NCBI GenBank assembly: GCA_951406725.2
Contig: OX597818.1
Coordinates: 27,796,001 to 27,858,000 of the forward strand
Direction of reading: 5' to 3'
DNA: 62,000 nucleotides
Source: Octopus vulgaris
Taxonomy: Eukaryota
Shown here: piece after piece, positions 1 to 62,000 of the stretch
Layout: each line of letters starts with the position of its first letter
How positions within the stretch are numbered: position 1 is the stretch's first letter
Translations under genes and position numbers: made by a program
The notes under the pieces: model-generated
What the model was told of the DNA's origin: nothing
The model's input: the letters and a program-made list of their open reading frames with translations, nothing else
The model's database searches: none

Positions 1-585
1 ATTAAGTTTTAAACAGCATATATACTGGAGACCTGCTTTTCTATATTATACTCCAATGATCTCTGATCTTTCAAAAAACTGGTGAATGCTTAGTTATGCT
101 TTACATTAGCAAAACCTTGAATTGTGTCTGAGTAGAAATATCTATCTTTTAGTATCCATCTATCTCATCTCATGAATTGGAAGTTTCTGATCAGTCTACT
201 CTTTTACAACATGTATTAATATAACAATCTCTGAACCACATTCTTGTATGCATTGAAGTTCAATTATGTATTCACATAAACATTGTTCTGCCTGTTTCTT
301 CTAACAAAAGGCTGCTATACACATTATATCCCTTTTTACTCCTGCTCAACTTTCCACACAACCTTGATACATAAGAACAGACTTATAATTCTTTCATGAA
401 CAGAGGCTTTTAAATCATCCTCTAATGGAAACATAACATGATGACATTTGTTTTTAGTATCATCAAACATAATCACAGCACATGTTAAAGAACAGACTTG
501 CAACACTACGCCTTTTCTATGCTTGAGTAAAACAGCTAAAACTCTCAAAACTGCTAAGTCTCAAATGATATTTCACAGTAAATAC

Positions 586-634
<49 letters not shown>

Positions 635-637
635 ATA

Positions 638-1847
638 TCTATAAAAGGGAGGATGTGTGTGCGTGTGTATGTGTATGTGATTGTAATTTATGCACATCCA
701 CAAATTAGCACACATGTCACTCAAATTTTAGGAAGACATTTGTCAACATACTATCTGGGTTTTGTCAACTTATTTTTTTCCCAAGGCACCCGCGGATAGG
801 GTAAAAATCTATTTTCAACCATAGCTTTTAACCATAACAAATATCAGCCATTGCTTTTTGATGGCGTCTAACAAAAAAAAAAGAAAAAGAAAAGTGGAAG
901 GAGGCAGTGAGTTTCACAAGAAAGACAAAGTGAGAGAGAGAGAGAGAGAGAGCCATTGCGTTTTTGACAGCGTCTAACAAAAAGAAATGAGATAAAGAAA
1001 AGTGGAAGAAGGAGGCAGAGAGTTTCACAAGAAAGACAAAGTGAGAGAGGGAGAGAGAATGGAAGAAGGAGGCAGAGAGTTTCACGGGAAAGACAAAGTG
1101 AGAGAGGGAGAGAGTAAGTGACTACGTTCATAAAAAATAAAATGTAAAATGTTTTGTTTTTTGTTTTTGAAAGGCACACTATATTTTATAATCATAGTAT
1201 ATATACTTTCTCACACAACAATTACAATAAATTTATTTTAAATCGTTCACCTTTCTCTTCCCTCTCTCTCACACATATTACTTTGGGTGCGAAAGAGTTT
1301 TGTTTTTATTTTATGCCGAGTAAAAAAGTGTTTTGTTGACAATCCATTTATTTAACAACAAAGAAACAAAGAGGTGAGTAACAATTTGTCAGTGAATTAC
1401 ACAATATAAATGGGTACAATTTGTGAGGCTTCCACCACACCCCACTCCATTTCACGAACCACAAAGAGGGTTTTGAGGCCAGAGTAGTTGATTCCATGCA
1501 AAAAAAAAAACGATTTTTTTTTCTTAGTGAAAATTGTGTGAGTGTTAATCTACAAATTTAACAACATTTTTTTCCATTCAGTTCTGTTTATGAACATATA
1601 TGCGTGCACAAAACATGCAGTAGGTGTATGTACGTGTGTGTATGTGTGTTCGTGTCTGTTGCCTATATATATTTATATTATATTATATATATATATGATA
1701 TATATAATATATATATATAATATAACTAATTTCAATGGGTTTCGCCCAAATTTGACATCTATATTATTTAGTTTGGTTTGAAATAAAGAACTTGATTAGC
1801 TTAATAATCGTAACTTAATCCCGGGCAAGGCTGGGTTATACTGCTAG
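638..1847 (+). mobile_element. Non-autonomous Helitron-like element with internal GA-rich minisatellite
   Basis: 3' end is a GC hairpin (cccgggcaaggctggg) followed by CTAG|T at 1844-1848. Probable TC-start (tctataaaaggg) near 638. Imperfect tandem units (aaagacaaagtgagagag...gaggcagagagtttcac) at about 880-1115. Confidence 0.55.
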
Positions 1848-4800
1848 TATATATATATATATATATAATATTGTCAATACAACATTCCAAAGATTAAGCT
1901 TCCACTCTAGAGTCAGAAATTATTTCAGCTCTGACTAATTGATTATCCTCTCAGAAAAAAGCCCTCATTAGAATACTACTCTAATATGTGGTATAGTTTT
2001 GCTGATGCATGCACATACACACATTATTGACTGCATCTCTCAAAAGACTGACTGTGGGGGGATTCACTTACCAGCATGCTGCAACTAGGAACCTTCAAAT
2101 TTTCTGCTTCACCTCTTCTACAACTAGTTCTGCTCTAAATTAGTAAGTAGCGTACTACTTCTGCCCACACTTATCTGATGATCCAAGCTATCCTAGCCTC
2201 ATTATCTTTGGTCTTATTCCTAAACCCTGTATTAATTCCTTCTGTCCTTTTATTTCAGAACTGAAAGTCTATGAAACTCCCTCCTCAATATTTTTCCTGC
2301 TGGCATAAATTTGCAGGAAATCAAATTGAGCATTAGCAACCTAACAAAGAAATTCTGCAAGTGTCATAGATATTGTTCCTCCTCTTCTAAATAAAATTTG
2401 CTCATAAATTACATTATTCACTACAGCAAAATAAGTTTTTGATAACATCACAGTTTATATTGCAGTTTTAATTGTAATTAATTTTCAACATTTCAGTTCA
2501 GCTCTATCAAGCTTTATCAAGCTTAATCAATGGTAAACAATATTTCTATTCAAATTGATAGAGCTCAGATTTGTTTCAGTCTGTGTGAAGGTTTACAGTT
2601 GTACATTTTCTTATAAAAGTTGCTCTTGTTTTATCATATAGTTCATATATAAATGTTATTTATCTCAACATCATGATATCTAGAACTAAAATAATACCTA
2701 CTATGTTCATTATATGTTTTATTGTTTGCATCATATAAGTGGAATTATAGCTGCGGTGGTACATGCCTATTGTGAGAGGTATGCTATACTGATACATATG
2801 ACTTGAAATATACCGTCTGGTTTTAGAGATACTAGAAATTAGAGGAGGTGGGTTGAATGCCTCACTCAACAGGAAGTGCTACTACATATAGAAAGTATTT
2901 TAAGATTTGAAGTTATCATAGTTTAATGTTTAATTATTGCTGTTGTTGCTCAGCTTTAAGTCAATCTTATGAAGAAAACCTATAGCATTAGGAAGGCCAA
3001 CTAGCTGTGACAAACCATGCCAAAAGAGACAGAGTAGCTTAGTGCAGTTCTCCACTAATTGTCCTACTGATGCCAGCATGAAAAACAGATCTTAAATGAT
3101 AATGATGATGATGATGATGTTATTGATCATCCTGTCCTTTTGTATATACAGCATTACCTTGTTCAATGTATCCCCCTTTTTTTGTTTACCAGACATTTGG
3201 ATTTGATTTGAAATCTATGACAATTCTAGCAGATTGAATGACTATTCAACACTTCCATCCTTGGTTCATATATTTAACTGTTTCCATAATTGTAAATTTC
3301 TTTTTCTGTTTAAGAAAAAGGAATTTATTGTGACATAGAGGGACAGGTAATCATGTAAAGTGTATGGATGTATAAAAATATACAGTGAAAGAAAAAGAAT
3401 AACTCATTAAGAGATGAGTGTATTTATTCAGTTTTCATTATTTAACATTGAACCCACTGGCCTTGAATTCCATTACCAATAATATGTGCCTATATCCAAT
3501 CAAACTAGTATTCTGTTTTGCCACATATTTCTGTTTAGACCTGGTGCACATGCTTTCTGCACCAGTCAATGATCATTTTACATTGCTGTTACAGCTTGTG
3601 TTCTGAATAAAGGTATCACTGTGGCTTTTGTGAAGTTTGTGCGAGGCTTGGGGGGAAAATATGTTGTATTTAAAATCTGACATCAGTCAGTTAATTATTC
3701 AATTTTTAGTCATTACATGGAGCATCAGAAAGGTTTTGATAATAACCATGAAAGTGATTTTGAAAGCATATTACCCAGCAGATAAAGATAGCATGCTAGA
3801 TGCTGTTTCTCTACAAAATGTACAAATTATATATGAGAAGTAGTCTCAGATTGCAGAAGAAGGGGTGTGGTGGTACTCCTAATAGGTTACTTTGAGATTT
3901 GTAATAACAATTGTTTTCTAATGATTTCAAACCTACAGAGATCTTGTGTCTAAAAATATTCTTGATAATCTTACTGCAGGATTAGCTAATCCTGTGAATT
4001 ATTTGATCCAGTTGTTCTGAATAGATGAAATTTGGTAGCTGTTAGTATATGAAACCAATAATCAAGCATTGCAAGTCAAAGCAGCTAATCCTAATAACTG
4101 CAATTCACTAACTATGTGAACGAAGATAACCTTGCTTTTGATAAAAATGATAAAATCGATAAATTTCATCTTGTGTTCACATATCTTTTGGAAAAACGGA
4201 AATATCACAAACTACAATGGAATCTGCCACTTGAAGAGAGGAGTATCAATACAAAGAATCAGTCAAAAAGATAATGTATCAAAAATAAATTCTTCATTTT
4301 CTGTTTATAATGGGTATATTCTTGTGTATTGAAACTGGAGATAATAACTACTGGAAAATTTGGTAATGAAAGACAGAAGACAAAAAAAGGGTGGTGTAAA
4401 GGATATCTCATTACAAATTAAACATAATTTATATTTATTACATTGTTAGCATCATGGACAAAATGTGAAGCAGCATTTCATTCATCTTTCTGTTCTGAGT
4501 TTAAATTTTCTAGAGATTGACTTTGCCTTTTCATTCTTTCAAGGTCATTAAAATAAATACCGGTTGAGCACTGGCTTCAATGTAATCAATCAGCTCCCTC
4601 TCCCAAAATTTCAGACCTTGTGTCTATGGTTGAAAAGATTGTATTTATTACATTTTGTCCAGTTGAATTTGCTAATATTTTTTCAGTTTTTCAGTTTTTC
4701 TGTGATTTTCATGTAGATGTCTACAGTGTTGTACGCCTTGTTAGGATTCAAAGAATTAAACAACTTTCATAATAAATGATAGGAAAATGTTTCATGAAGT

Positions 4801-4853
4801 TTCTTAAAAAATTTTCACCATGTGATTTAAAAAAAATTTATTTATTTTTATAG

Positions 4854-5102
4854 ATGTACCTGATATTATTGCATCAGAGAATATGACATTAATTGAGAAT
4901 CAAGCATCCATTGTAAACTGTTCTGCAAAAGGAAACCCTATCCCAGAAGTGAGGCTGGAATATGAAAATCAAAGTTTTCCTTCAAACTCCCCATTCACTT
5001 TTAATCGCAGAAATAGCAGTGATGTTTTCTGTGTTGCCAATGCAAAGAGCACAAAGCATGGAAATTTGACATCTAGAAAGAAAATTAATATCATGTTGAA
5101 AT
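4854..5102 (+). CDS. Ig-superfamily receptor, Ig-like exon 1 (first one found in the window): xVPDIIASENMTLIENQASIVNCSAKGNPIPEV...VFCVANAK...NIMLK
   Basis: Acceptor ttttttatag at 4853, donor gtatgt at 5103. 249 nt, phase 1-1. Has the Ig B-strand C-x-A-x-G-N-P-x-P motif and a second Cys. Confidence 0.85.
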
Positions 5103-5124
5103 GTATGTTAAGTATAGATATTTT

Positions 5125-5155
5125 TCCTGCTGCTGCTGTGCTGCTAAGGCTACTG

Positions 5156-5216
<61 letters not shown>

Positions 5217-5269
5217 CACCACCACTACTACCACCACTACTACTACTGCTGCTGCTGCTGCTGCTACTT

Positions 5270-5325
<56 letters not shown>

Positions 5326-5347
5326 GCTGCTGCTACTACTGCTGCTG

Positions 5348-5389
<42 letters not shown>

Positions 5390-5390
5390 T
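5125..5390. repeat. Compound (CTG)/(CTA)/(CCA) trinucleotide microsatellite
   Basis: Directly visible just after the exon donor. Explains the poly-L/S/T/V ORFs. Confidence 0.95.
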
Positions 5391-6206
5391 TACCTCCACC
5401 ATCTTCAATGTTATCATCTTCACCACTACCATTACCATCCCCATCACTACTAGCTCCTATATATAATCTGTTGCATTCCATCACTACAGTTTGTTACTTT
5501 TTAAAGTCTTATAACCAATTAGATTATTGAAGCACTCGAAAATACTTATTAGTCACAGCGTCTTACCTGTTGCTTGGATTCATGGTACCTATTTAGAGCT
5601 TGGTGGACTAATAACTGACACAGCATAACACCAGTAAAATACATGTGTTGTCTCTTCTTCCTGCCTATTCTATTATTATTACTATGACACTGCTCTTAAC
5701 ATTACGCAACCCCTTTCCAAGATTATATAATGCATTTGTCTCTCCTACTTTCCTGATTGCTCAAGCCCTGCACTAACCACTATACACAATCAAACCACCT
5801 CAGGGATGAAGTCTGTGATATTCCCTCCCCACTTATGCATTTTTTTGCAGATATTGGTAATCAAAATTGGACACAAACTGTATCAGTCTTACCAGATTTA
5901 GAAAATTTTTGAAAGAACAAAAACTGCAGCTACTTTTAGTTGACTGAGCTCTAAGTAATCATATAATGCTTCCATCTAACATGCTGTTCCTGCCATATCC
6001 ACTGTATTTACTCTGAGAATAATATTCATGACACTATACTTTGCAATCTTGTTGCTGTTCAGATTCAGAACTTCCTAAGATTAGGAGAAAAAATTACAGG
6101 TGTGAGAGCAAATCTTGAAATCAAAGGGCCTCAACATTAACTTGACAACATTAAAGTTTTAGGCATAATTAAATCTCAGAATGAGATTGAAACAGTAATC
6201 GCTCGA

Positions 6207-6630
6207 TAATGTAAGGTATAGAAGCCATCTTATCATGGCTAACCACATTGAGGATGGAGTGTTACTGTAGCTTTATAGCCCCAAGAGATCTTCGTCTCTA
6301 GCTGGCTTTAGACACAATATCTATGTCCTTGGAGTATTTGCAAAGGGAGGCCATCCCTTCCTCGCAAGCCTGAGTGATACACTCGAACTAGTTTCGGGAT
6401 TGTTGTCCCTCGTCAACGGGCGGTAACCACCAGGTAGCGATGAAACTAGTTCGAGCGTATCACTCAGGCTTGCGTGGAAGGGATGGCCTCCCTATGCAAA
6501 TACTCCAAGGACACAGATATTGTGTCTAAAGCCAGCTAGAGACGAAGATCTCTTAGGGCTATAAAGCTACAGTAACACCCCCTCCCCAATGTGGTTAGCC
6601 ATGATAAGATGGCTTCTATACTTTACATTA
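6207..6630. mobile_element. Foldback MITE: about 189-bp inverted arms, 46-bp spacer, TA at both ends
   Basis: 6207-6395 is the near-exact reverse complement of 6442-6630. TA ends fit a Tc1/mariner-type target duplication. Confidence 0.85.
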
Positions 6631-7219
6631 AAGTTTTAGTATATCAGAAAACATACAAGACTCTTTCTCCATCTGGAAAGCTGCATTGTTTGATATGTAA
6701 AATAGAATTGGGTGGAAATTTGATACAGTGTACTCACTGAAAGTGCATCCCACTGTAGTAGCCCTTGAAAATATGATGTTTCATTAGCTATAAGGTCAAG
6801 TTCATATTGCTCCGAGATTATGGATTTGTAGTGGTTTAGATCCCTAACTGTGTCTTGCTGTGATTTTCTTAATAAGAAAACAAATTCAATGACAATCTTA
6901 GAATATGAAGACTTACAGGGTATGAACAAAAATATATTTTACAAAATAAAAGCATAAAAAAAAGGGAGAAAGAAAAAACAAACCTCAATGCAGTAGCAAG
7001 TGCTTCAATTGGTTGCATACCACAAGGTTCAGTGGAACCTACTGAAGCAAACCAGCACTCTTGTGGCATTACCATGGGCACATTCATGTATTACTATAAC
7101 CATATTATTTATAAATTTATTTTTGAAATGTGTATGGAACTGAAATTTTGTATTAATTTTTATTATATTTTCTAAACTGAAACTGCTTTCTGATTTTGTT
7201 TTTGTTATTTCTTTTTAAG

Positions 7220-7474
7220 ATCCTCCTCAAGTAAACATTCATATTTCAAATGAGACAAATAATACTTTACTAATTAATTGCACTGCATTTGATGGAAATC
7301 CAGAAAAATATGAATACAAACTGAAGCAAAAATGGGGAAACATCACTAAGAATACTTATAATATAAATGTATTATCAATAAATAATTCTACTTTCAATAA
7401 TACTGGTACATGGGAGTGTCATGTAAGCAATGAAGATTTTCATGTGAGTAAATCATCAAACTACAAAATTCCAG
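7220..7474 (+). CDS. Ig-like exon 2: YPPQVNIHISNETNNTLLINCTAFDGNPEKYEY...NNTGTWECHVSN...NYKIP
   Basis: Acceptor ctttttaag, donor gtaagt. 255 nt, open, phase 1-1. YPP start, C-x-x-x-D-G-N-P motif and an F-strand T-G-x-W-x-C. Confidence 0.9.
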
Positions 7475-9667
7475 GTAAGTGTTTAACAAAATCATAATTT
7501 AATCTTAAAAACATATTTACAATCAGATTTTTATTTGATTTTATCCCATTAGAAGATTGTTGGACTTTGTTTTTTTTATGCATATCAATAAAACTGACAA
7601 TTTGTACCTATAAAGTTTTAGGAATGGTTTGATATGTAAATAGTTAAGAATTGTAGAGCTCAATTCATCCGATTTTCTCCAAAAGAAGTGAAGCAGTTTT
7701 CAAGAAAATTTTAAACATTCATATTATTCAGTGAAATAGTTTCCCTTTTGAATTTTCTTATTGTTTAGTTTGTTCTATTTCAACTGTCTATTGCATACCT
7801 GTATAATGAATATACAGCAAATTAACTCATCAGGCAAGAACATTAAATATTTCTTGTTACAGTAATTCAAATTATAAAGATATACAATTTCAGCCAATAA
7901 ATCATTTATTTTCTAAGTGTTATAACAGATATTTCCAAAAACTTTCCTAAAACTTTTAGTAGCATGAGGTTTTCATTTAAATTCTATACTATGTTATATT
8001 TGTTATACTTAGAAAAAGAAATGTCTATATCATGTTTAGGTGTGTATGAAGGACACTTTGTAACATAAAAGGGATGGTTTATAGAATGTCTACCACTTCA
8101 GATGTCTTGAGATTTGAGGTAATGTAAGAACTAATGAAAAAAGATTATCAGTATAATCTTAGAAATACTGACTGTTTCTGAGCAGTATTGGAGAGATTGT
8201 CTTTAATGGAGTTGACACACATTTTGTATTAAGTGATATTTGAGAAAGAAACTTTCAAAACTTATTAAGAATTAGTCAATTTGCAAGAATAACTTCAGGG
8301 TGATATCTAGGACAATATCAGATAATGAAAATTGCCTCCTAAAGTATCATAAATCTCAAAATCTCTGAAGTGAGATCTAATACAGATTATATAAGCCCAG
8401 CCCCTTTCGAAATATTTCTTTTTATGTCACACATTGTCCTCCTGTCTTTGATCAAATATATGAAAATAACCAGCAAGTGTTATCTATTTTTAGATAACAC
8501 TTGAAACTATTAACTTGACTTGCTAGTTTTAAGTGATCAAGGCGTTTTGGGACTTAAAAGCCATAATGGTTACATCTCAAGTAATGAGTAGAATTGTAAA
8601 AATACTGGGTTAGTTAAAAAGTGGTGAATAAGACTCTTTCACAAAGTTGCCAGATGTCTGTGGGGATGAGATAGCTGGAAGGAAAGGGCTGTGATGTCTG
8701 TACAGACAAGGGCGTTGACTGGAACAGAAACGGTGAGAGAGGAAGTGAGGAAGGAAAATCAGAGTCATCCTCTTTTGCCTTGGGTGCTCATGATGAATGG
8801 ATGTGAGGTGAGTTAGTTGACAGGAATGGGTACTAGCAGTTGCTATCGTTAGGTGTGCAGGCTAGGCATGAGCTCTGGATTGAGTACGGCTGGGTGGCAA
8901 AATGGCAAGAAGGTAGGTGAATTATTTATTTCCCTGCATTACAGTTCCCTTACACAACAATGTCTAATAAGTAAGAATTTGTGTAATTGGAATTAAGAGT
9001 GATAAAAACTTATATTGCATAAAGGTGTATTTTACTCTATCATTAATCTTCATTTTGAAATCTTTGTATGTGTGAATGAATTTCTTTCAGATGATTATTA
9101 TTGTTTGCATGTAGTAGAAATTGTATTATAGTAGTACTGTAGTAGAAAGCATTCACTGGTTGTTAATCTATATGGCTTAGTGATGTGTAAAATTGAGAAG
9201 GTCTTACACAACAATCAAAATTGTGTTTGGTATTTGGTAGGTTATTCAGATATTTTACATACTTAGTACAACAGATTGTTAACATAAAATTTAGAGATAT
9301 GCAAGTAGTTGGATGACTTGATCAGGTGGTATGTGATGAGACAACAGTGTTAGAGGATCTGGGACCATACTCTTTAAAATATGCCATGGTTGTTGTGTAG
9401 CGGTTGTAATTGAATGGGATGATACACTAGAGTTCGTTTGACAACTAGGGATTCTAATTTGGAGGTGAAATGGTACAGATGCTTAGAATTGTCAATATCT
9501 TAGCCTTAAATACTTGCTGAATCAATCTGAAAGTAAATTTCTGTCACCAAATTATATAATTTACATTTTATTCATTCCACTTATTTTTTGAAAACTTAGG
9601 AATCTTCTATTTAAAATTTACACTATATATTATTTTCTTTCAATATTTTATTATTTTTTTCCACCAG

Positions 9668-9976
9668 TGAAACCTATTTTCAGTTCAATATCAAACGATG
9701 CGAAAAAGAAAAATGTTTCAATTGGAGAATCTGTAATTTTCAAACAGTGTTTTTATTCACATCCAAAATCTGATGTAAAATGGCAAATAAATGACAAATT
9801 AATTGACTTCAACAAATATTTAACAACTGATTTTGTATCAAGTGATTTTCCTTTCAAAGGAAGCTGTACTCATTTAAAAACAGAAGACATCAAAGATAAT
9901 GATATTAGAACTTATACCTTAACATTGGAAAACTCTGTAGGAAAAGAAGTGATAACTTTTACCTTGAGGCATAAAG
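9668..9976 (+). CDS. Ig-like exon 3 (membrane-proximal, non-canonical): VKPIFSS...GESVIFKQCFYSHPKSDVKWQ...DIRTYTLTLENSVGK...TLRHK
   Basis: Acceptor tttttccaccag, donor gtaagt. 309 nt, phase 1-1. Has the C-strand Trp. The F-strand reads YTLTLENSVG without the canonical Cys. Confidence 0.9.
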
Positions 9977-12119
9977 GTAAGTTGTTACATGTTTGTAATT
10001 ATTCTTTAATCATTTAAAATATTGTTTCATATTATACAGAATTATTTAGAATTGATTAATTCATTGCAAAGTACTCAAGGTTCTGCTTTTAGATCAAGTC
10101 TTAAAATTAGCTATATGTTATAAAGATGGAGAGTCAATTTTAGCCTTGTTTCTTGTTTAATCCCTTTTACATTTGTAAGTAAACAATTTTCTTTTCAGAA
10201 ATATTTTAGTTAATTACTGGAGCAAAACTTTCACTGAAAAACCATTCCCTAGACTCTGGGAATTACATTTTCTGTTCAATTAACTATTTATTTTAAGTAT
10301 ATTTACTTAAATATTTGCTACATAATGAGAGTGGAGTTGATTTGAATGTGGTAAGAATTTCAGCTAATAAATGGAAACAGCAAGCTGATGCATGCAAATA
10401 CTAAAATTTAATGTTTTTTTTGCCTTTTACTGGTCCTAATTGGTTAAATCTATTAAGTTATTTTCTTATAAGATTCTTATTACCTCCTTTGAGAATCTTT
10501 TCTACTCTAGTACTCTAGATAAAAGGCCCAAAATTTCTGGGGAGGAGGCCAGTCGATAAGACTGACCCCAATATGCAACTGGTACTTAATTTATGAACCC
10601 TGAAAAGATGAAAGGCAAACTGCAGTGGAATTTGAACTCAGAAGGTAAAGACAAACGAAATACCACTAAGCATTTTGTTCAGTGCACTAACTTTTCTGCC
10701 AGTTCACCACCTTATTACCTCCATAGAAAATATTTAATAAATATGTCAGCTGTGCACATATATTTGGATTAATGCAGTATAGTGAGTTAAATGGTGACAA
10801 GTGACTGCAAGTTACAAAAATTCTATCAGAACCCGTCAGAGAAGGATAACATTGTCACAGTAAGTTAGAAACAGGTGTATTAGAGTAGATTACTTGAAGA
10901 TTATGGGTCATCTGTGTTCTCATTAGCTAAAGAACAAGGATGATAGCAGAACTGAGGGAACCTTTCAGTATGAAGAGTGAAGTGAGGTGTAAAGAATCTG
11001 TGGGGTACATCTGTAATGAGTAAACTAAGGAATCTTTAAATTCACAAATTGGCAAGTGTGCTACATATATAAAATTACTGTTTTGGTTTTAAATTATTTT
11101 TTGATATAGGTCACAGAGCAATTTCAAAATTGAATGTCTGTGAAAAGTTCTCCAGCCCTGTCAAGACCATCATCATTTAGTGTCCATTTATCATACTTAC
11201 ATTGACCAAACAGTTTACTAGATTCTGACAACCTGCAGATTTGTGTCAGGACCCAATATCAATTTTGGTATAGTTTCTACAGCTGGATACCCATCCTAGC
11301 TCCAATCACTTTACAGTGTGTATTGAATGCTTTTTTTCATGATACCAGCATTAGTAAGGTTACCAAGTATCATGCAAGACGAAGTAAATAAAGGAAAAGG
11401 AAATAGCTCCCTCAACTGACTAGGAGTGTATTTCAGAGAGGGGGTTAGCTTTATGTCAGGTGTTGAAAGTTAAAGTAAGATAGAGGGACAGGCACAGATG
11501 TTTCTCTTCTCTTTTACTTTCTCCTCTCACTTAAAAGCAAATATCGCCTTTTTACTTTATTCTCTCTTTCGATTTCTTCTCTCTTCAAAGTATACAGAAT
11601 TTAAAACAATTTTACGGAAATTAATGAACAATCATATGATCCTATATATGTTGAATTGACAACTTTGCTTCTTCAGACAAAAGAATGCCAAAAATAACTT
11701 CCTTTGACACACATACACACACTCTAGGTAAAACTTCTGTGTGAATTATGTTGTTTCTTTCAGCATGCATGTGCAAATTTACAACTCAAATCCAAATGAA
11801 ATGATCTTTTCCTATTGTGTAATTCTATTGTATTTGTGATGAGCATATTTAAAAACCTGATCTTTGATATAAACTCAAAAGGAAGTTTTCTCAGAAATCC
11901 TATCCTTTATCTCTTCTTTCTAGCATGTCCAAGATGACATTTCCATCCCACACTTATTTTTTTCCCTAAATTTTTTTCCAATTCCTATGTTTACGATACA
12001 GGAAATTAAAATTTCATCCATAAAATACGTTCTCAATATTTTAATTTTCTCCCTCTCCACACCAAAGTCATTTTTTACTTATTTCAAATTTTTATTCTCG
12101 GTAATAGATGGAGAAAAAA

Positions 12120-12458
12120 CAGAGAATATGAATTTTTAAGAATTTTACCCATCACTTCACCACTTTCAAAAAGCTACACACTCCCAATGTTTCACTTTTA
12201 GCCTTTTGGAAAATGGTGACATTTCTTCAGAAATGGTGTTGTTTACCTGTGGTTTCTAGCATGTTGGGTTTTCTGTTAGTTGTCTGATATTTTTTAAGTC
12301 TACTTTTTCAGTAGAATTCTATGCACGCGGGAAACATCAGCCAAAAGTGAAAAATTGGGAGATTTTAGCTTTTTGAAAGCTGGTAGGTGATGGGTGAGTG
12401 AGGTGGAGGAAGGGGCATTGAGTGTTTCTTTAAGAAAAATTAAACTATAAAAAATGTA

Positions 12459-12497
<39 letters not shown>

Positions 12498-12859
12498 CCC
12501 AGATTCATAATCTCTGTATTTTTCTACAAAGATAGCAAAAAAATTTGATAGAAAAGTTACAAATTAAGAAATTGTGGTGGGGATAGGGGGAAATTTAAAT
12601 ATTGAAAATGTAATTTCTGGACAAGATCGTATTAACTTCCTTTTATACAATGAAACAATACATAGTTTCTGATCTTTCTTAAGAACAGAAAGCACTCACA
12701 TGCAAATTGTACCCTCACCTATCACTATTAAACAAACAATACTTCCATTATTCCATTAACTATATTTTAGCTATGCCAATTCTGCCCATAAGAAAGGAGC
12801 AAATAATACAATGTACTTGTAGGTCATAACAGCTGGGCAATGCTGGGATGCATTGCTAG
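12120..12859 (+). mobile_element. Probable Helitron-like non-autonomous element
   Basis: Ends gctgggcaatgctggg...gCTAG|T at 12856-12860, like the 1847 end. Internal inverted repeat at about 12160 and 12365. The 5' boundary is uncertain. Confidence 0.4.
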
Positions 12860-13597
12860 TTTTTTAATGATCAATAGAGTAAGGGGTAAGAGTTAGATGG
12901 TTGTTAGAATTATAATTACTATGAGAGTTTTAGAGGCAGAGCATTAGTTTATGATTTGTGTTAATTCTTAATCCATAAAATGATTTTATTTTCTAAGATC
13001 TTTAACATTCATTATTGCAATGAAATCAAATTGCTGGTGACAATATTTATTCAGTAACATTCAATAGATATTTTAAATGAGCGATTTCTCATACTGATTA
13101 TTGAATTATCATATTATCATATTAAATTAAATTATTGATTACATAAAATGTTTTGAGAAATATACTTGAAAAATACAAGAAAATGCTGCTGTATCTCACA
13201 ATGAGATGAAAGGTAATATAAATAACACTTCTGTTGGATTAGATGAGTGAAGAAAATAGAAGCTGAATGAAATGATAGTACAATAAGGACACACAAAAAA
13301 AAAACTGTAAAGAAACTTTTATATATGACCTGAAACACGTAGCCTTAATGCATTATTATAATGCAATATAGAACATATTTATAGTCTTATTTTTAGGCAA
13401 CACTTTGTGTTACAATGATTGTAAACAAATCGTCTGTACAATATTTGTGCTGATATAAAAAGGTGCACAACTGTATATACATTTTTATTGTTTTTGAAGT
13501 CTTCAGCAGCAGTTGTGTACCCCAGCATCTACTGACCTTCATAACCCTTTATCTTTTTAATATATTAATGCAAGGTCTTTTTAATATATCTTTTCAG

Positions 13598-13699
13598 AAA
13601 TTACGGAAGTCACTTTGGGAACAATTATTGGTTGCTTTGTAGGAATTGTATTATTAATAACTTTGGTACTTCTTATTTATAAAAGCCACAAAATAAGAG
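13598..13699 (+). CDS. Transmembrane exon: EITEVTLGTIIGCFVGIVLLITLVLLIYKSHKIR
   Basis: Acceptor tcttttcag. About 23 hydrophobic residues followed by a basic stop-transfer segment. 102 nt, phase 1-1 using the gttggt donor at 13700; an alternative gtatgt donor lies at 13704. Confidence 0.88.
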
Positions 13700-14599
13700 G
13701 TTGGTATGTTTTATACATTATAAGTGTCTGTCTATCTGTCTATCTATCTATCGAGAGACTTACACACATACACACACACACACAGATATATATATATATA
13801 TATGACAGTTTCTTCAACCTATAGACCAAAATCCTGTTGAAGGTCAAACTTTGGCCTTTCATAAGCTGCAAAAAAGCATAAAATGCTTAGTAAAATAAGA
13901 TTTTCTTTTACTGTAAAACTTCTTTTGTATAAACATGCACTCATTTGTATCCAGTCAAACTTTTTCTTATGAGATGGTTTCTATTTTTAAAGCCAACTTT
14001 GTTCAAAACTCACTTTGTGCAAACATGCACTAATAGTTTTTCAGAAAACAATTTTTTATATGAAGCAACTTTTTCATCTTAGAGTAAAGCATGAAAAACA
14101 ATTAAAATGTGGGAAAACTAAATGAAATGTTTTTAAAAAATATTTCCATAGTTTTCAAATGCAAAGGACATTTTCTTTTTTTCTGTCTCTCTGTGTCTCT
14201 CTTTTTTACTCTTGTGAGGGCTTGGTAGCAGGTAGTAGTAGTAGTCCTAATATTTGATATGAGTTCTTGGTTTCGATTGTTTAAACAGCAGTAGTAGCTG
14301 AGAAAGGAGGTGGTGAAGAAAAAGAAGGAAGATGTATGTGGAAGTGGTATGATAGTAGGAGGATATTGGTGGAATGCTCTTAAATGGTCAAGTAACTTAA
14401 AAGTGACCTGTTGTGGTTGTAATAGTAGTGATTGGAATTGTTCTAAATAAATTCATGGGTAGTGACTGTTGTGAATATATTGTTTTTAATATTTGCACAG
14501 GTATCATTCTAAGGCCCTTGTAGTAGTGTCATTTGTGGTGGACGCATTCAAAAGGGGTTTATATTTTGTAATAAAATAACCTATACACCTATACACCAG

Positions 14600-28880: not shown

Positions 28881-30065
28881 ACAGTATGTGTGGAAAGGAT
28901 ATACTGTTGTTATAATATATCATCATCATCATCATCATCATCATTTAGTGTCTGCTTTCCATACTGGCATGGTTAGACAGTTTGACTAAAGCTGGTAAGT
29001 TGGAGGGTAGCACCAGGTTCCAATCTGATTTAGCATGATTTATACAGCTGGATGCCCTTCCTAATACTAAGCAAATGGTTGATTTTTATGTGTCAATGGT
29101 ACGGGTGCAGGTTACATGACACCAGGACCGGTATCGGTTACATGACACCGGTATCAACCATGACTACACTTTCACTTAGCTTGACAGGTTTTCTAAAGCA
29201 TGGCATATTGCCAAAGGTCTTGGTCATTTATCATTGCCTCCATGAGGCCCAATGTTCGAAGAGTGCTTTTTTATATACCAGTTAAATGACACTGGCATTG
29301 GCCATTACTATGATGTCACTTGGCTTGATGGATATATATATATATATATATTTCATTTAGGCATTGTGAGACTAATAACCTGGTGTGGAACTCATACATA
29401 TGTTTCAAGTACTGAGTGGTAATAAAGAAATGAGATAACAAAGGATCCTATGTCATGTCATTTTCTTATATATCATCAGCATCATCATCCTTTAACATCC
29501 ACTTTTCCATGCTGGCATGGATCAGATGAAATTTGTTGAGGTAGATGCCCTTCCTGTTGCTAACCCTTTCCTGTTTTCAAGCAAAGTAATATTTTTCCCA
29601 TATCTAGATGGGCTTTTGATACAAGACCTAAAAGCGGAAAACCTGACTTATATGACAAAGATGATCATTTACAGCCATCATGTGCTATCTTGACAATGGA
29701 CATTCAAACACACACACACACACAAATACTAGCAGAAATACCCAGTGTGGTCCAGGTTAAAGAAAATAAAGAAATTTTAAAATGCTGTCTAGATTATGCA
29801 GGTCTCAACTGCTAGTAGCTGAGATTCTAACTTTTTCTGTAACTCTGCAACCCATGGCAACATGGAACATAGACGTTAAGTGAAATGTGAAAAGAAAGTT
29901 TTCAACTCATATATGTATATAAAGTAAATACACGTTTGTCTAACTTATTTTGTAACCAACACACAGGTACAAATTATAAACAATGAAAGGTCATATGTAG
30001 AGTGCACACATACACACAAATAGACAGAGTATATATCACATTATTGTTTCACTTTTATACACAGA

Positions 30066-30450
30066 CTAGCAGTATCGCCAGGCGTTGCTCAGGTTTGTAA
30101 GGGAAATAACTATAAAGCATTTTTAGAGAGTTATAGCCAAAAAATAGCAAAAAAATGGAAAAAAAATGATGGTAAATTTTTTTTGAGAGTTAAAAAAGGT
30201 CGAGTTGCGTCCCCTAGACAGTCTGTGGTTTGTGTTTCTGATTCTCGACCCCATGTCGAATTTATCGATTTTTTTAAGAACTGGGGGAACTTTTCAAAAT
30301 TTTCGCTGCATTAGTTTTGAATTATGACATTGGGCTATGTGTGTGTCAAGTTTCATCAGAATCGGTTGAAAGCCGTGGTCAGGGTGAGGGTACAACCAAA
30401 CAGACACACAGAAACACACACAGACAAACTGCCGTTTATATATAGAGAGA
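30066..30450 (-). mobile_element. Short non-autonomous Helitron-like element
   Basis: Minus strand reads A|TCTCTCTATATATAAACGGCAG ... cctgagcaacgcctgg hairpin ... CTAG|T, i.e. inserted between A and T with no target duplication. Confidence 0.75.
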
Positions 30451-31240
30451 TATACATTCATGCATGTCAGTCGAAAAGTGAAAGTGTAATAATAATACTT
30501 TAACACTCAATGGTTTTACACTTCTATATATGACATGGACTTTACTATTCATGTAAGTGCTTTTTCATATACTGTGTTTTCTGTCTTGCTATGTTTATCA
30601 CTGAGAATGTAGAGGTTCTTTTCATCTCCAACTCTAGAACACCCAACATACAGCTGACCATGTGAGAAGCAAGGTTGAAGGGGGTTAAGTCCCACCACCT
30701 TTAGAGATTGACCTTGTGCTTAGTTGACAGACATTGCAAAGCTAAGTTTGACAAGAAACCAGTCTCTTGAACTGAAAGGGGAGATCATCTGAGATGATGC
30801 CATGATGGACAAGAGGTTTCTCAGCTGCATAGGAGACTTGCACCTTTGCGCCTCTGTCAGAGTGGCATCCCAGTGTGCATCATCTTCCAGAAGACCTCTG
30901 AGATGGCAAACCTAGCAATATGTTTGACATACTGTGTTATCAACCATACGTAAGGCTGTAAATGATGTTGGTCCCTTGACATGTAATAGAAGCCTTAGAT
31001 AGTAGCACTCTAAGTAGTTAGGATGGACAACACAGACTCTGCCAAGTATGTCTGATTTCTTGATTCCTGGATGATGTGTGGGTACTCCAAGTGCACATCT
31101 TTTCGATTTGTTTTGGTACCAGGTATAGAATTGTGGAACTTCATTGTAGCAAATTTATCATCTTGACAGAGCTTGAATAATGCTGTGAGTGTGTATACAT
31201 ATATATGTATACATACATATACATATATATGTGTGTGTGT

Positions 31241-32995
31241 ATCATCATCATCATTATCATATAACGTCCACTCTCCATGCTGGTATGGGTTAGCTGGTTT
31301 GACTGGAGCTAGTAAGCTGAAGAGCTACACCAAGTTGCATTCTGATTTGGCAGTGTTTCTAATGCTGGATGCCCTTTCTAATGCCAACCAATCCAGGAGT
31401 GTAATGGGTGCTTTTACATGCCACCAGTATGGGTGTTATGCAGTGGTGTCATTTACATAACACTGACAATGACCACAACTATTCATGGTTGCTATTTACA
31501 TGGTGTCAGCAACAACCATGACTATGATTCATGGGTGTGATTTACATGACACTGGTGATGACTATGACAATTCATGGGTGCCCTTTACATGGTACCATCA
31601 ATGCCCATGACTACAATTCATGGGTGCTATTTACATGGCACTGTCAACGACCAAAACTACGATTCACAGGTTTCGTTTGCATGCCACCATCAATGACCAT
31701 AACTACGACTATGATTCATGGGTGCCACTTACTGGTGAGAGTCCAACTCTGATTTCATGTGTGTCATTTACATGGCACTGAAAATAACCATGACTAAAAT
31801 TTCATGGGTGCTATGTACATGACAATACTATGGCCATAACTCTGATTTCACTCGGTCTGACAAGTCTTCTCATGTACAGCATATTGCCTGAGGTCTTGGT
31901 CATTTGTCATTACCTGCATGAGGCCTATGTTTCACCACCTCGTCCCATGTCTTCTGGGTTTACATCTTCTACAGGTTCCCTTTACAGTTGGAAACTTGCA
32001 GTTCTTTACATTGCTGTTCTTGTCCATATGCATCACATGACCAAATCAGAACAGTCACCTGTCTTGCACATTACATCTGATGGCACTTATGCCCAACTTT
32101 TCTCTCCAGATGCTAACACTCTGTCATACATGCATACTGACATTGCACATCAAGTGAAGCATACTAGCTTCATTTCTTTCAAGCCTATGCGTGTTCTCTG
32201 TGGTCACAGCCCTTATTTCACCGCAATGTAGCATAGCTGTTTGCACACAGGTATCATATAGTCTGCCTTTCATTCTGAGAGGGAGGCCCTTTGTGGCCAG
32301 CAGAGTTAAGAGCTCTCTGAACTTGGCTCAGCTGATTCTTATTCTCACAGCTACACTCTTGAAGCATCCACCTTTGTTACTAACTTAGTCATCTAGATAA
32401 TAGGAGCTATCAACTACCTCTAGCTTACTCCACTGGTAGTTGATGGAGTCTAATTTCTGTACATTTTTAGTATTTATTCTACCTGTGCATCTTCCACACA
32501 CAAAAGCTATTTTTCCCTATTAACCTTCCTCTGATATTGCTGCACCTCTCATGTGCTATGAGCTTACACTGGATAAATCTTATGAAGTTTCTACCTATAC
32601 CTTTTCTACAGATTGAGCATGGTCATCTAACTGAAAGGATTTGTCTTTTGTCCTCTATCCTACTTACTAAGACTTCAGTTTTTGCTAGATTAACTCTAAG
32701 ACCCTTTGAACCTAGAACTTGCTTCCACACCTGAAATTTCTCTAGTTCTGGAAGTGATTTGGCTATGAGAATAAGGTCATCAACAAAGAGGAGCTCCCAC
32801 GGGGAAGCCCATCTTAAATTCTTTTGCTATTGCCTGGAAGAGTATGATAAACAGGAGGGGGCTGAGGACTGATCCTTGAACTCCTACTTCTACTTCAAAT
32901 TCATTGCTATACTCATTACCAACCCTCACCTTACTGACAGCATCTCTGCACATGGTTTGTATAGCTCTCACCAACCACTCATCTATCCCTTGTTT
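31241..32995 (-). mobile_element. Decayed 5'-truncated RTE LINE with tandemly repeated 3' UTR
   Basis: (CAT)n tail, shared 3' UTR, and GIDEWLVRAIQTM...GSVLSPLLF on the minus strand. Confidence 0.8.
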
Positions 32996-33320
32996 CTGCA
33001 GTGACCACCAGAAAAGGGATCTCACAGAACCTACCACACACACACACACACACACACATTAAACATCCTCACACTATTCTGTCCCCAAAACCACTTTCTG
33101 TATCTCTTTCTACTTCTAGTCACTTAAGCAATGTAACTCTATCTGTGCCGTTGGTGATTTCTTTTCCTTCTTTGGACTTTTCCCTTTCTCCTTTCTGACT
33201 AAGAGCCACGTTTAAAATGGCAAACTGTCTCCTTTCCCCTAGCATCAAGCTAATACATTTCTTATGCATGTCCTCATGTTGTTTGTTTTTATTCTTTTCT
33301 TTGAATCTTTTGTTTATTCG

Positions 33321-33381
<61 letters not shown>

Positions 33382-33502
33382 TACGTACATAAATACCCAA
33401 ACACACACAACATATATGTAATGCTTAAAACAGTAAATTTTAGATATCATGCACTATATACTGAAATAATGAATTTTTCCCGTTTCATTTCTTCTCTTTA
33501 AG

Positions 33503-33544
33503 GTGTTGTAGATTATTATGAGACTATTCCAGACAAACGTTACA
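33503..33544 (+). CDS. 42-nt tail exon: GVVDYYETIPDKRY
   Basis: Acceptor cttctctttaag, donor gtaagt. Phase 1-1, open. Carries a YETI tyrosine motif. Confidence 0.78.
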
Positions 33545-34459
33545 GTAAGTATAATTAACAGCAAATTACAAATAGTTTTATATTTAATATTGGTTTTAAT
33601 TTTTGGCACAAAGTCAGCAATTCTAGGAGAGGAGAAAATCAATTTCATTGACCCAATTGCTCAACTTGTATCTATTTTATTGACCTTGAAAGGATAAAAG
33701 GCAAAGCTGACCTTGGCAGAATTTGATCTGAGAATGTGAAGATGGGCAAAATGCTGCTAAATATTTTGTCCAGCATGCTAGATCTTCTGGAGATCACCTC
33801 AGTTTTATATTTAATATATTACTTTATACATATGTATATATGTATGTATTAATACATACATATATATGTGTGTATGTATGTATGTATGTATGTATGTATG
33901 TATGTATGTATGTATGTATGTATGTATGTATGTATGTATGTATGTATGTGTGTGTGTGTATGCATGTGCATGTATGTGTATGTATATATTATATATAAAG
34001 GGCTCTCCTGTCATTAGATGACATATGAGGATTCTGCAATTTCTTACTGAACAATCACACTAATGATTTGTTTATAGTGATAAAATGGTGGTGTTTGCAT
34101 AAGCTCACGCTTTCCATCAAATCAACATCATCTGCATAGATGCTTGACATGCCACATGTCAACAAAATGATCACAGAGCAATGTGAAATGAAGTGTTTGC
34201 TCAGGAACATAATGCAACACCTCGTCTGGGAATCGAAATCATGATCTCACAATTGTGAGTGCAGCACCCTAACCACTAAGCCATGCACCTTCACAATATA
34301 TATATCTAGAACCACACCAATAGCTTAGGAACGAAATTTAGGATTTCTTGGTTTTCAGTGAATTGATTTTGATAAAACTTTCCTCAGCTGGTTTGCACAC
34401 TATGGCTACACCATTGTTATGTTTTCAGTATTCTGTGAAACGTCCTTTCTTTTTTATTT

Positions 34460-35400
34460 TAGGTTCTTCAGTTGTTGGGTGTATCACACTAATAGCATCT
34501 CTCCTCTCTAAGAACAATGGGATGTGGAAAAGGCCTTAATAATGAAGAAAAGTCTGTCATCATCAAGGAAAGTGCTAAAGACATCTCTCTTGATGTAATT
34601 GCAGAGAAGGTTAAGTCATCATGTGGATACAGCTAGGCGATTCCTGAAGGACCCATCACCAAGGAAGAAATGATTCAGTTGTGGGACCTCCAGGACTATG
34701 ACAGCTAGGGATTTAAGGAATATTAGCTGCAGGTTACATGAGAAACCTGGACAAACAAGCAAAGCCATTTTCACCACCTCTGGACTTCCTTATGTACCAA
34801 AAACCACCAGAAATCACATCCTTGGGACTATGATTTCCATGCAAGAACCCCTGAAACTGCCTCCTTTAGCGTCCTGTCACAGGAATTTGAAGCTTCAATG
34901 GGCCCAAGAGTACATGATGTTAGAAGGAGTTGTGTTCTGTTCACTGATGAAACCAGGACAACCCTTGAATGACCTGATGGTTGGTCAAATGGTTGGGTCT
35001 ATTTTGGAGATTAGCATCACCAACGTTTACAAAGTCCACAACATGGTGGAGGAGTCATGTTGTGGGCTGGTCTCATTTGGACAGACTTGTTGGCCCAGTC
35101 AGGGTGCCTGGAGAGCTTAAAGTGACTGTAGCTGCCTACTGCAATCTTTAAAAGGAGGTCTTAGATTCATGGGTAGATGACATACCACTTTCACTTCTAA
35201 GGAATCTCATATTCACGCATGACAACACTTCCTCCCACTCTGCTGGGACCATCCAAATATTACTAGGGTTTTACAGCATACACGGCGAAAGGCTGATGGG
35301 CTGCCAGCATCTCTGGGTCTCAACCCTATGGAAAATCTTTAGTCCATCATTAAACAAGATGTTTATGCTGATGAACACCAATTTACATAAAAAAAGTCTT
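34460..35400 (+). mobile_element. Decayed Tc1-like transposase
   Basis: TARDLRNISCRL...KLQWAQEYM, VLFTDET, HDNTSSHSA, LNPMENL*SIIKQ. Terminal repeats not resolved. Confidence 0.75.
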
Positions 35401-37322
35401 TCCTGAACATATTGGAGTAACCATTTAATTATTTTGATAAAATCAAGGCACCCTCTCTATATGGGCCAGAGGAGAATTACTTGTGTGTCTAGAATCAAGA
35501 GGTCTATAAACTCACATATGTCATCAGTGTCAAAGGCTCTTGCCACCAATGAAGGAGCCTTCTGGGTCAGTTTGCTTGACATTAACTCAACTTTTATTGT
35601 AAAACAGAATTTCCTGACATGCATGATAATGTCTATGTCTCTATCATCGTTTTAGCATTTAGCAAATGTGAGTGCCTTATATAACAAGTCCCTTGACATA
35701 GTTGAATAAAAATCACTGTCATCATCCCATCATCATCACCATCATTTAATATCCATCTCTCATGCTAGCATGGGTTGGATAGTTCAACTGGATCCAATGA
35801 GCTGGAAGACTGCACCGAGTCCTAATGTCTGCCTTGCATGTTTTTTATAGTTGTCTGCACTTCCAAATAACAACCTTTTTACAGGGTGTGTTGGGTACTT
35901 TTTCATGGCACTGGCATTAGTGAGGTTGCCTAGTAACTTTCAAGACAAAGAATCCCCCCACCACCACCACCACCACCTCAACTGAATGGAGATATAGTAC
36001 AGAAGGATGTGGGTTTATTCCATGTATTGAAAGACTAAAGTATGATAGAGAGACAGGCATAGGAGTTTTGTTGTGGAGATACAAGGTTATGCTGCAATAT
36101 ACATTGGTGGGTGAGAGTAGCTAAAACAAGTGATAAAGATGGCAGTGATGTGTTGTTAAAATGTTTTCTTAAAGTAAAAGAAGGTAAATATAAGAGGAAA
36201 CATGGACAGACAATTGGAAAGGGTGGAGAGCAGCAGTATAATAAATCTGTAGATAGATGAAAAATAGGGAAATGATGTGTGGAGAGGGGAGAAGGTGAGA
36301 GAGATGTACATTGACAAAGATAGAGGTCATAAGAATGTAAAGGTAGATATAGTGAGTGGCTAACATGGAAGTGGGTGTCAACAGCAGGTGTGAGAGGGTG
36401 TTGAGAATGATAGAAGATATGAGACATTATTAAAGATGAGATATGGCAGTCATAAGATGTTGCTCAGCAGAAAGTGAGAGATAACTGGAGGCAAAGAAAA
36501 GAGTGATCAGTGGAAAATAATGTAGGAAAGGATGATATTGAGAATTAGGGGCAGATTTTAAAAGGAATTGGTTCCAGTGAAAAGGATAATTGGTACCACA
36601 AAAAGGAAAGGAAATATGTACAATTCTGCTCACATATGCTGAATAGTGCTGAATTTGTTGAATAGTGCTATAGTTAGAAGAGTGATGGAGGAATGTTAGG
36701 CAGTTAAAGACAAAGGAAGGCTGAACATGGACAGATTGGGTACAGGGGCAGGGGCCAGTGAGTTTATAGGCATAATCATAATGCTTTTAGGATTTCGCTT
36801 TCACTGTGACAGCACTTCTGAAGCACAATAAATCCTCGATTATCCCAGTGCTTTTTGATTTCTTCTGTAATGATCAGTATCCTGACAACAGCCATGTCAG
36901 GATATTGTGTGACATTAAGTGATTGGCACTTCTTAGAGTAGCCATACTCATCCATACATTTCACATAACCATACCAAATAATCTCATCTCTTGCACATTA
37001 CATCTGATTCCTTTTATGCCCAATTTTTCTCTTCTCACATTTACACTTTGTTGTACATACACACTCACATTGTACATCCCATAAGTGTACTAGTTTCATT
37101 CCTTTCTAGTCTTTACATATTCTCTACATTCAACCCCTGTCTCACTAACATGTCTGTCTAGCTATCTCTCTATATATACGTAAACACACACAGTGAAGGC
37201 ACATGACTCAGTGGTTTTGGTGCTGGACTTACAATTATGAGGTTGTGTTCTTGAGCAAGGTGCTTTATTTCACATTGCTCTAGCTCACTCAGCAGTAAAA
37301 ATGAGTTGCAATGTCACTGGTG

Positions 37323-39050
37323 GAATTTTGGAACAACACATCAATGGTCAGTGGTGACCACTTGACTTCTTCAGTAGACAGCTATGGCCTTCTGAACAAA
37401 AATACAATGCTTTTGACAGGGAACTGCTGGTTGTCCATCTAGCTGTCCGCTACTTTCACTATTTTCTTGAAGGCCGCACATTTACAGTGTTCACAGACTA
37501 CAAACCACTCACCTTTGCTATGAGCAAGCTCTCAGCACCTTTGTCTGCACACTAGTAACAACAGCTGTTGGCCATTTCTGAGTACACCACAGGCATCCAA
37601 CGCATAACTAGAAAAGCAACTCAGTTGCAAATGCACTCTCTCATGACCCTACCTGCTCTCACAACTACCAAGCCCCAATAAGGAAGGCCTGCATTATGAG
37701 GCTATGGCTGCAGTCCAACAGACAGATGACGAGAAAAGGCCCTACCACATTGCCATCATGTTCCTTTCCTTGCAGGATGTACACTTTGTTACAACTCTAC
37801 TGTGTGGTGTATCCACTGGGAAACCATGACCAATCATCCCATTAGGCTGGTGCAGGAAAGTTTTCAACATCATTCATAGACTGTCCTACTCAGATACTAG
37901 AGCTACATGGTACAAATTTATCTGGCACGGTATGGCCAAGCAAATTTGGGAGTGGAGCAAGAACTGCATCCCCTGTCAACAAGCCTGGGTCAATCAATAC
38001 ACCAATTATATATGTAATTCAGAAATAAAATACTATTTGCTAATGACATTAATTATACTTACTCTTTGGCTTGGATAAATTAGTAGCATCTGCACTTACT
38101 GCATCTTCGGCAACTATAAACCACCACAGGCTCATTTCAGCCACATCAACATTGACCTTGTTGGCCTCCTACCACCTTCACAAGATTGCTCGTACCCACT
38201 GACTTTGGTAGACTGCTATACTCATTGGCCTGAGGCTATCTCTCTCCAAAGTACAGAAACATAAGAAGCCAGCTGATCCTCCATCAAAAACTGGGTTGCT
38301 CATTTTGGTGTCCCAGACAACATCTCATCTGTTGGGGTCCACAGTTCACCTAAAAGCTGTGGAATGACCTTTTTGGAATCACAATGAAGTGCACAATAGC
38401 CTACCATCATCCATAGGCCAATGGGTTAGTGGAGAGATTTCACTGCGGCTTGAAGGAATTCCTGACAACCAGACTTAACTGGCCCAACTGAATTGATCCA
38501 CTTCTATTAGTGATGCTGGGAATCCCCACCACCCAAAAGGAACATCTTAACACTTCTTCTGCTGAAATGGTGTATGGTGCCTCTTTTACAATGCTAGGAG
38601 AGTTCATTCCAAACATGAAGTCAGACCCAGATTTCAAAAGGTACCTTGCGCAACTGAAAGACAAGTGTGGTCTAGTTGTACCTTATTCCCATGTCAACAT
38701 ACACCTAGATCATCTGTACTAAATGACTTCTGCTTGGCTAACCTTGTTTTTGTTCTATGTGACACACGATGAAAATCCCTCCAGTCACCCTACAATGATC
38801 CATATGAAGTCAAATGTCCAGAAGACAAATTATTCCAACTCCTAATTGGCAGACGACATGACATTGTTTCTATAGTTAGGATGAAACTGGTGTATCTTGA
38901 TATTGACAACACTTTCCAAATAAGCTCAACCACTAAACAGGGGCCACTCCAGGCAAATCACACCAACCCTTGGCAAGGAACAAACACCAAAGAGCCAAGT
39001 CACCACACGCATGGGCAGGGTAGTTAAAACACATTCCCAGTTCCAATGAC
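37323..39050 (+). mobile_element. Decayed Gypsy LTR retrotransposon pol (RNase H and integrase)
   Basis: KYNAFDRELL...FLEGRTFTVFTDYKPL, HINIDLVGLLP, ANGLVERFH, SSAEMVYG. Many stops and frameshifts. Confidence 0.85.
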
Positions 39051-39330
39051 AGTCAACAGTAGGGCATTGCCCAAGGATTTATGACATATGAACTGTATAC
39101 AGTTACTTTGCTGCAGACTAGCTAGGGAGTTGACAGGTGGCTGTTGCCCTCATGTGTTCAACTAAATAAATCTTTCACTAACACATTCTGGGTCTCTGTT
39201 AATTTTTTGTGTATAGCTTAACTAAAAGCATATCATAAATATTTTTCTATATGTCCTAGAAATAATTCATTTCAGATACAATGCAGTGCTCATACAAGCA
39301 ATAAATGATTTTTCATTTTCTTTTTTAAAG

Positions 39331-39372
39331 ATGCAGTAAGTGCAGATGCTACTAATTTATCCAAGCTAAAGA
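39331..39372 (+). CDS. 42-nt tail exon: NAVSADATNLSKLK
   Basis: Acceptor ttttcttttttaaag, donor gtaagt. Phase 1-1, open. Confidence 0.68.
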
Positions 39373-39440
39373 GTAAGTATAATTAATGTCATTAGCAAAT
39401 AGTATTTTATTTCTGAATTACATATATAATTAATATATAT

Positions 39441-41400
39441 ATCATCATCATCATCATTGTTTAACGTTCGTTTTCCATGCTGGCATGAGTTGGACAGTTT
39501 GACTGAGGTCTGGAGAGCCAGTGGCTGCACCAGGCTCCAATCTGCTGTGGCAATGTTTCTACATTTGGATGCCCTTCCTAATGCCAACCACTCTGAGAGT
39601 GTAGTGGGTGCTTTTTACATGCCCCCGGCACAGGAGCCAGTCAGGCAGGCCTGGCATTGACCATGTTCAGATAGTGCTTTTTACGTGCCATCAGTGCAAG
39701 AGCCAAGTGGGGGTTACTAGCATCGGCCATGTTCGGATGGTGCTTTTTACATACCACTGGCATGGGAGCCAGTTAGGGGGCACTGGCCACAGCTACAATA
39801 TTGGTTTTACTTGATTTGACTGGTTTTCTCAAGCATATCATATTGCCCAACACATCAGGGGTATTCTTAACAGAGCTGGACATGCATGGCTGCAATCTCT
39901 CTTTAGTTGCCAGGTCTTCTCAAACACAGCATATCTCCAAAGGTCTCAGTCTCCTGTCATTGCCTCTGTGTGGCCCAATGTTTGAAGGTCATGCTTCACC
40001 ACCTCATCCCATGGCTTCTTGGGTCTACCTCTTCCATAGGTTCCTTCCACAGTTAGGGAGTGGCACTTCCTCACACAGCTGTCCTCATTCATATGTAACG
40101 CATGGCCATACCAGTGTAGATGCCTCTCTTGCACACCACATGTGATGCTTCTTATGCCCAACTTTTCTATCAGGGTGCTTACATTCTGTCGTGTATACAC
40201 ACTGACATTACACATCCAGTGGATCATACAAGCCTACGCATGGCCTCAGTATTGATGGCCCATGTTTCACTGCCATGTAGCATGGCAGTTCAGACACACA
40301 TGCACCATCCAATCTATCTTTCATCCTGAGTAAGAGGCCCTTAGTTGCCGGCAGAGTTAGGAGCTTCCTGAACTTTGCCCAGACTATTCTTACTCACTAT
40401 ACTCTCAGAGCAAACATCCCCACTACAGACTTGGTTGCCAAGGTAGCAGAAGCTATCAACTACTTCTAGTTTCTCCCCATGGCATGTAATGGAATCTGTT
40501 TTCTCTATATCTTCAGTGTTTATTGCCCCTATGCATCTGCCACATGCAAAGACTATTTTCCTGGTTAACCTACCTTTGATATTGCTACACCTCTTATGTG
40601 TCTATAGCTTACAGTGGGTACATCATATGGAGTTTCTACCCACACCTTTTCTACAGATCGAGCAGGGCCATCTACCTGAAGGGGATAACAATTTGACAGC
40701 CATCCTACTTACTAAGACTTTGGTTTTTGCTAGGTTAACCCTAAGGCCCTTCGATTCTAGACGTTGCTTCCACACCTGAAACCTCTCCTCTAGTTCTGAT
40801 AGTGACTCAGCACAGAGGAGCTCCCAGGAGCATCCTGTCTTGAATTCCTCTGTTATTACCTGGAGGACTACATCTACTTGGAATTCTTCACTATACTCAT
40901 TGCCAACCCTCACCTTACCGACAGCATCCCTGTACAGGACTTGTACAGCTCTTACCAGCAACTCATCTATCCCCAGTTTCCTCATTGACCACCAGATAAG
41001 GGATTGGGGGACCCTGTCAAAGGCTTTCTACAAGTCAACAAAAGCCAAGTACAGAGGTTTATCTTTGATTAGATATTTCTCCTGCAGGTGCCTTATCAGC
41101 AATATAGCATCAGTGGTGCTTCTGCCTGGCACAAAACCAAACTGCATCTAATCTAGGCTAACTCTCTGTCTAATTAGTCTGGCTATGACCCTCTCTGTAA
41201 CTTTCATCACCTGATCCAATAATTTGATACCCCTGTAGTTATTTCTACCTAAAGCATCACCTTTCCCCTTGTAGCAGTTGACTATGGTGCTGTTACATCT
41301 GTCATTGGATACGACTCCTTCATGAACTACCTGATTTACGATGCAGGTGATAAGATCATAACCCACACCACCCAATATTTTAAGCATCCCAGCTGTGACT
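39441..41400 (-). mobile_element. Decayed 5'-truncated RTE LINE
   Basis: (CAT)n tail and 3' UTR, then MLKILGGVGYDLIT...NYRGIKLLDQVMK on the minus strand. Confidence 0.85.
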
Positions 41401-43377
41401 TGCAAGACTACAACAAACAGATGGAGGTTGAGAACTGAAACCTTATAAATCCCTACCTACACACTGAACTCATTGCTGACTTTCATCTTGCTAGCTGAAA
41501 CTCTTTACATGGCTTGTACAGTCCTCACAAACCATTTACCTATGTCTCATCTCCATGCAGCATTGCAGTTCGAACACAAGTGTCATACAACCTGGTTAAC
41601 AACATCTGGTTATCTGGCTGCTAATCCATGCTTCAAATACATATTCATGTAACACATGCTATCATGGGGAAATAAATGCAAGTGAACAATGGAATGTGTG
41701 TGTATGTGTGTCTGTATGTGTTTATATATGTATATATTTGTGTATGTTCATGTGTGTATACACACACACACACACACATTTACACGTAGTTAAGGTTATG
41801 AAAGCTTTCCCTACCTTCGTAACCTTAATTGATTTACCCAAGACATCTGTTCACTAGAACAACTGGTCCTTTCATTGGGTCGATACTGAAAAGACTCTCA
41901 TTCTCATGGAATCTTCATATCTAATAGCTTTCCATTGTAGCACTTGTGTCCCTCTAACTTTTAAGGATCAGTAATTCCAAGTGTGCCATTATCCACCAGT
42001 ACATAACTCTCTCCTGATATAAATTTGCACATTGATTAGTCAGTTGATTGTTAACATTGATGGTGTTGAAAATAGTTTTAATAGAATTTATTAGTAATTT
42101 GTCATTTGAGAAGAATTCAAAATGGGAAAAATGGTGAAACATGACATGATTTGGGTAATTCAGTTTCAGTAATATTAATGGGACCTGTAAATATTTCACA
42201 AAATTGATAGTAACCCTATTGGGTTATTTCTGGAAACTTTATCCAAAAAACCTGAAAGCATAACCTGTGTTATGTCTGTATGGAAAGATAGTCACACATC
42301 CTAAAATTCATTGAAAAATGAAAGAAATTGGAATACAATGATTACTTAATGCACTATATATACAGTTTATACACTTGATGCACAATTTTATAGACTTAAT
42401 ACACAGCACTCCTAAAATAAATATTCACTCTTATTTTTCCATTTTCCCCGTAAACAAACAAGAAAAATATCTTGTACCTAAGATACAGTCTTTAGTAAAA
42501 TTGCATATGTCTGCCATGTAAATAAGCGTTAATATTTCACTGAATTGCACTTACGTGCATGCGTTAAGTGACAGGTAATATAAAAATTTGGTTCAATCTT
42601 TAAAAAAATACCCTTTTTACTATCCAGTCACCACCACCACTGTCATCTCCTCTCTCTCTCTCTCTCACTCCTCTACCCCCCCCCCCCCACTGCCTTTCTT
42701 TAACCTCCATATTCGAACATTACCTCTCTACTAAAATTATAATTTTAACTCTCCTCCTCTAGCTTCAACTAAATTTTAACCACATAATATATATTACGAT
42801 CTCCCTATCACATGTCATGGACGCTTCTCTCTCCTTCTTTTTCTTTTCCCTCTTCCTGTCTCACTCTGTGCCTTATCCTCTTTTTCTCTCTCCTTTTTCT
42901 TTCTCTTCTCTTTTGCTTCAACAAATCATGTGAAAACATTACAATTACATTCCCTCTACCTCATAACATGGATGCTTCTCTCTCCACCCCCTTTTTCTCT
43001 CTCCCTCTTTTTTTCTCCTTCTTTTTCTCTAATCACATGAGAGCATTACCAATGGGCTAAGTAATGCAATGACAAGTAGAACTATTATAATATTGATTAG
43101 GCAATAAATATCTTGTACATTGAAATTTCTCATTAGAGAATAAGAACTTTTCTTATCTGAGAATCAGAAATTAAAACTGGTGCCTGATATGTGTTTATAT
43201 AGATATGAATATATATGTGTGTGCATGTGTGTGTGCTTGTGTGTGTGTGCATGTGTGCGCATGTGTGTGTGTGTGCTTGAGTCTATCATGTGTGTTCAGG
43301 TAGTCTCAGCACAGCCCAATATATTGTAAATATCATTTATAGCCATGTATCATATTCATTATTTTCTTTTCTTAAAG

Positions 43378-43407
43378 ACATGGATGATGCTTATGTTAAT
43401 GTTCTAA
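43378..43407 (+). CDS. 30-nt B-like tail exon (B0): NMDDAYVNVL
   Basis: Acceptor ttttcttaaag, donor gtaagc. Phase 1-1. Homologous to the B exons, including the upstream atttatagccatg. Confidence 0.78.
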   Translation, partial: TWMMLMLMF

Positions 43408-43664
43408 GTAAGCATATAAACAATACTTTACTAAAATTACACTCTTTAATGCACAAGTTCATCCTTTTATTTTATTTTAAGTTCAGTCAGAACCATTAGT
43501 GTTAATACTTCTTTGTTTTAGATTCATTTTCGAGTCCTGTTGCTGGAATCAGTCCTGGGGAAATTAGCAAAAGTTTTAGCAGATTCTTTGTGTAAAATAT
43601 ACGGTTTAATAACATGTGTATGCATGTGCAAAAATATAACTTTGGATATGTTAAAATTCTACTC

Positions 43665-43990
43665 ATAAGTGTGGCATGGCTGTATGGTAAGAAGCTTGCT
43701 TCCCTACAACTGCATGGCACCTTGGGCAAGATTCTTCTACTGTAGTCTCAGGCTGACCAAAGCCTTGTAAGTGGATGTGTAAGATGCAAACTAAAAGAAA
43801 CCCATTGTGTGTGCATCTATGTGTATGTGTGTTTGTGTGTGTGTGTGTGTTTCTCACCTCATCACTGCTTGACAACAGGTGTTGGTGTGTTTACATACTC
43901 ATAGTGGAGCAATTCAATAAAAGATGCTGATATATAAAGTACTAGGCTTAAAAAACATATAAAGTAAGTACTGGAGTTGACTTGTTACTT
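43665..43990 (+). mobile_element. Decayed tRNA-derived SINE upstream of exon A1
   Basis: Shares ggcatggctgtatggtaagaagcttgct, ccttgggcaag and aagtactaggctt with the 16203-16601 SINE. Confidence 0.7.
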
Positions 43991-44065
43991 TCTGTGCAAT
44001 ATCAATATATTTAAGAACCATCTCCCCAAACAATAAAGATGCCCACTTTTATTTCATTTTTAAAG

Positions 44066-44125
44066 CTGAGAGAGAACAAGATGCTGAAGATAGTGAGCCC
44101 AGATATTTATCTGTGAAACACCCAG
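44066..44125 (+). CDS. Tail exon A1: TEREQDAEDSEPRYLSVKHP
   Basis: ttttaaag acceptor, CAG|gtaagt donor. 60 nt, phase 1-1. Confidence 0.85.
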
Positions 44126-44367
44126 GTAAGTACAATCAATATTGTTAGTACATAGTATGATTTTTAAAATGATCTTAAAGAAAAACCAACAATCATGAAA
44201 TGTATATTCTCATTTAGTTTTTTAACATATTTCTACATGCATATGTGTGTGTGAGTGTGTTTGAGTCTATCTCATTAGTGTTTATTTTGGCAATATCACA
44301 ACAATACTAACATGATATAAATGTAATTTATAGCCATGATTTAAATTCTCGTATTAATTTCTTACAG

Positions 44368-44409
44368 ACACAGATGATATTTATGTCAATGTTTTAAGGA
44401 AACCTGATG
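44368..44409 (+). CDS. Tail exon B1: DTDDIYVNVLRKPD
   Basis: tttcttacag acceptor, G|gtaagt donor. 42 nt, phase 1-1. Confidence 0.85.
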
Positions 44410-44584
44410 GTAAGTACATAAGCAATCCATAAAAAAATCACATATTATATTTTATATTTAAGTATTGGTTTCTTATGTCAGGCTGCTAAGTTCTCTTCCT
44501 GTAAACAAACCAATACCCATTGTCAAGTGGTGATGGCAGTGGACAAGCACAAAGACATATATGCTCTCATATATATGTGTGTGT

Positions 44585-44624
<40 letters not shown>

Positions 44625-44657
44625 ATGGGTGTGTGTGTGTATATATATATTTCTTTT

Positions 44658-45385
44658 CGTCATTTAACTCCATTTTCTATGCTAGCATGGGTTGGATGGT
44701 TTGACCAGGGTCTGGGAAGCCAGAAGGCTGCACCAGGCTCCAGTCTGATCTGGCAGTGTTTCTACAGCTGGATGCCCTTCCTTACGCCAACCACTCTGTG
44801 AGTGTAATGGGTACTTTTTATGTGCCACTGGCATAGGGGCCAGAGGAGGCTGGCAACGTCAATGATCGGTTGGTGCCTTTTACGTGCTACCGGCATGGAA
44901 GCCAGTCAAGGTGGTGCTGGTATCAACCACATTCGGATGGAACTTTTTATGTGCCACCAGCACGGGTATCACAACTACAATTTCCATTTGATTTTCATTT
45001 TGATGTTGATGTACTTGATTCAATAGGTCTCCTCAGGCACAGCAGGTCACCCTACAATCCAAGGTACTTTTCAATGGGCTGGGGCTGGTTATACAAAACT
45101 AGTATAGGATACAGCTGTGAACTCACTTTATTTGCTGGGCCTTTGCAGTCAGAGCATATCTCAAGAGGTCTCAGTCTTTTGTCATTGCCTCTGTGAGGCC
45201 CAACGTTCGAAGGTCATGCTGGACCACTTCATCCCATGTCTTCTTGGGTCTACCTCTACTCTGGATTCCTTCAACTGTTTGGGAGTGGCACTTCTTTACA
45301 CATCTCTCCTCGTCCATCTGTAGTACATGACCATACCAACACAAACATCTCTTGCGTGCCACATCCTGTTCTTCTTATGTCCAAC
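44658..45385 (-). mobile_element. RTE LINE 3' fragment
   Basis: 3' UTR plus WYGHVLQMDEERCVKKC...GRPKKTW on the minus strand. Confidence 0.85.
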
Positions 45386-46676
45386 ATTACCCAGTGTAAG
45401 CTATGGACACATAAGAGGTGCAGCAATATCAAAGGAAGGCTAACTGGGAGGATAGTTTTTGTATGTGGCAGATGCTTAGGAGCAATAAATACTGAAAATG
45501 TGCAGAGAACAACTTCTGCCACATTCCAGGGAGAAAAACTAGAAGTAGTTAGCTTCCATTACCTAGGTGACCAAGTCAGTAGCAGGGGAGGGTGCACTGA
45601 AAGTGTACCTGCTAGAATAAGAATAGCCAGGGCAAAGTTCAGAGAGCACTTACCTCTGCCAGTGACAAAGGGCCTCTCACTCAGAGTAAAACGTAGACTG
45701 TATGAAGCATGTGTACAAACGGGCATGCTACATAGCAGTGAAACATGAGCCGTGACTGCTGAGGACATGCGTAAATTCACAAGGAATGATGTATGTGTAA
45801 TGTCAGTGTGCATACTTGACAGCGTGTGAGTACCTTGAGAGAAAAGTTGGACCTTAGAAGCATCAGATGTATTGTGCAAGAGAGGTGACTGCGATGGTAT
45901 GGTCACATGGCAAGAATGGATGAGGATAGCTGTGTGAAAAAGTGCTACACCCTAGCGGTTGAGGGAACCTGTGGAAAAAGTAGACTCAGGAAGACCTGGG
46001 ATGAGGTGGTGAAGCATGACCTTCGAACATTAAACCTCACCAAGGCAATGACTAGTGACTGAGACCTTTGGATGTATGCTGTGCTTGAGAAGACCTGGCA
46101 AGCCAAGTGAGACCATAAACTTGTGGCCTATGCCAGGGGTGTAACCAGCCCACTTATGTATACCTTTCCTTTATTGGATACTAAACACTGTTGACGCAAG
46201 TGAAATCGAAATTGAAATCAAATTTGAGGACTTGCATCCGTGCTTGTGGAGTGCTAAGAGCATCATCTGAGCATGATTGATGCCAGAGAAGTTGACTGGC
46301 TTCTGTGCTGGTGGCATGTAAAAAGCACCATTTGAGCATGATCATTACCAGCATTGCCTTACTGGAACGTGAAAAATCATTTGAGCAAGGTTGCTGCCAT
46401 TGCCGCTGGACTGGCTCCTGTTCAGGTGGCATGAAAAAAACACCATTTGAGCATGGCCATTGCCAGTAGTGCCTGACAGGCCCTCGTGCCAGTGGCTCAT
46501 AAAAGCACCCACTACACACTTGGAGTTGTTGGCATTAGGAAGGGAGGGCATCCAGCAGTAGAAACTCTGCCAGATCAGATTGGAGCCTGGTGCAGCCATC
46601 TAGTTCGCCAGTCCTCAGTCAAATTGTCCAACCCATGCTAGCATGGAAAGCGGGCGTTAAACGATGATGATGATGA
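45386..46676 (+). mobile_element. RTE LINE 3' fragment, head-to-head with the previous copy
   Basis: TQCKLWTHKRC...FHYLGDQ, then the 3' UTR ending cgttaaacgatgatgatg. Confidence 0.85.
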
Positions 46677-46992
46677 CACTTATATATTTATACATGTCTT
46701 TTTTACATGTTTGTGTCCTAAGACTGTGGCCATGCTGGGGTCTTCATTCAGTTTCCCTCGACCAAATTCACTCACACAACTTTCATTGGCCCAAGTCTAT
46801 AGTAGAATACACATGTTGTAGGACTTAACCCAGAACCACATGTTTCAGAAGTAGACTTCTTATGACAAATACACATCTGCAAAATGTTGAGAATGGCAAA
46901 ATCTCATAATATGTACAAGCAACTGCTGGTAGACAATCCTACTCAGTTTTGATATTCTACCCTTTTATTGGTCCTTACCTTTCATAATGCAG

Positions 46993-47033
46993 TATATAAG
47001 CACATATGTGATGAGAATCCATTATATGAATAA
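46993..47033 (+). CDS. Candidate terminal coding exon T: VYKHICDENPLYE*
   Basis: Pyrimidine-rich tract then taatgcag acceptor. The phase-1 frame is open to TAA and contains NPLY. The stop overlaps a locally repeated sequence, so it may be chance. Confidence 0.4.
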
Positions 47034-47813
47034 ACTAAATAATTATATGACTAATATTGAATACAATAGATGCTTGCCCACACATGAGACACAAAGTATT
47101 AAAGAGATATGCAATGGAGATGCCACATGTAAACAAACACTGGAACTGAATATAGAAAAAGGACAATGGAGTATATGCCATATTTCAGGAGTTCTTGCCC
47201 TTTTATCAGCACCTATCCAACCCATTAATCATCTACGAATTCATTGTTTGAATAACCACTATATCTAATTCATTGTTGGTTTACATCTGGCATATCAGGT
47301 ACGAATTGTTGTAACAAAATCACTGCTTTATTTATATGAATAAACTAAATAATTATATGACTAATTTTGAATGCAATAGATGCTTGCCTACACATGATAC
47401 ACAAAGTATTAAACAGATATGCAATGGTGAATGTGATCAGCTTTAGTTGTTGAGTATACAAAGTTACTCTCGCTTGTCGATTACTCTAGCAAGAAAGAAA
47501 CCTTAGAAACAATCTAATTTCTATAAATGTATTTGTGAGTGGCTACATCATCATTTTTAATTATCAGTTTAAATATTTAAGTGACAGAATCAGTACAATA
47601 TTGTACTCTAACATTGATGGAGTAAAAATTAGTGTCAATATATTCTGTGATCAAAGCCCATTGAGGTAAGAGACTGATAGATAAAGTACTAGGCTTAAAA
47701 ATGTATGTAAAGTAAGTGCTGAAGTTTACTTGTTACTTTCTGTGCAAAAGCAATATATTTAAAAACATTCTCCCCAAACAATAATGATGCCCACTTTTAT
47801 TTCACTTTTAAAG

Positions 47814-47873
47814 GTGAGAGAGAGCAAGATTCTGAAGATAGTGAGCCCAGATATTTACCTATGAAACACCCAG
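47814..47873 (+). CDS. Tail exon A2: GEREQDSEDSEPRYLPMKHP
   Basis: Intact aag acceptor and gtaagt donor. 60 nt, phase 1-1. Confidence 0.75.
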
Positions 47874-48113
47874 GTAAGTACAATCAATATTGTTAGTACA
47901 TAGCATGATTTTTAAAATGATCTTAAAGAAAAACCAACAATCATGGAATGTATATTCTCATTTAGTCTGTTAACATATTTCTACATGCATATATGTGTGT
48001 GTGAGTGTGCTTGAGTCCATGTCATTAGTGTTTATTATGGCAATATCGCAACAATACTAACATGATATAAATGTAATTTATAGCCATGACTTAAATACAT
48101 TGATTTCTCATAG

Positions 48114-48155
48114 ACATGAATGATGTTTATGTCAGTGTTTCAAGGAAACCTGATG
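48114..48155 (+). CDS. Tail exon B2: DMNDVYVSVSRKPD
   Basis: ttctcatag acceptor, gtaagt donor. 42 nt, phase 1-1. Confidence 0.75.
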
Positions 48156-48396
48156 GTAAGTGCATTAGCAATCCATAAAAAAATTACATGCACTGGAGCA
48201 AGAGTTAGCAAATATCATGGTTCAGTGTTTCATTAAGCAGTATAGTCAGTTTAATGTATGCCTTTTATCATTTACTTGTCTCAGTCATTGCACTGCAGCC
48301 ATGCCAATGCCTTGAAGGGTTTAGTTCAACAAATATTGGTTTATCATGCCAGACTGCTAAGCTCTCTTGATATAAAGAAACCAGTATCCATTATCA

Positions 48397-48704
48397 AGCA
48401 TCATCTGAACATGGCCAATACCAGTGCTGCCTTGACTGGCTTCTGTGCCAGTGGCACGTAAAAAGCACCAACCAATCGTGGCCGTTGCCAGCTTCACCTG
48501 GTACCTGTGCCGGTGGTACGTAAAAAGCACCCATTACACTCACGGAGTGGATGGTGTTAGGAAGGGCATCCAGCTGTAGAAACACTGCCAGATTAGACTG
48601 GAGCCTGGTGCAGCCTCCTTGCTTCCCAGACCCCAGTCGAACCGTCCAACCCATTTTAGCATGGAAAACGGACGTTAAACGATGATGATGATGATGAATG
48701 ATGA
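48397..48704 (+). mobile_element. RTE 3' UTR fragment, tail-to-tail with the large RTE
   Basis: Ends cgttaaacgatgatgatg about 15 nt before the minus-strand (CAT)n tail. Confidence 0.85.
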
Positions 48705-48717
48705 TATATTTTATATA

Positions 48718-51700
48718 CATCATCATCATCATCATCATCGTTTAGCGTCCGTTTTCCATGCTAGCATGGGTTGGACGGTTCTACTGGGGTCTGTGAAGCC
48801 AGAAGGCTTCATCAGGCCCAGTCAAATCTGGCAGTGTTTCTACGGCTGGATGCCCTTCCTAACGCCAACCACTCCGTGAGTGTAGTGGGTGCTTTTACGT
48901 GCCACCCGCACTGGTGCCAGACAGAGCTGGCAAACGGCCACGAACGGATGGTGCTTTTATGTGCCACCGGCACGAGGGCCAGGCGAGGCTGGCAACGGAC
49001 ACGAAACGGGGCGGTGCTGGCAACGGTCGCGAAACGGAAAGTTCTCTTACATGCCACCGGCACTGGTAACACATCTGCAATTTCCATTGATCGATTTCCA
49101 TTGATCGATTTCGATTCTGATCCTCACTTGCCTCAACGGGTCTTCACAAGCAGAGTTTCGACATGCCACCGGCACTGGTAGCACATCCGCAATTTCCATT
49201 GATCGATTTCGATTCTGATCCTCACTTGCCTCAACACATCTTCACAAGTAGAGTTTTGTGTCCCAAGAAGGGAAGGTATGCATACGTAGGCTGGCTCCAT
49301 CCCATGTAGAAGGCCACGGGTTATGGACTCACTTGTCCTGCCGGGTCTTCTCGCGCACAGCACACTTCCAGAGGTCTCGGTCTCTAGTCATTTCCTCAGT
49401 GAGACCTAAAGTTCGAAGGTCGTGCTTCACCACCTCGTCCCAGGTTTTCCTGGGTCTGCCTCTTCCACAGGTTCCCTCAACCGCTAGGGTGTGGCACTTT
49501 TTCACACAACTATCTTCATCCATTCTCGCCACATGACCATACCAGCGCAAACGTCTCTCTTGCACACCACAACTGATGCTTCTTAGGTCCAGCTTTTCTC
49601 TCAAGGTACTTACACTCTGCCGAGTGTGAGTACCGGCATTACACATCCATCGGAGCATACTGGCTTCATTTCTAGCGAGCTTACGCATATCCTCAGCAGT
49701 CACGGCCCATGTTTCACTGCCATGTAGCATGGCTGTTCGTACACACGCATCATACAGTCTGCCTTTCACTCTGTGCGAGAGGCCTTTTGTCACCAGCAGA
49801 GGTAAGAGCTCTCTGAACTTTGCCCAAGCTATTCTTACTCTAGCAGTTACACTTTCAGCACACCCGCCCCCGCTGCTGACTTGGTCACCTAGGTAACGGA
49901 AACTATCAACTATTTCTAGTTTTTCTCCCTGGAAAGTGACGGAAGTTGGTCTCAGAGCATTTTCAGTGTTTATTGTTCCTGAGCATCTGCCACATACAAA
50001 AACCATCTTCCTAGTTAGCCTTCCTTTGACATTGCTGCATCTCTTATGTGTCCATAGCTTACACTTGGTGCATCTTATAGAGTTTCTACCTACACCTTTT
50101 CTACAGATCGAGCAGGGCCATCTACCTGAAGGTGTTTGTGATTTGTCTACCTTCCTACTGATTACGACTTTGGTTTTAACTAGATTGACTCTGAGGCCCT
50201 TCGATTCTAATCCTTGTTTCCACACCTGAAACTTCTCCTCCAGTTCTGATAGCGACTCAGCAATTAGAGCAAGGTCATCAGCATAGAGGAGCTCCCAAGG
50301 GCATCCTGTCTTGAATTCCTCCGTTATTGCCTGGAGGACTATGATAAATAGGAGGGGGCTGAGTACTGAGCCTTGGTGGACTCCTACCTCTACCCGGAAT
50401 TCTTCACTGTACTCATTTCCAACCCTCATCCTACTAGCGGCGTCCCTATACATGGCCCGCACAGCTCTCACTAACCATTCATCTATCCCTAGTTTCCTCA
50501 TTGCCCACCAGGTAAGGGATCGGGGGACCCTGTCGAAGGCTTTCTCCATGTCAACAAAAGCCAGGTACAGGGGCTTATCTTTGGCTAGGTATTTCTCCTG
50601 CAGCTGCCTTACCAGGAATATAGCATCAGTAGTACTTTTCCCTGGCACAAACCCAAACTGCATCTCATCTAAACTAACTCTCTCTCTAATTAGTTGGGCT
50701 ATGACCCTCTCCGTAACCTTCATCACCTGGTCCAACAGCTTGATACCTCTGTAGTTATTTGTATCTAGGGCATCACCTTTACCTTTGTAGCAGTTGACTA
50801 TTATACTGCTACACCAGTCATTGGGTATGACCCCTTTGTGTATCACCTGATTAACTATACGGGTGACTAGGCATTTTGAGCATCTCTGCAGTGATTCCTG
50901 ATGGGCCTGGGGCTTTCCCTGTCTTCATGCTTCTAATTGCCTTAGCTACCACGGAACTATCAACTCGGATAGCTGGTCCCTCTGTTGGGTCAACATTTGG
51001 CAGACTCTCTTTATCCCATTCATTTTCTTCATTCAGCAACCTTTCATAGTGGCATCTCCAAACCTCTCTCTTTGCATCCTCATTTAGCGCAAGTGAACCA
51101 TCTTCCATGCGAACACACTTCTCTCCTACCACATCACGATTCTCTCTCACACACTGTCTTGCAACACGAAACACCTCCAGTCTTTGGTCCTCACGGCGCA
51201 GAACATTGGCAAATTTTTTCTTATCTGCTTCCCCTCTGGCTAAATAAACCTGTTTCCTAGCTTCTCTTTTGGCAGTCTGATACAATTCCCTGCTACCCCC
51301 ATTTTTCCAGACCTTCCAAGCCTGTCTCTTTTCTCTAATAGCCCTGTCTACAATATTGTTCCACCACCACGTTATTCTAGGTTGAGAGGGGACTTTGCAC
51401 CAGCCACAGATCTGGTCAGTGGCTCTCAGCAGGTTGTCCCTTAGAAACGTCCAGCTGTCTTCTACCCCCTGTGATGCTCTATCCCCTTCTACTTCGTCAG
51501 AGGCTTCAAGTAATATGTCCCTAAATCTCTGTCCATTTGCAGGATCTTTAAGCTTCCAGATCCTTCTTCTCCATATTTGTCGTCTTCTGGTTGTCCTCCT
51601 AGTCCTGATCCTAAAGTCACTAACTACCAGTCTATGTTGTGGGGTACATTCTTCACCTGGGAAGGTTTTGGCATTTATAAGCAGCCATCTCTCCCTTTGC

Positions 51701-52284
51701 CTTGTAAGGATGTAGTCAATTTGGCTGGTATGTTGGCCCGATTGGTAAGTGACTAGGTGGCTGGTAGGTTTCCTGAAGTTAGTGTTGCAAATCATAAGAT
51801 TATTTGCATCGCAGAACTCCAGCAGCCTGGTTCCCTCCTCGTTGCGGGAGCCATAGCCATAGCCTCCATGTACGCCATGGAAGCCCCCAGCATGTCGTCC
51901 AACGTGACCATTGAAGTCACCAGCCACAAAGATAAGGTCTCTGTCGTTCGTCAACGAGGTAGTCTGCAGTAGAGTGTCATAGAATCGGTCTTTCTGTCCA
52001 TCGGGTAGCCCCGACTGAGGAGCATAGGCTGATATAATGGTTGCTAAACTATGATGAAGCACTAATCTAATCTTAAGTATTCTGTCACATACTCTGATTA
52101 CCTCAATTACTTTATCTACCCATTTCTCAGCGATAAGTATACCCACGCCACCAACCCCGTCAGTGTTCCCTGCCCAGAAAATCTTGTACCTGCGTTCCTT
52201 GCCTGTGAGGAACCTAGCTGATCCTCCTCTCCACCTTATTTCTTGCATGCAACATATATCCACACATCTCCGTTCAAGCATCTC

Positions 52285-52287
<3 letters not shown>
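48718..52287 (-). mobile_element. Near-full-length young RTE-clade LINE (APE endonuclease and RT), slightly 5'-truncated, one frameshift
   Basis: ORF 50851-52281 has CMQEIRW, AYAPQSG, AGDFNGHV, QIDYIL and HRLVV. ORF 49329-50846 has YRGIKLL, FVDMEKAFD, HQGSVLSP, YADD and YLG. No stops within either ORF. Confidence 0.95.
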
Positions 52288-52331
<44 letters not shown>

Positions 52332-52612
52332 CTTTTCCTTCTAAATGTGGAGTATATGAAACAGGTACATCTAAAGAAAGGGAGTATTCTTTATGTTGTA
52401 TGTCTCATTTCTCTGTTTTTTTAATAATTGTTCGAAAAAGTTCATTTCTATGGTTTTGCTTTTATGTTTCCATTTCTCATTCTGTTCCACGTTTTTTCGA
52501 TGTCCTGTACCCATATATGCATGTATGTAGGTATGTGCATATATGTAGGTATATGCATATATGTAGGTATGTACATATATGTATGTATATATGCATATAT
52601 TTATATACTATT

Positions 52613-52653
<41 letters not shown>

Positions 52654-52689
52654 AAATAAAAAAAAGGAAAATACACACACTTACATAGT

Positions 52690-53262
52690 TTTAATATAAT
52701 TTTTAATATATCAACCGGTTTCGCTATCGCTATTCATGATATTATGTTTTACTTATTTGAATATATATTTTTTCTTAAGAAGAAATTTTGTCCATATTGA
52801 GTGTGATGAAATTCACGAGTGAATGACTTCACAAGTAGATAAATAAAGGGAGGTAATTGGTTGTCGTTATTATTGTTATTGTTGTGGGTAAGGGAGATAA
52901 CTCTTTAGCTTTCGGTAATGGGTGGAGATTAGATATGTGTACAGACAGAGACAAGTTTCAAAAACCTTGTTTAGTAGGGGATTTATGTACAGTGATGTAA
53001 TTGTGAATTGAAATACGTAAAAAGATAAAAGTTGGTTATGCATGCATATTTAGATGTGTTTTGTATTTTTCAATGAAAAAAGTTTCTTTATTTAAACGTT
53101 CCAGTTGAGAGATTGCGTCTTTGCACTGGTAGAAAGGGAAGACTGTGAAATTTGGTTTGAGGTTACCTGCACATTTTTCTATATGTTCACTGTATTGTGG
53201 GAAATGGATTTGCTCAAGGTCATACTTGATTGTCCAATATAGTGGTGTCCGCAACACGAGCA
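52690..53262 (-). mobile_element. Penelope-like element 3' fragment (GIY-YIG C-terminus)
   Basis: QIHFPQYSEHIEKCA...FTVFPFYQ...KETFFIEKYKTHLN, and gaaaccggtt in the downstream terminal region. Confidence 0.6.
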
Positions 53263-53329
53263 GGTTATTACATAAATTAGAAAGTTTTTCGAAAATCTTA
53301 ACCTAAGTATTACTTATGAATATAACACT

Positions 53330-55000
53330 AAGATAGTTAATTTTTTAGATACTACTTTAGATTTAAACTCGAAATTGAATTACCCATATAGGAAAGATGG
53401 TGAAATTACTAGATATGTGAATAAATTATCAAATCACCCCCAAATATATTGAAATCGATAGTTAAAAGTATTTCGAGAAGAATTACTAAATTATCATCTA
53501 ACAATGAAATTTTTAATTCCCATTCATATCATTACAATGATACCTTGGCTAGAGCAGGATATAACCAAGAAATTGCCTTCCTCGATCTTGAGAATCTAAC
53601 ACTTTCAAATAAGAAAATGAATAAAAATAGCTCAAATAATATAAAATCTTCAAATTTAAACAAATATGAATCAACCCAAACCGATAACCTATCATATAAA
53701 TCTGATACAAATAGCAGAAATAGCGGACAAGACACAAATAGGTATAAAAAACTTAAGTTAAATAAAATAAATGTAAATGAAAATCTAAAAATTACTCCTA
53801 CTGATAAAAAACCCCAATAAATATATATATATAAGACTGAAAATAATAACAAAATTCTTAGGAATATAGATAGCACTAATCTATCCCACCCTTACTTAAA
53901 TAAGAAATTCAAAAATAAAAATATCATATGGTTGAATATACCTTTCAACTAGGTAATATCTACGAATATATATAGCAAATTTATGTCCATATTAGAAACA
54001 AACTTCCCTACTTCCCATAAATATAATGAAATATTTTCTCGTAAAACAGTTAGAATATCATACTCTACTCTACCAAATATAAGTACCATCATAACTAAAT
54101 TAAATAGAAAAAATATTAAACTAGCCAGAAATGTTGGAAATAACAATAATAATAATAATAAAGGTAAAGATAATAATAATACTAATAATGATAATATTAA
54201 TATAAACAATAATAATAATTATAATAATAATATCAATAATAACATTAATAATGAGAATGATACTAACAATAATAATAGAAATAAAAATAATAATTATATG
54301 AATAGAAATAAAAATAATAAGATATTTCTACTAATGAAAATAATATTATTGAAATTGACGAGGTGCATGATATAAATGATATTAGGACCAATAATATAAA
54401 TGTTATTGAATACAGTTCCAGTACATATGAATGCATAGATACTACTTGTATACCCGATGGTAATAAAATAAACTTATTTGATAAGACAGTAGAGGAAAAA
54501 TTAGAAACTAATAGTCAAAACCATAACTTACCTAATAATATAATTATAGATAATGATGAAACTCTTAATGTTAATAATGGTTTTAATAACAATAATAAAA
54601 GCAACTTATTTCCAAATAATACTAATATCAAAAATCATTCCCCTAGTTGTAATTGTAGAACTAAGTCCCACTGTCCGGTATCTGGTCCAAAACGTATTAC
54701 ATAAATATACAGTAATGACTTCAACAAATAACTATATTTACTTTGGTTGCACAATAGATCTGAAGAAATGTATAAACAATTACAATTCATCCTTTAGACT
54801 TAAACTTAAGGCAAGTTGCACAACATTATCTAATAAAATTTGGGAGTTAAAAGAAAATAAAATTAGATTAGCCTTAAATGAGACATAGTAAAAAAAATAG
54901 TAGAGATGGATGTGAGCTTTGCTCTAAGGAGATATATGAAATTTTGAAACATAGGGATAATTTAAACTTATTAAATAACCATTTTGAACTGGGAGTATTG
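53330..55000 (+). mobile_element. Decayed Penelope-like element (RT thumb, Asn-rich linker, GIY-YIG)
   Basis: SRRITKLSSNNEIFN...LARAGY, IIWLNIPF, VRISYSTLPNI, CNCRTKSHCP, YIYFGCT, LSNKIWELKE. Confidence 0.85.
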
Positions 55001-55342
55001 TGTATATATTGTACTACTTGTACATTTAAATATTTTTAAAAATAGCATTCTGTTATTCCTAAATTTTAGATCTTAATGTTTTTTATAAATCAATAAGGAA
55101 ATAGCATACCCTGCTACTTTTTAGTATTTAATAAGAAATAGTTATTAAGAAATTTTAATAACGTAAGCAAATTGAATAAAGTTAAATAAAATTTTTTAAA
55201 TTTCTATAATACATAAATTCTATATATCTAATGAAGTTATTAAGTTGTATACTTACTCCACAATAAGTTTTAAAGATTTGGTAATTTTCATATCTATTTC
55301 TGCGAGAATTCTACTCCACCTAATCATTTTCAATATTATAAA

Positions 55343-56490
55343 CTATAACTGGTTGAAGTCCTTTATTTTCGGCCGAAAAGAGGTTGTCACAGTTCTAGGA
55401 CAGCACTCTTCACCCTATGAGATGACATCTGGTGTACCACAGGGATCTGTTGTTGGCCCCCTTTTATTTGTTGCATATGTTAATGACATAGATGCCAACT
55501 TAAAGAATGCCACAGTGCTGAAATATGCAGATGACATGAAGCTATACCTCGAAATAAAGAGGTCAGATCCTGTACACTATAGATCTCTATTGCAAGCAGA
55601 CCTGGACACAATGCAGCAGTGGATCATGGACTGGCAACTCAAGCTGGCTGTAGACAAATGTACCACCATGCATTTTGGGAGGAGAAACCCAGAATCCACC
55701 TATTCCCTCCACAACACTAATCTCAAAAAGTCTTCGTGTGAACGTGACCTGGGTGTTATTGTCGACAGTGATTTGCGTTGGACAAAAGACATCACTAAAA
55801 TTGTCAAGAAGGCTGAGGGTGTCTTGGCATCACTCACCAAATCCTTTGTGAGCTGCTCTCTGACTATCTATCTGCGGCTTTATATAGCTATGGTAAGACC
55901 TCACCTGGAATTTGCATCACCGATCTGGAACTCCTATCTTGCCCAGGATATCAATCGTCTGGAAGCCGTTCAGTGACGTGCAACCAAAAGAATACCATCC
56001 ATCAGGCATTTGCCATATTCTGAATGCCTTACTTTCCTGGGCATGGACACATTGAAACTCCGACGTCTGGCAGCTGACTTGGCAGACACCCATAAAATTA
56101 TCAACCATCTTACAAACGATAACTCTGATCACCTTTTCAAACTCCACCCATCTAACACCCGTGGACATATTTACAAAGTCAGAAAACAGCACAGCTCCCA
56201 TGACTTTAGGAAACATTTTTTCACGCTGGGAGTTGCTGAAGCATGGAACAAACTGCCGGCATCGGTTGTTAGTTGTCGGAGCACTGCATCCTTCAAAACT
56301 TCCATGCTTTCTGAGATTCACCAACACTACACCTGATTTCCTCCCCTTCATACACACACAAGCATGTATCTGATTCATACATTGTTCGCTTTCCAGGCAT
56401 TTGTACATTACTGCATACATTTATACACACATTCTGACAAGTTGTGGTGCACCTGAGCACTGTATGCAATAATTTCATTATTATCATTAC
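55343..56490 (+). mobile_element. 5'-truncated CR1-clade LINE
   Basis: SGVPQGSVVGPLLF, KYADDMKLY, ERDLGVIVD, VRPHLEFASPIW, one stop at 55974, then RRLAADL...TRGH...WNKLP and an AT-rich tail. Confidence 0.88.
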
Positions 56491-57167
56491 TTATGTTTTC
56501 AGAAATTATCTTTCAAAGCATTAATGACATCTAGAGACAAGGCCTTTTGTTAACCAAACACAATAGAGTACAAAGTATATTAAACCATTTTATAAGTCCG
56601 CACTACTGAGGTAGCTGTGCACTTAAATAATGTGTTCAGGTCATCTCTACCGTTTTTCTGTAGGAATTACAACCAGCATTGATTTCATTATGACATTTCG
56701 TATCTGAGATGTCACGTAAACAAACACTGGAACTGAATATAGAAAAAAGGGAATGGAGTATATGCCATATTTCAGGAGTTTTTGCCCTTTTATCAGCACC
56801 TATCCAACCCTTTAATCATCCATGAATTCATTGTTTGAATAACCACTATATTTAATTCATTGTTGGTTTACATCTGGTATGAAATGTTGTAACAAAATCA
56901 CTGCTGTATTTATACGAATAAACTAAATAATTATATGACTAATATTGAATGCAATAGATGCTTGCCTACATAGGATACACAAAGTATTAAACAGATATGC
57001 AATGGTGAATGTGATCAGCTTTAGTTGTTGAGTATCCAAAGTTACTCCTGCTTCTTGATTACTCTAGCAAGAAGGAAACCTTAGAAACAATCTAATTTTT
57101 ATAAATGTATTTGTGAATGGCTACATCATCATTTTTAATTGTCAGTTTATATATTGAAGTGACGGAA

Positions 57168-57298
57168 TCATCATCATCATCATCATCATCATTTAACGTC
57201 CGCTTTCCATGCTAGCATGGGTTGGACGGTTCAACTGGGGTCTGGGGAGCCCGAAGGCTGCACCAGGCCAGTCAGATCTGGCAGTGTTTCTACAGCTG
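57168..57298 (-). mobile_element. RTE 3' tail fragment replacing part of one duplication unit
   Basis: (CAT)n tail and palindrome, truncated at tacagctg and joined directly to aggtgagagactg. Absent from the sister units. Confidence 0.8.
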
Positions 57299-57448
57299 AG
57301 GTGAGAGACTGATAGATAAAGTACTAGACTTAAAAATGTATATAAAGTAAGTGCTGAAGTTTACTTGTTACTTTCTGTGCAAAAGCAATATATTTAAAAA
57401 CATTCTCCCCAAACAATAAAGATGCCCACTTTTATTTCACTTTTAAAG

Positions 57449-57508
57449 GTGAGAGAGAGCAAGATTCTGAAGATAGTGAGCCCAGATATTTACCTATGAA
57501 ACACCCAG
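57449..57508 (+). CDS. Tail exon A3: GEREQDSEDSEPRYLPMKHP (no B partner)
   Basis: Intact splice sites. The downstream intron is rearranged after about 20 nt. Confidence 0.6.
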
Positions 57509-58364
57509 GTAAGTACAATCAATATTGTACAATCATAATGCAGTATATAAGCACATATGTGATGAGAATCCATTATATGAATAAACTAAATAATTATATG
57601 ACTAATATTGAATACAATAGATGCTTGCCCACACATGAGACACAAAGTATTAAAGAGATATGCAATGGAGATGCCACATGTAAACAAACACTGGAACTGA
57701 ATATAGAAAAAGGACAATGGAGTATATGCCATATTTCAGGAGTTCTTGCCCTTTTATCAGCACCTATCCAACCCATTAATCATCTACGAATTCATTGTTT
57801 GAATAACCACTATATCTAATTCATTGTTGGTTTACATCTGGCATATCAGGTACGAATTGTTGTAACAAAATCACTGCTTTATTTATATGAATAAACTAAA
57901 TAATTATATGACTAATTTTGAATGCAATAGATGCTTGCCTACACATGATACACAAAGTATTAAACAGATATGCAATGGTGAATGTGATCAGCTTTAGTTG
58001 TTGAGTATACAAAGTTACTCTCGCTTGTCGATTACTCTAGCAAGAAAGAAACCTTAGAAACAATCTAATTTCTATAAATGTATTTGTGAGTGGCTACATC
58101 ATCATTTTTAATTATCAGTTTAAATATTTAAGTGACAGAATCAGTACAATATTGTACTCTAACATTGATGGAGTAAAAATTAGTGTCAATATATTCTGTG
58201 ATCAAAGCCCATTGAGGTAAGAGACTGATAGATAAAGTACTAGGCTTAAAAATGTATGTAAAGTAAGTGCTGAAGTTTACTTGTTACTTTCTGTGCAAAA
58301 GCAATATATTTAAAAACATTCTCCCCAAACAATAATGATGCCCACTTTTATTTCACTTTTAAAG

Positions 58365-58424
58365 GTGAGAGAGAGCAAGATTCTGAAGATAGTGAGCCCA
58401 GATATTTACCTATGAAACACCCAG
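58365..58424 (+). CDS. Tail exon A4: GEREQDSEDSEPRYLPMKHP
   Basis: Intact splice sites. 60 nt, phase 1-1. Confidence 0.72.
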
Positions 58425-58664
58425 GTAAGTACAATCAATATTGTTAGTACATAGCATGATTTTTAAAATGATCTTAAAGAAAAACCAACAATCATGGAAT
58501 GTATATTCTCATTTAGTCTGTTAACATATTTCTACATGCATATATGTGTGTGTGAGTGTGCTTGAGTCCATGTCATTAGTGTTTATTATGGCAATATCAC
58601 AACAATACTAACATGATATAAATGTAATTTATAGCCATGACTTAAATACATTGATTTCTCATAG

Positions 58665-58706
58665 ACATGAATGATGTTTATGTCAGTGTCTCCAGGAAAC
58701 CTGATG
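58665..58706 (+). CDS. Tail exon B4: DMNDVYVSVSRKPD
   Basis: Intact splice sites. Two synonymous differences from B2 (GTC TCC vs GTT TCA). Confidence 0.72.
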
Positions 58707-59413
58707 GTAAGTGCATTAGCAATCCATAAAAAATATTACATGCACTGGAGCAAGAGTTAACAAATATCATGGTTCAGTGTTTCATTGGGTAGTATAGTCA
58801 GTTTAACTTATGCCTTTTATCTTTTACTTGTTTCAGTCATTGCACTGCAGCAATGATAATCCCTCAACTTGGACAAATATTGGTTTCTCATGCCAGACTG
58901 CAAAGCTCTCTTGATATATATAAACCTCGCTAAAGTGACATCAACTGTGCTTGTGCTACGTAAAAGGCATTAAGTCCACTCTGTTGAGTGGTTGGTTTTA
59001 AGAAGGGATTCCAGTTGTAAACATCCTGCCAAATGACTTACAGAATTCTAGTGCAGTCTTCAACCTGATCTGCATTTGTCAAACTGTCCGACTTGTGCCA
59101 GGATGGAATGCGTACAGTAAATGACGAGGATGAGGATGTTGATGATATAATTATGTTCATACAATAGGGTACTTTCAGTTTCTTTCTGCCAAATCCATTT
59201 ATGAGGTTTTTGTTGGCCTGAAGCTTTAGAAGAAAATGCAATGTGAATGTGGTTGGGAAGCTAGCTGCTTATCACACAGTAATACCCGTGCCTATGTATG
59301 TTTGTATATAAATTATAGAACTTATTTTTTTGGTTTCTTTCTATGCAGCATCAAACATTTAAAACATACTCTGCAAACAATAAATATGCCCATTTTTATA
59401 TAATGTCTTGTAG

Positions 59414-59473
59414 ATGTGAAAGAGCAGCATGCTGAAGGTAGTAAGCATGAATATGTATATATAAAAGAACTGG
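59414..59473 (+). pseudogene. Diverged A-type exon with dead donor: DVKEQHAEGSKHEYVYIKEL
   Basis: tcttgtag acceptor, 60 nt, open. Flanks are homologous to the A exon flanks, but the donor reads G|ggaagt instead of G|gtaagt. Confidence 0.65.
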
Positions 59474-60406
59474 GGAAGTGCTATAAATATTGTTAGTACA
59501 CAGCATGATTTCTGAAATTATCTTAAAAAATTTAATGACATGCAGAGACAAGGTGTTTTGTTAACCAAACATAATAGAGTACAAAGTATATTAAACCATT
59601 TTATAAGTCAATATCATGTACTACTGAGTTAGCTGTGCTCTTAAATCTCGTGTTCAGGTCATCTCTACTATTTTTCTTTTGGAATTATAACCAGCATTGA
59701 TTTCGTTATGACATTTGGTATATGAGATGCCACATGTAAACAAACACTGGAATTGAATATAGAAAAAGGACAATGGAATATATGCGATATTTTAGCAGTT
59801 TTTGCCCTTTTATCAGCACCTATCCAACCTTTAATCATCCATGAATTCGTTGTTTGAATAACCACTATATCAAATACATTGTTGGTTTACATCTGGTATG
59901 AAATGTTGTAACAAAATCACTGCTGTATTTATACGAATAAACTAAATAATTATATGACTAATATTGAATGCAATAGATGCTTGCCTACACATGATACACT
60001 AAGTATTAAACAGATATGCAATGGTGAATGTGATCAGCTTTAGTTGTTGAGTATCCAAAGTTACTCTCGCTTGTTGATTACTCTAGCAAGAAAAAAACCT
60101 TAGAAACAATCTAATTTCTATAAATGTATTTGTGAGTGGCTACATCATCATTTTTAATTATCAGTTTAAATATTGAAGTGATGGAATCAGTACAATATTG
60201 TACTAAACATTGATGGAATAAAAATTAGTGTCAATATATTCTGAGGTCAAAGTCCATTGAGGTGAGAGACTGATATATAAAGTATTAGGCTAAAAGTATA
60301 TATAAAGTATGTCCTGAAGTTTACTTGTTACTTTCTGCGCAATAACAATATATTAAAACATTCTCCCCAAACAATAAAGATGCCCACTTTTATTTCATTT
60401 TTAAAG

Positions 60407-60466
60407 CTGAGAGAGAACAAGATTCTGAAGATAGTGAGCCCAGATATTTACCTATGAAACACCCAG
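60407..60466 (+). CDS. Tail exon A5: AEREQDSEDSEPRYLPMKHP
   Basis: Intact splice sites. 60 nt, phase 1-1. Confidence 0.75.
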
Positions 60467-60710
60467 GTAAGTACAATCAATATTGTTAGTACATAGCATG
60501 ATCTTTAAAATGATCTTAAAGAAACACCAACAATCATGAAATGTATATTCTCATTTAGTCTGTTAACATATTTCTACACGCATATATGTGTGTGTGAGTG
60601 TGTTTGAGTCCATGTCATTAGTGTTTATTATGCTAATATCACAAAAATACTAACATGATATAAATGTAATTTATAGCTATAACATAAATACTTGCATAAA
60701 TTTCTCATAG

Positions 60711-60752
60711 ACGTGGATGATGTTTATGTCAGTGTTTCAAGGAAACCTGATG
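60711..60752 (+). CDS. Tail exon B5: DVDDVYVSVSRKPD
   Basis: ttctcatag acceptor, gtaaat donor. 42 nt, phase 1-1. Confidence 0.72.
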
Positions 60753-61604
60753 GTAAATGCATTAGCAATCCATAAATAAATTACATGCACTGGAGCAAGA
60801 GTTAGCAAATATCATGGTTCAGTGTTTCATTGAGCAGTATAGTCAGTTTAATTTATGCCTTTTATCACTTGTTTCAGTCATTGCACTGCAGCAATGATAA
60901 TGACTCAAGTGGAACAAATATTGGTTTCTCATGCCAGACTGCAAAGCTCTCTTGATATATAAAAACCTTGCTAAAATGACCACACCTCTGCTTGAGCCAC
61001 GTAGAAAGCATCAAGTCCACTCTGCTGAGTGGTTGGTTTTAAGAAATGTCTAAGTACTCTCGATATTGTTAGTACACAGCTTGATTTCAGAAAGTATCTT
61101 TAAAAAATATTGCCCCAGCATGGCCGCAGCCTTCAGACTGAAACATTTTAAAGGATTTTAAAGATTTATGTAGAAACAAGGTGTTTTGTTAATCAAACAT
61201 AACATACTCCAATGTATATTAAACCATTTTATAAGTCAATATCATGTACTACTAAGTTAGCTATACGCCTAAATCACGTTTTAAGGTCATCTCTACTGTT
61301 TTTCTTTTGGAATTATAACCAGCTTTGATTTTGTTATGACATTTCGTATCTGAGATGCCACATGTAAACAAACACTAGAATTGAATATAGAAAAAGGACA
61401 ATGGAATATATGCCGTATTTCAGGAGTTTCTGCCCTTTTATCAGCACCTATCCAACCCATAAATTATTCATGAATTCATTGATGGAATAACCATTATATC
61501 TAATAATTCATTGTTGGTTTACATTTGGCATATCAGGTATGAAATGTTGTAACAAAATCACTGCTTGAATACAAAGATGGAGACCAAACACAAAGACATA
61601 TACA

Positions 61605-61643
<39 letters not shown>

Positions 61644-61645
<2 letters not shown>

Positions 61646-62000
61646 TCATCATCATCATCATCATTTAGCGTCCGCGTTCCATGCTAGCATGAGTTGGACG
61701 GTTCAACTGGGGTCTGTGAAGCTGGAAGGCTTCGTCAGGCCCAGTCAGATCTGGCAGTGTTTCTACGGCTGGATGCCCTTCCTAACGCCAACCACTCCGT
61801 GAGTGTAGTGGGTGTTTTTTATGTGCCACCTGCTCAGGTGCCAGACAGAGCTGGCAAACGGCCACGAATGGATGGTGCTTTTACGTGTCACCGGCACGGG
61901 GCCAGGCGATGCTGGCAACGGACACGAACGGATGGTGCTTTTACGTCCCACCGACACGGGGCCACACAGAGCTGGCAAACGGCCACGAACGGATGGTGCT
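61644..62000 (-). mobile_element. RTE LINE 3' end with about 60-bp UTR tandem repeats, runs off the window
   Basis: (CAT)n tail after (TA)n; close match to 48718-49020. Confidence 0.9.

Follow-up and report, generated by a model that had tools for sequence, protein, structure and literature searches.

Introduction

CD19 and CD28 are immunoglobulin (Ig)-superfamily receptors whose disordered tails carry tyrosine motifs of the PI3K-p85 class and of the Grb2 class. Vertebrate tails of this type contain few, unrepeated sites and not one per skippable exon. In CD3 zeta-type arrays two small exons share the tyrosine motif between them, and the exon pair is tandemly duplicated. The motifs in these arrays are canonical ITAMs (YxxL/I, a spacer of 6-8 residues, YxxL/I), their copy number is fixed and they reside on an adaptor chain which lacks Ig ectodomains. 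Peptide-library work has linked pYxxM to the SH2 domain of p85, pYxN to Grb2, and acidic or aliphatic residues before the tyrosine to Src-type kinases. To our knowledge, almost nothing is known about signalling through cell-surface receptors in cephalopods.

Two systems are known in which individual tyrosines can be spliced in or out. The tail of PECAM-1 (CD31) is encoded by short exons (exons 9/10-16), several of which contain one tyrosine each, and their skipping alters signalling and adhesive behaviour (PMC2132561). In Penaeus monodon and Daphnia, Dscam has optional tail exons that are not mutually exclusive and carry SH2-binding and ITAM/ITIM-type motifs; the shrimp gene has seven such include-or-skip exons, which give rise to at least 384 tail isoforms, and in Daphnia a frame shift results when one of the tail exons is left out (PMC6851185). 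In its ectodomain, Dscam has both Ig and FNIII domains, together with arrays of mutually exclusive exons (PMC6851185).

Here we analyse 62,000 nucleotides of Octopus vulgaris DNA (contig OX597818.1, positions 27,796,001 to 27,858,000), hereafter the window, whose coordinates are used throughout. The principle of optional tyrosine-containing tail exons is already known from PECAM-1 and crustacean Dscam; what is new at this locus is an amplified two-exon docking cassette.

The window gene and its family

The window contains part of one gene on the + strand which, as judged from its sequence, encodes an Ig-superfamily type I receptor. The stretch covers the membrane-proximal half of the gene, from Ig domains 5-9 of a total of about nine through the transmembrane exon and into the cytoplasmic tail, of which the greater part is included. 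Sequence comparison identifies LOC106879981 (protein P0015) as its orthologue in O. bimaculoides, and in O. sinensis the gene corresponds to a part of the model LOC115212116. Pfam matches on the O. bimaculoides orthologue (Ig_3, I-set, Ig_2, ig and C2-set_2) identify the Ig fold, and the Ig domains encoded by the window exons are nearly identical to those of the O. sinensis RefSeq protein P0048. Thus, exon 4854-5102 (249 nt, AG/GT borders, open frame) encodes a peptide nearly identical to both P0048 and P0015, exon 7220-7474 (255 nt) also matches both proteins, and exon 9668-9976 (309 nt) encodes the membrane-proximal Ig domain, for which there is a Pfam I-set match at residues 680-772 of the orthologue. 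The product of the transmembrane exon (13598-13699, 102 nt) is present in P0048 and consists of GTIIGCFVGIVLLITLVLLIY followed by basic residues, which by eye corresponds to a single membrane span with a tail. All five Ig exons examined, as well as the transmembrane exon, are of phase 1-1. The donor of the transmembrane exon, GTTGGT, is unusual and was also found in an O. bimaculoides paralogue. The O. bimaculoides orthologue spans 258 kb; a shorter paralogue locus of the same species served for exon-level comparison in place of the orthologue DNA.

A profile search for relatives, which relies on shared five-residue words and may miss distant ones, recovered 17 proteins, every one from three Octopus species, and Octopus is the only genus among the database matches. 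The family is annotated as 'uncharacterized protein' only, and full-text literature searches for a cephalopod family of this kind gave no match. A sequence search of the PDB returned weak generic Ig matches (ICAM-1, Robo2 and Dscam, E about 1e-6 to 1e-4); it revealed no sequence homology to PECAM-1 and no specific ectodomain homology to this protein, CD22, Siglec or nephrin.

The tail is encoded by short, mostly symmetric exons

The cytoplasmic tail begins with two asymmetric exons. The first, 18695-18713 (19 nt, phase 1 to 2, AVKCKK), was located via the P0048 peptide, its acceptor is of the polypyrimidine-AG type and its donor reads GTAAGT; the second is 25078-25094 (17 nt, phase 2 to 1, DISSAK). 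When joined they yield the 12 residues AVKCKKDISSAK of P0048. Since exon 18695-18713 is asymmetric, it must be used along with exon 25078-25094. A first-pass annotation proposed that every tail exon from position 33503 on is symmetric; this holds, but the tail starts further upstream.

The twelve exons which that annotation had placed between 33503 and 60752 (42, 42, 30, 60, 42, 60, 42, 60, 60, 42, 60 and 42 nt) were recovered with exactly these borders and lengths. In every case the acceptor AG is preceded by a pyrimidine-rich tract, the donor reads GTAAG or GTAAA and the phase 1-1 frame is open; as claimed, all but one encode a tyrosine (11/12). Open AG..GT frames are plentiful by chance (1142 candidates in the 29 kb), so that the significance of the exon calls rests on homology. 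Conceptual splicing of the ten exons other than 43378 and 57449 gives a peptide that matches P0048 at 281 of 293 residues (96%) and is free of gaps.

Exon 33503-33544 (42 nt, VVDYYETIPDKRY) encodes three tyrosines, is present in P0048 and is found in a diverged form in the O. bimaculoides orthologue, and exon 39331-39372 (42 nt, AVSADATNLSKLK) is the one that is devoid of tyrosine. The exons downstream are made from two modules. Module A (60 nt) encodes an acidic stretch followed by S-E-P-[RK]-Y-L-x-M-K-x-P, which is of the pYxxM type, and module B (42 nt) encodes [DN]-M-D-D-[VA]-Y-[VI]-[NS]-V-S-[RK]-K-P-[DG], which is of the pYxN type. The series is preceded by a shortened B-type exon, 43378-43407 (30 nt, MDDAYVNVL), that has good splice sites; neither the O. 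sinensis nor the O. bimaculoides model contains it, which makes it an optional or an unused exon. There follow A and B modules 1, 44066-44125 (EREQDAEDSEPRYLSVKHP) and 44368-44409 (TDDIYVNVLRKPD, pYxN type); modules 2, 47814-47873 (EREQDSEDSEPRYLPMKHP, pYxxM type) and 48114-48155 (MNDVYVSVSRKPD); modules 3, 58365-58424 and 58665-58706; and modules 4, 60407-60466 and 60711-60752 (VDDVYVSVSRKPD). Both members of all four pairs are among the ten exons matched in P0048. A solo A module, 57449-57508 (60 nt), has intact splice sites and encodes the same peptide as exons 47814 and 58365; the repeat unit in which it lies is truncated and lacks a B module, and P0048 contains no equivalent of this exon. 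Past the window the gene continues with at least eight further exons, the terminal one about 23.5 kb from the window end. Over the whole gene, the 21 tail exons can be joined in 210 pairwise combinations, none of which creates a stop codon, so that, as had been predicted, any subset of tail exons can be skipped in frame.

The modules carry pYxxM- and pYxN-type motifs

Among the distinct modules of the whole family, the tyrosine is found in all A modules (34/34), with Met at +3 in 26 of the 34, and in 29 of the 33 B modules, where Asn at +2 is likewise found in 29/33. In the tail of the window gene the A cores read YLPM, except for exon 44066 (YLSV) and for 54-nt variants beyond the window (YLCM). 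The B cores read YVNV in exons 43378 and 44368, and YVSV in the amplified copies 48114, 58665 and 60711. As matches to the pYxxM motif, the tyrosines with Met at +3 are putative docking sites for the SH2 domains of PI3K p85.

Two other readings of the motifs were rejected. The ITIM consensus, [ILVS]-x-Y-x-x-[ILV], is contradicted by the -2 residue, which is Pro in A (E-P-R-Y) and Asp in B (D-D-V-Y), and none of the tyrosines in exon 33503 fits it either. At the A-B junction, Y-L-P-M and Y-V-S-V are separated by eight residues, a spacing that agrees with an ITAM (Y-x-x-[LI], spacer of 6-12, Y-x-x-[LI]), but the +3 residues of the pair (Met and Val) both violate the consensus, which leaves a loose fit only.

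The modules were copied as a two-exon cassette

The modules are part of a cassette of about 550 nt, which comprises the A exon, an intron of about 245 nt, the B exon and about 80-100 nt of flanking intron. It is this cassette that has been duplicated as a unit in the family, which comprises at least ten loci on three contigs. Its boundaries are sharp: in distant cassette pairs, identity amounts to 74% in the upstream 82 nt, 69% in exon A, 66% in the intron and 64% in exon B, and to 25% in the far flanks. A transposable-element origin of the cassette was rejected, since a search of the whole genome gave no more than 47 candidate places, and these group together at a small number of loci that resemble family genes; the roughly 40 copies that were scored are clustered at few loci on contigs C5, C28 and C31.

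Unequal crossing-over has multiplied one such cassette in the window gene. Self-BLAST and repeat families define a tandem array on the + strand, from 43921 to the window end at 62000 and on to about 65.3 kb (extended coordinates), of repeat units of about 1.4-2 kb with an A-intron-B cassette each. Its copies are 86-98% identical including the introns, which are as similar as the exons (97.6% between units 57533-58926 and 46982-48382). The gene has five A-B pairs and the solo A, compared with five pairs in the O. sinensis model and two in that of O. bimaculoides. The twelve exons thus represent about four independent types (the 33503 type, the 39331 type, A and B), and because most of them are recent duplicates, their uniform phase is largely inherited.

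In most of 25 paralogous cassettes the exon lengths are fixed at 60/42 nt and the frames are open, while the intron varies from 213 to 252 nt. All three codon positions are equally conserved across paralogues and the array exons are conserved no better than the introns, which suggests that protein-level constraint outside the core motif is weak. Further downstream, a pseudo-A at about 64.7 kb has decayed (18-nt deletion, donor GA instead of GT), a truncated B at about 62.48 kb reads into a stop codon, and beyond the window tyrosine has been replaced by Phe at 65051 and by His at 72881. Finally, the RNAalifold consensus of 12 diverse cassettes (542 columns) reached only -7.1 kcal/mol and contained a single weak hairpin around the exon A donor, which makes no convincing case for a conserved RNA structure of the Dscam-style docking/selector or looping kind.

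Cassette-skipping isoforms are annotated in O. bimaculoides

The tail of the O. bimaculoides orthologue has its exons in corresponding order. Its annotated isoforms differ by one 14-residue B exon, which is missing from isoform X5 and is the counterpart of the exon amplified in the window gene (48114-48155). Two O. bimaculoides paralogues have 8 and 14 protein isoforms, respectively, which differ in the tail only, by whole cassettes of 14 or 20 residues in many combinations and by alternative terminal exons; at one paralogue locus the differences correspond to whole 42/60-nt phase 1-1 exons. These RefSeq isoforms are computed models, and near-identical exons, including those within the amplified block, are beyond the resolution of short reads. 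For O. sinensis the sole model is a single isoform that contains all five A-B pairs, which fits constitutive inclusion. A protein-database search with the tail alone returned a paralogue only, and no transcript-derived fragments from O. vulgaris.

Judging from these annotated relatives, tail exons of the window gene may be skipped as well. The suggestion that alternative splicing tunes the phosphotyrosine sites is thus supported in part, by duplicated, symmetric and skippable exons and by the cassette-skipping isoforms of O. bimaculoides, but phase symmetry as a 'code' was overstated. Phase 1-1 symmetry is the default of the Ig superfamily and a prerequisite for any in-frame exon duplication. 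As it was inherited by duplication, it provides no independent evidence of a selected code.

Comparison with described receptor tails

Like PECAM-1, the octopus gene encodes an Ig-superfamily receptor whose tail is assembled from a series of short exons, the skipping of which is seen here in annotated O. bimaculoides isoforms of the orthologue and paralogues only. However, the tail exons of PECAM-1 are unique sequences, whereas those of the octopus gene are tandem repeats of two module types whose number varies between species. Moreover, the key tyrosines of PECAM-1 lie in ITIMs that recruit SHP-2, whereas the octopus modules are of the pYxxM/pYxN type and none is an ITIM.

The locus had also been likened to Dscam, as a use of duplicated exons on the signalling side. 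The principle exists, but the tails of PECAM-1 and of shrimp and Daphnia Dscam are the closer precedents. Unlike Dscam, the octopus gene is all-Ig by its detected domains, with no FNIII domain in Pfam and no array of alternative Ig half-domain exons in the window; its exons are symmetric from 33503 on, and its potentially optional exons arose by recent duplication of a two-exon cassette. With CD3 zeta it shares several copies of one docking unit per tail, generated by duplication of an exon pair, but here the pair reads YLxM, eight residues, YV[NS]V and resides on the receptor itself. The resemblance to CD19 and CD28, which consists of short linear pYxxM/pYxN-type motifs in an Ig-superfamily tail, implies no homology.

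Discussion

The best explanation, to which we assign a probability of roughly 60%, is a modular tyrosine tail built from cassettes, whose valency is set by copy number and exon skipping and whose motifs would serve as SH2 docking sites. It builds on the exon anatomy, the duplication history, the orthology and the cassette skipping annotated in a sister species; beyond these, it proposes that exons of the window gene are skipped, that the tyrosines are phosphorylated and, by motif resemblance, which SH2 proteins dock. Ligand-induced clustering would lead to phosphorylation of the tail tyrosines by a Src-type kinase, which is proposed because the tyrosines, like the substrates of such enzymes, are preceded by acidic residues (-2 to -4) and by an aliphatic one (-1). 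The phosphorylated tail would act as a multivalent scaffold, on which a PI3K p85-type SH2 adaptor may be recruited by pYxxM sites and one of the Grb2/Drk type by pYxN sites. With their YVSV core, the amplified B copies have lost the Asn at +2, so that they may bind another partner or none. The number and mix of sites would be set by an evolutionary dial, cassette copy number, and by a cellular one, exon skipping; they are settable because the exons from 33503 onward are of phase 1-1 and no junction creates a stop.

Alternatively, all duplicated exons might be included constitutively, which would simply provide a high-valency scaffold with more copies of the docking sites, and skipping in the relatives would be splicing noise or an artefact of the models. 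This would agree with the single O. sinensis isoform and with the strong consensus donors (GTAAGT) of the exons. However, O. bimaculoides has been annotated twice independently, in the 2015 UniProt entries and in the later RefSeq XP_0528 series, and both contain numerous isoforms that skip cassettes in the tail and nowhere else; several of the skipped exons are unique in sequence, which makes mis-mapping impossible. Moreover, the intronic flanks of the cassettes are at least as conserved as the exons, and conserved intronic flanks are a hallmark of regulated alternative exons. We therefore regard constitutive inclusion as unlikely, though as a serious competitor.

In another reading, which we consider improbable, unequal crossing-over in repeat-rich introns produced the extra copies as a neutral side effect, many of them are unused or decaying pseudo-exons, and the 'code' is accidental. 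The high identity of the copies in exons and introns alike, the decayed copies at about 62.48 and 64.7 kb, the absence of the solo A and of the 30-nt truncated B from every model and the variable copy number between species would all be expected in that case. Yet every copy in the window has retained both splice sites, its exact length, its tyrosine and an open frame, exons 48114 and 58665 differ by two changes that are both synonymous, five pairs are used in the O. sinensis model, and older paralogous cassettes keep exon length and frame while intron length drifts. An assembly artefact, in which haplotypes were placed in tandem and the true gene has fewer exons, could account for the one unit pair that is 97.6% identical overall and 100% over 300 nt, and cassette matches of identical score on contigs C28 and C31 hint at some redundancy. 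We consider it very improbable indeed, since the independent O. sinensis assembly and annotation agrees on the five A-B pairs and on their order, and the units differ in indels, junctions and flanking insertions.

The adjustable modular tail may be part of a wider picture, which we put forward as possible, if rather doubtful. Octopus may have its own family of multi-Ig receptors, whose signalling strength can be adjusted both genetically and post-transcriptionally: a two-exon docking cassette would be copied in or out by unequal recombination (2 to 5 or more pairs between congeners), its exons would be included or skipped one by one in the mRNA, so that every cell would have its own selection of PI3K-type and Grb2-type sites in kind and number, and the conserved intronic flanks would provide the regulatory handles. 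In lophotrochozoans, such a family would parallel, by independent origin, the leukocyte-receptor and FcRL/CD22-type families of vertebrates.

For annotators the locus holds a warning, as near-identical mini-exons and neighbouring paralogues lead to fused or incomplete gene models here. At the same time it is a natural experiment on the multiplication of tyrosine motifs, one per symmetric exon, on their diversification (YVNV to YVSV, Tyr to Phe or His) and on how they come to be selected for inclusion. Were the skipping regulated, the principle of the PECAM-1 and Dscam tails would have arisen independently in molluscs, with exon-cassette copy number as an added evolutionary dial on receptor valency. 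Should the valency indeed be adjustable in this way, the octopus family would be a rare case in which exon copy number directly sets the valency of a receptor.

The receptor tail is encoded by small, symmetric exons

The gene in the window, an Ig-superfamily receptor, lies in AT-rich sequence with many microsatellites and decayed transposons. Its Ig-domain exons (4854-5102, 7220-7474 and 9668-9976), two further Ig-domain exons just 5' of the window and the transmembrane (TM) exon (13598-13699) are all on the plus strand and of phase 1-1. The TM exon has the non-consensus donor GTTGGT, which is kept in the O. bimaculoides paralog LOC106874069 (38,794-38,870 of its locus, L035). In the O. bimaculoides ortholog, LOC106879981, the TM exon apparently stops earlier, and the juxtamembrane segment, of 12 residues, is a different one. 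A long CTG/CAG-type trinucleotide repeat (5,110-5,440) begins about 10 nt or less from the donor of Ig exon 4854-5102.

The tail begins before 33503 and extends beyond the window end, with all its exons on the plus strand. It includes two asymmetric exons that together encode AVKCKKDISSAK: one of 19 nt at 18695-18713, going from phase 1 to phase 2, and one of 17 nt at 25078-25094, going from phase 2 back to phase 1. Between them lies a perfect trinucleotide (ATC/GAT-type) microsatellite of about 1.4 kb (23,190-24,610), which is intronic and has open frames of 450-500 codons in all six frames. The twelve exons that follow are all of phase 1-1: six of 42 nt (33503, 39331-39372, 44368, 48114, 58665 and 60711), five of 60 nt (44066, 47814, 58365, 60407 and the solo exon 57449) and one of 30 nt (43378). 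The first-pass annotation had reported these exons with their lengths and phase, and all were recovered in a scan for phase 1-1 open segments bordered by AG and GT. With 1142 such segments in 29 kb, many arise by chance, so that homology is the real test of the tail exons. Ten of the twelve, spliced together with the two small exons, match the tail of the O. sinensis RefSeq model LOC115212116 without a gap (281 of 293 residues); no counterpart in this model was found for the 30-nt exon 43378 or the solo 60-nt exon 57449. The acceptors of all twelve are rich in pyrimidines, and their donors read GTAAG or GTAAA. As annotated, every exon except 39331-39372 encodes a tyrosine.

We term a 60-nt exon with a pYxxM-type motif an A module, a 42-nt exon with a pYxN-type motif a B module, and A-intron-B a cassette. 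Past the window end (extended window coordinates) we found an A exon (64207), a B exon with Tyr changed to Phe (65,051-65,092), two 54-nt A variants (70613 and 72577), two B exons (70884 and 76560), a B exon with Tyr changed to His (72,881-72,922) and a terminal exon encoding G-Y-Q-stop (85455). Moreover, there are two decayed copies, a truncated B at 62478 that reads into a stop, and an A near 64.7 kb with an 18-nt deletion and a donor changed from GT to GA. We hold this exon anatomy to be very probably correct.

Exon length and phase are inherited by duplication

Self-comparison reveals a tandem array from about 43.9 to 65.3 kb, consisting of units of 1.4-2 kb whose copies are 86-98% identical. 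The closest pair of units (46982-48382 and 57533-58926) shows 97.6% identity. Between copies the A-B intron is 89-99.6% identical, and the exons 81-100%. Because the copies are near-identical, with introns as similar as exons, the uniform exon length and phase were inherited by duplication, and by sequence comparison the twelve exons amount to about four independent exon types. In-frame duplication is possible only for a symmetric exon, and phase 1, which is usual in Ig-superfamily genes, is used throughout this receptor gene. Phase symmetry thus allows skipping, but is not evidence of selection for skipping. The tail introns also hold remnants of decayed transposons (19,250-20,260; 34,500-35,400; 45,100-46,040; and, past the window, about 78.3-79.0 kb), among them a stop-containing fragment of a mariner/Tc1-like transposase and open frames that resemble reverse transcriptase around the YADDL motif. 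The piece at 45.4-46.0 kb has a second copy downstream with 87.5% identity.

A 401-bp A-intron-B query, searched against the whole 2.8-Gb genome, gave about 40 scored matches of 68-96% identity, grouped at roughly ten loci on the contig of the window and two others, C28 and C31. We considered a transposon origin of the cassette. However, there are only 47 candidate places genome-wide, and since the matches are few and clustered the cassette is a feature of the gene family rather than a transposon. The cassette matches at C28:7,991,480-8,006,567 and C31:2,845,865-2,870,039 have identical scores and near-identical spacing, which suggests either a very recent segmental duplication or the same paralog redundantly assembled.

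The tail of the O. bimaculoides ortholog reads TM, 12-residue segment, 33503 type, 39331 type, A, B, A, B, B, A', B(His), B and terminal exon. It has two A-B pairs, against five in the O. vulgaris genome and in the O. sinensis model, so the second pair was amplified in the vulgaris/sinensis lineage.

Among 25 paralogous cassettes, 218 distant pairs (with <72% identity) were compared. As the pairs are phylogenetically non-independent, the following identities are descriptive: 74% in the 82 nt 5' of exon A, 69% in exon A, 66% in the A-B intron, 64% in exon B, 52% in the 100 nt 3' of exon B and 25%, i.e. random, in the far flanks. The edges are unexpectedly sharp. Conservation is equal at codon positions 1-3, the exons are constantly 60 and 42 nt long with frames open in most copies, and the intron is of variable length (213-252 nt). 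Either duplication or gene conversion may have acted on the cassette as a whole, or its intronic sequences may be under constraint, as is typical of regulated alternative micro-exons. A search for conserved RNA structure in the cassette yielded a weak consensus only.

Isoform models indirectly support skipping of tail exons

The first-pass annotation claimed that any subset of the tail exons can be skipped in frame. A stop arises at none of the 210 possible exon-exon junctions, so this is literally possible, with the junction residue varying with the combination. In a protein search we found no transcript-derived protein covering the tail of the window gene. The O. bimaculoides ortholog has five annotated isoforms (computed models, as are all isoforms discussed here): in X5 just one 14-residue B exon is missing, which corresponds to the exon amplified in O. 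vulgaris, and X3 ends on an alternative G-Y-Q terminal exon. Two O. bimaculoides paralogs, LOC106874069 with eight RefSeq isoforms and LOC106869178 with fourteen different proteins across two generations of annotation, each keep a constant ectodomain; their isoforms differ only by 14- or 20-residue blocks that are in or out, in many combinations, and by alternative ends. At the LOC106874069 locus these blocks are single 42- or 60-nt exons of phase 1-1, bordered by AG and GTAAGT. Thus, the computed O. bimaculoides models indirectly support, for the family, the proposal that exon skipping could adjust how many docking sites the tail has, and of which type. The sole O. sinensis model includes all five A-B pairs. 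Overall, the initial observation is confirmed and its interpretation partly supported.

Three models of the gene, P0048 (the O. sinensis model), P0001 and P0015 (the O. bimaculoides ortholog), carry differing N-terminal blocks (Ig1-4, about 335 residues long and roughly 70% identical to one another) on a common Ig5-9, TM and tail. Moreover, the O. sinensis model does not end with the tail of this gene but goes on into that of the downstream paralog, and in O. bimaculoides the gene covers a range of 258 kb. Either 5' blocks are really used over long distances or as alternatives among the tandem paralogs, or the models are fused.

The modules resemble SH2 docking sites

Sequence logos were drawn for each module type from the proteins of the family, with 34 distinct A modules and 33 distinct B modules. 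The A logo is x-x-E-[ED]-Q-x-A-E-x-S-E-P-[RK]-Y-L-x-M-K-x-P (Tyr in 34/34, Met at +3 in 26/34) and the B logo [DN]-M-D-[DG]-[VA]-Y-[VI]-N-[VI]-S-[RK]-K-P-[DG] (Tyr and Asn at +2 in 29/33 each). By established SH2 specificity, in which pYxxM is of the PI3K p85 class and pYxN of the Grb2/Drk class, A and B modules are putative pYxxM and pYxN sites, respectively. Their acidic residues and aliphatic residue at -1 would suit Src-type kinases. The ITIM consensus is found in no module, and the A-B pair (YLPM, eight residues, YVSV) is only loosely similar to an ITAM. The amplified B copies of the window gene read YVSV, and so no longer have the Asn by which the Grb2 class is defined. Of two old B copies without Tyr, the one with Phe persists in the model of the sister species O. 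sinensis and the one with His in those of O. bimaculoides; both are kept between species and could be non-phosphorylatable spacers or decoys.

An octopus receptor family with a variable tail

Optional tail exons with tyrosines are already established in other receptors. PECAM-1 undergoes alternative splicing of exons 10-16, among which exon 14 with its tyrosine switches ligand specificity (PMC2132561). Shrimp Dscam has seven include-or-skip tail exons, giving at least 384 tails, and in Daphnia Dscam the tail ITIM/ITAM is included or excluded (PMC6851185). The principle itself thus has precedents, and the contrast with Dscam drawn in the first-pass annotation overlooked Dscam's own optional tail exons. 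Unlike in these systems, however, the octopus exons are tandem copies of one two-exon, putative docking cassette, whose copy number varies between congeners, in a receptor family that is octopus-specific and undescribed. Protein-search matches come from O. bimaculoides, O. sinensis and O. vulgaris only, all labelled 'uncharacterized'; a full-text literature search found no publication on a cephalopod receptor family of this kind. The ortholog matches Pfam Ig_3, I-set and C2-set, and PDB searches gave nothing beyond weak generic matches to ICAM-1, Robo2 and Dscam. The most likely mechanism, to which we assign a probability of roughly 0.6 for the whole chain, is that the tail would act as a multivalent scaffold of predicted pYxxM and pYxN sites, whose valency would depend on how many cassettes the gene has and, probably, on which exons are skipped.

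Follow-up and report, generated by a model that had tools for sequence, protein, structure and literature searches.

A 62,000-nucleotide stretch of Octopus vulgaris DNA (the window) carries part of an Ig-superfamily receptor gene in which recently duplicated tyrosine mini-exons encode the cytoplasmic tail. Judging from their motifs, we think it probable that these exons provide PI3K- and Grb2-type docking sites and do not form a true ITAM. A preliminary description of the same DNA had proposed a receptor with tandem ITAM-like modules that annotators would probably overlook. The receptor type and the tandem modules stand, whereas the missed annotation and the ITAM-like cassette do not.

An annotated Ig-superfamily receptor gene

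On the forward strand, the array forms the cytoplasmic tail of a gene for a type I Ig-superfamily receptor, and three Ig exons, a transmembrane exon and two micro-exons precede it in the window (Table 1). The third Ig exon exceeds the curated Pfam cut-off for I-set (E=3.7e-7), and the I-set/ig matches of the first are weak and fall under theirs. A hydrophobic run of 24 residues in the transmembrane exon is followed by a basic stop-transfer sequence (KSHKIR), and the micro-exons, once joined, encode AVKCKKDISSAK, the same as in XP_036359227.1. With its Ig domains, single transmembrane helix and tail after the stop-transfer sequence, the product is a type I receptor; Pfam I-set, Ig_3 and ig matches occur in XP_036359227.1 too, and PDB matches are to generic IgCAM only. 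The Pfam domains, the transmembrane exon and the identity to XP_036359227.1 support the cephalopod (Octopus) Ig receptor first proposed.

Up to exon A1, 342 of 344 positions (99.4%) of the spliced window model are identical to XP_036359227.1, an uncharacterized O. sinensis protein (LOC115212116), and the tail matches this protein module by module. Its coding sequence contains A1-B1-A2-B2, further pairs and the 19- and 17-nt micro-exons, so the exons had not escaped annotation. Use by this independent RefSeq coding sequence is the reason for counting the A and B stretches as exons, since, in copies that are only 0.6–10% diverged, chance alone could have left frames and splice sites intact. The gene is thus already annotated, though uncharacterised. 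No open reading frame longer than about 20 codons had been said to mark the exons, but the stop-free stretches surrounding the A exons span 47–153 codons.

With O. bimaculoides LOC106879981 (XP_052824250-54, uncharacterized), the Ig part shares 90% identity and the A-B pairs 76.5%. Near-identity of the ectodomain, transmembrane segment, micro-exons and first tail modules places the window gene in one orthogroup with LOC115212116 and LOC106879981, which share its micro-exons and A1-B1-A2-B2 tail start. Two things set the window apart from LOC115212116: an additional orphan A exon and small substitutions. Spanning ~780 kb, the O. sinensis model runs on at its 3′ end into the seeming tail of a neighbouring paralogue, and this end is probably chimeric. 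Taken as a whole, the explanation we favour, with some reserve, is that the window covers the 3′-most two-thirds of a gene that is either allelic to LOC115212116 or its sister-species orthologue, and that is orthologous to LOC106879981. The gene encodes a membrane protein of type I in which Ig domains are numerous; the multigene family to which it belongs is clustered and has so far been found in octopods only.

Table 1. Features of the receptor gene and its tail array in the window
Feature	Positions	Strand	Evidence
Ig-domain exon, 249 nt, phase 1-1	4854-5102	+	AG/GT; 98.8% amino acid identity to XP_036359227.1 residues 494-575
Ig-domain exon, 255 nt, phase 1-1	7220-7474	+	AG/GT; Pfam Ig_3 E=6e-6; XP_036359227.1 residues 577-662
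Ig I-set exon, 309 nt, phase 1-1	9668-9976	+	AG/GT; 100% identical to XP_036359227.1 residues 660-763
Transmembrane exon, EITEVTLGTIIGCFVGIVLLITLVLLIYKSHKIR	13598-13699	+	33/34 residues identical to XP_036359227.1
19-nt micro-exon (AVKCKK-)	18695-18713	+	AG/GT
17-nt micro-exon (-DISSAK)	25080-25096	+	AG/GT; restores frame after the 19-nt micro-exon
B-type tail exon, 42 nt, GVVDYYETIPDKRY	33503-33544	+	AG/GT, phase 1-1; 100% identical to XP_036359227.1 residues 810-823
B-type tail exon, 42 nt, tyrosine lost, NAVSADATNLSKLK	39331-39372	+	AG/GT, phase 1-1; XP_036359227.1 residues 824-837
B0, 30-nt B-like exon, DMDDAYVNVL	43378-43407	+	AG/GT; aligns with B exons, upstream intron included
A1 exon, (T)EREQDAEDSEPRYLSVKHP	44066-44125	+	XP_036359227.1 residues 838-857; motif YLSV
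B1 exon, DTDDIYVNVLRKPD	44368-44409	+	XP_036359227.1 residues 858-871; YVNV fits YxN
A2 exon, GEREQDSEDSEPRYLPMKHP	47814-47873	+	XP_036359227.1 residues 872-891; YLPM fits YxxM
B2 exon, DMNDVYVSVSRKPD	48114-48155	+	XP_036359227.1 residues 892-905
Near-intact LINE, endonuclease and reverse-transcriptase frames	49329-52281	-	ORFs of 476 and 505 aa
A3 exon, orphan without B	57449-57508	+	Unit ends after 20 nt of the A-B intron
A4 exon	58365-58424	+	Sequence identical to A2
B3 exon	58665-58706	+	B2 peptide, two synonymous changes
Decayed A′-type pseudo-exon EQHAEGSKHEYVYIKEL, donor lost (GGGGAAGT)	59413-59475	+	Resembles XP_036359227.1 EEQHAEVNEPEYLCMEEL exon
A5 exon, AEREQDSEDSEPRYLPMKHP	60407-60466	+	Splice borders, phase
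B4 exon, DVDDVYVSVSRKPD, donor GTAAAT	60711-60752	+	Peptide identical to XP_036359227.1 residues 960-973
Further repeat unit, 5′ part	61168-61565	+	87.7% identity to 59540-59924

The tail array grows by tandem duplication

The five A exons (60 nt each) and four B exons (42 nt each) of the preliminary description lie where it had placed them, and their splice sites are intact. AG precedes and GT follows all nine, every donor reads GTAAGT except that of B4, and the A-B introns, given as 240–244 nt, measure 242, 240, 240 and 244 nt. The translations also agree: A1 and B1 encode EREQDAEDSEPRYLSVKHP and DTDDIYVNVLRKPD, and the later pairs EREQDSEDSEPRYLPMKHP and D[MN/VD]DVYVSVSRKPD. Every A and B exon is phase 1-1, so any order of the two stays in frame.

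The array is wider than first read: two more B-type exons of 42 nt lie upstream, and it includes B0, a B-like exon of 30 nt that goes unused, as well as decayed A copies. In the window its module order is BABABAABAB, comprising four A-B pairs and one lone A, and it is still running at the end, extending past base 62000 with a further unit. The next RefSeq tail exons were looked for in the window and are absent. The orphan A3 has no counterpart in the XP_036359227.1 tail, and B0 is absent from the RefSeq models of both XP_036359227.1 and O. bimaculoides LOC106879981.

Self-alignment matches 46982-48382 with 57533-58926 at 97.8% and 57668-59004 with 59724-61045 at 92.1%. The A and B copies are true duplicates of a unit of ~2 kb, composed of A, a 240-nt intron, B and a decaying older A′, and the units differ by about 0.6–10%. 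This spread, a truncated unit and a young LINE inside the array show that copying is recent and ongoing. The LINE (Pfam Exo_endo_phos_2 and RVT_1, E=1e-31) sits in a repeat-filled gap at 48.4–56.5 kb that separates unit 2 from unit 3. An assembly artefact does not explain the youngest copy, because the independent O. sinensis assembly also has two consecutive pairs of identical peptide.

REQ-type A-B pairs number two in O. bimaculoides LOC106879981 and five in O. sinensis LOC115212116. The former count draws on protein models instead of genomic DNA, and copies could be hidden where exons were skipped. Modules follow one another as BABABABABABB... in the O. sinensis tail and as ABABBABB in that of O. 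bimaculoides. The difference in pair number supports growth by tandem duplication, and it joins the repeat units seen in self-alignment in bearing out the duplicated two-exon modules first described. Unequal recombination has copied the ~2-kb unit in tandem, so that the sinensis/vulgaris lineage has a longer tail than O. bimaculoides.

Among duplicated units, exons (2–13% divergent) are no better conserved than introns (0.2–10%), and the exon changes between units 1 and 2, counted by hand from the alignment, are mostly non-synonymous. By these measures, the young copies show no sign of purifying selection. The copies may then be neutral by-products of recombination-prone, repeat-rich introns, mostly skipped or redundant, with a copy number devoid of signalling meaning. 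The similar divergence of exons and introns fits this explanation, as do the birth-and-death turnover seen in A3, B0 and the decayed A′ copies, a Y-to-F module in O. sinensis (DMDDVFVSV) and the transposable elements inserted within the array. We nevertheless consider it unlikely, given that the cores AEDSEPRYL and KHPD-DD-YV-V are kept relative to O. bimaculoides, at 76% identity and with all tyrosines retained, and that many paralogues retain these module types.

Modules are independent and do not fit the ITAM consensus

An A module has an acidic lead followed by Y-L-x-M/V, and a B module reads D-x-D-D-x-Y-V-N/S-V-x-K-P-D. Of 32 A module types in the family, 30 have Y14 and 21 have methionine at +3; of 39 B module types, 32 have Y6 and 30 have asparagine at +2. 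The tail of paralogue P0004 (locus L001) also consists of 60-nt and 42-nt phase-1 exons, including three A exons of identical peptide lying 3–5 kb apart. Paralogue orders include A-A-A, B-B and B-B-B, so the A-B pair is not an obligate unit. RefSeq isoform X5 of LOC106879981 lacks DIDDVYDSVSREPE only, and isoforms X3, X4, X5 and X8 of LOC106874069 each lack single modules of 14 or 20 aa. Phase 1-1 throughout means that the reading frame survives the gain, loss or skipping of any module.

The ITAM consensus is given as Yxx[I/L]x6-9Yxx[L/I], or D/E/NxxYxxL/I-x7-YxxL/I (PMC4536121; doi 10.1101/2022.03.04.482883). A regular expression for the strict form found 0 matches in the window tail and 11 family tails, 12 tails that hold well over 100 tyrosines; a pattern relaxed to [ILVM] does match the window tail. 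Every classical ITAM has its first tyrosine module interrupted by an exon border (PMC4536121). Here the border comes between the modules, after ...YLPMKHP and six residues beyond the first tyrosine. The x8 spacing is a by-product of exon length, since the tyrosine is residue 14 of the 20 in A and residue 6 of the 14 in B. With no strict match, no tyrosine module split by the border and a free A/B order, the ITAM-like cassette of the preliminary description is not supported. The ITIM pattern [I/L/V/S]xYxx[I/V/L] has 0 matches in the window tail, where the −2 residues are P or D.

Once both of its tyrosines are phosphorylated, a classical ITAM binds the tandem SH2 domains of Syk/ZAP-70/Shark. 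On the view of the preliminary description, A+B pairs would be ITAM-like bidentate sites that, when doubly phosphorylated, recruit a tandem-SH2 kinase (Syk/Shark), the array being an independently evolved CD3-zeta-like multi-ITAM chain. All four pairs show YxxV/M-x8-YxxV spacing with E at −3 under the relaxed pattern, and molluscs have an ITAM-Syk pathway, as described for oyster CgIgR-CgSyk (PMC6994640). The likeness to CD3-zeta, FcR-gamma and CD79 extends to an acidic −3 residue, two tyrosines ~11 residues apart on two exons and several copies per tail. Unlike those chains, the window tail has V or M at +3, leaves the first tyrosine module whole at the exon border (PMC4536121) and shuffles its modules freely. 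L or I occupies +3 in only 8/32 A and 13/39 B modules, and A-A, B-B and A-A-A orders together with single-module skipping point to independent modules. Classical ITAM chains are also short signalling subunits with a charged transmembrane residue, whereas the window chain has its own Ig ectodomain. With the consensus, spacing and border results above, these differences make a multi-ITAM chain quite unlikely.

Putative docking sites

PI3K binds YxxM and Grb2 binds YxNx (PMC2193818). In the window, A2-A5 carry the p85-type YLPM, and B1 and the unused B0 carry the Grb2-type YVNV. Family-wide, methionine at +3 in A and asparagine at +2 in B are signatures of the p85 and Grb2 SH2 domains. Receptor clustering would lead to phosphorylation of the tail tyrosines, which lie in acidic context, and each phosphotyrosine may then serve as an independent SH2 docking site. 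On this account the PI3K p85 subunit would dock at the A sites, as YxxM-type motifs, and Grb2/Drk at the ancestral B sites, as YxN-type motifs; genomic copy number and cassette splicing would set the number of docking sites per receptor.

The tail thus appears closer to multi-site docking tails (ErbB3, IRS, CD28/DAP10) than to an ITAM chain. Like CD28 (YMNM), ICOS (YMFM), DAP10 (YINM), ErbB3 and IRS, it repeats YxxM/YxN in an acidic, probably disordered tail. Unlike in those proteins, every putative site of the window tail occupies a duplicated mini-exon of its own within an Ig receptor, and N is gone from the youngest B copies.

Two features of the array count against docking: the amplified copies B2-B4 read YVSV, without the Grb2-defining N, and A1 reads YLSV, without M.

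The tyrosines could instead act unphosphorylated, as YxxPhi sorting or endocytosis motifs (AP-2 mu2) or another non-SH2 motif, so that the repeats tune trafficking and not signalling. The YxxPhi class is an endocytic signal, and YLSV, YLPM, YVNV and YVSV all fit Y-x-x-hydrophobic. The acidic leads (D-x-D-D, E-D-S-E) and the family-wide +2 N and +3 M are, however, features of SH2 specificity that YxxPhi does not need, and at least 12 sorting signals per tail would be unusual. We regard a sorting role as improbable.

A more far-reaching and very doubtful proposal is that octopods independently evolved an expandable phosphotyrosine tail in which an effector with tandem SH2 domains (Syk/Shark, or p85 through its two SH2 domains) would bind A+B pairs or successive YLPM motifs in bidentate fashion. 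If so, exon-pair copy number would tune the signal per receptor on an evolutionary time scale and cassette splicing on a physiological one, and the tail would be a convergent analogue of multi-ITAM chains.

Other Ig receptors with tyrosine motifs

Oyster CgIgR and Hydractinia Alr, as described in the available text of their reports, are also invertebrate Ig-superfamily receptors with tyrosine motifs in divergent tails (PMC6994640; doi 10.1101/2022.03.04.482883), and the Alr family is likewise clustered and alternatively spliced (doi 10.1101/2022.03.04.482883). Unlike the window tail, they carry consensus ITAMs or ITIMs, and that text mentions no tandem mini-exon amplification for either (PMC6994640; doi 10.1101/2022.03.04.482883).

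The window gene resembles PECAM-1 (CD31) as an Ig-superfamily receptor with an alternatively spliced cytoplasmic part. To our knowledge, the tail exons of PECAM-1 are not tandem duplicates of one another. Alternative splicing of the PECAM-1 tail has consequences for binding, as losing the tyrosine-bearing exon 14 abolishes that of SHP-2 (PMC5664058). PECAM-1 carries ITIMs, whereas the window tail has none, and its sequence relationship to the window gene is limited to generic Ig domains.

Structure and annotation of the gene

The gene encodes an Ig-domain receptor whose cytoplasmic tail is assembled from very short exons. Using the conceptual protein as query, the homologue search returned Octopus proteins only, and a tail-directed search identified XP_036359227.1, 'uncharacterized protein LOC115212116 [Octopus sinensis]', of 1220 aa. 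Every border of the spliced in-window model is AG/GT, and the model is identical to this protein at 342/344 positions as far as A1. After A1, the XP_036359227.1 coding sequence runs A1-B1-A2-B2 and then includes three further A–B pairs of the main array type (REQ-type). The tail exons are therefore already annotated, contrary to the expectation in the preliminary description that annotators would miss them. That the RefSeq model contains micro-exons of 17 and 19 nt suggests that transcript alignments underlie it.

The N-terminal Ig domains of the gene sit upstream of the window. The LOC115212116 gene range is ~780 kb (O. sinensis CM016863.1), with LOC115212119 nested inside, and that of the orthologous O. 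bimaculoides gene is ~258 kb. The last ~190 residues of the LOC115212116 model are almost identical in sequence to that of the P0032 tail, P0032 being a related family protein whose Ig exons differ from those of the window. Judged by this likeness, the 780-kb model is probably chimeric, fusing two adjacent paralogues. Rfam gave no match in the window, NCBIfam gave no match, and Pfam found no family in the tail; a Pfam MHB match on XP_036359227.1 residues 918–946 was rejected as a repeat artefact.

Exons, repeats and mobile elements of the gene in the window
Feature	Position	Strand	Basis or remark
Ig-domain exon, phase 1	4854–5102	+	Pfam Ig matches
CTG/GCT-type trinucleotide repeat	5127–5393		begins ~25 nt past donor of Ig exon 4854–5102
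Ig-domain exon, phase 1	7220–7474	+	Pfam Ig matches
Ig-domain exon, phase 1	9668–9976	+	Pfam Ig matches
Transmembrane exon	13598–13699	+	KSHKIR at end
19-nt micro-exon	18695–18713	+	mapping of XP_036359227.1
SINE-like repeat, ~300 nt	20381–20690, 28911–29067, 39419–39745, 44657–44923, 46397–46676, 48396–49009, 61624–62000	both	across gene
(ATG)n trinucleotide microsatellite, near-perfect	23198–24592		~1.4 kb; poly-Met on +, poly-Ser on −
17-nt micro-exon	25080–25096	+	mapping of XP_036359227.1
42-nt B-type exon	33503–33544	+	GVVDYYETIPDKRY; mapping of XP_036359227.1
Tc1/mariner-type transposase HTH fragment	34674–35117	+	weak
LTR-retrotransposon pol fragment	37358–39024	+	RNase H and integrase zinc-finger matches
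42-nt B-type exon without tyrosine	39331–39372	+	NAVSADATNLSKLK; mapping of XP_036359227.1
A1 exon, 60 nt	44066–44125	+	located by script
B1 exon, 42 nt	44368–44409	+	located by script
A2 exon, 60 nt	47814–47873	+	located by script
B2 exon, 42 nt	48114–48155	+	located by script
Near-intact LINE inside exon array	49329–52281	−	endonuclease ORF 476 aa, RT ORF 505 aa
Run of Asn-rich, AT-rich open frames	53449–54888	+
A3 exon, 60 nt	57449–57508	+	located by script
A4 exon, 60 nt	58365–58424	+	located by script
B3 exon, 42 nt	58665–58706	+	located by script
A5 exon, 60 nt	60407–60466	+	located by script
B4 exon, 42 nt	60711–60752	+	located by script

The exon array and its duplication

The five 60-nt A exons and four 42-nt B exons of the preliminary description are borne out by their coordinates, with AG before and GT after every one, and their peptides match exactly those first given. 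The A–B introns measure 242, 240, 240 and 244 nt. Each exon carries two bases of a split codon at its start and one at its end; A and B exons are thus phase 1-1, so that the frame is kept in any A/B order.

Direct repeats of ~2 kb are present in the array region. Segments 46982–48382 and 57533–58926 show 97.8% identity, with 3 differing positions in a 520-nt core; 57668–59004 and 59724–61045 show 92.1%, and unit 1 (43921–44443) is ~90% identical to the other units. That the near-identity of units 2 and 4 is an assembly artefact was considered and rejected: two such pairs are also encoded, independently, in O. sinensis, and the two units have indel differences and a distinct junction. The unit of the third A exon is broken 20 nt into the A–B intron, where the 5' portion of the following unit is fused to it. 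Each full unit also holds a decayed A-type exon (for example 59413–59475, EQHAEGSKHEYVYIKEL, donor lost), similar to the A exon of EEQHAE type that comes after the REQ-type pairs of the RefSeq protein. At 43378–43407 lies a B-like exon of 30 nt whose splice sites are good and which no model uses, and an 8-kb retroelement stretch, including the near-intact LINE, keeps units 2 and 3 apart. The orphan A3, the decayed A copies, the unused B-like exon and the retroelements are signs of turnover within the array. Another unit begins at 61168, and the RefSeq tail exons that come next are absent from the window, indicating that the array extends downstream.

Comparison between species supports the view that tandem duplication has lengthened the tail in the sinensis/vulgaris lineage. 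LOC106879981, the O. bimaculoides orthologue (isoforms X1–X5), has two REQ-type pairs only, counted from protein models rather than genomic DNA, against five in O. sinensis, and then the same B(NSG)-A(EEQHAE)-B-B end. Between the orthologue and the window gene the tail retains its module cores and every tyrosine, at 76.5% identity versus 90% in the Ig part. The duplicated-module tail is real, and the original title of a tail growing by tandem duplication was fair.

Tyrosine motifs of the tail

Module sequences were tallied over 32 A and 39 B module types. Tyrosine occupies position 14 of the A modules in 30/32, followed by Leu at +1 in 24/32 and at +3 by Met in 21/32 (Leu in 7, Val in 2, Ile in 1). 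B modules have Tyr6 in 32/39, Asn at +2 in 30/39, and Val (17), Ile (12) or Asp (5) at +3. The leads before the module tyrosines are strongly acidic. YxxM is the motif of PI3K p85 and YxNx that of Grb2 (PMC2193818). In the window gene the first pair reads YLSV + YVNV and the amplified pair YLPM + YVSV; the amplified pair retains a p85-type site, and the Grb2-type Asn is replaced by Ser.

The preliminary description had read the A–B pair as an ITAM-like bi-tyrosine module, an analogy that is not supported. The published consensus, Yxx[I/L]x6-9Yxx[L/I], has 0 matches across 12 tails; the window tail also has 0 matches to the ITIM consensus. In classical ITAMs the first tyrosine module is always split by an exon border (PMC4536121), whereas the border in the window tail sits between modules. 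The x8 spacing within the pair follows from tyrosine positions fixed within exons of fixed length, and it recurs at A–A junctions in paralogues.

What the analysis shows directly is the gene structure, the duplication, the difference between species at the level of protein models, and isoforms that vary module by module. Beyond this, we propose that the tail tyrosines would be phosphorylated and that each would serve on its own as an SH2 docking site, of PI3K or Grb2/Drk type, their number set by copy number and splicing. One rival reading is the ITAM-like bidentate site; a second is that the same tyrosines form YxxPhi sorting signals. A third is that the exons are redundant and under neutral birth-and-death. 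Exon and intron divergence among the young units did not differ and gave no selection signal on the exons, and between units 1 and 2 the majority of exon differences are amino-acid-changing (hand count from the alignment). Because the exons of young units are conserved no better than introns, a strong functional claim for docking is weakened. The retention of module cores and tyrosines across species points the other way.

The nearest functional analogues of such putative docking sites are multi-site YxxM/YxN docking tails. In gene design PECAM-1 comes nearest: its cytoplasmic domain undergoes alternative splicing that affects signalling (PMC5664058). Oyster CgIgR is an invertebrate Ig receptor with an ITAM that acts with Syk (PMC6994640), and Hydractinia Alr proteins are ITAM-bearing invertebrate Ig receptors (doi 10.1101/2022.03.04.482883); the octopus tails, in contrast, fall outside the ITAM motif definition given there.

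Since the gene was already annotated and the ITAM analogy fails, the finding is less important than first held. The family is a clear, datable case of a receptor tail extended by tandem duplication of frame-neutral mini-exons, with copy numbers that differ among sister lineages and with predicted single-module splice variants. Should the tyrosines prove to be genuine docking sites, it would offer a natural receptor series with 2, 4, 5 or more sites, usable to relate docking-site number to signalling, and an initial way into receptor-proximal tyrosine signalling in cephalopods.

The receptor family and its isoforms

Related Ig receptors are encoded by at least nine loci across O. sinensis/'vulgaris' and O. 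bimaculoides, with a single further locus in Argonauta hians. A word-indexed search found no match to the tail modules outside Octopus spp. and A. hians. No family member has a functional name, and literature searches on the locus name, this family and cephalopod ITAM/ITIM Ig receptors returned nothing relevant. The family tails are mosaics of A and B types in free order (BAABBABAABAB, BAAABBA, ABAAABAABA and BABB). Separate 60-nt and 42-nt phase-1 exons also encode the modules at the paralogue locus L001, where three A exons of identical peptide lie 3–5 kb apart. For two O. bimaculoides genes, what distinguishes the RefSeq isoforms is exactly one module, of 14 aa or of 20 aa, or else an alternative ...GDYQ end; the modules thus act as cassette exons.

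Read-through of the A-exon donor (44126–44152, and the equivalent position after each A exon) gives ...HPGKYNQYC-stop, and the paralogue RefSeq protein P0007 ends in ...KPAGKYKQYC. From this resemblance, a short terminal isoform by intron retention at an A exon may be a conserved feature. The C-terminus of P0003, another family protein, is likewise a read-through of a B donor. One branch of the family, with P0009 and P0038 (the latter from A. hians), ends in ...C(N/V)YA(E/D)L...x18-19...TIYAD(L/I), an ITSM/ITIM-like pair similar to SIRP-alpha-type motifs that is conserved across Octopus and Argonauta; its members may be receptors of the inhibitory type.

Repeats and mobile elements

The RT ORF of the LINE carries a PHD-like finger, and a single stop lies between its endonuclease and RT ORFs. 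Older fragments of the same LINE family are found in introns at 19264–20052, 31928–33021, 39908–41350 and 45389–46189. The LTR pol and Tc1/mariner fragments both lie in the intron upstream of exon 39331–39372. The (ATG)n microsatellite is located in the long intron from the TM exon to the tail exons, and the CTG/GCT-type repeat yields long spurious poly-L, poly-S and poly-A frames. An (AAT)n-like repeat (54139–54320) lies within the Asn-rich run, which an RT fragment (55245–55976) adjoins; the run may represent an unclassified, decayed element. The SINE-like repeat has internal tandem subrepeats of 60–62 nt at 48888–49005 and 61840–62000. It borders several array units and could be a substrate of unequal recombination.
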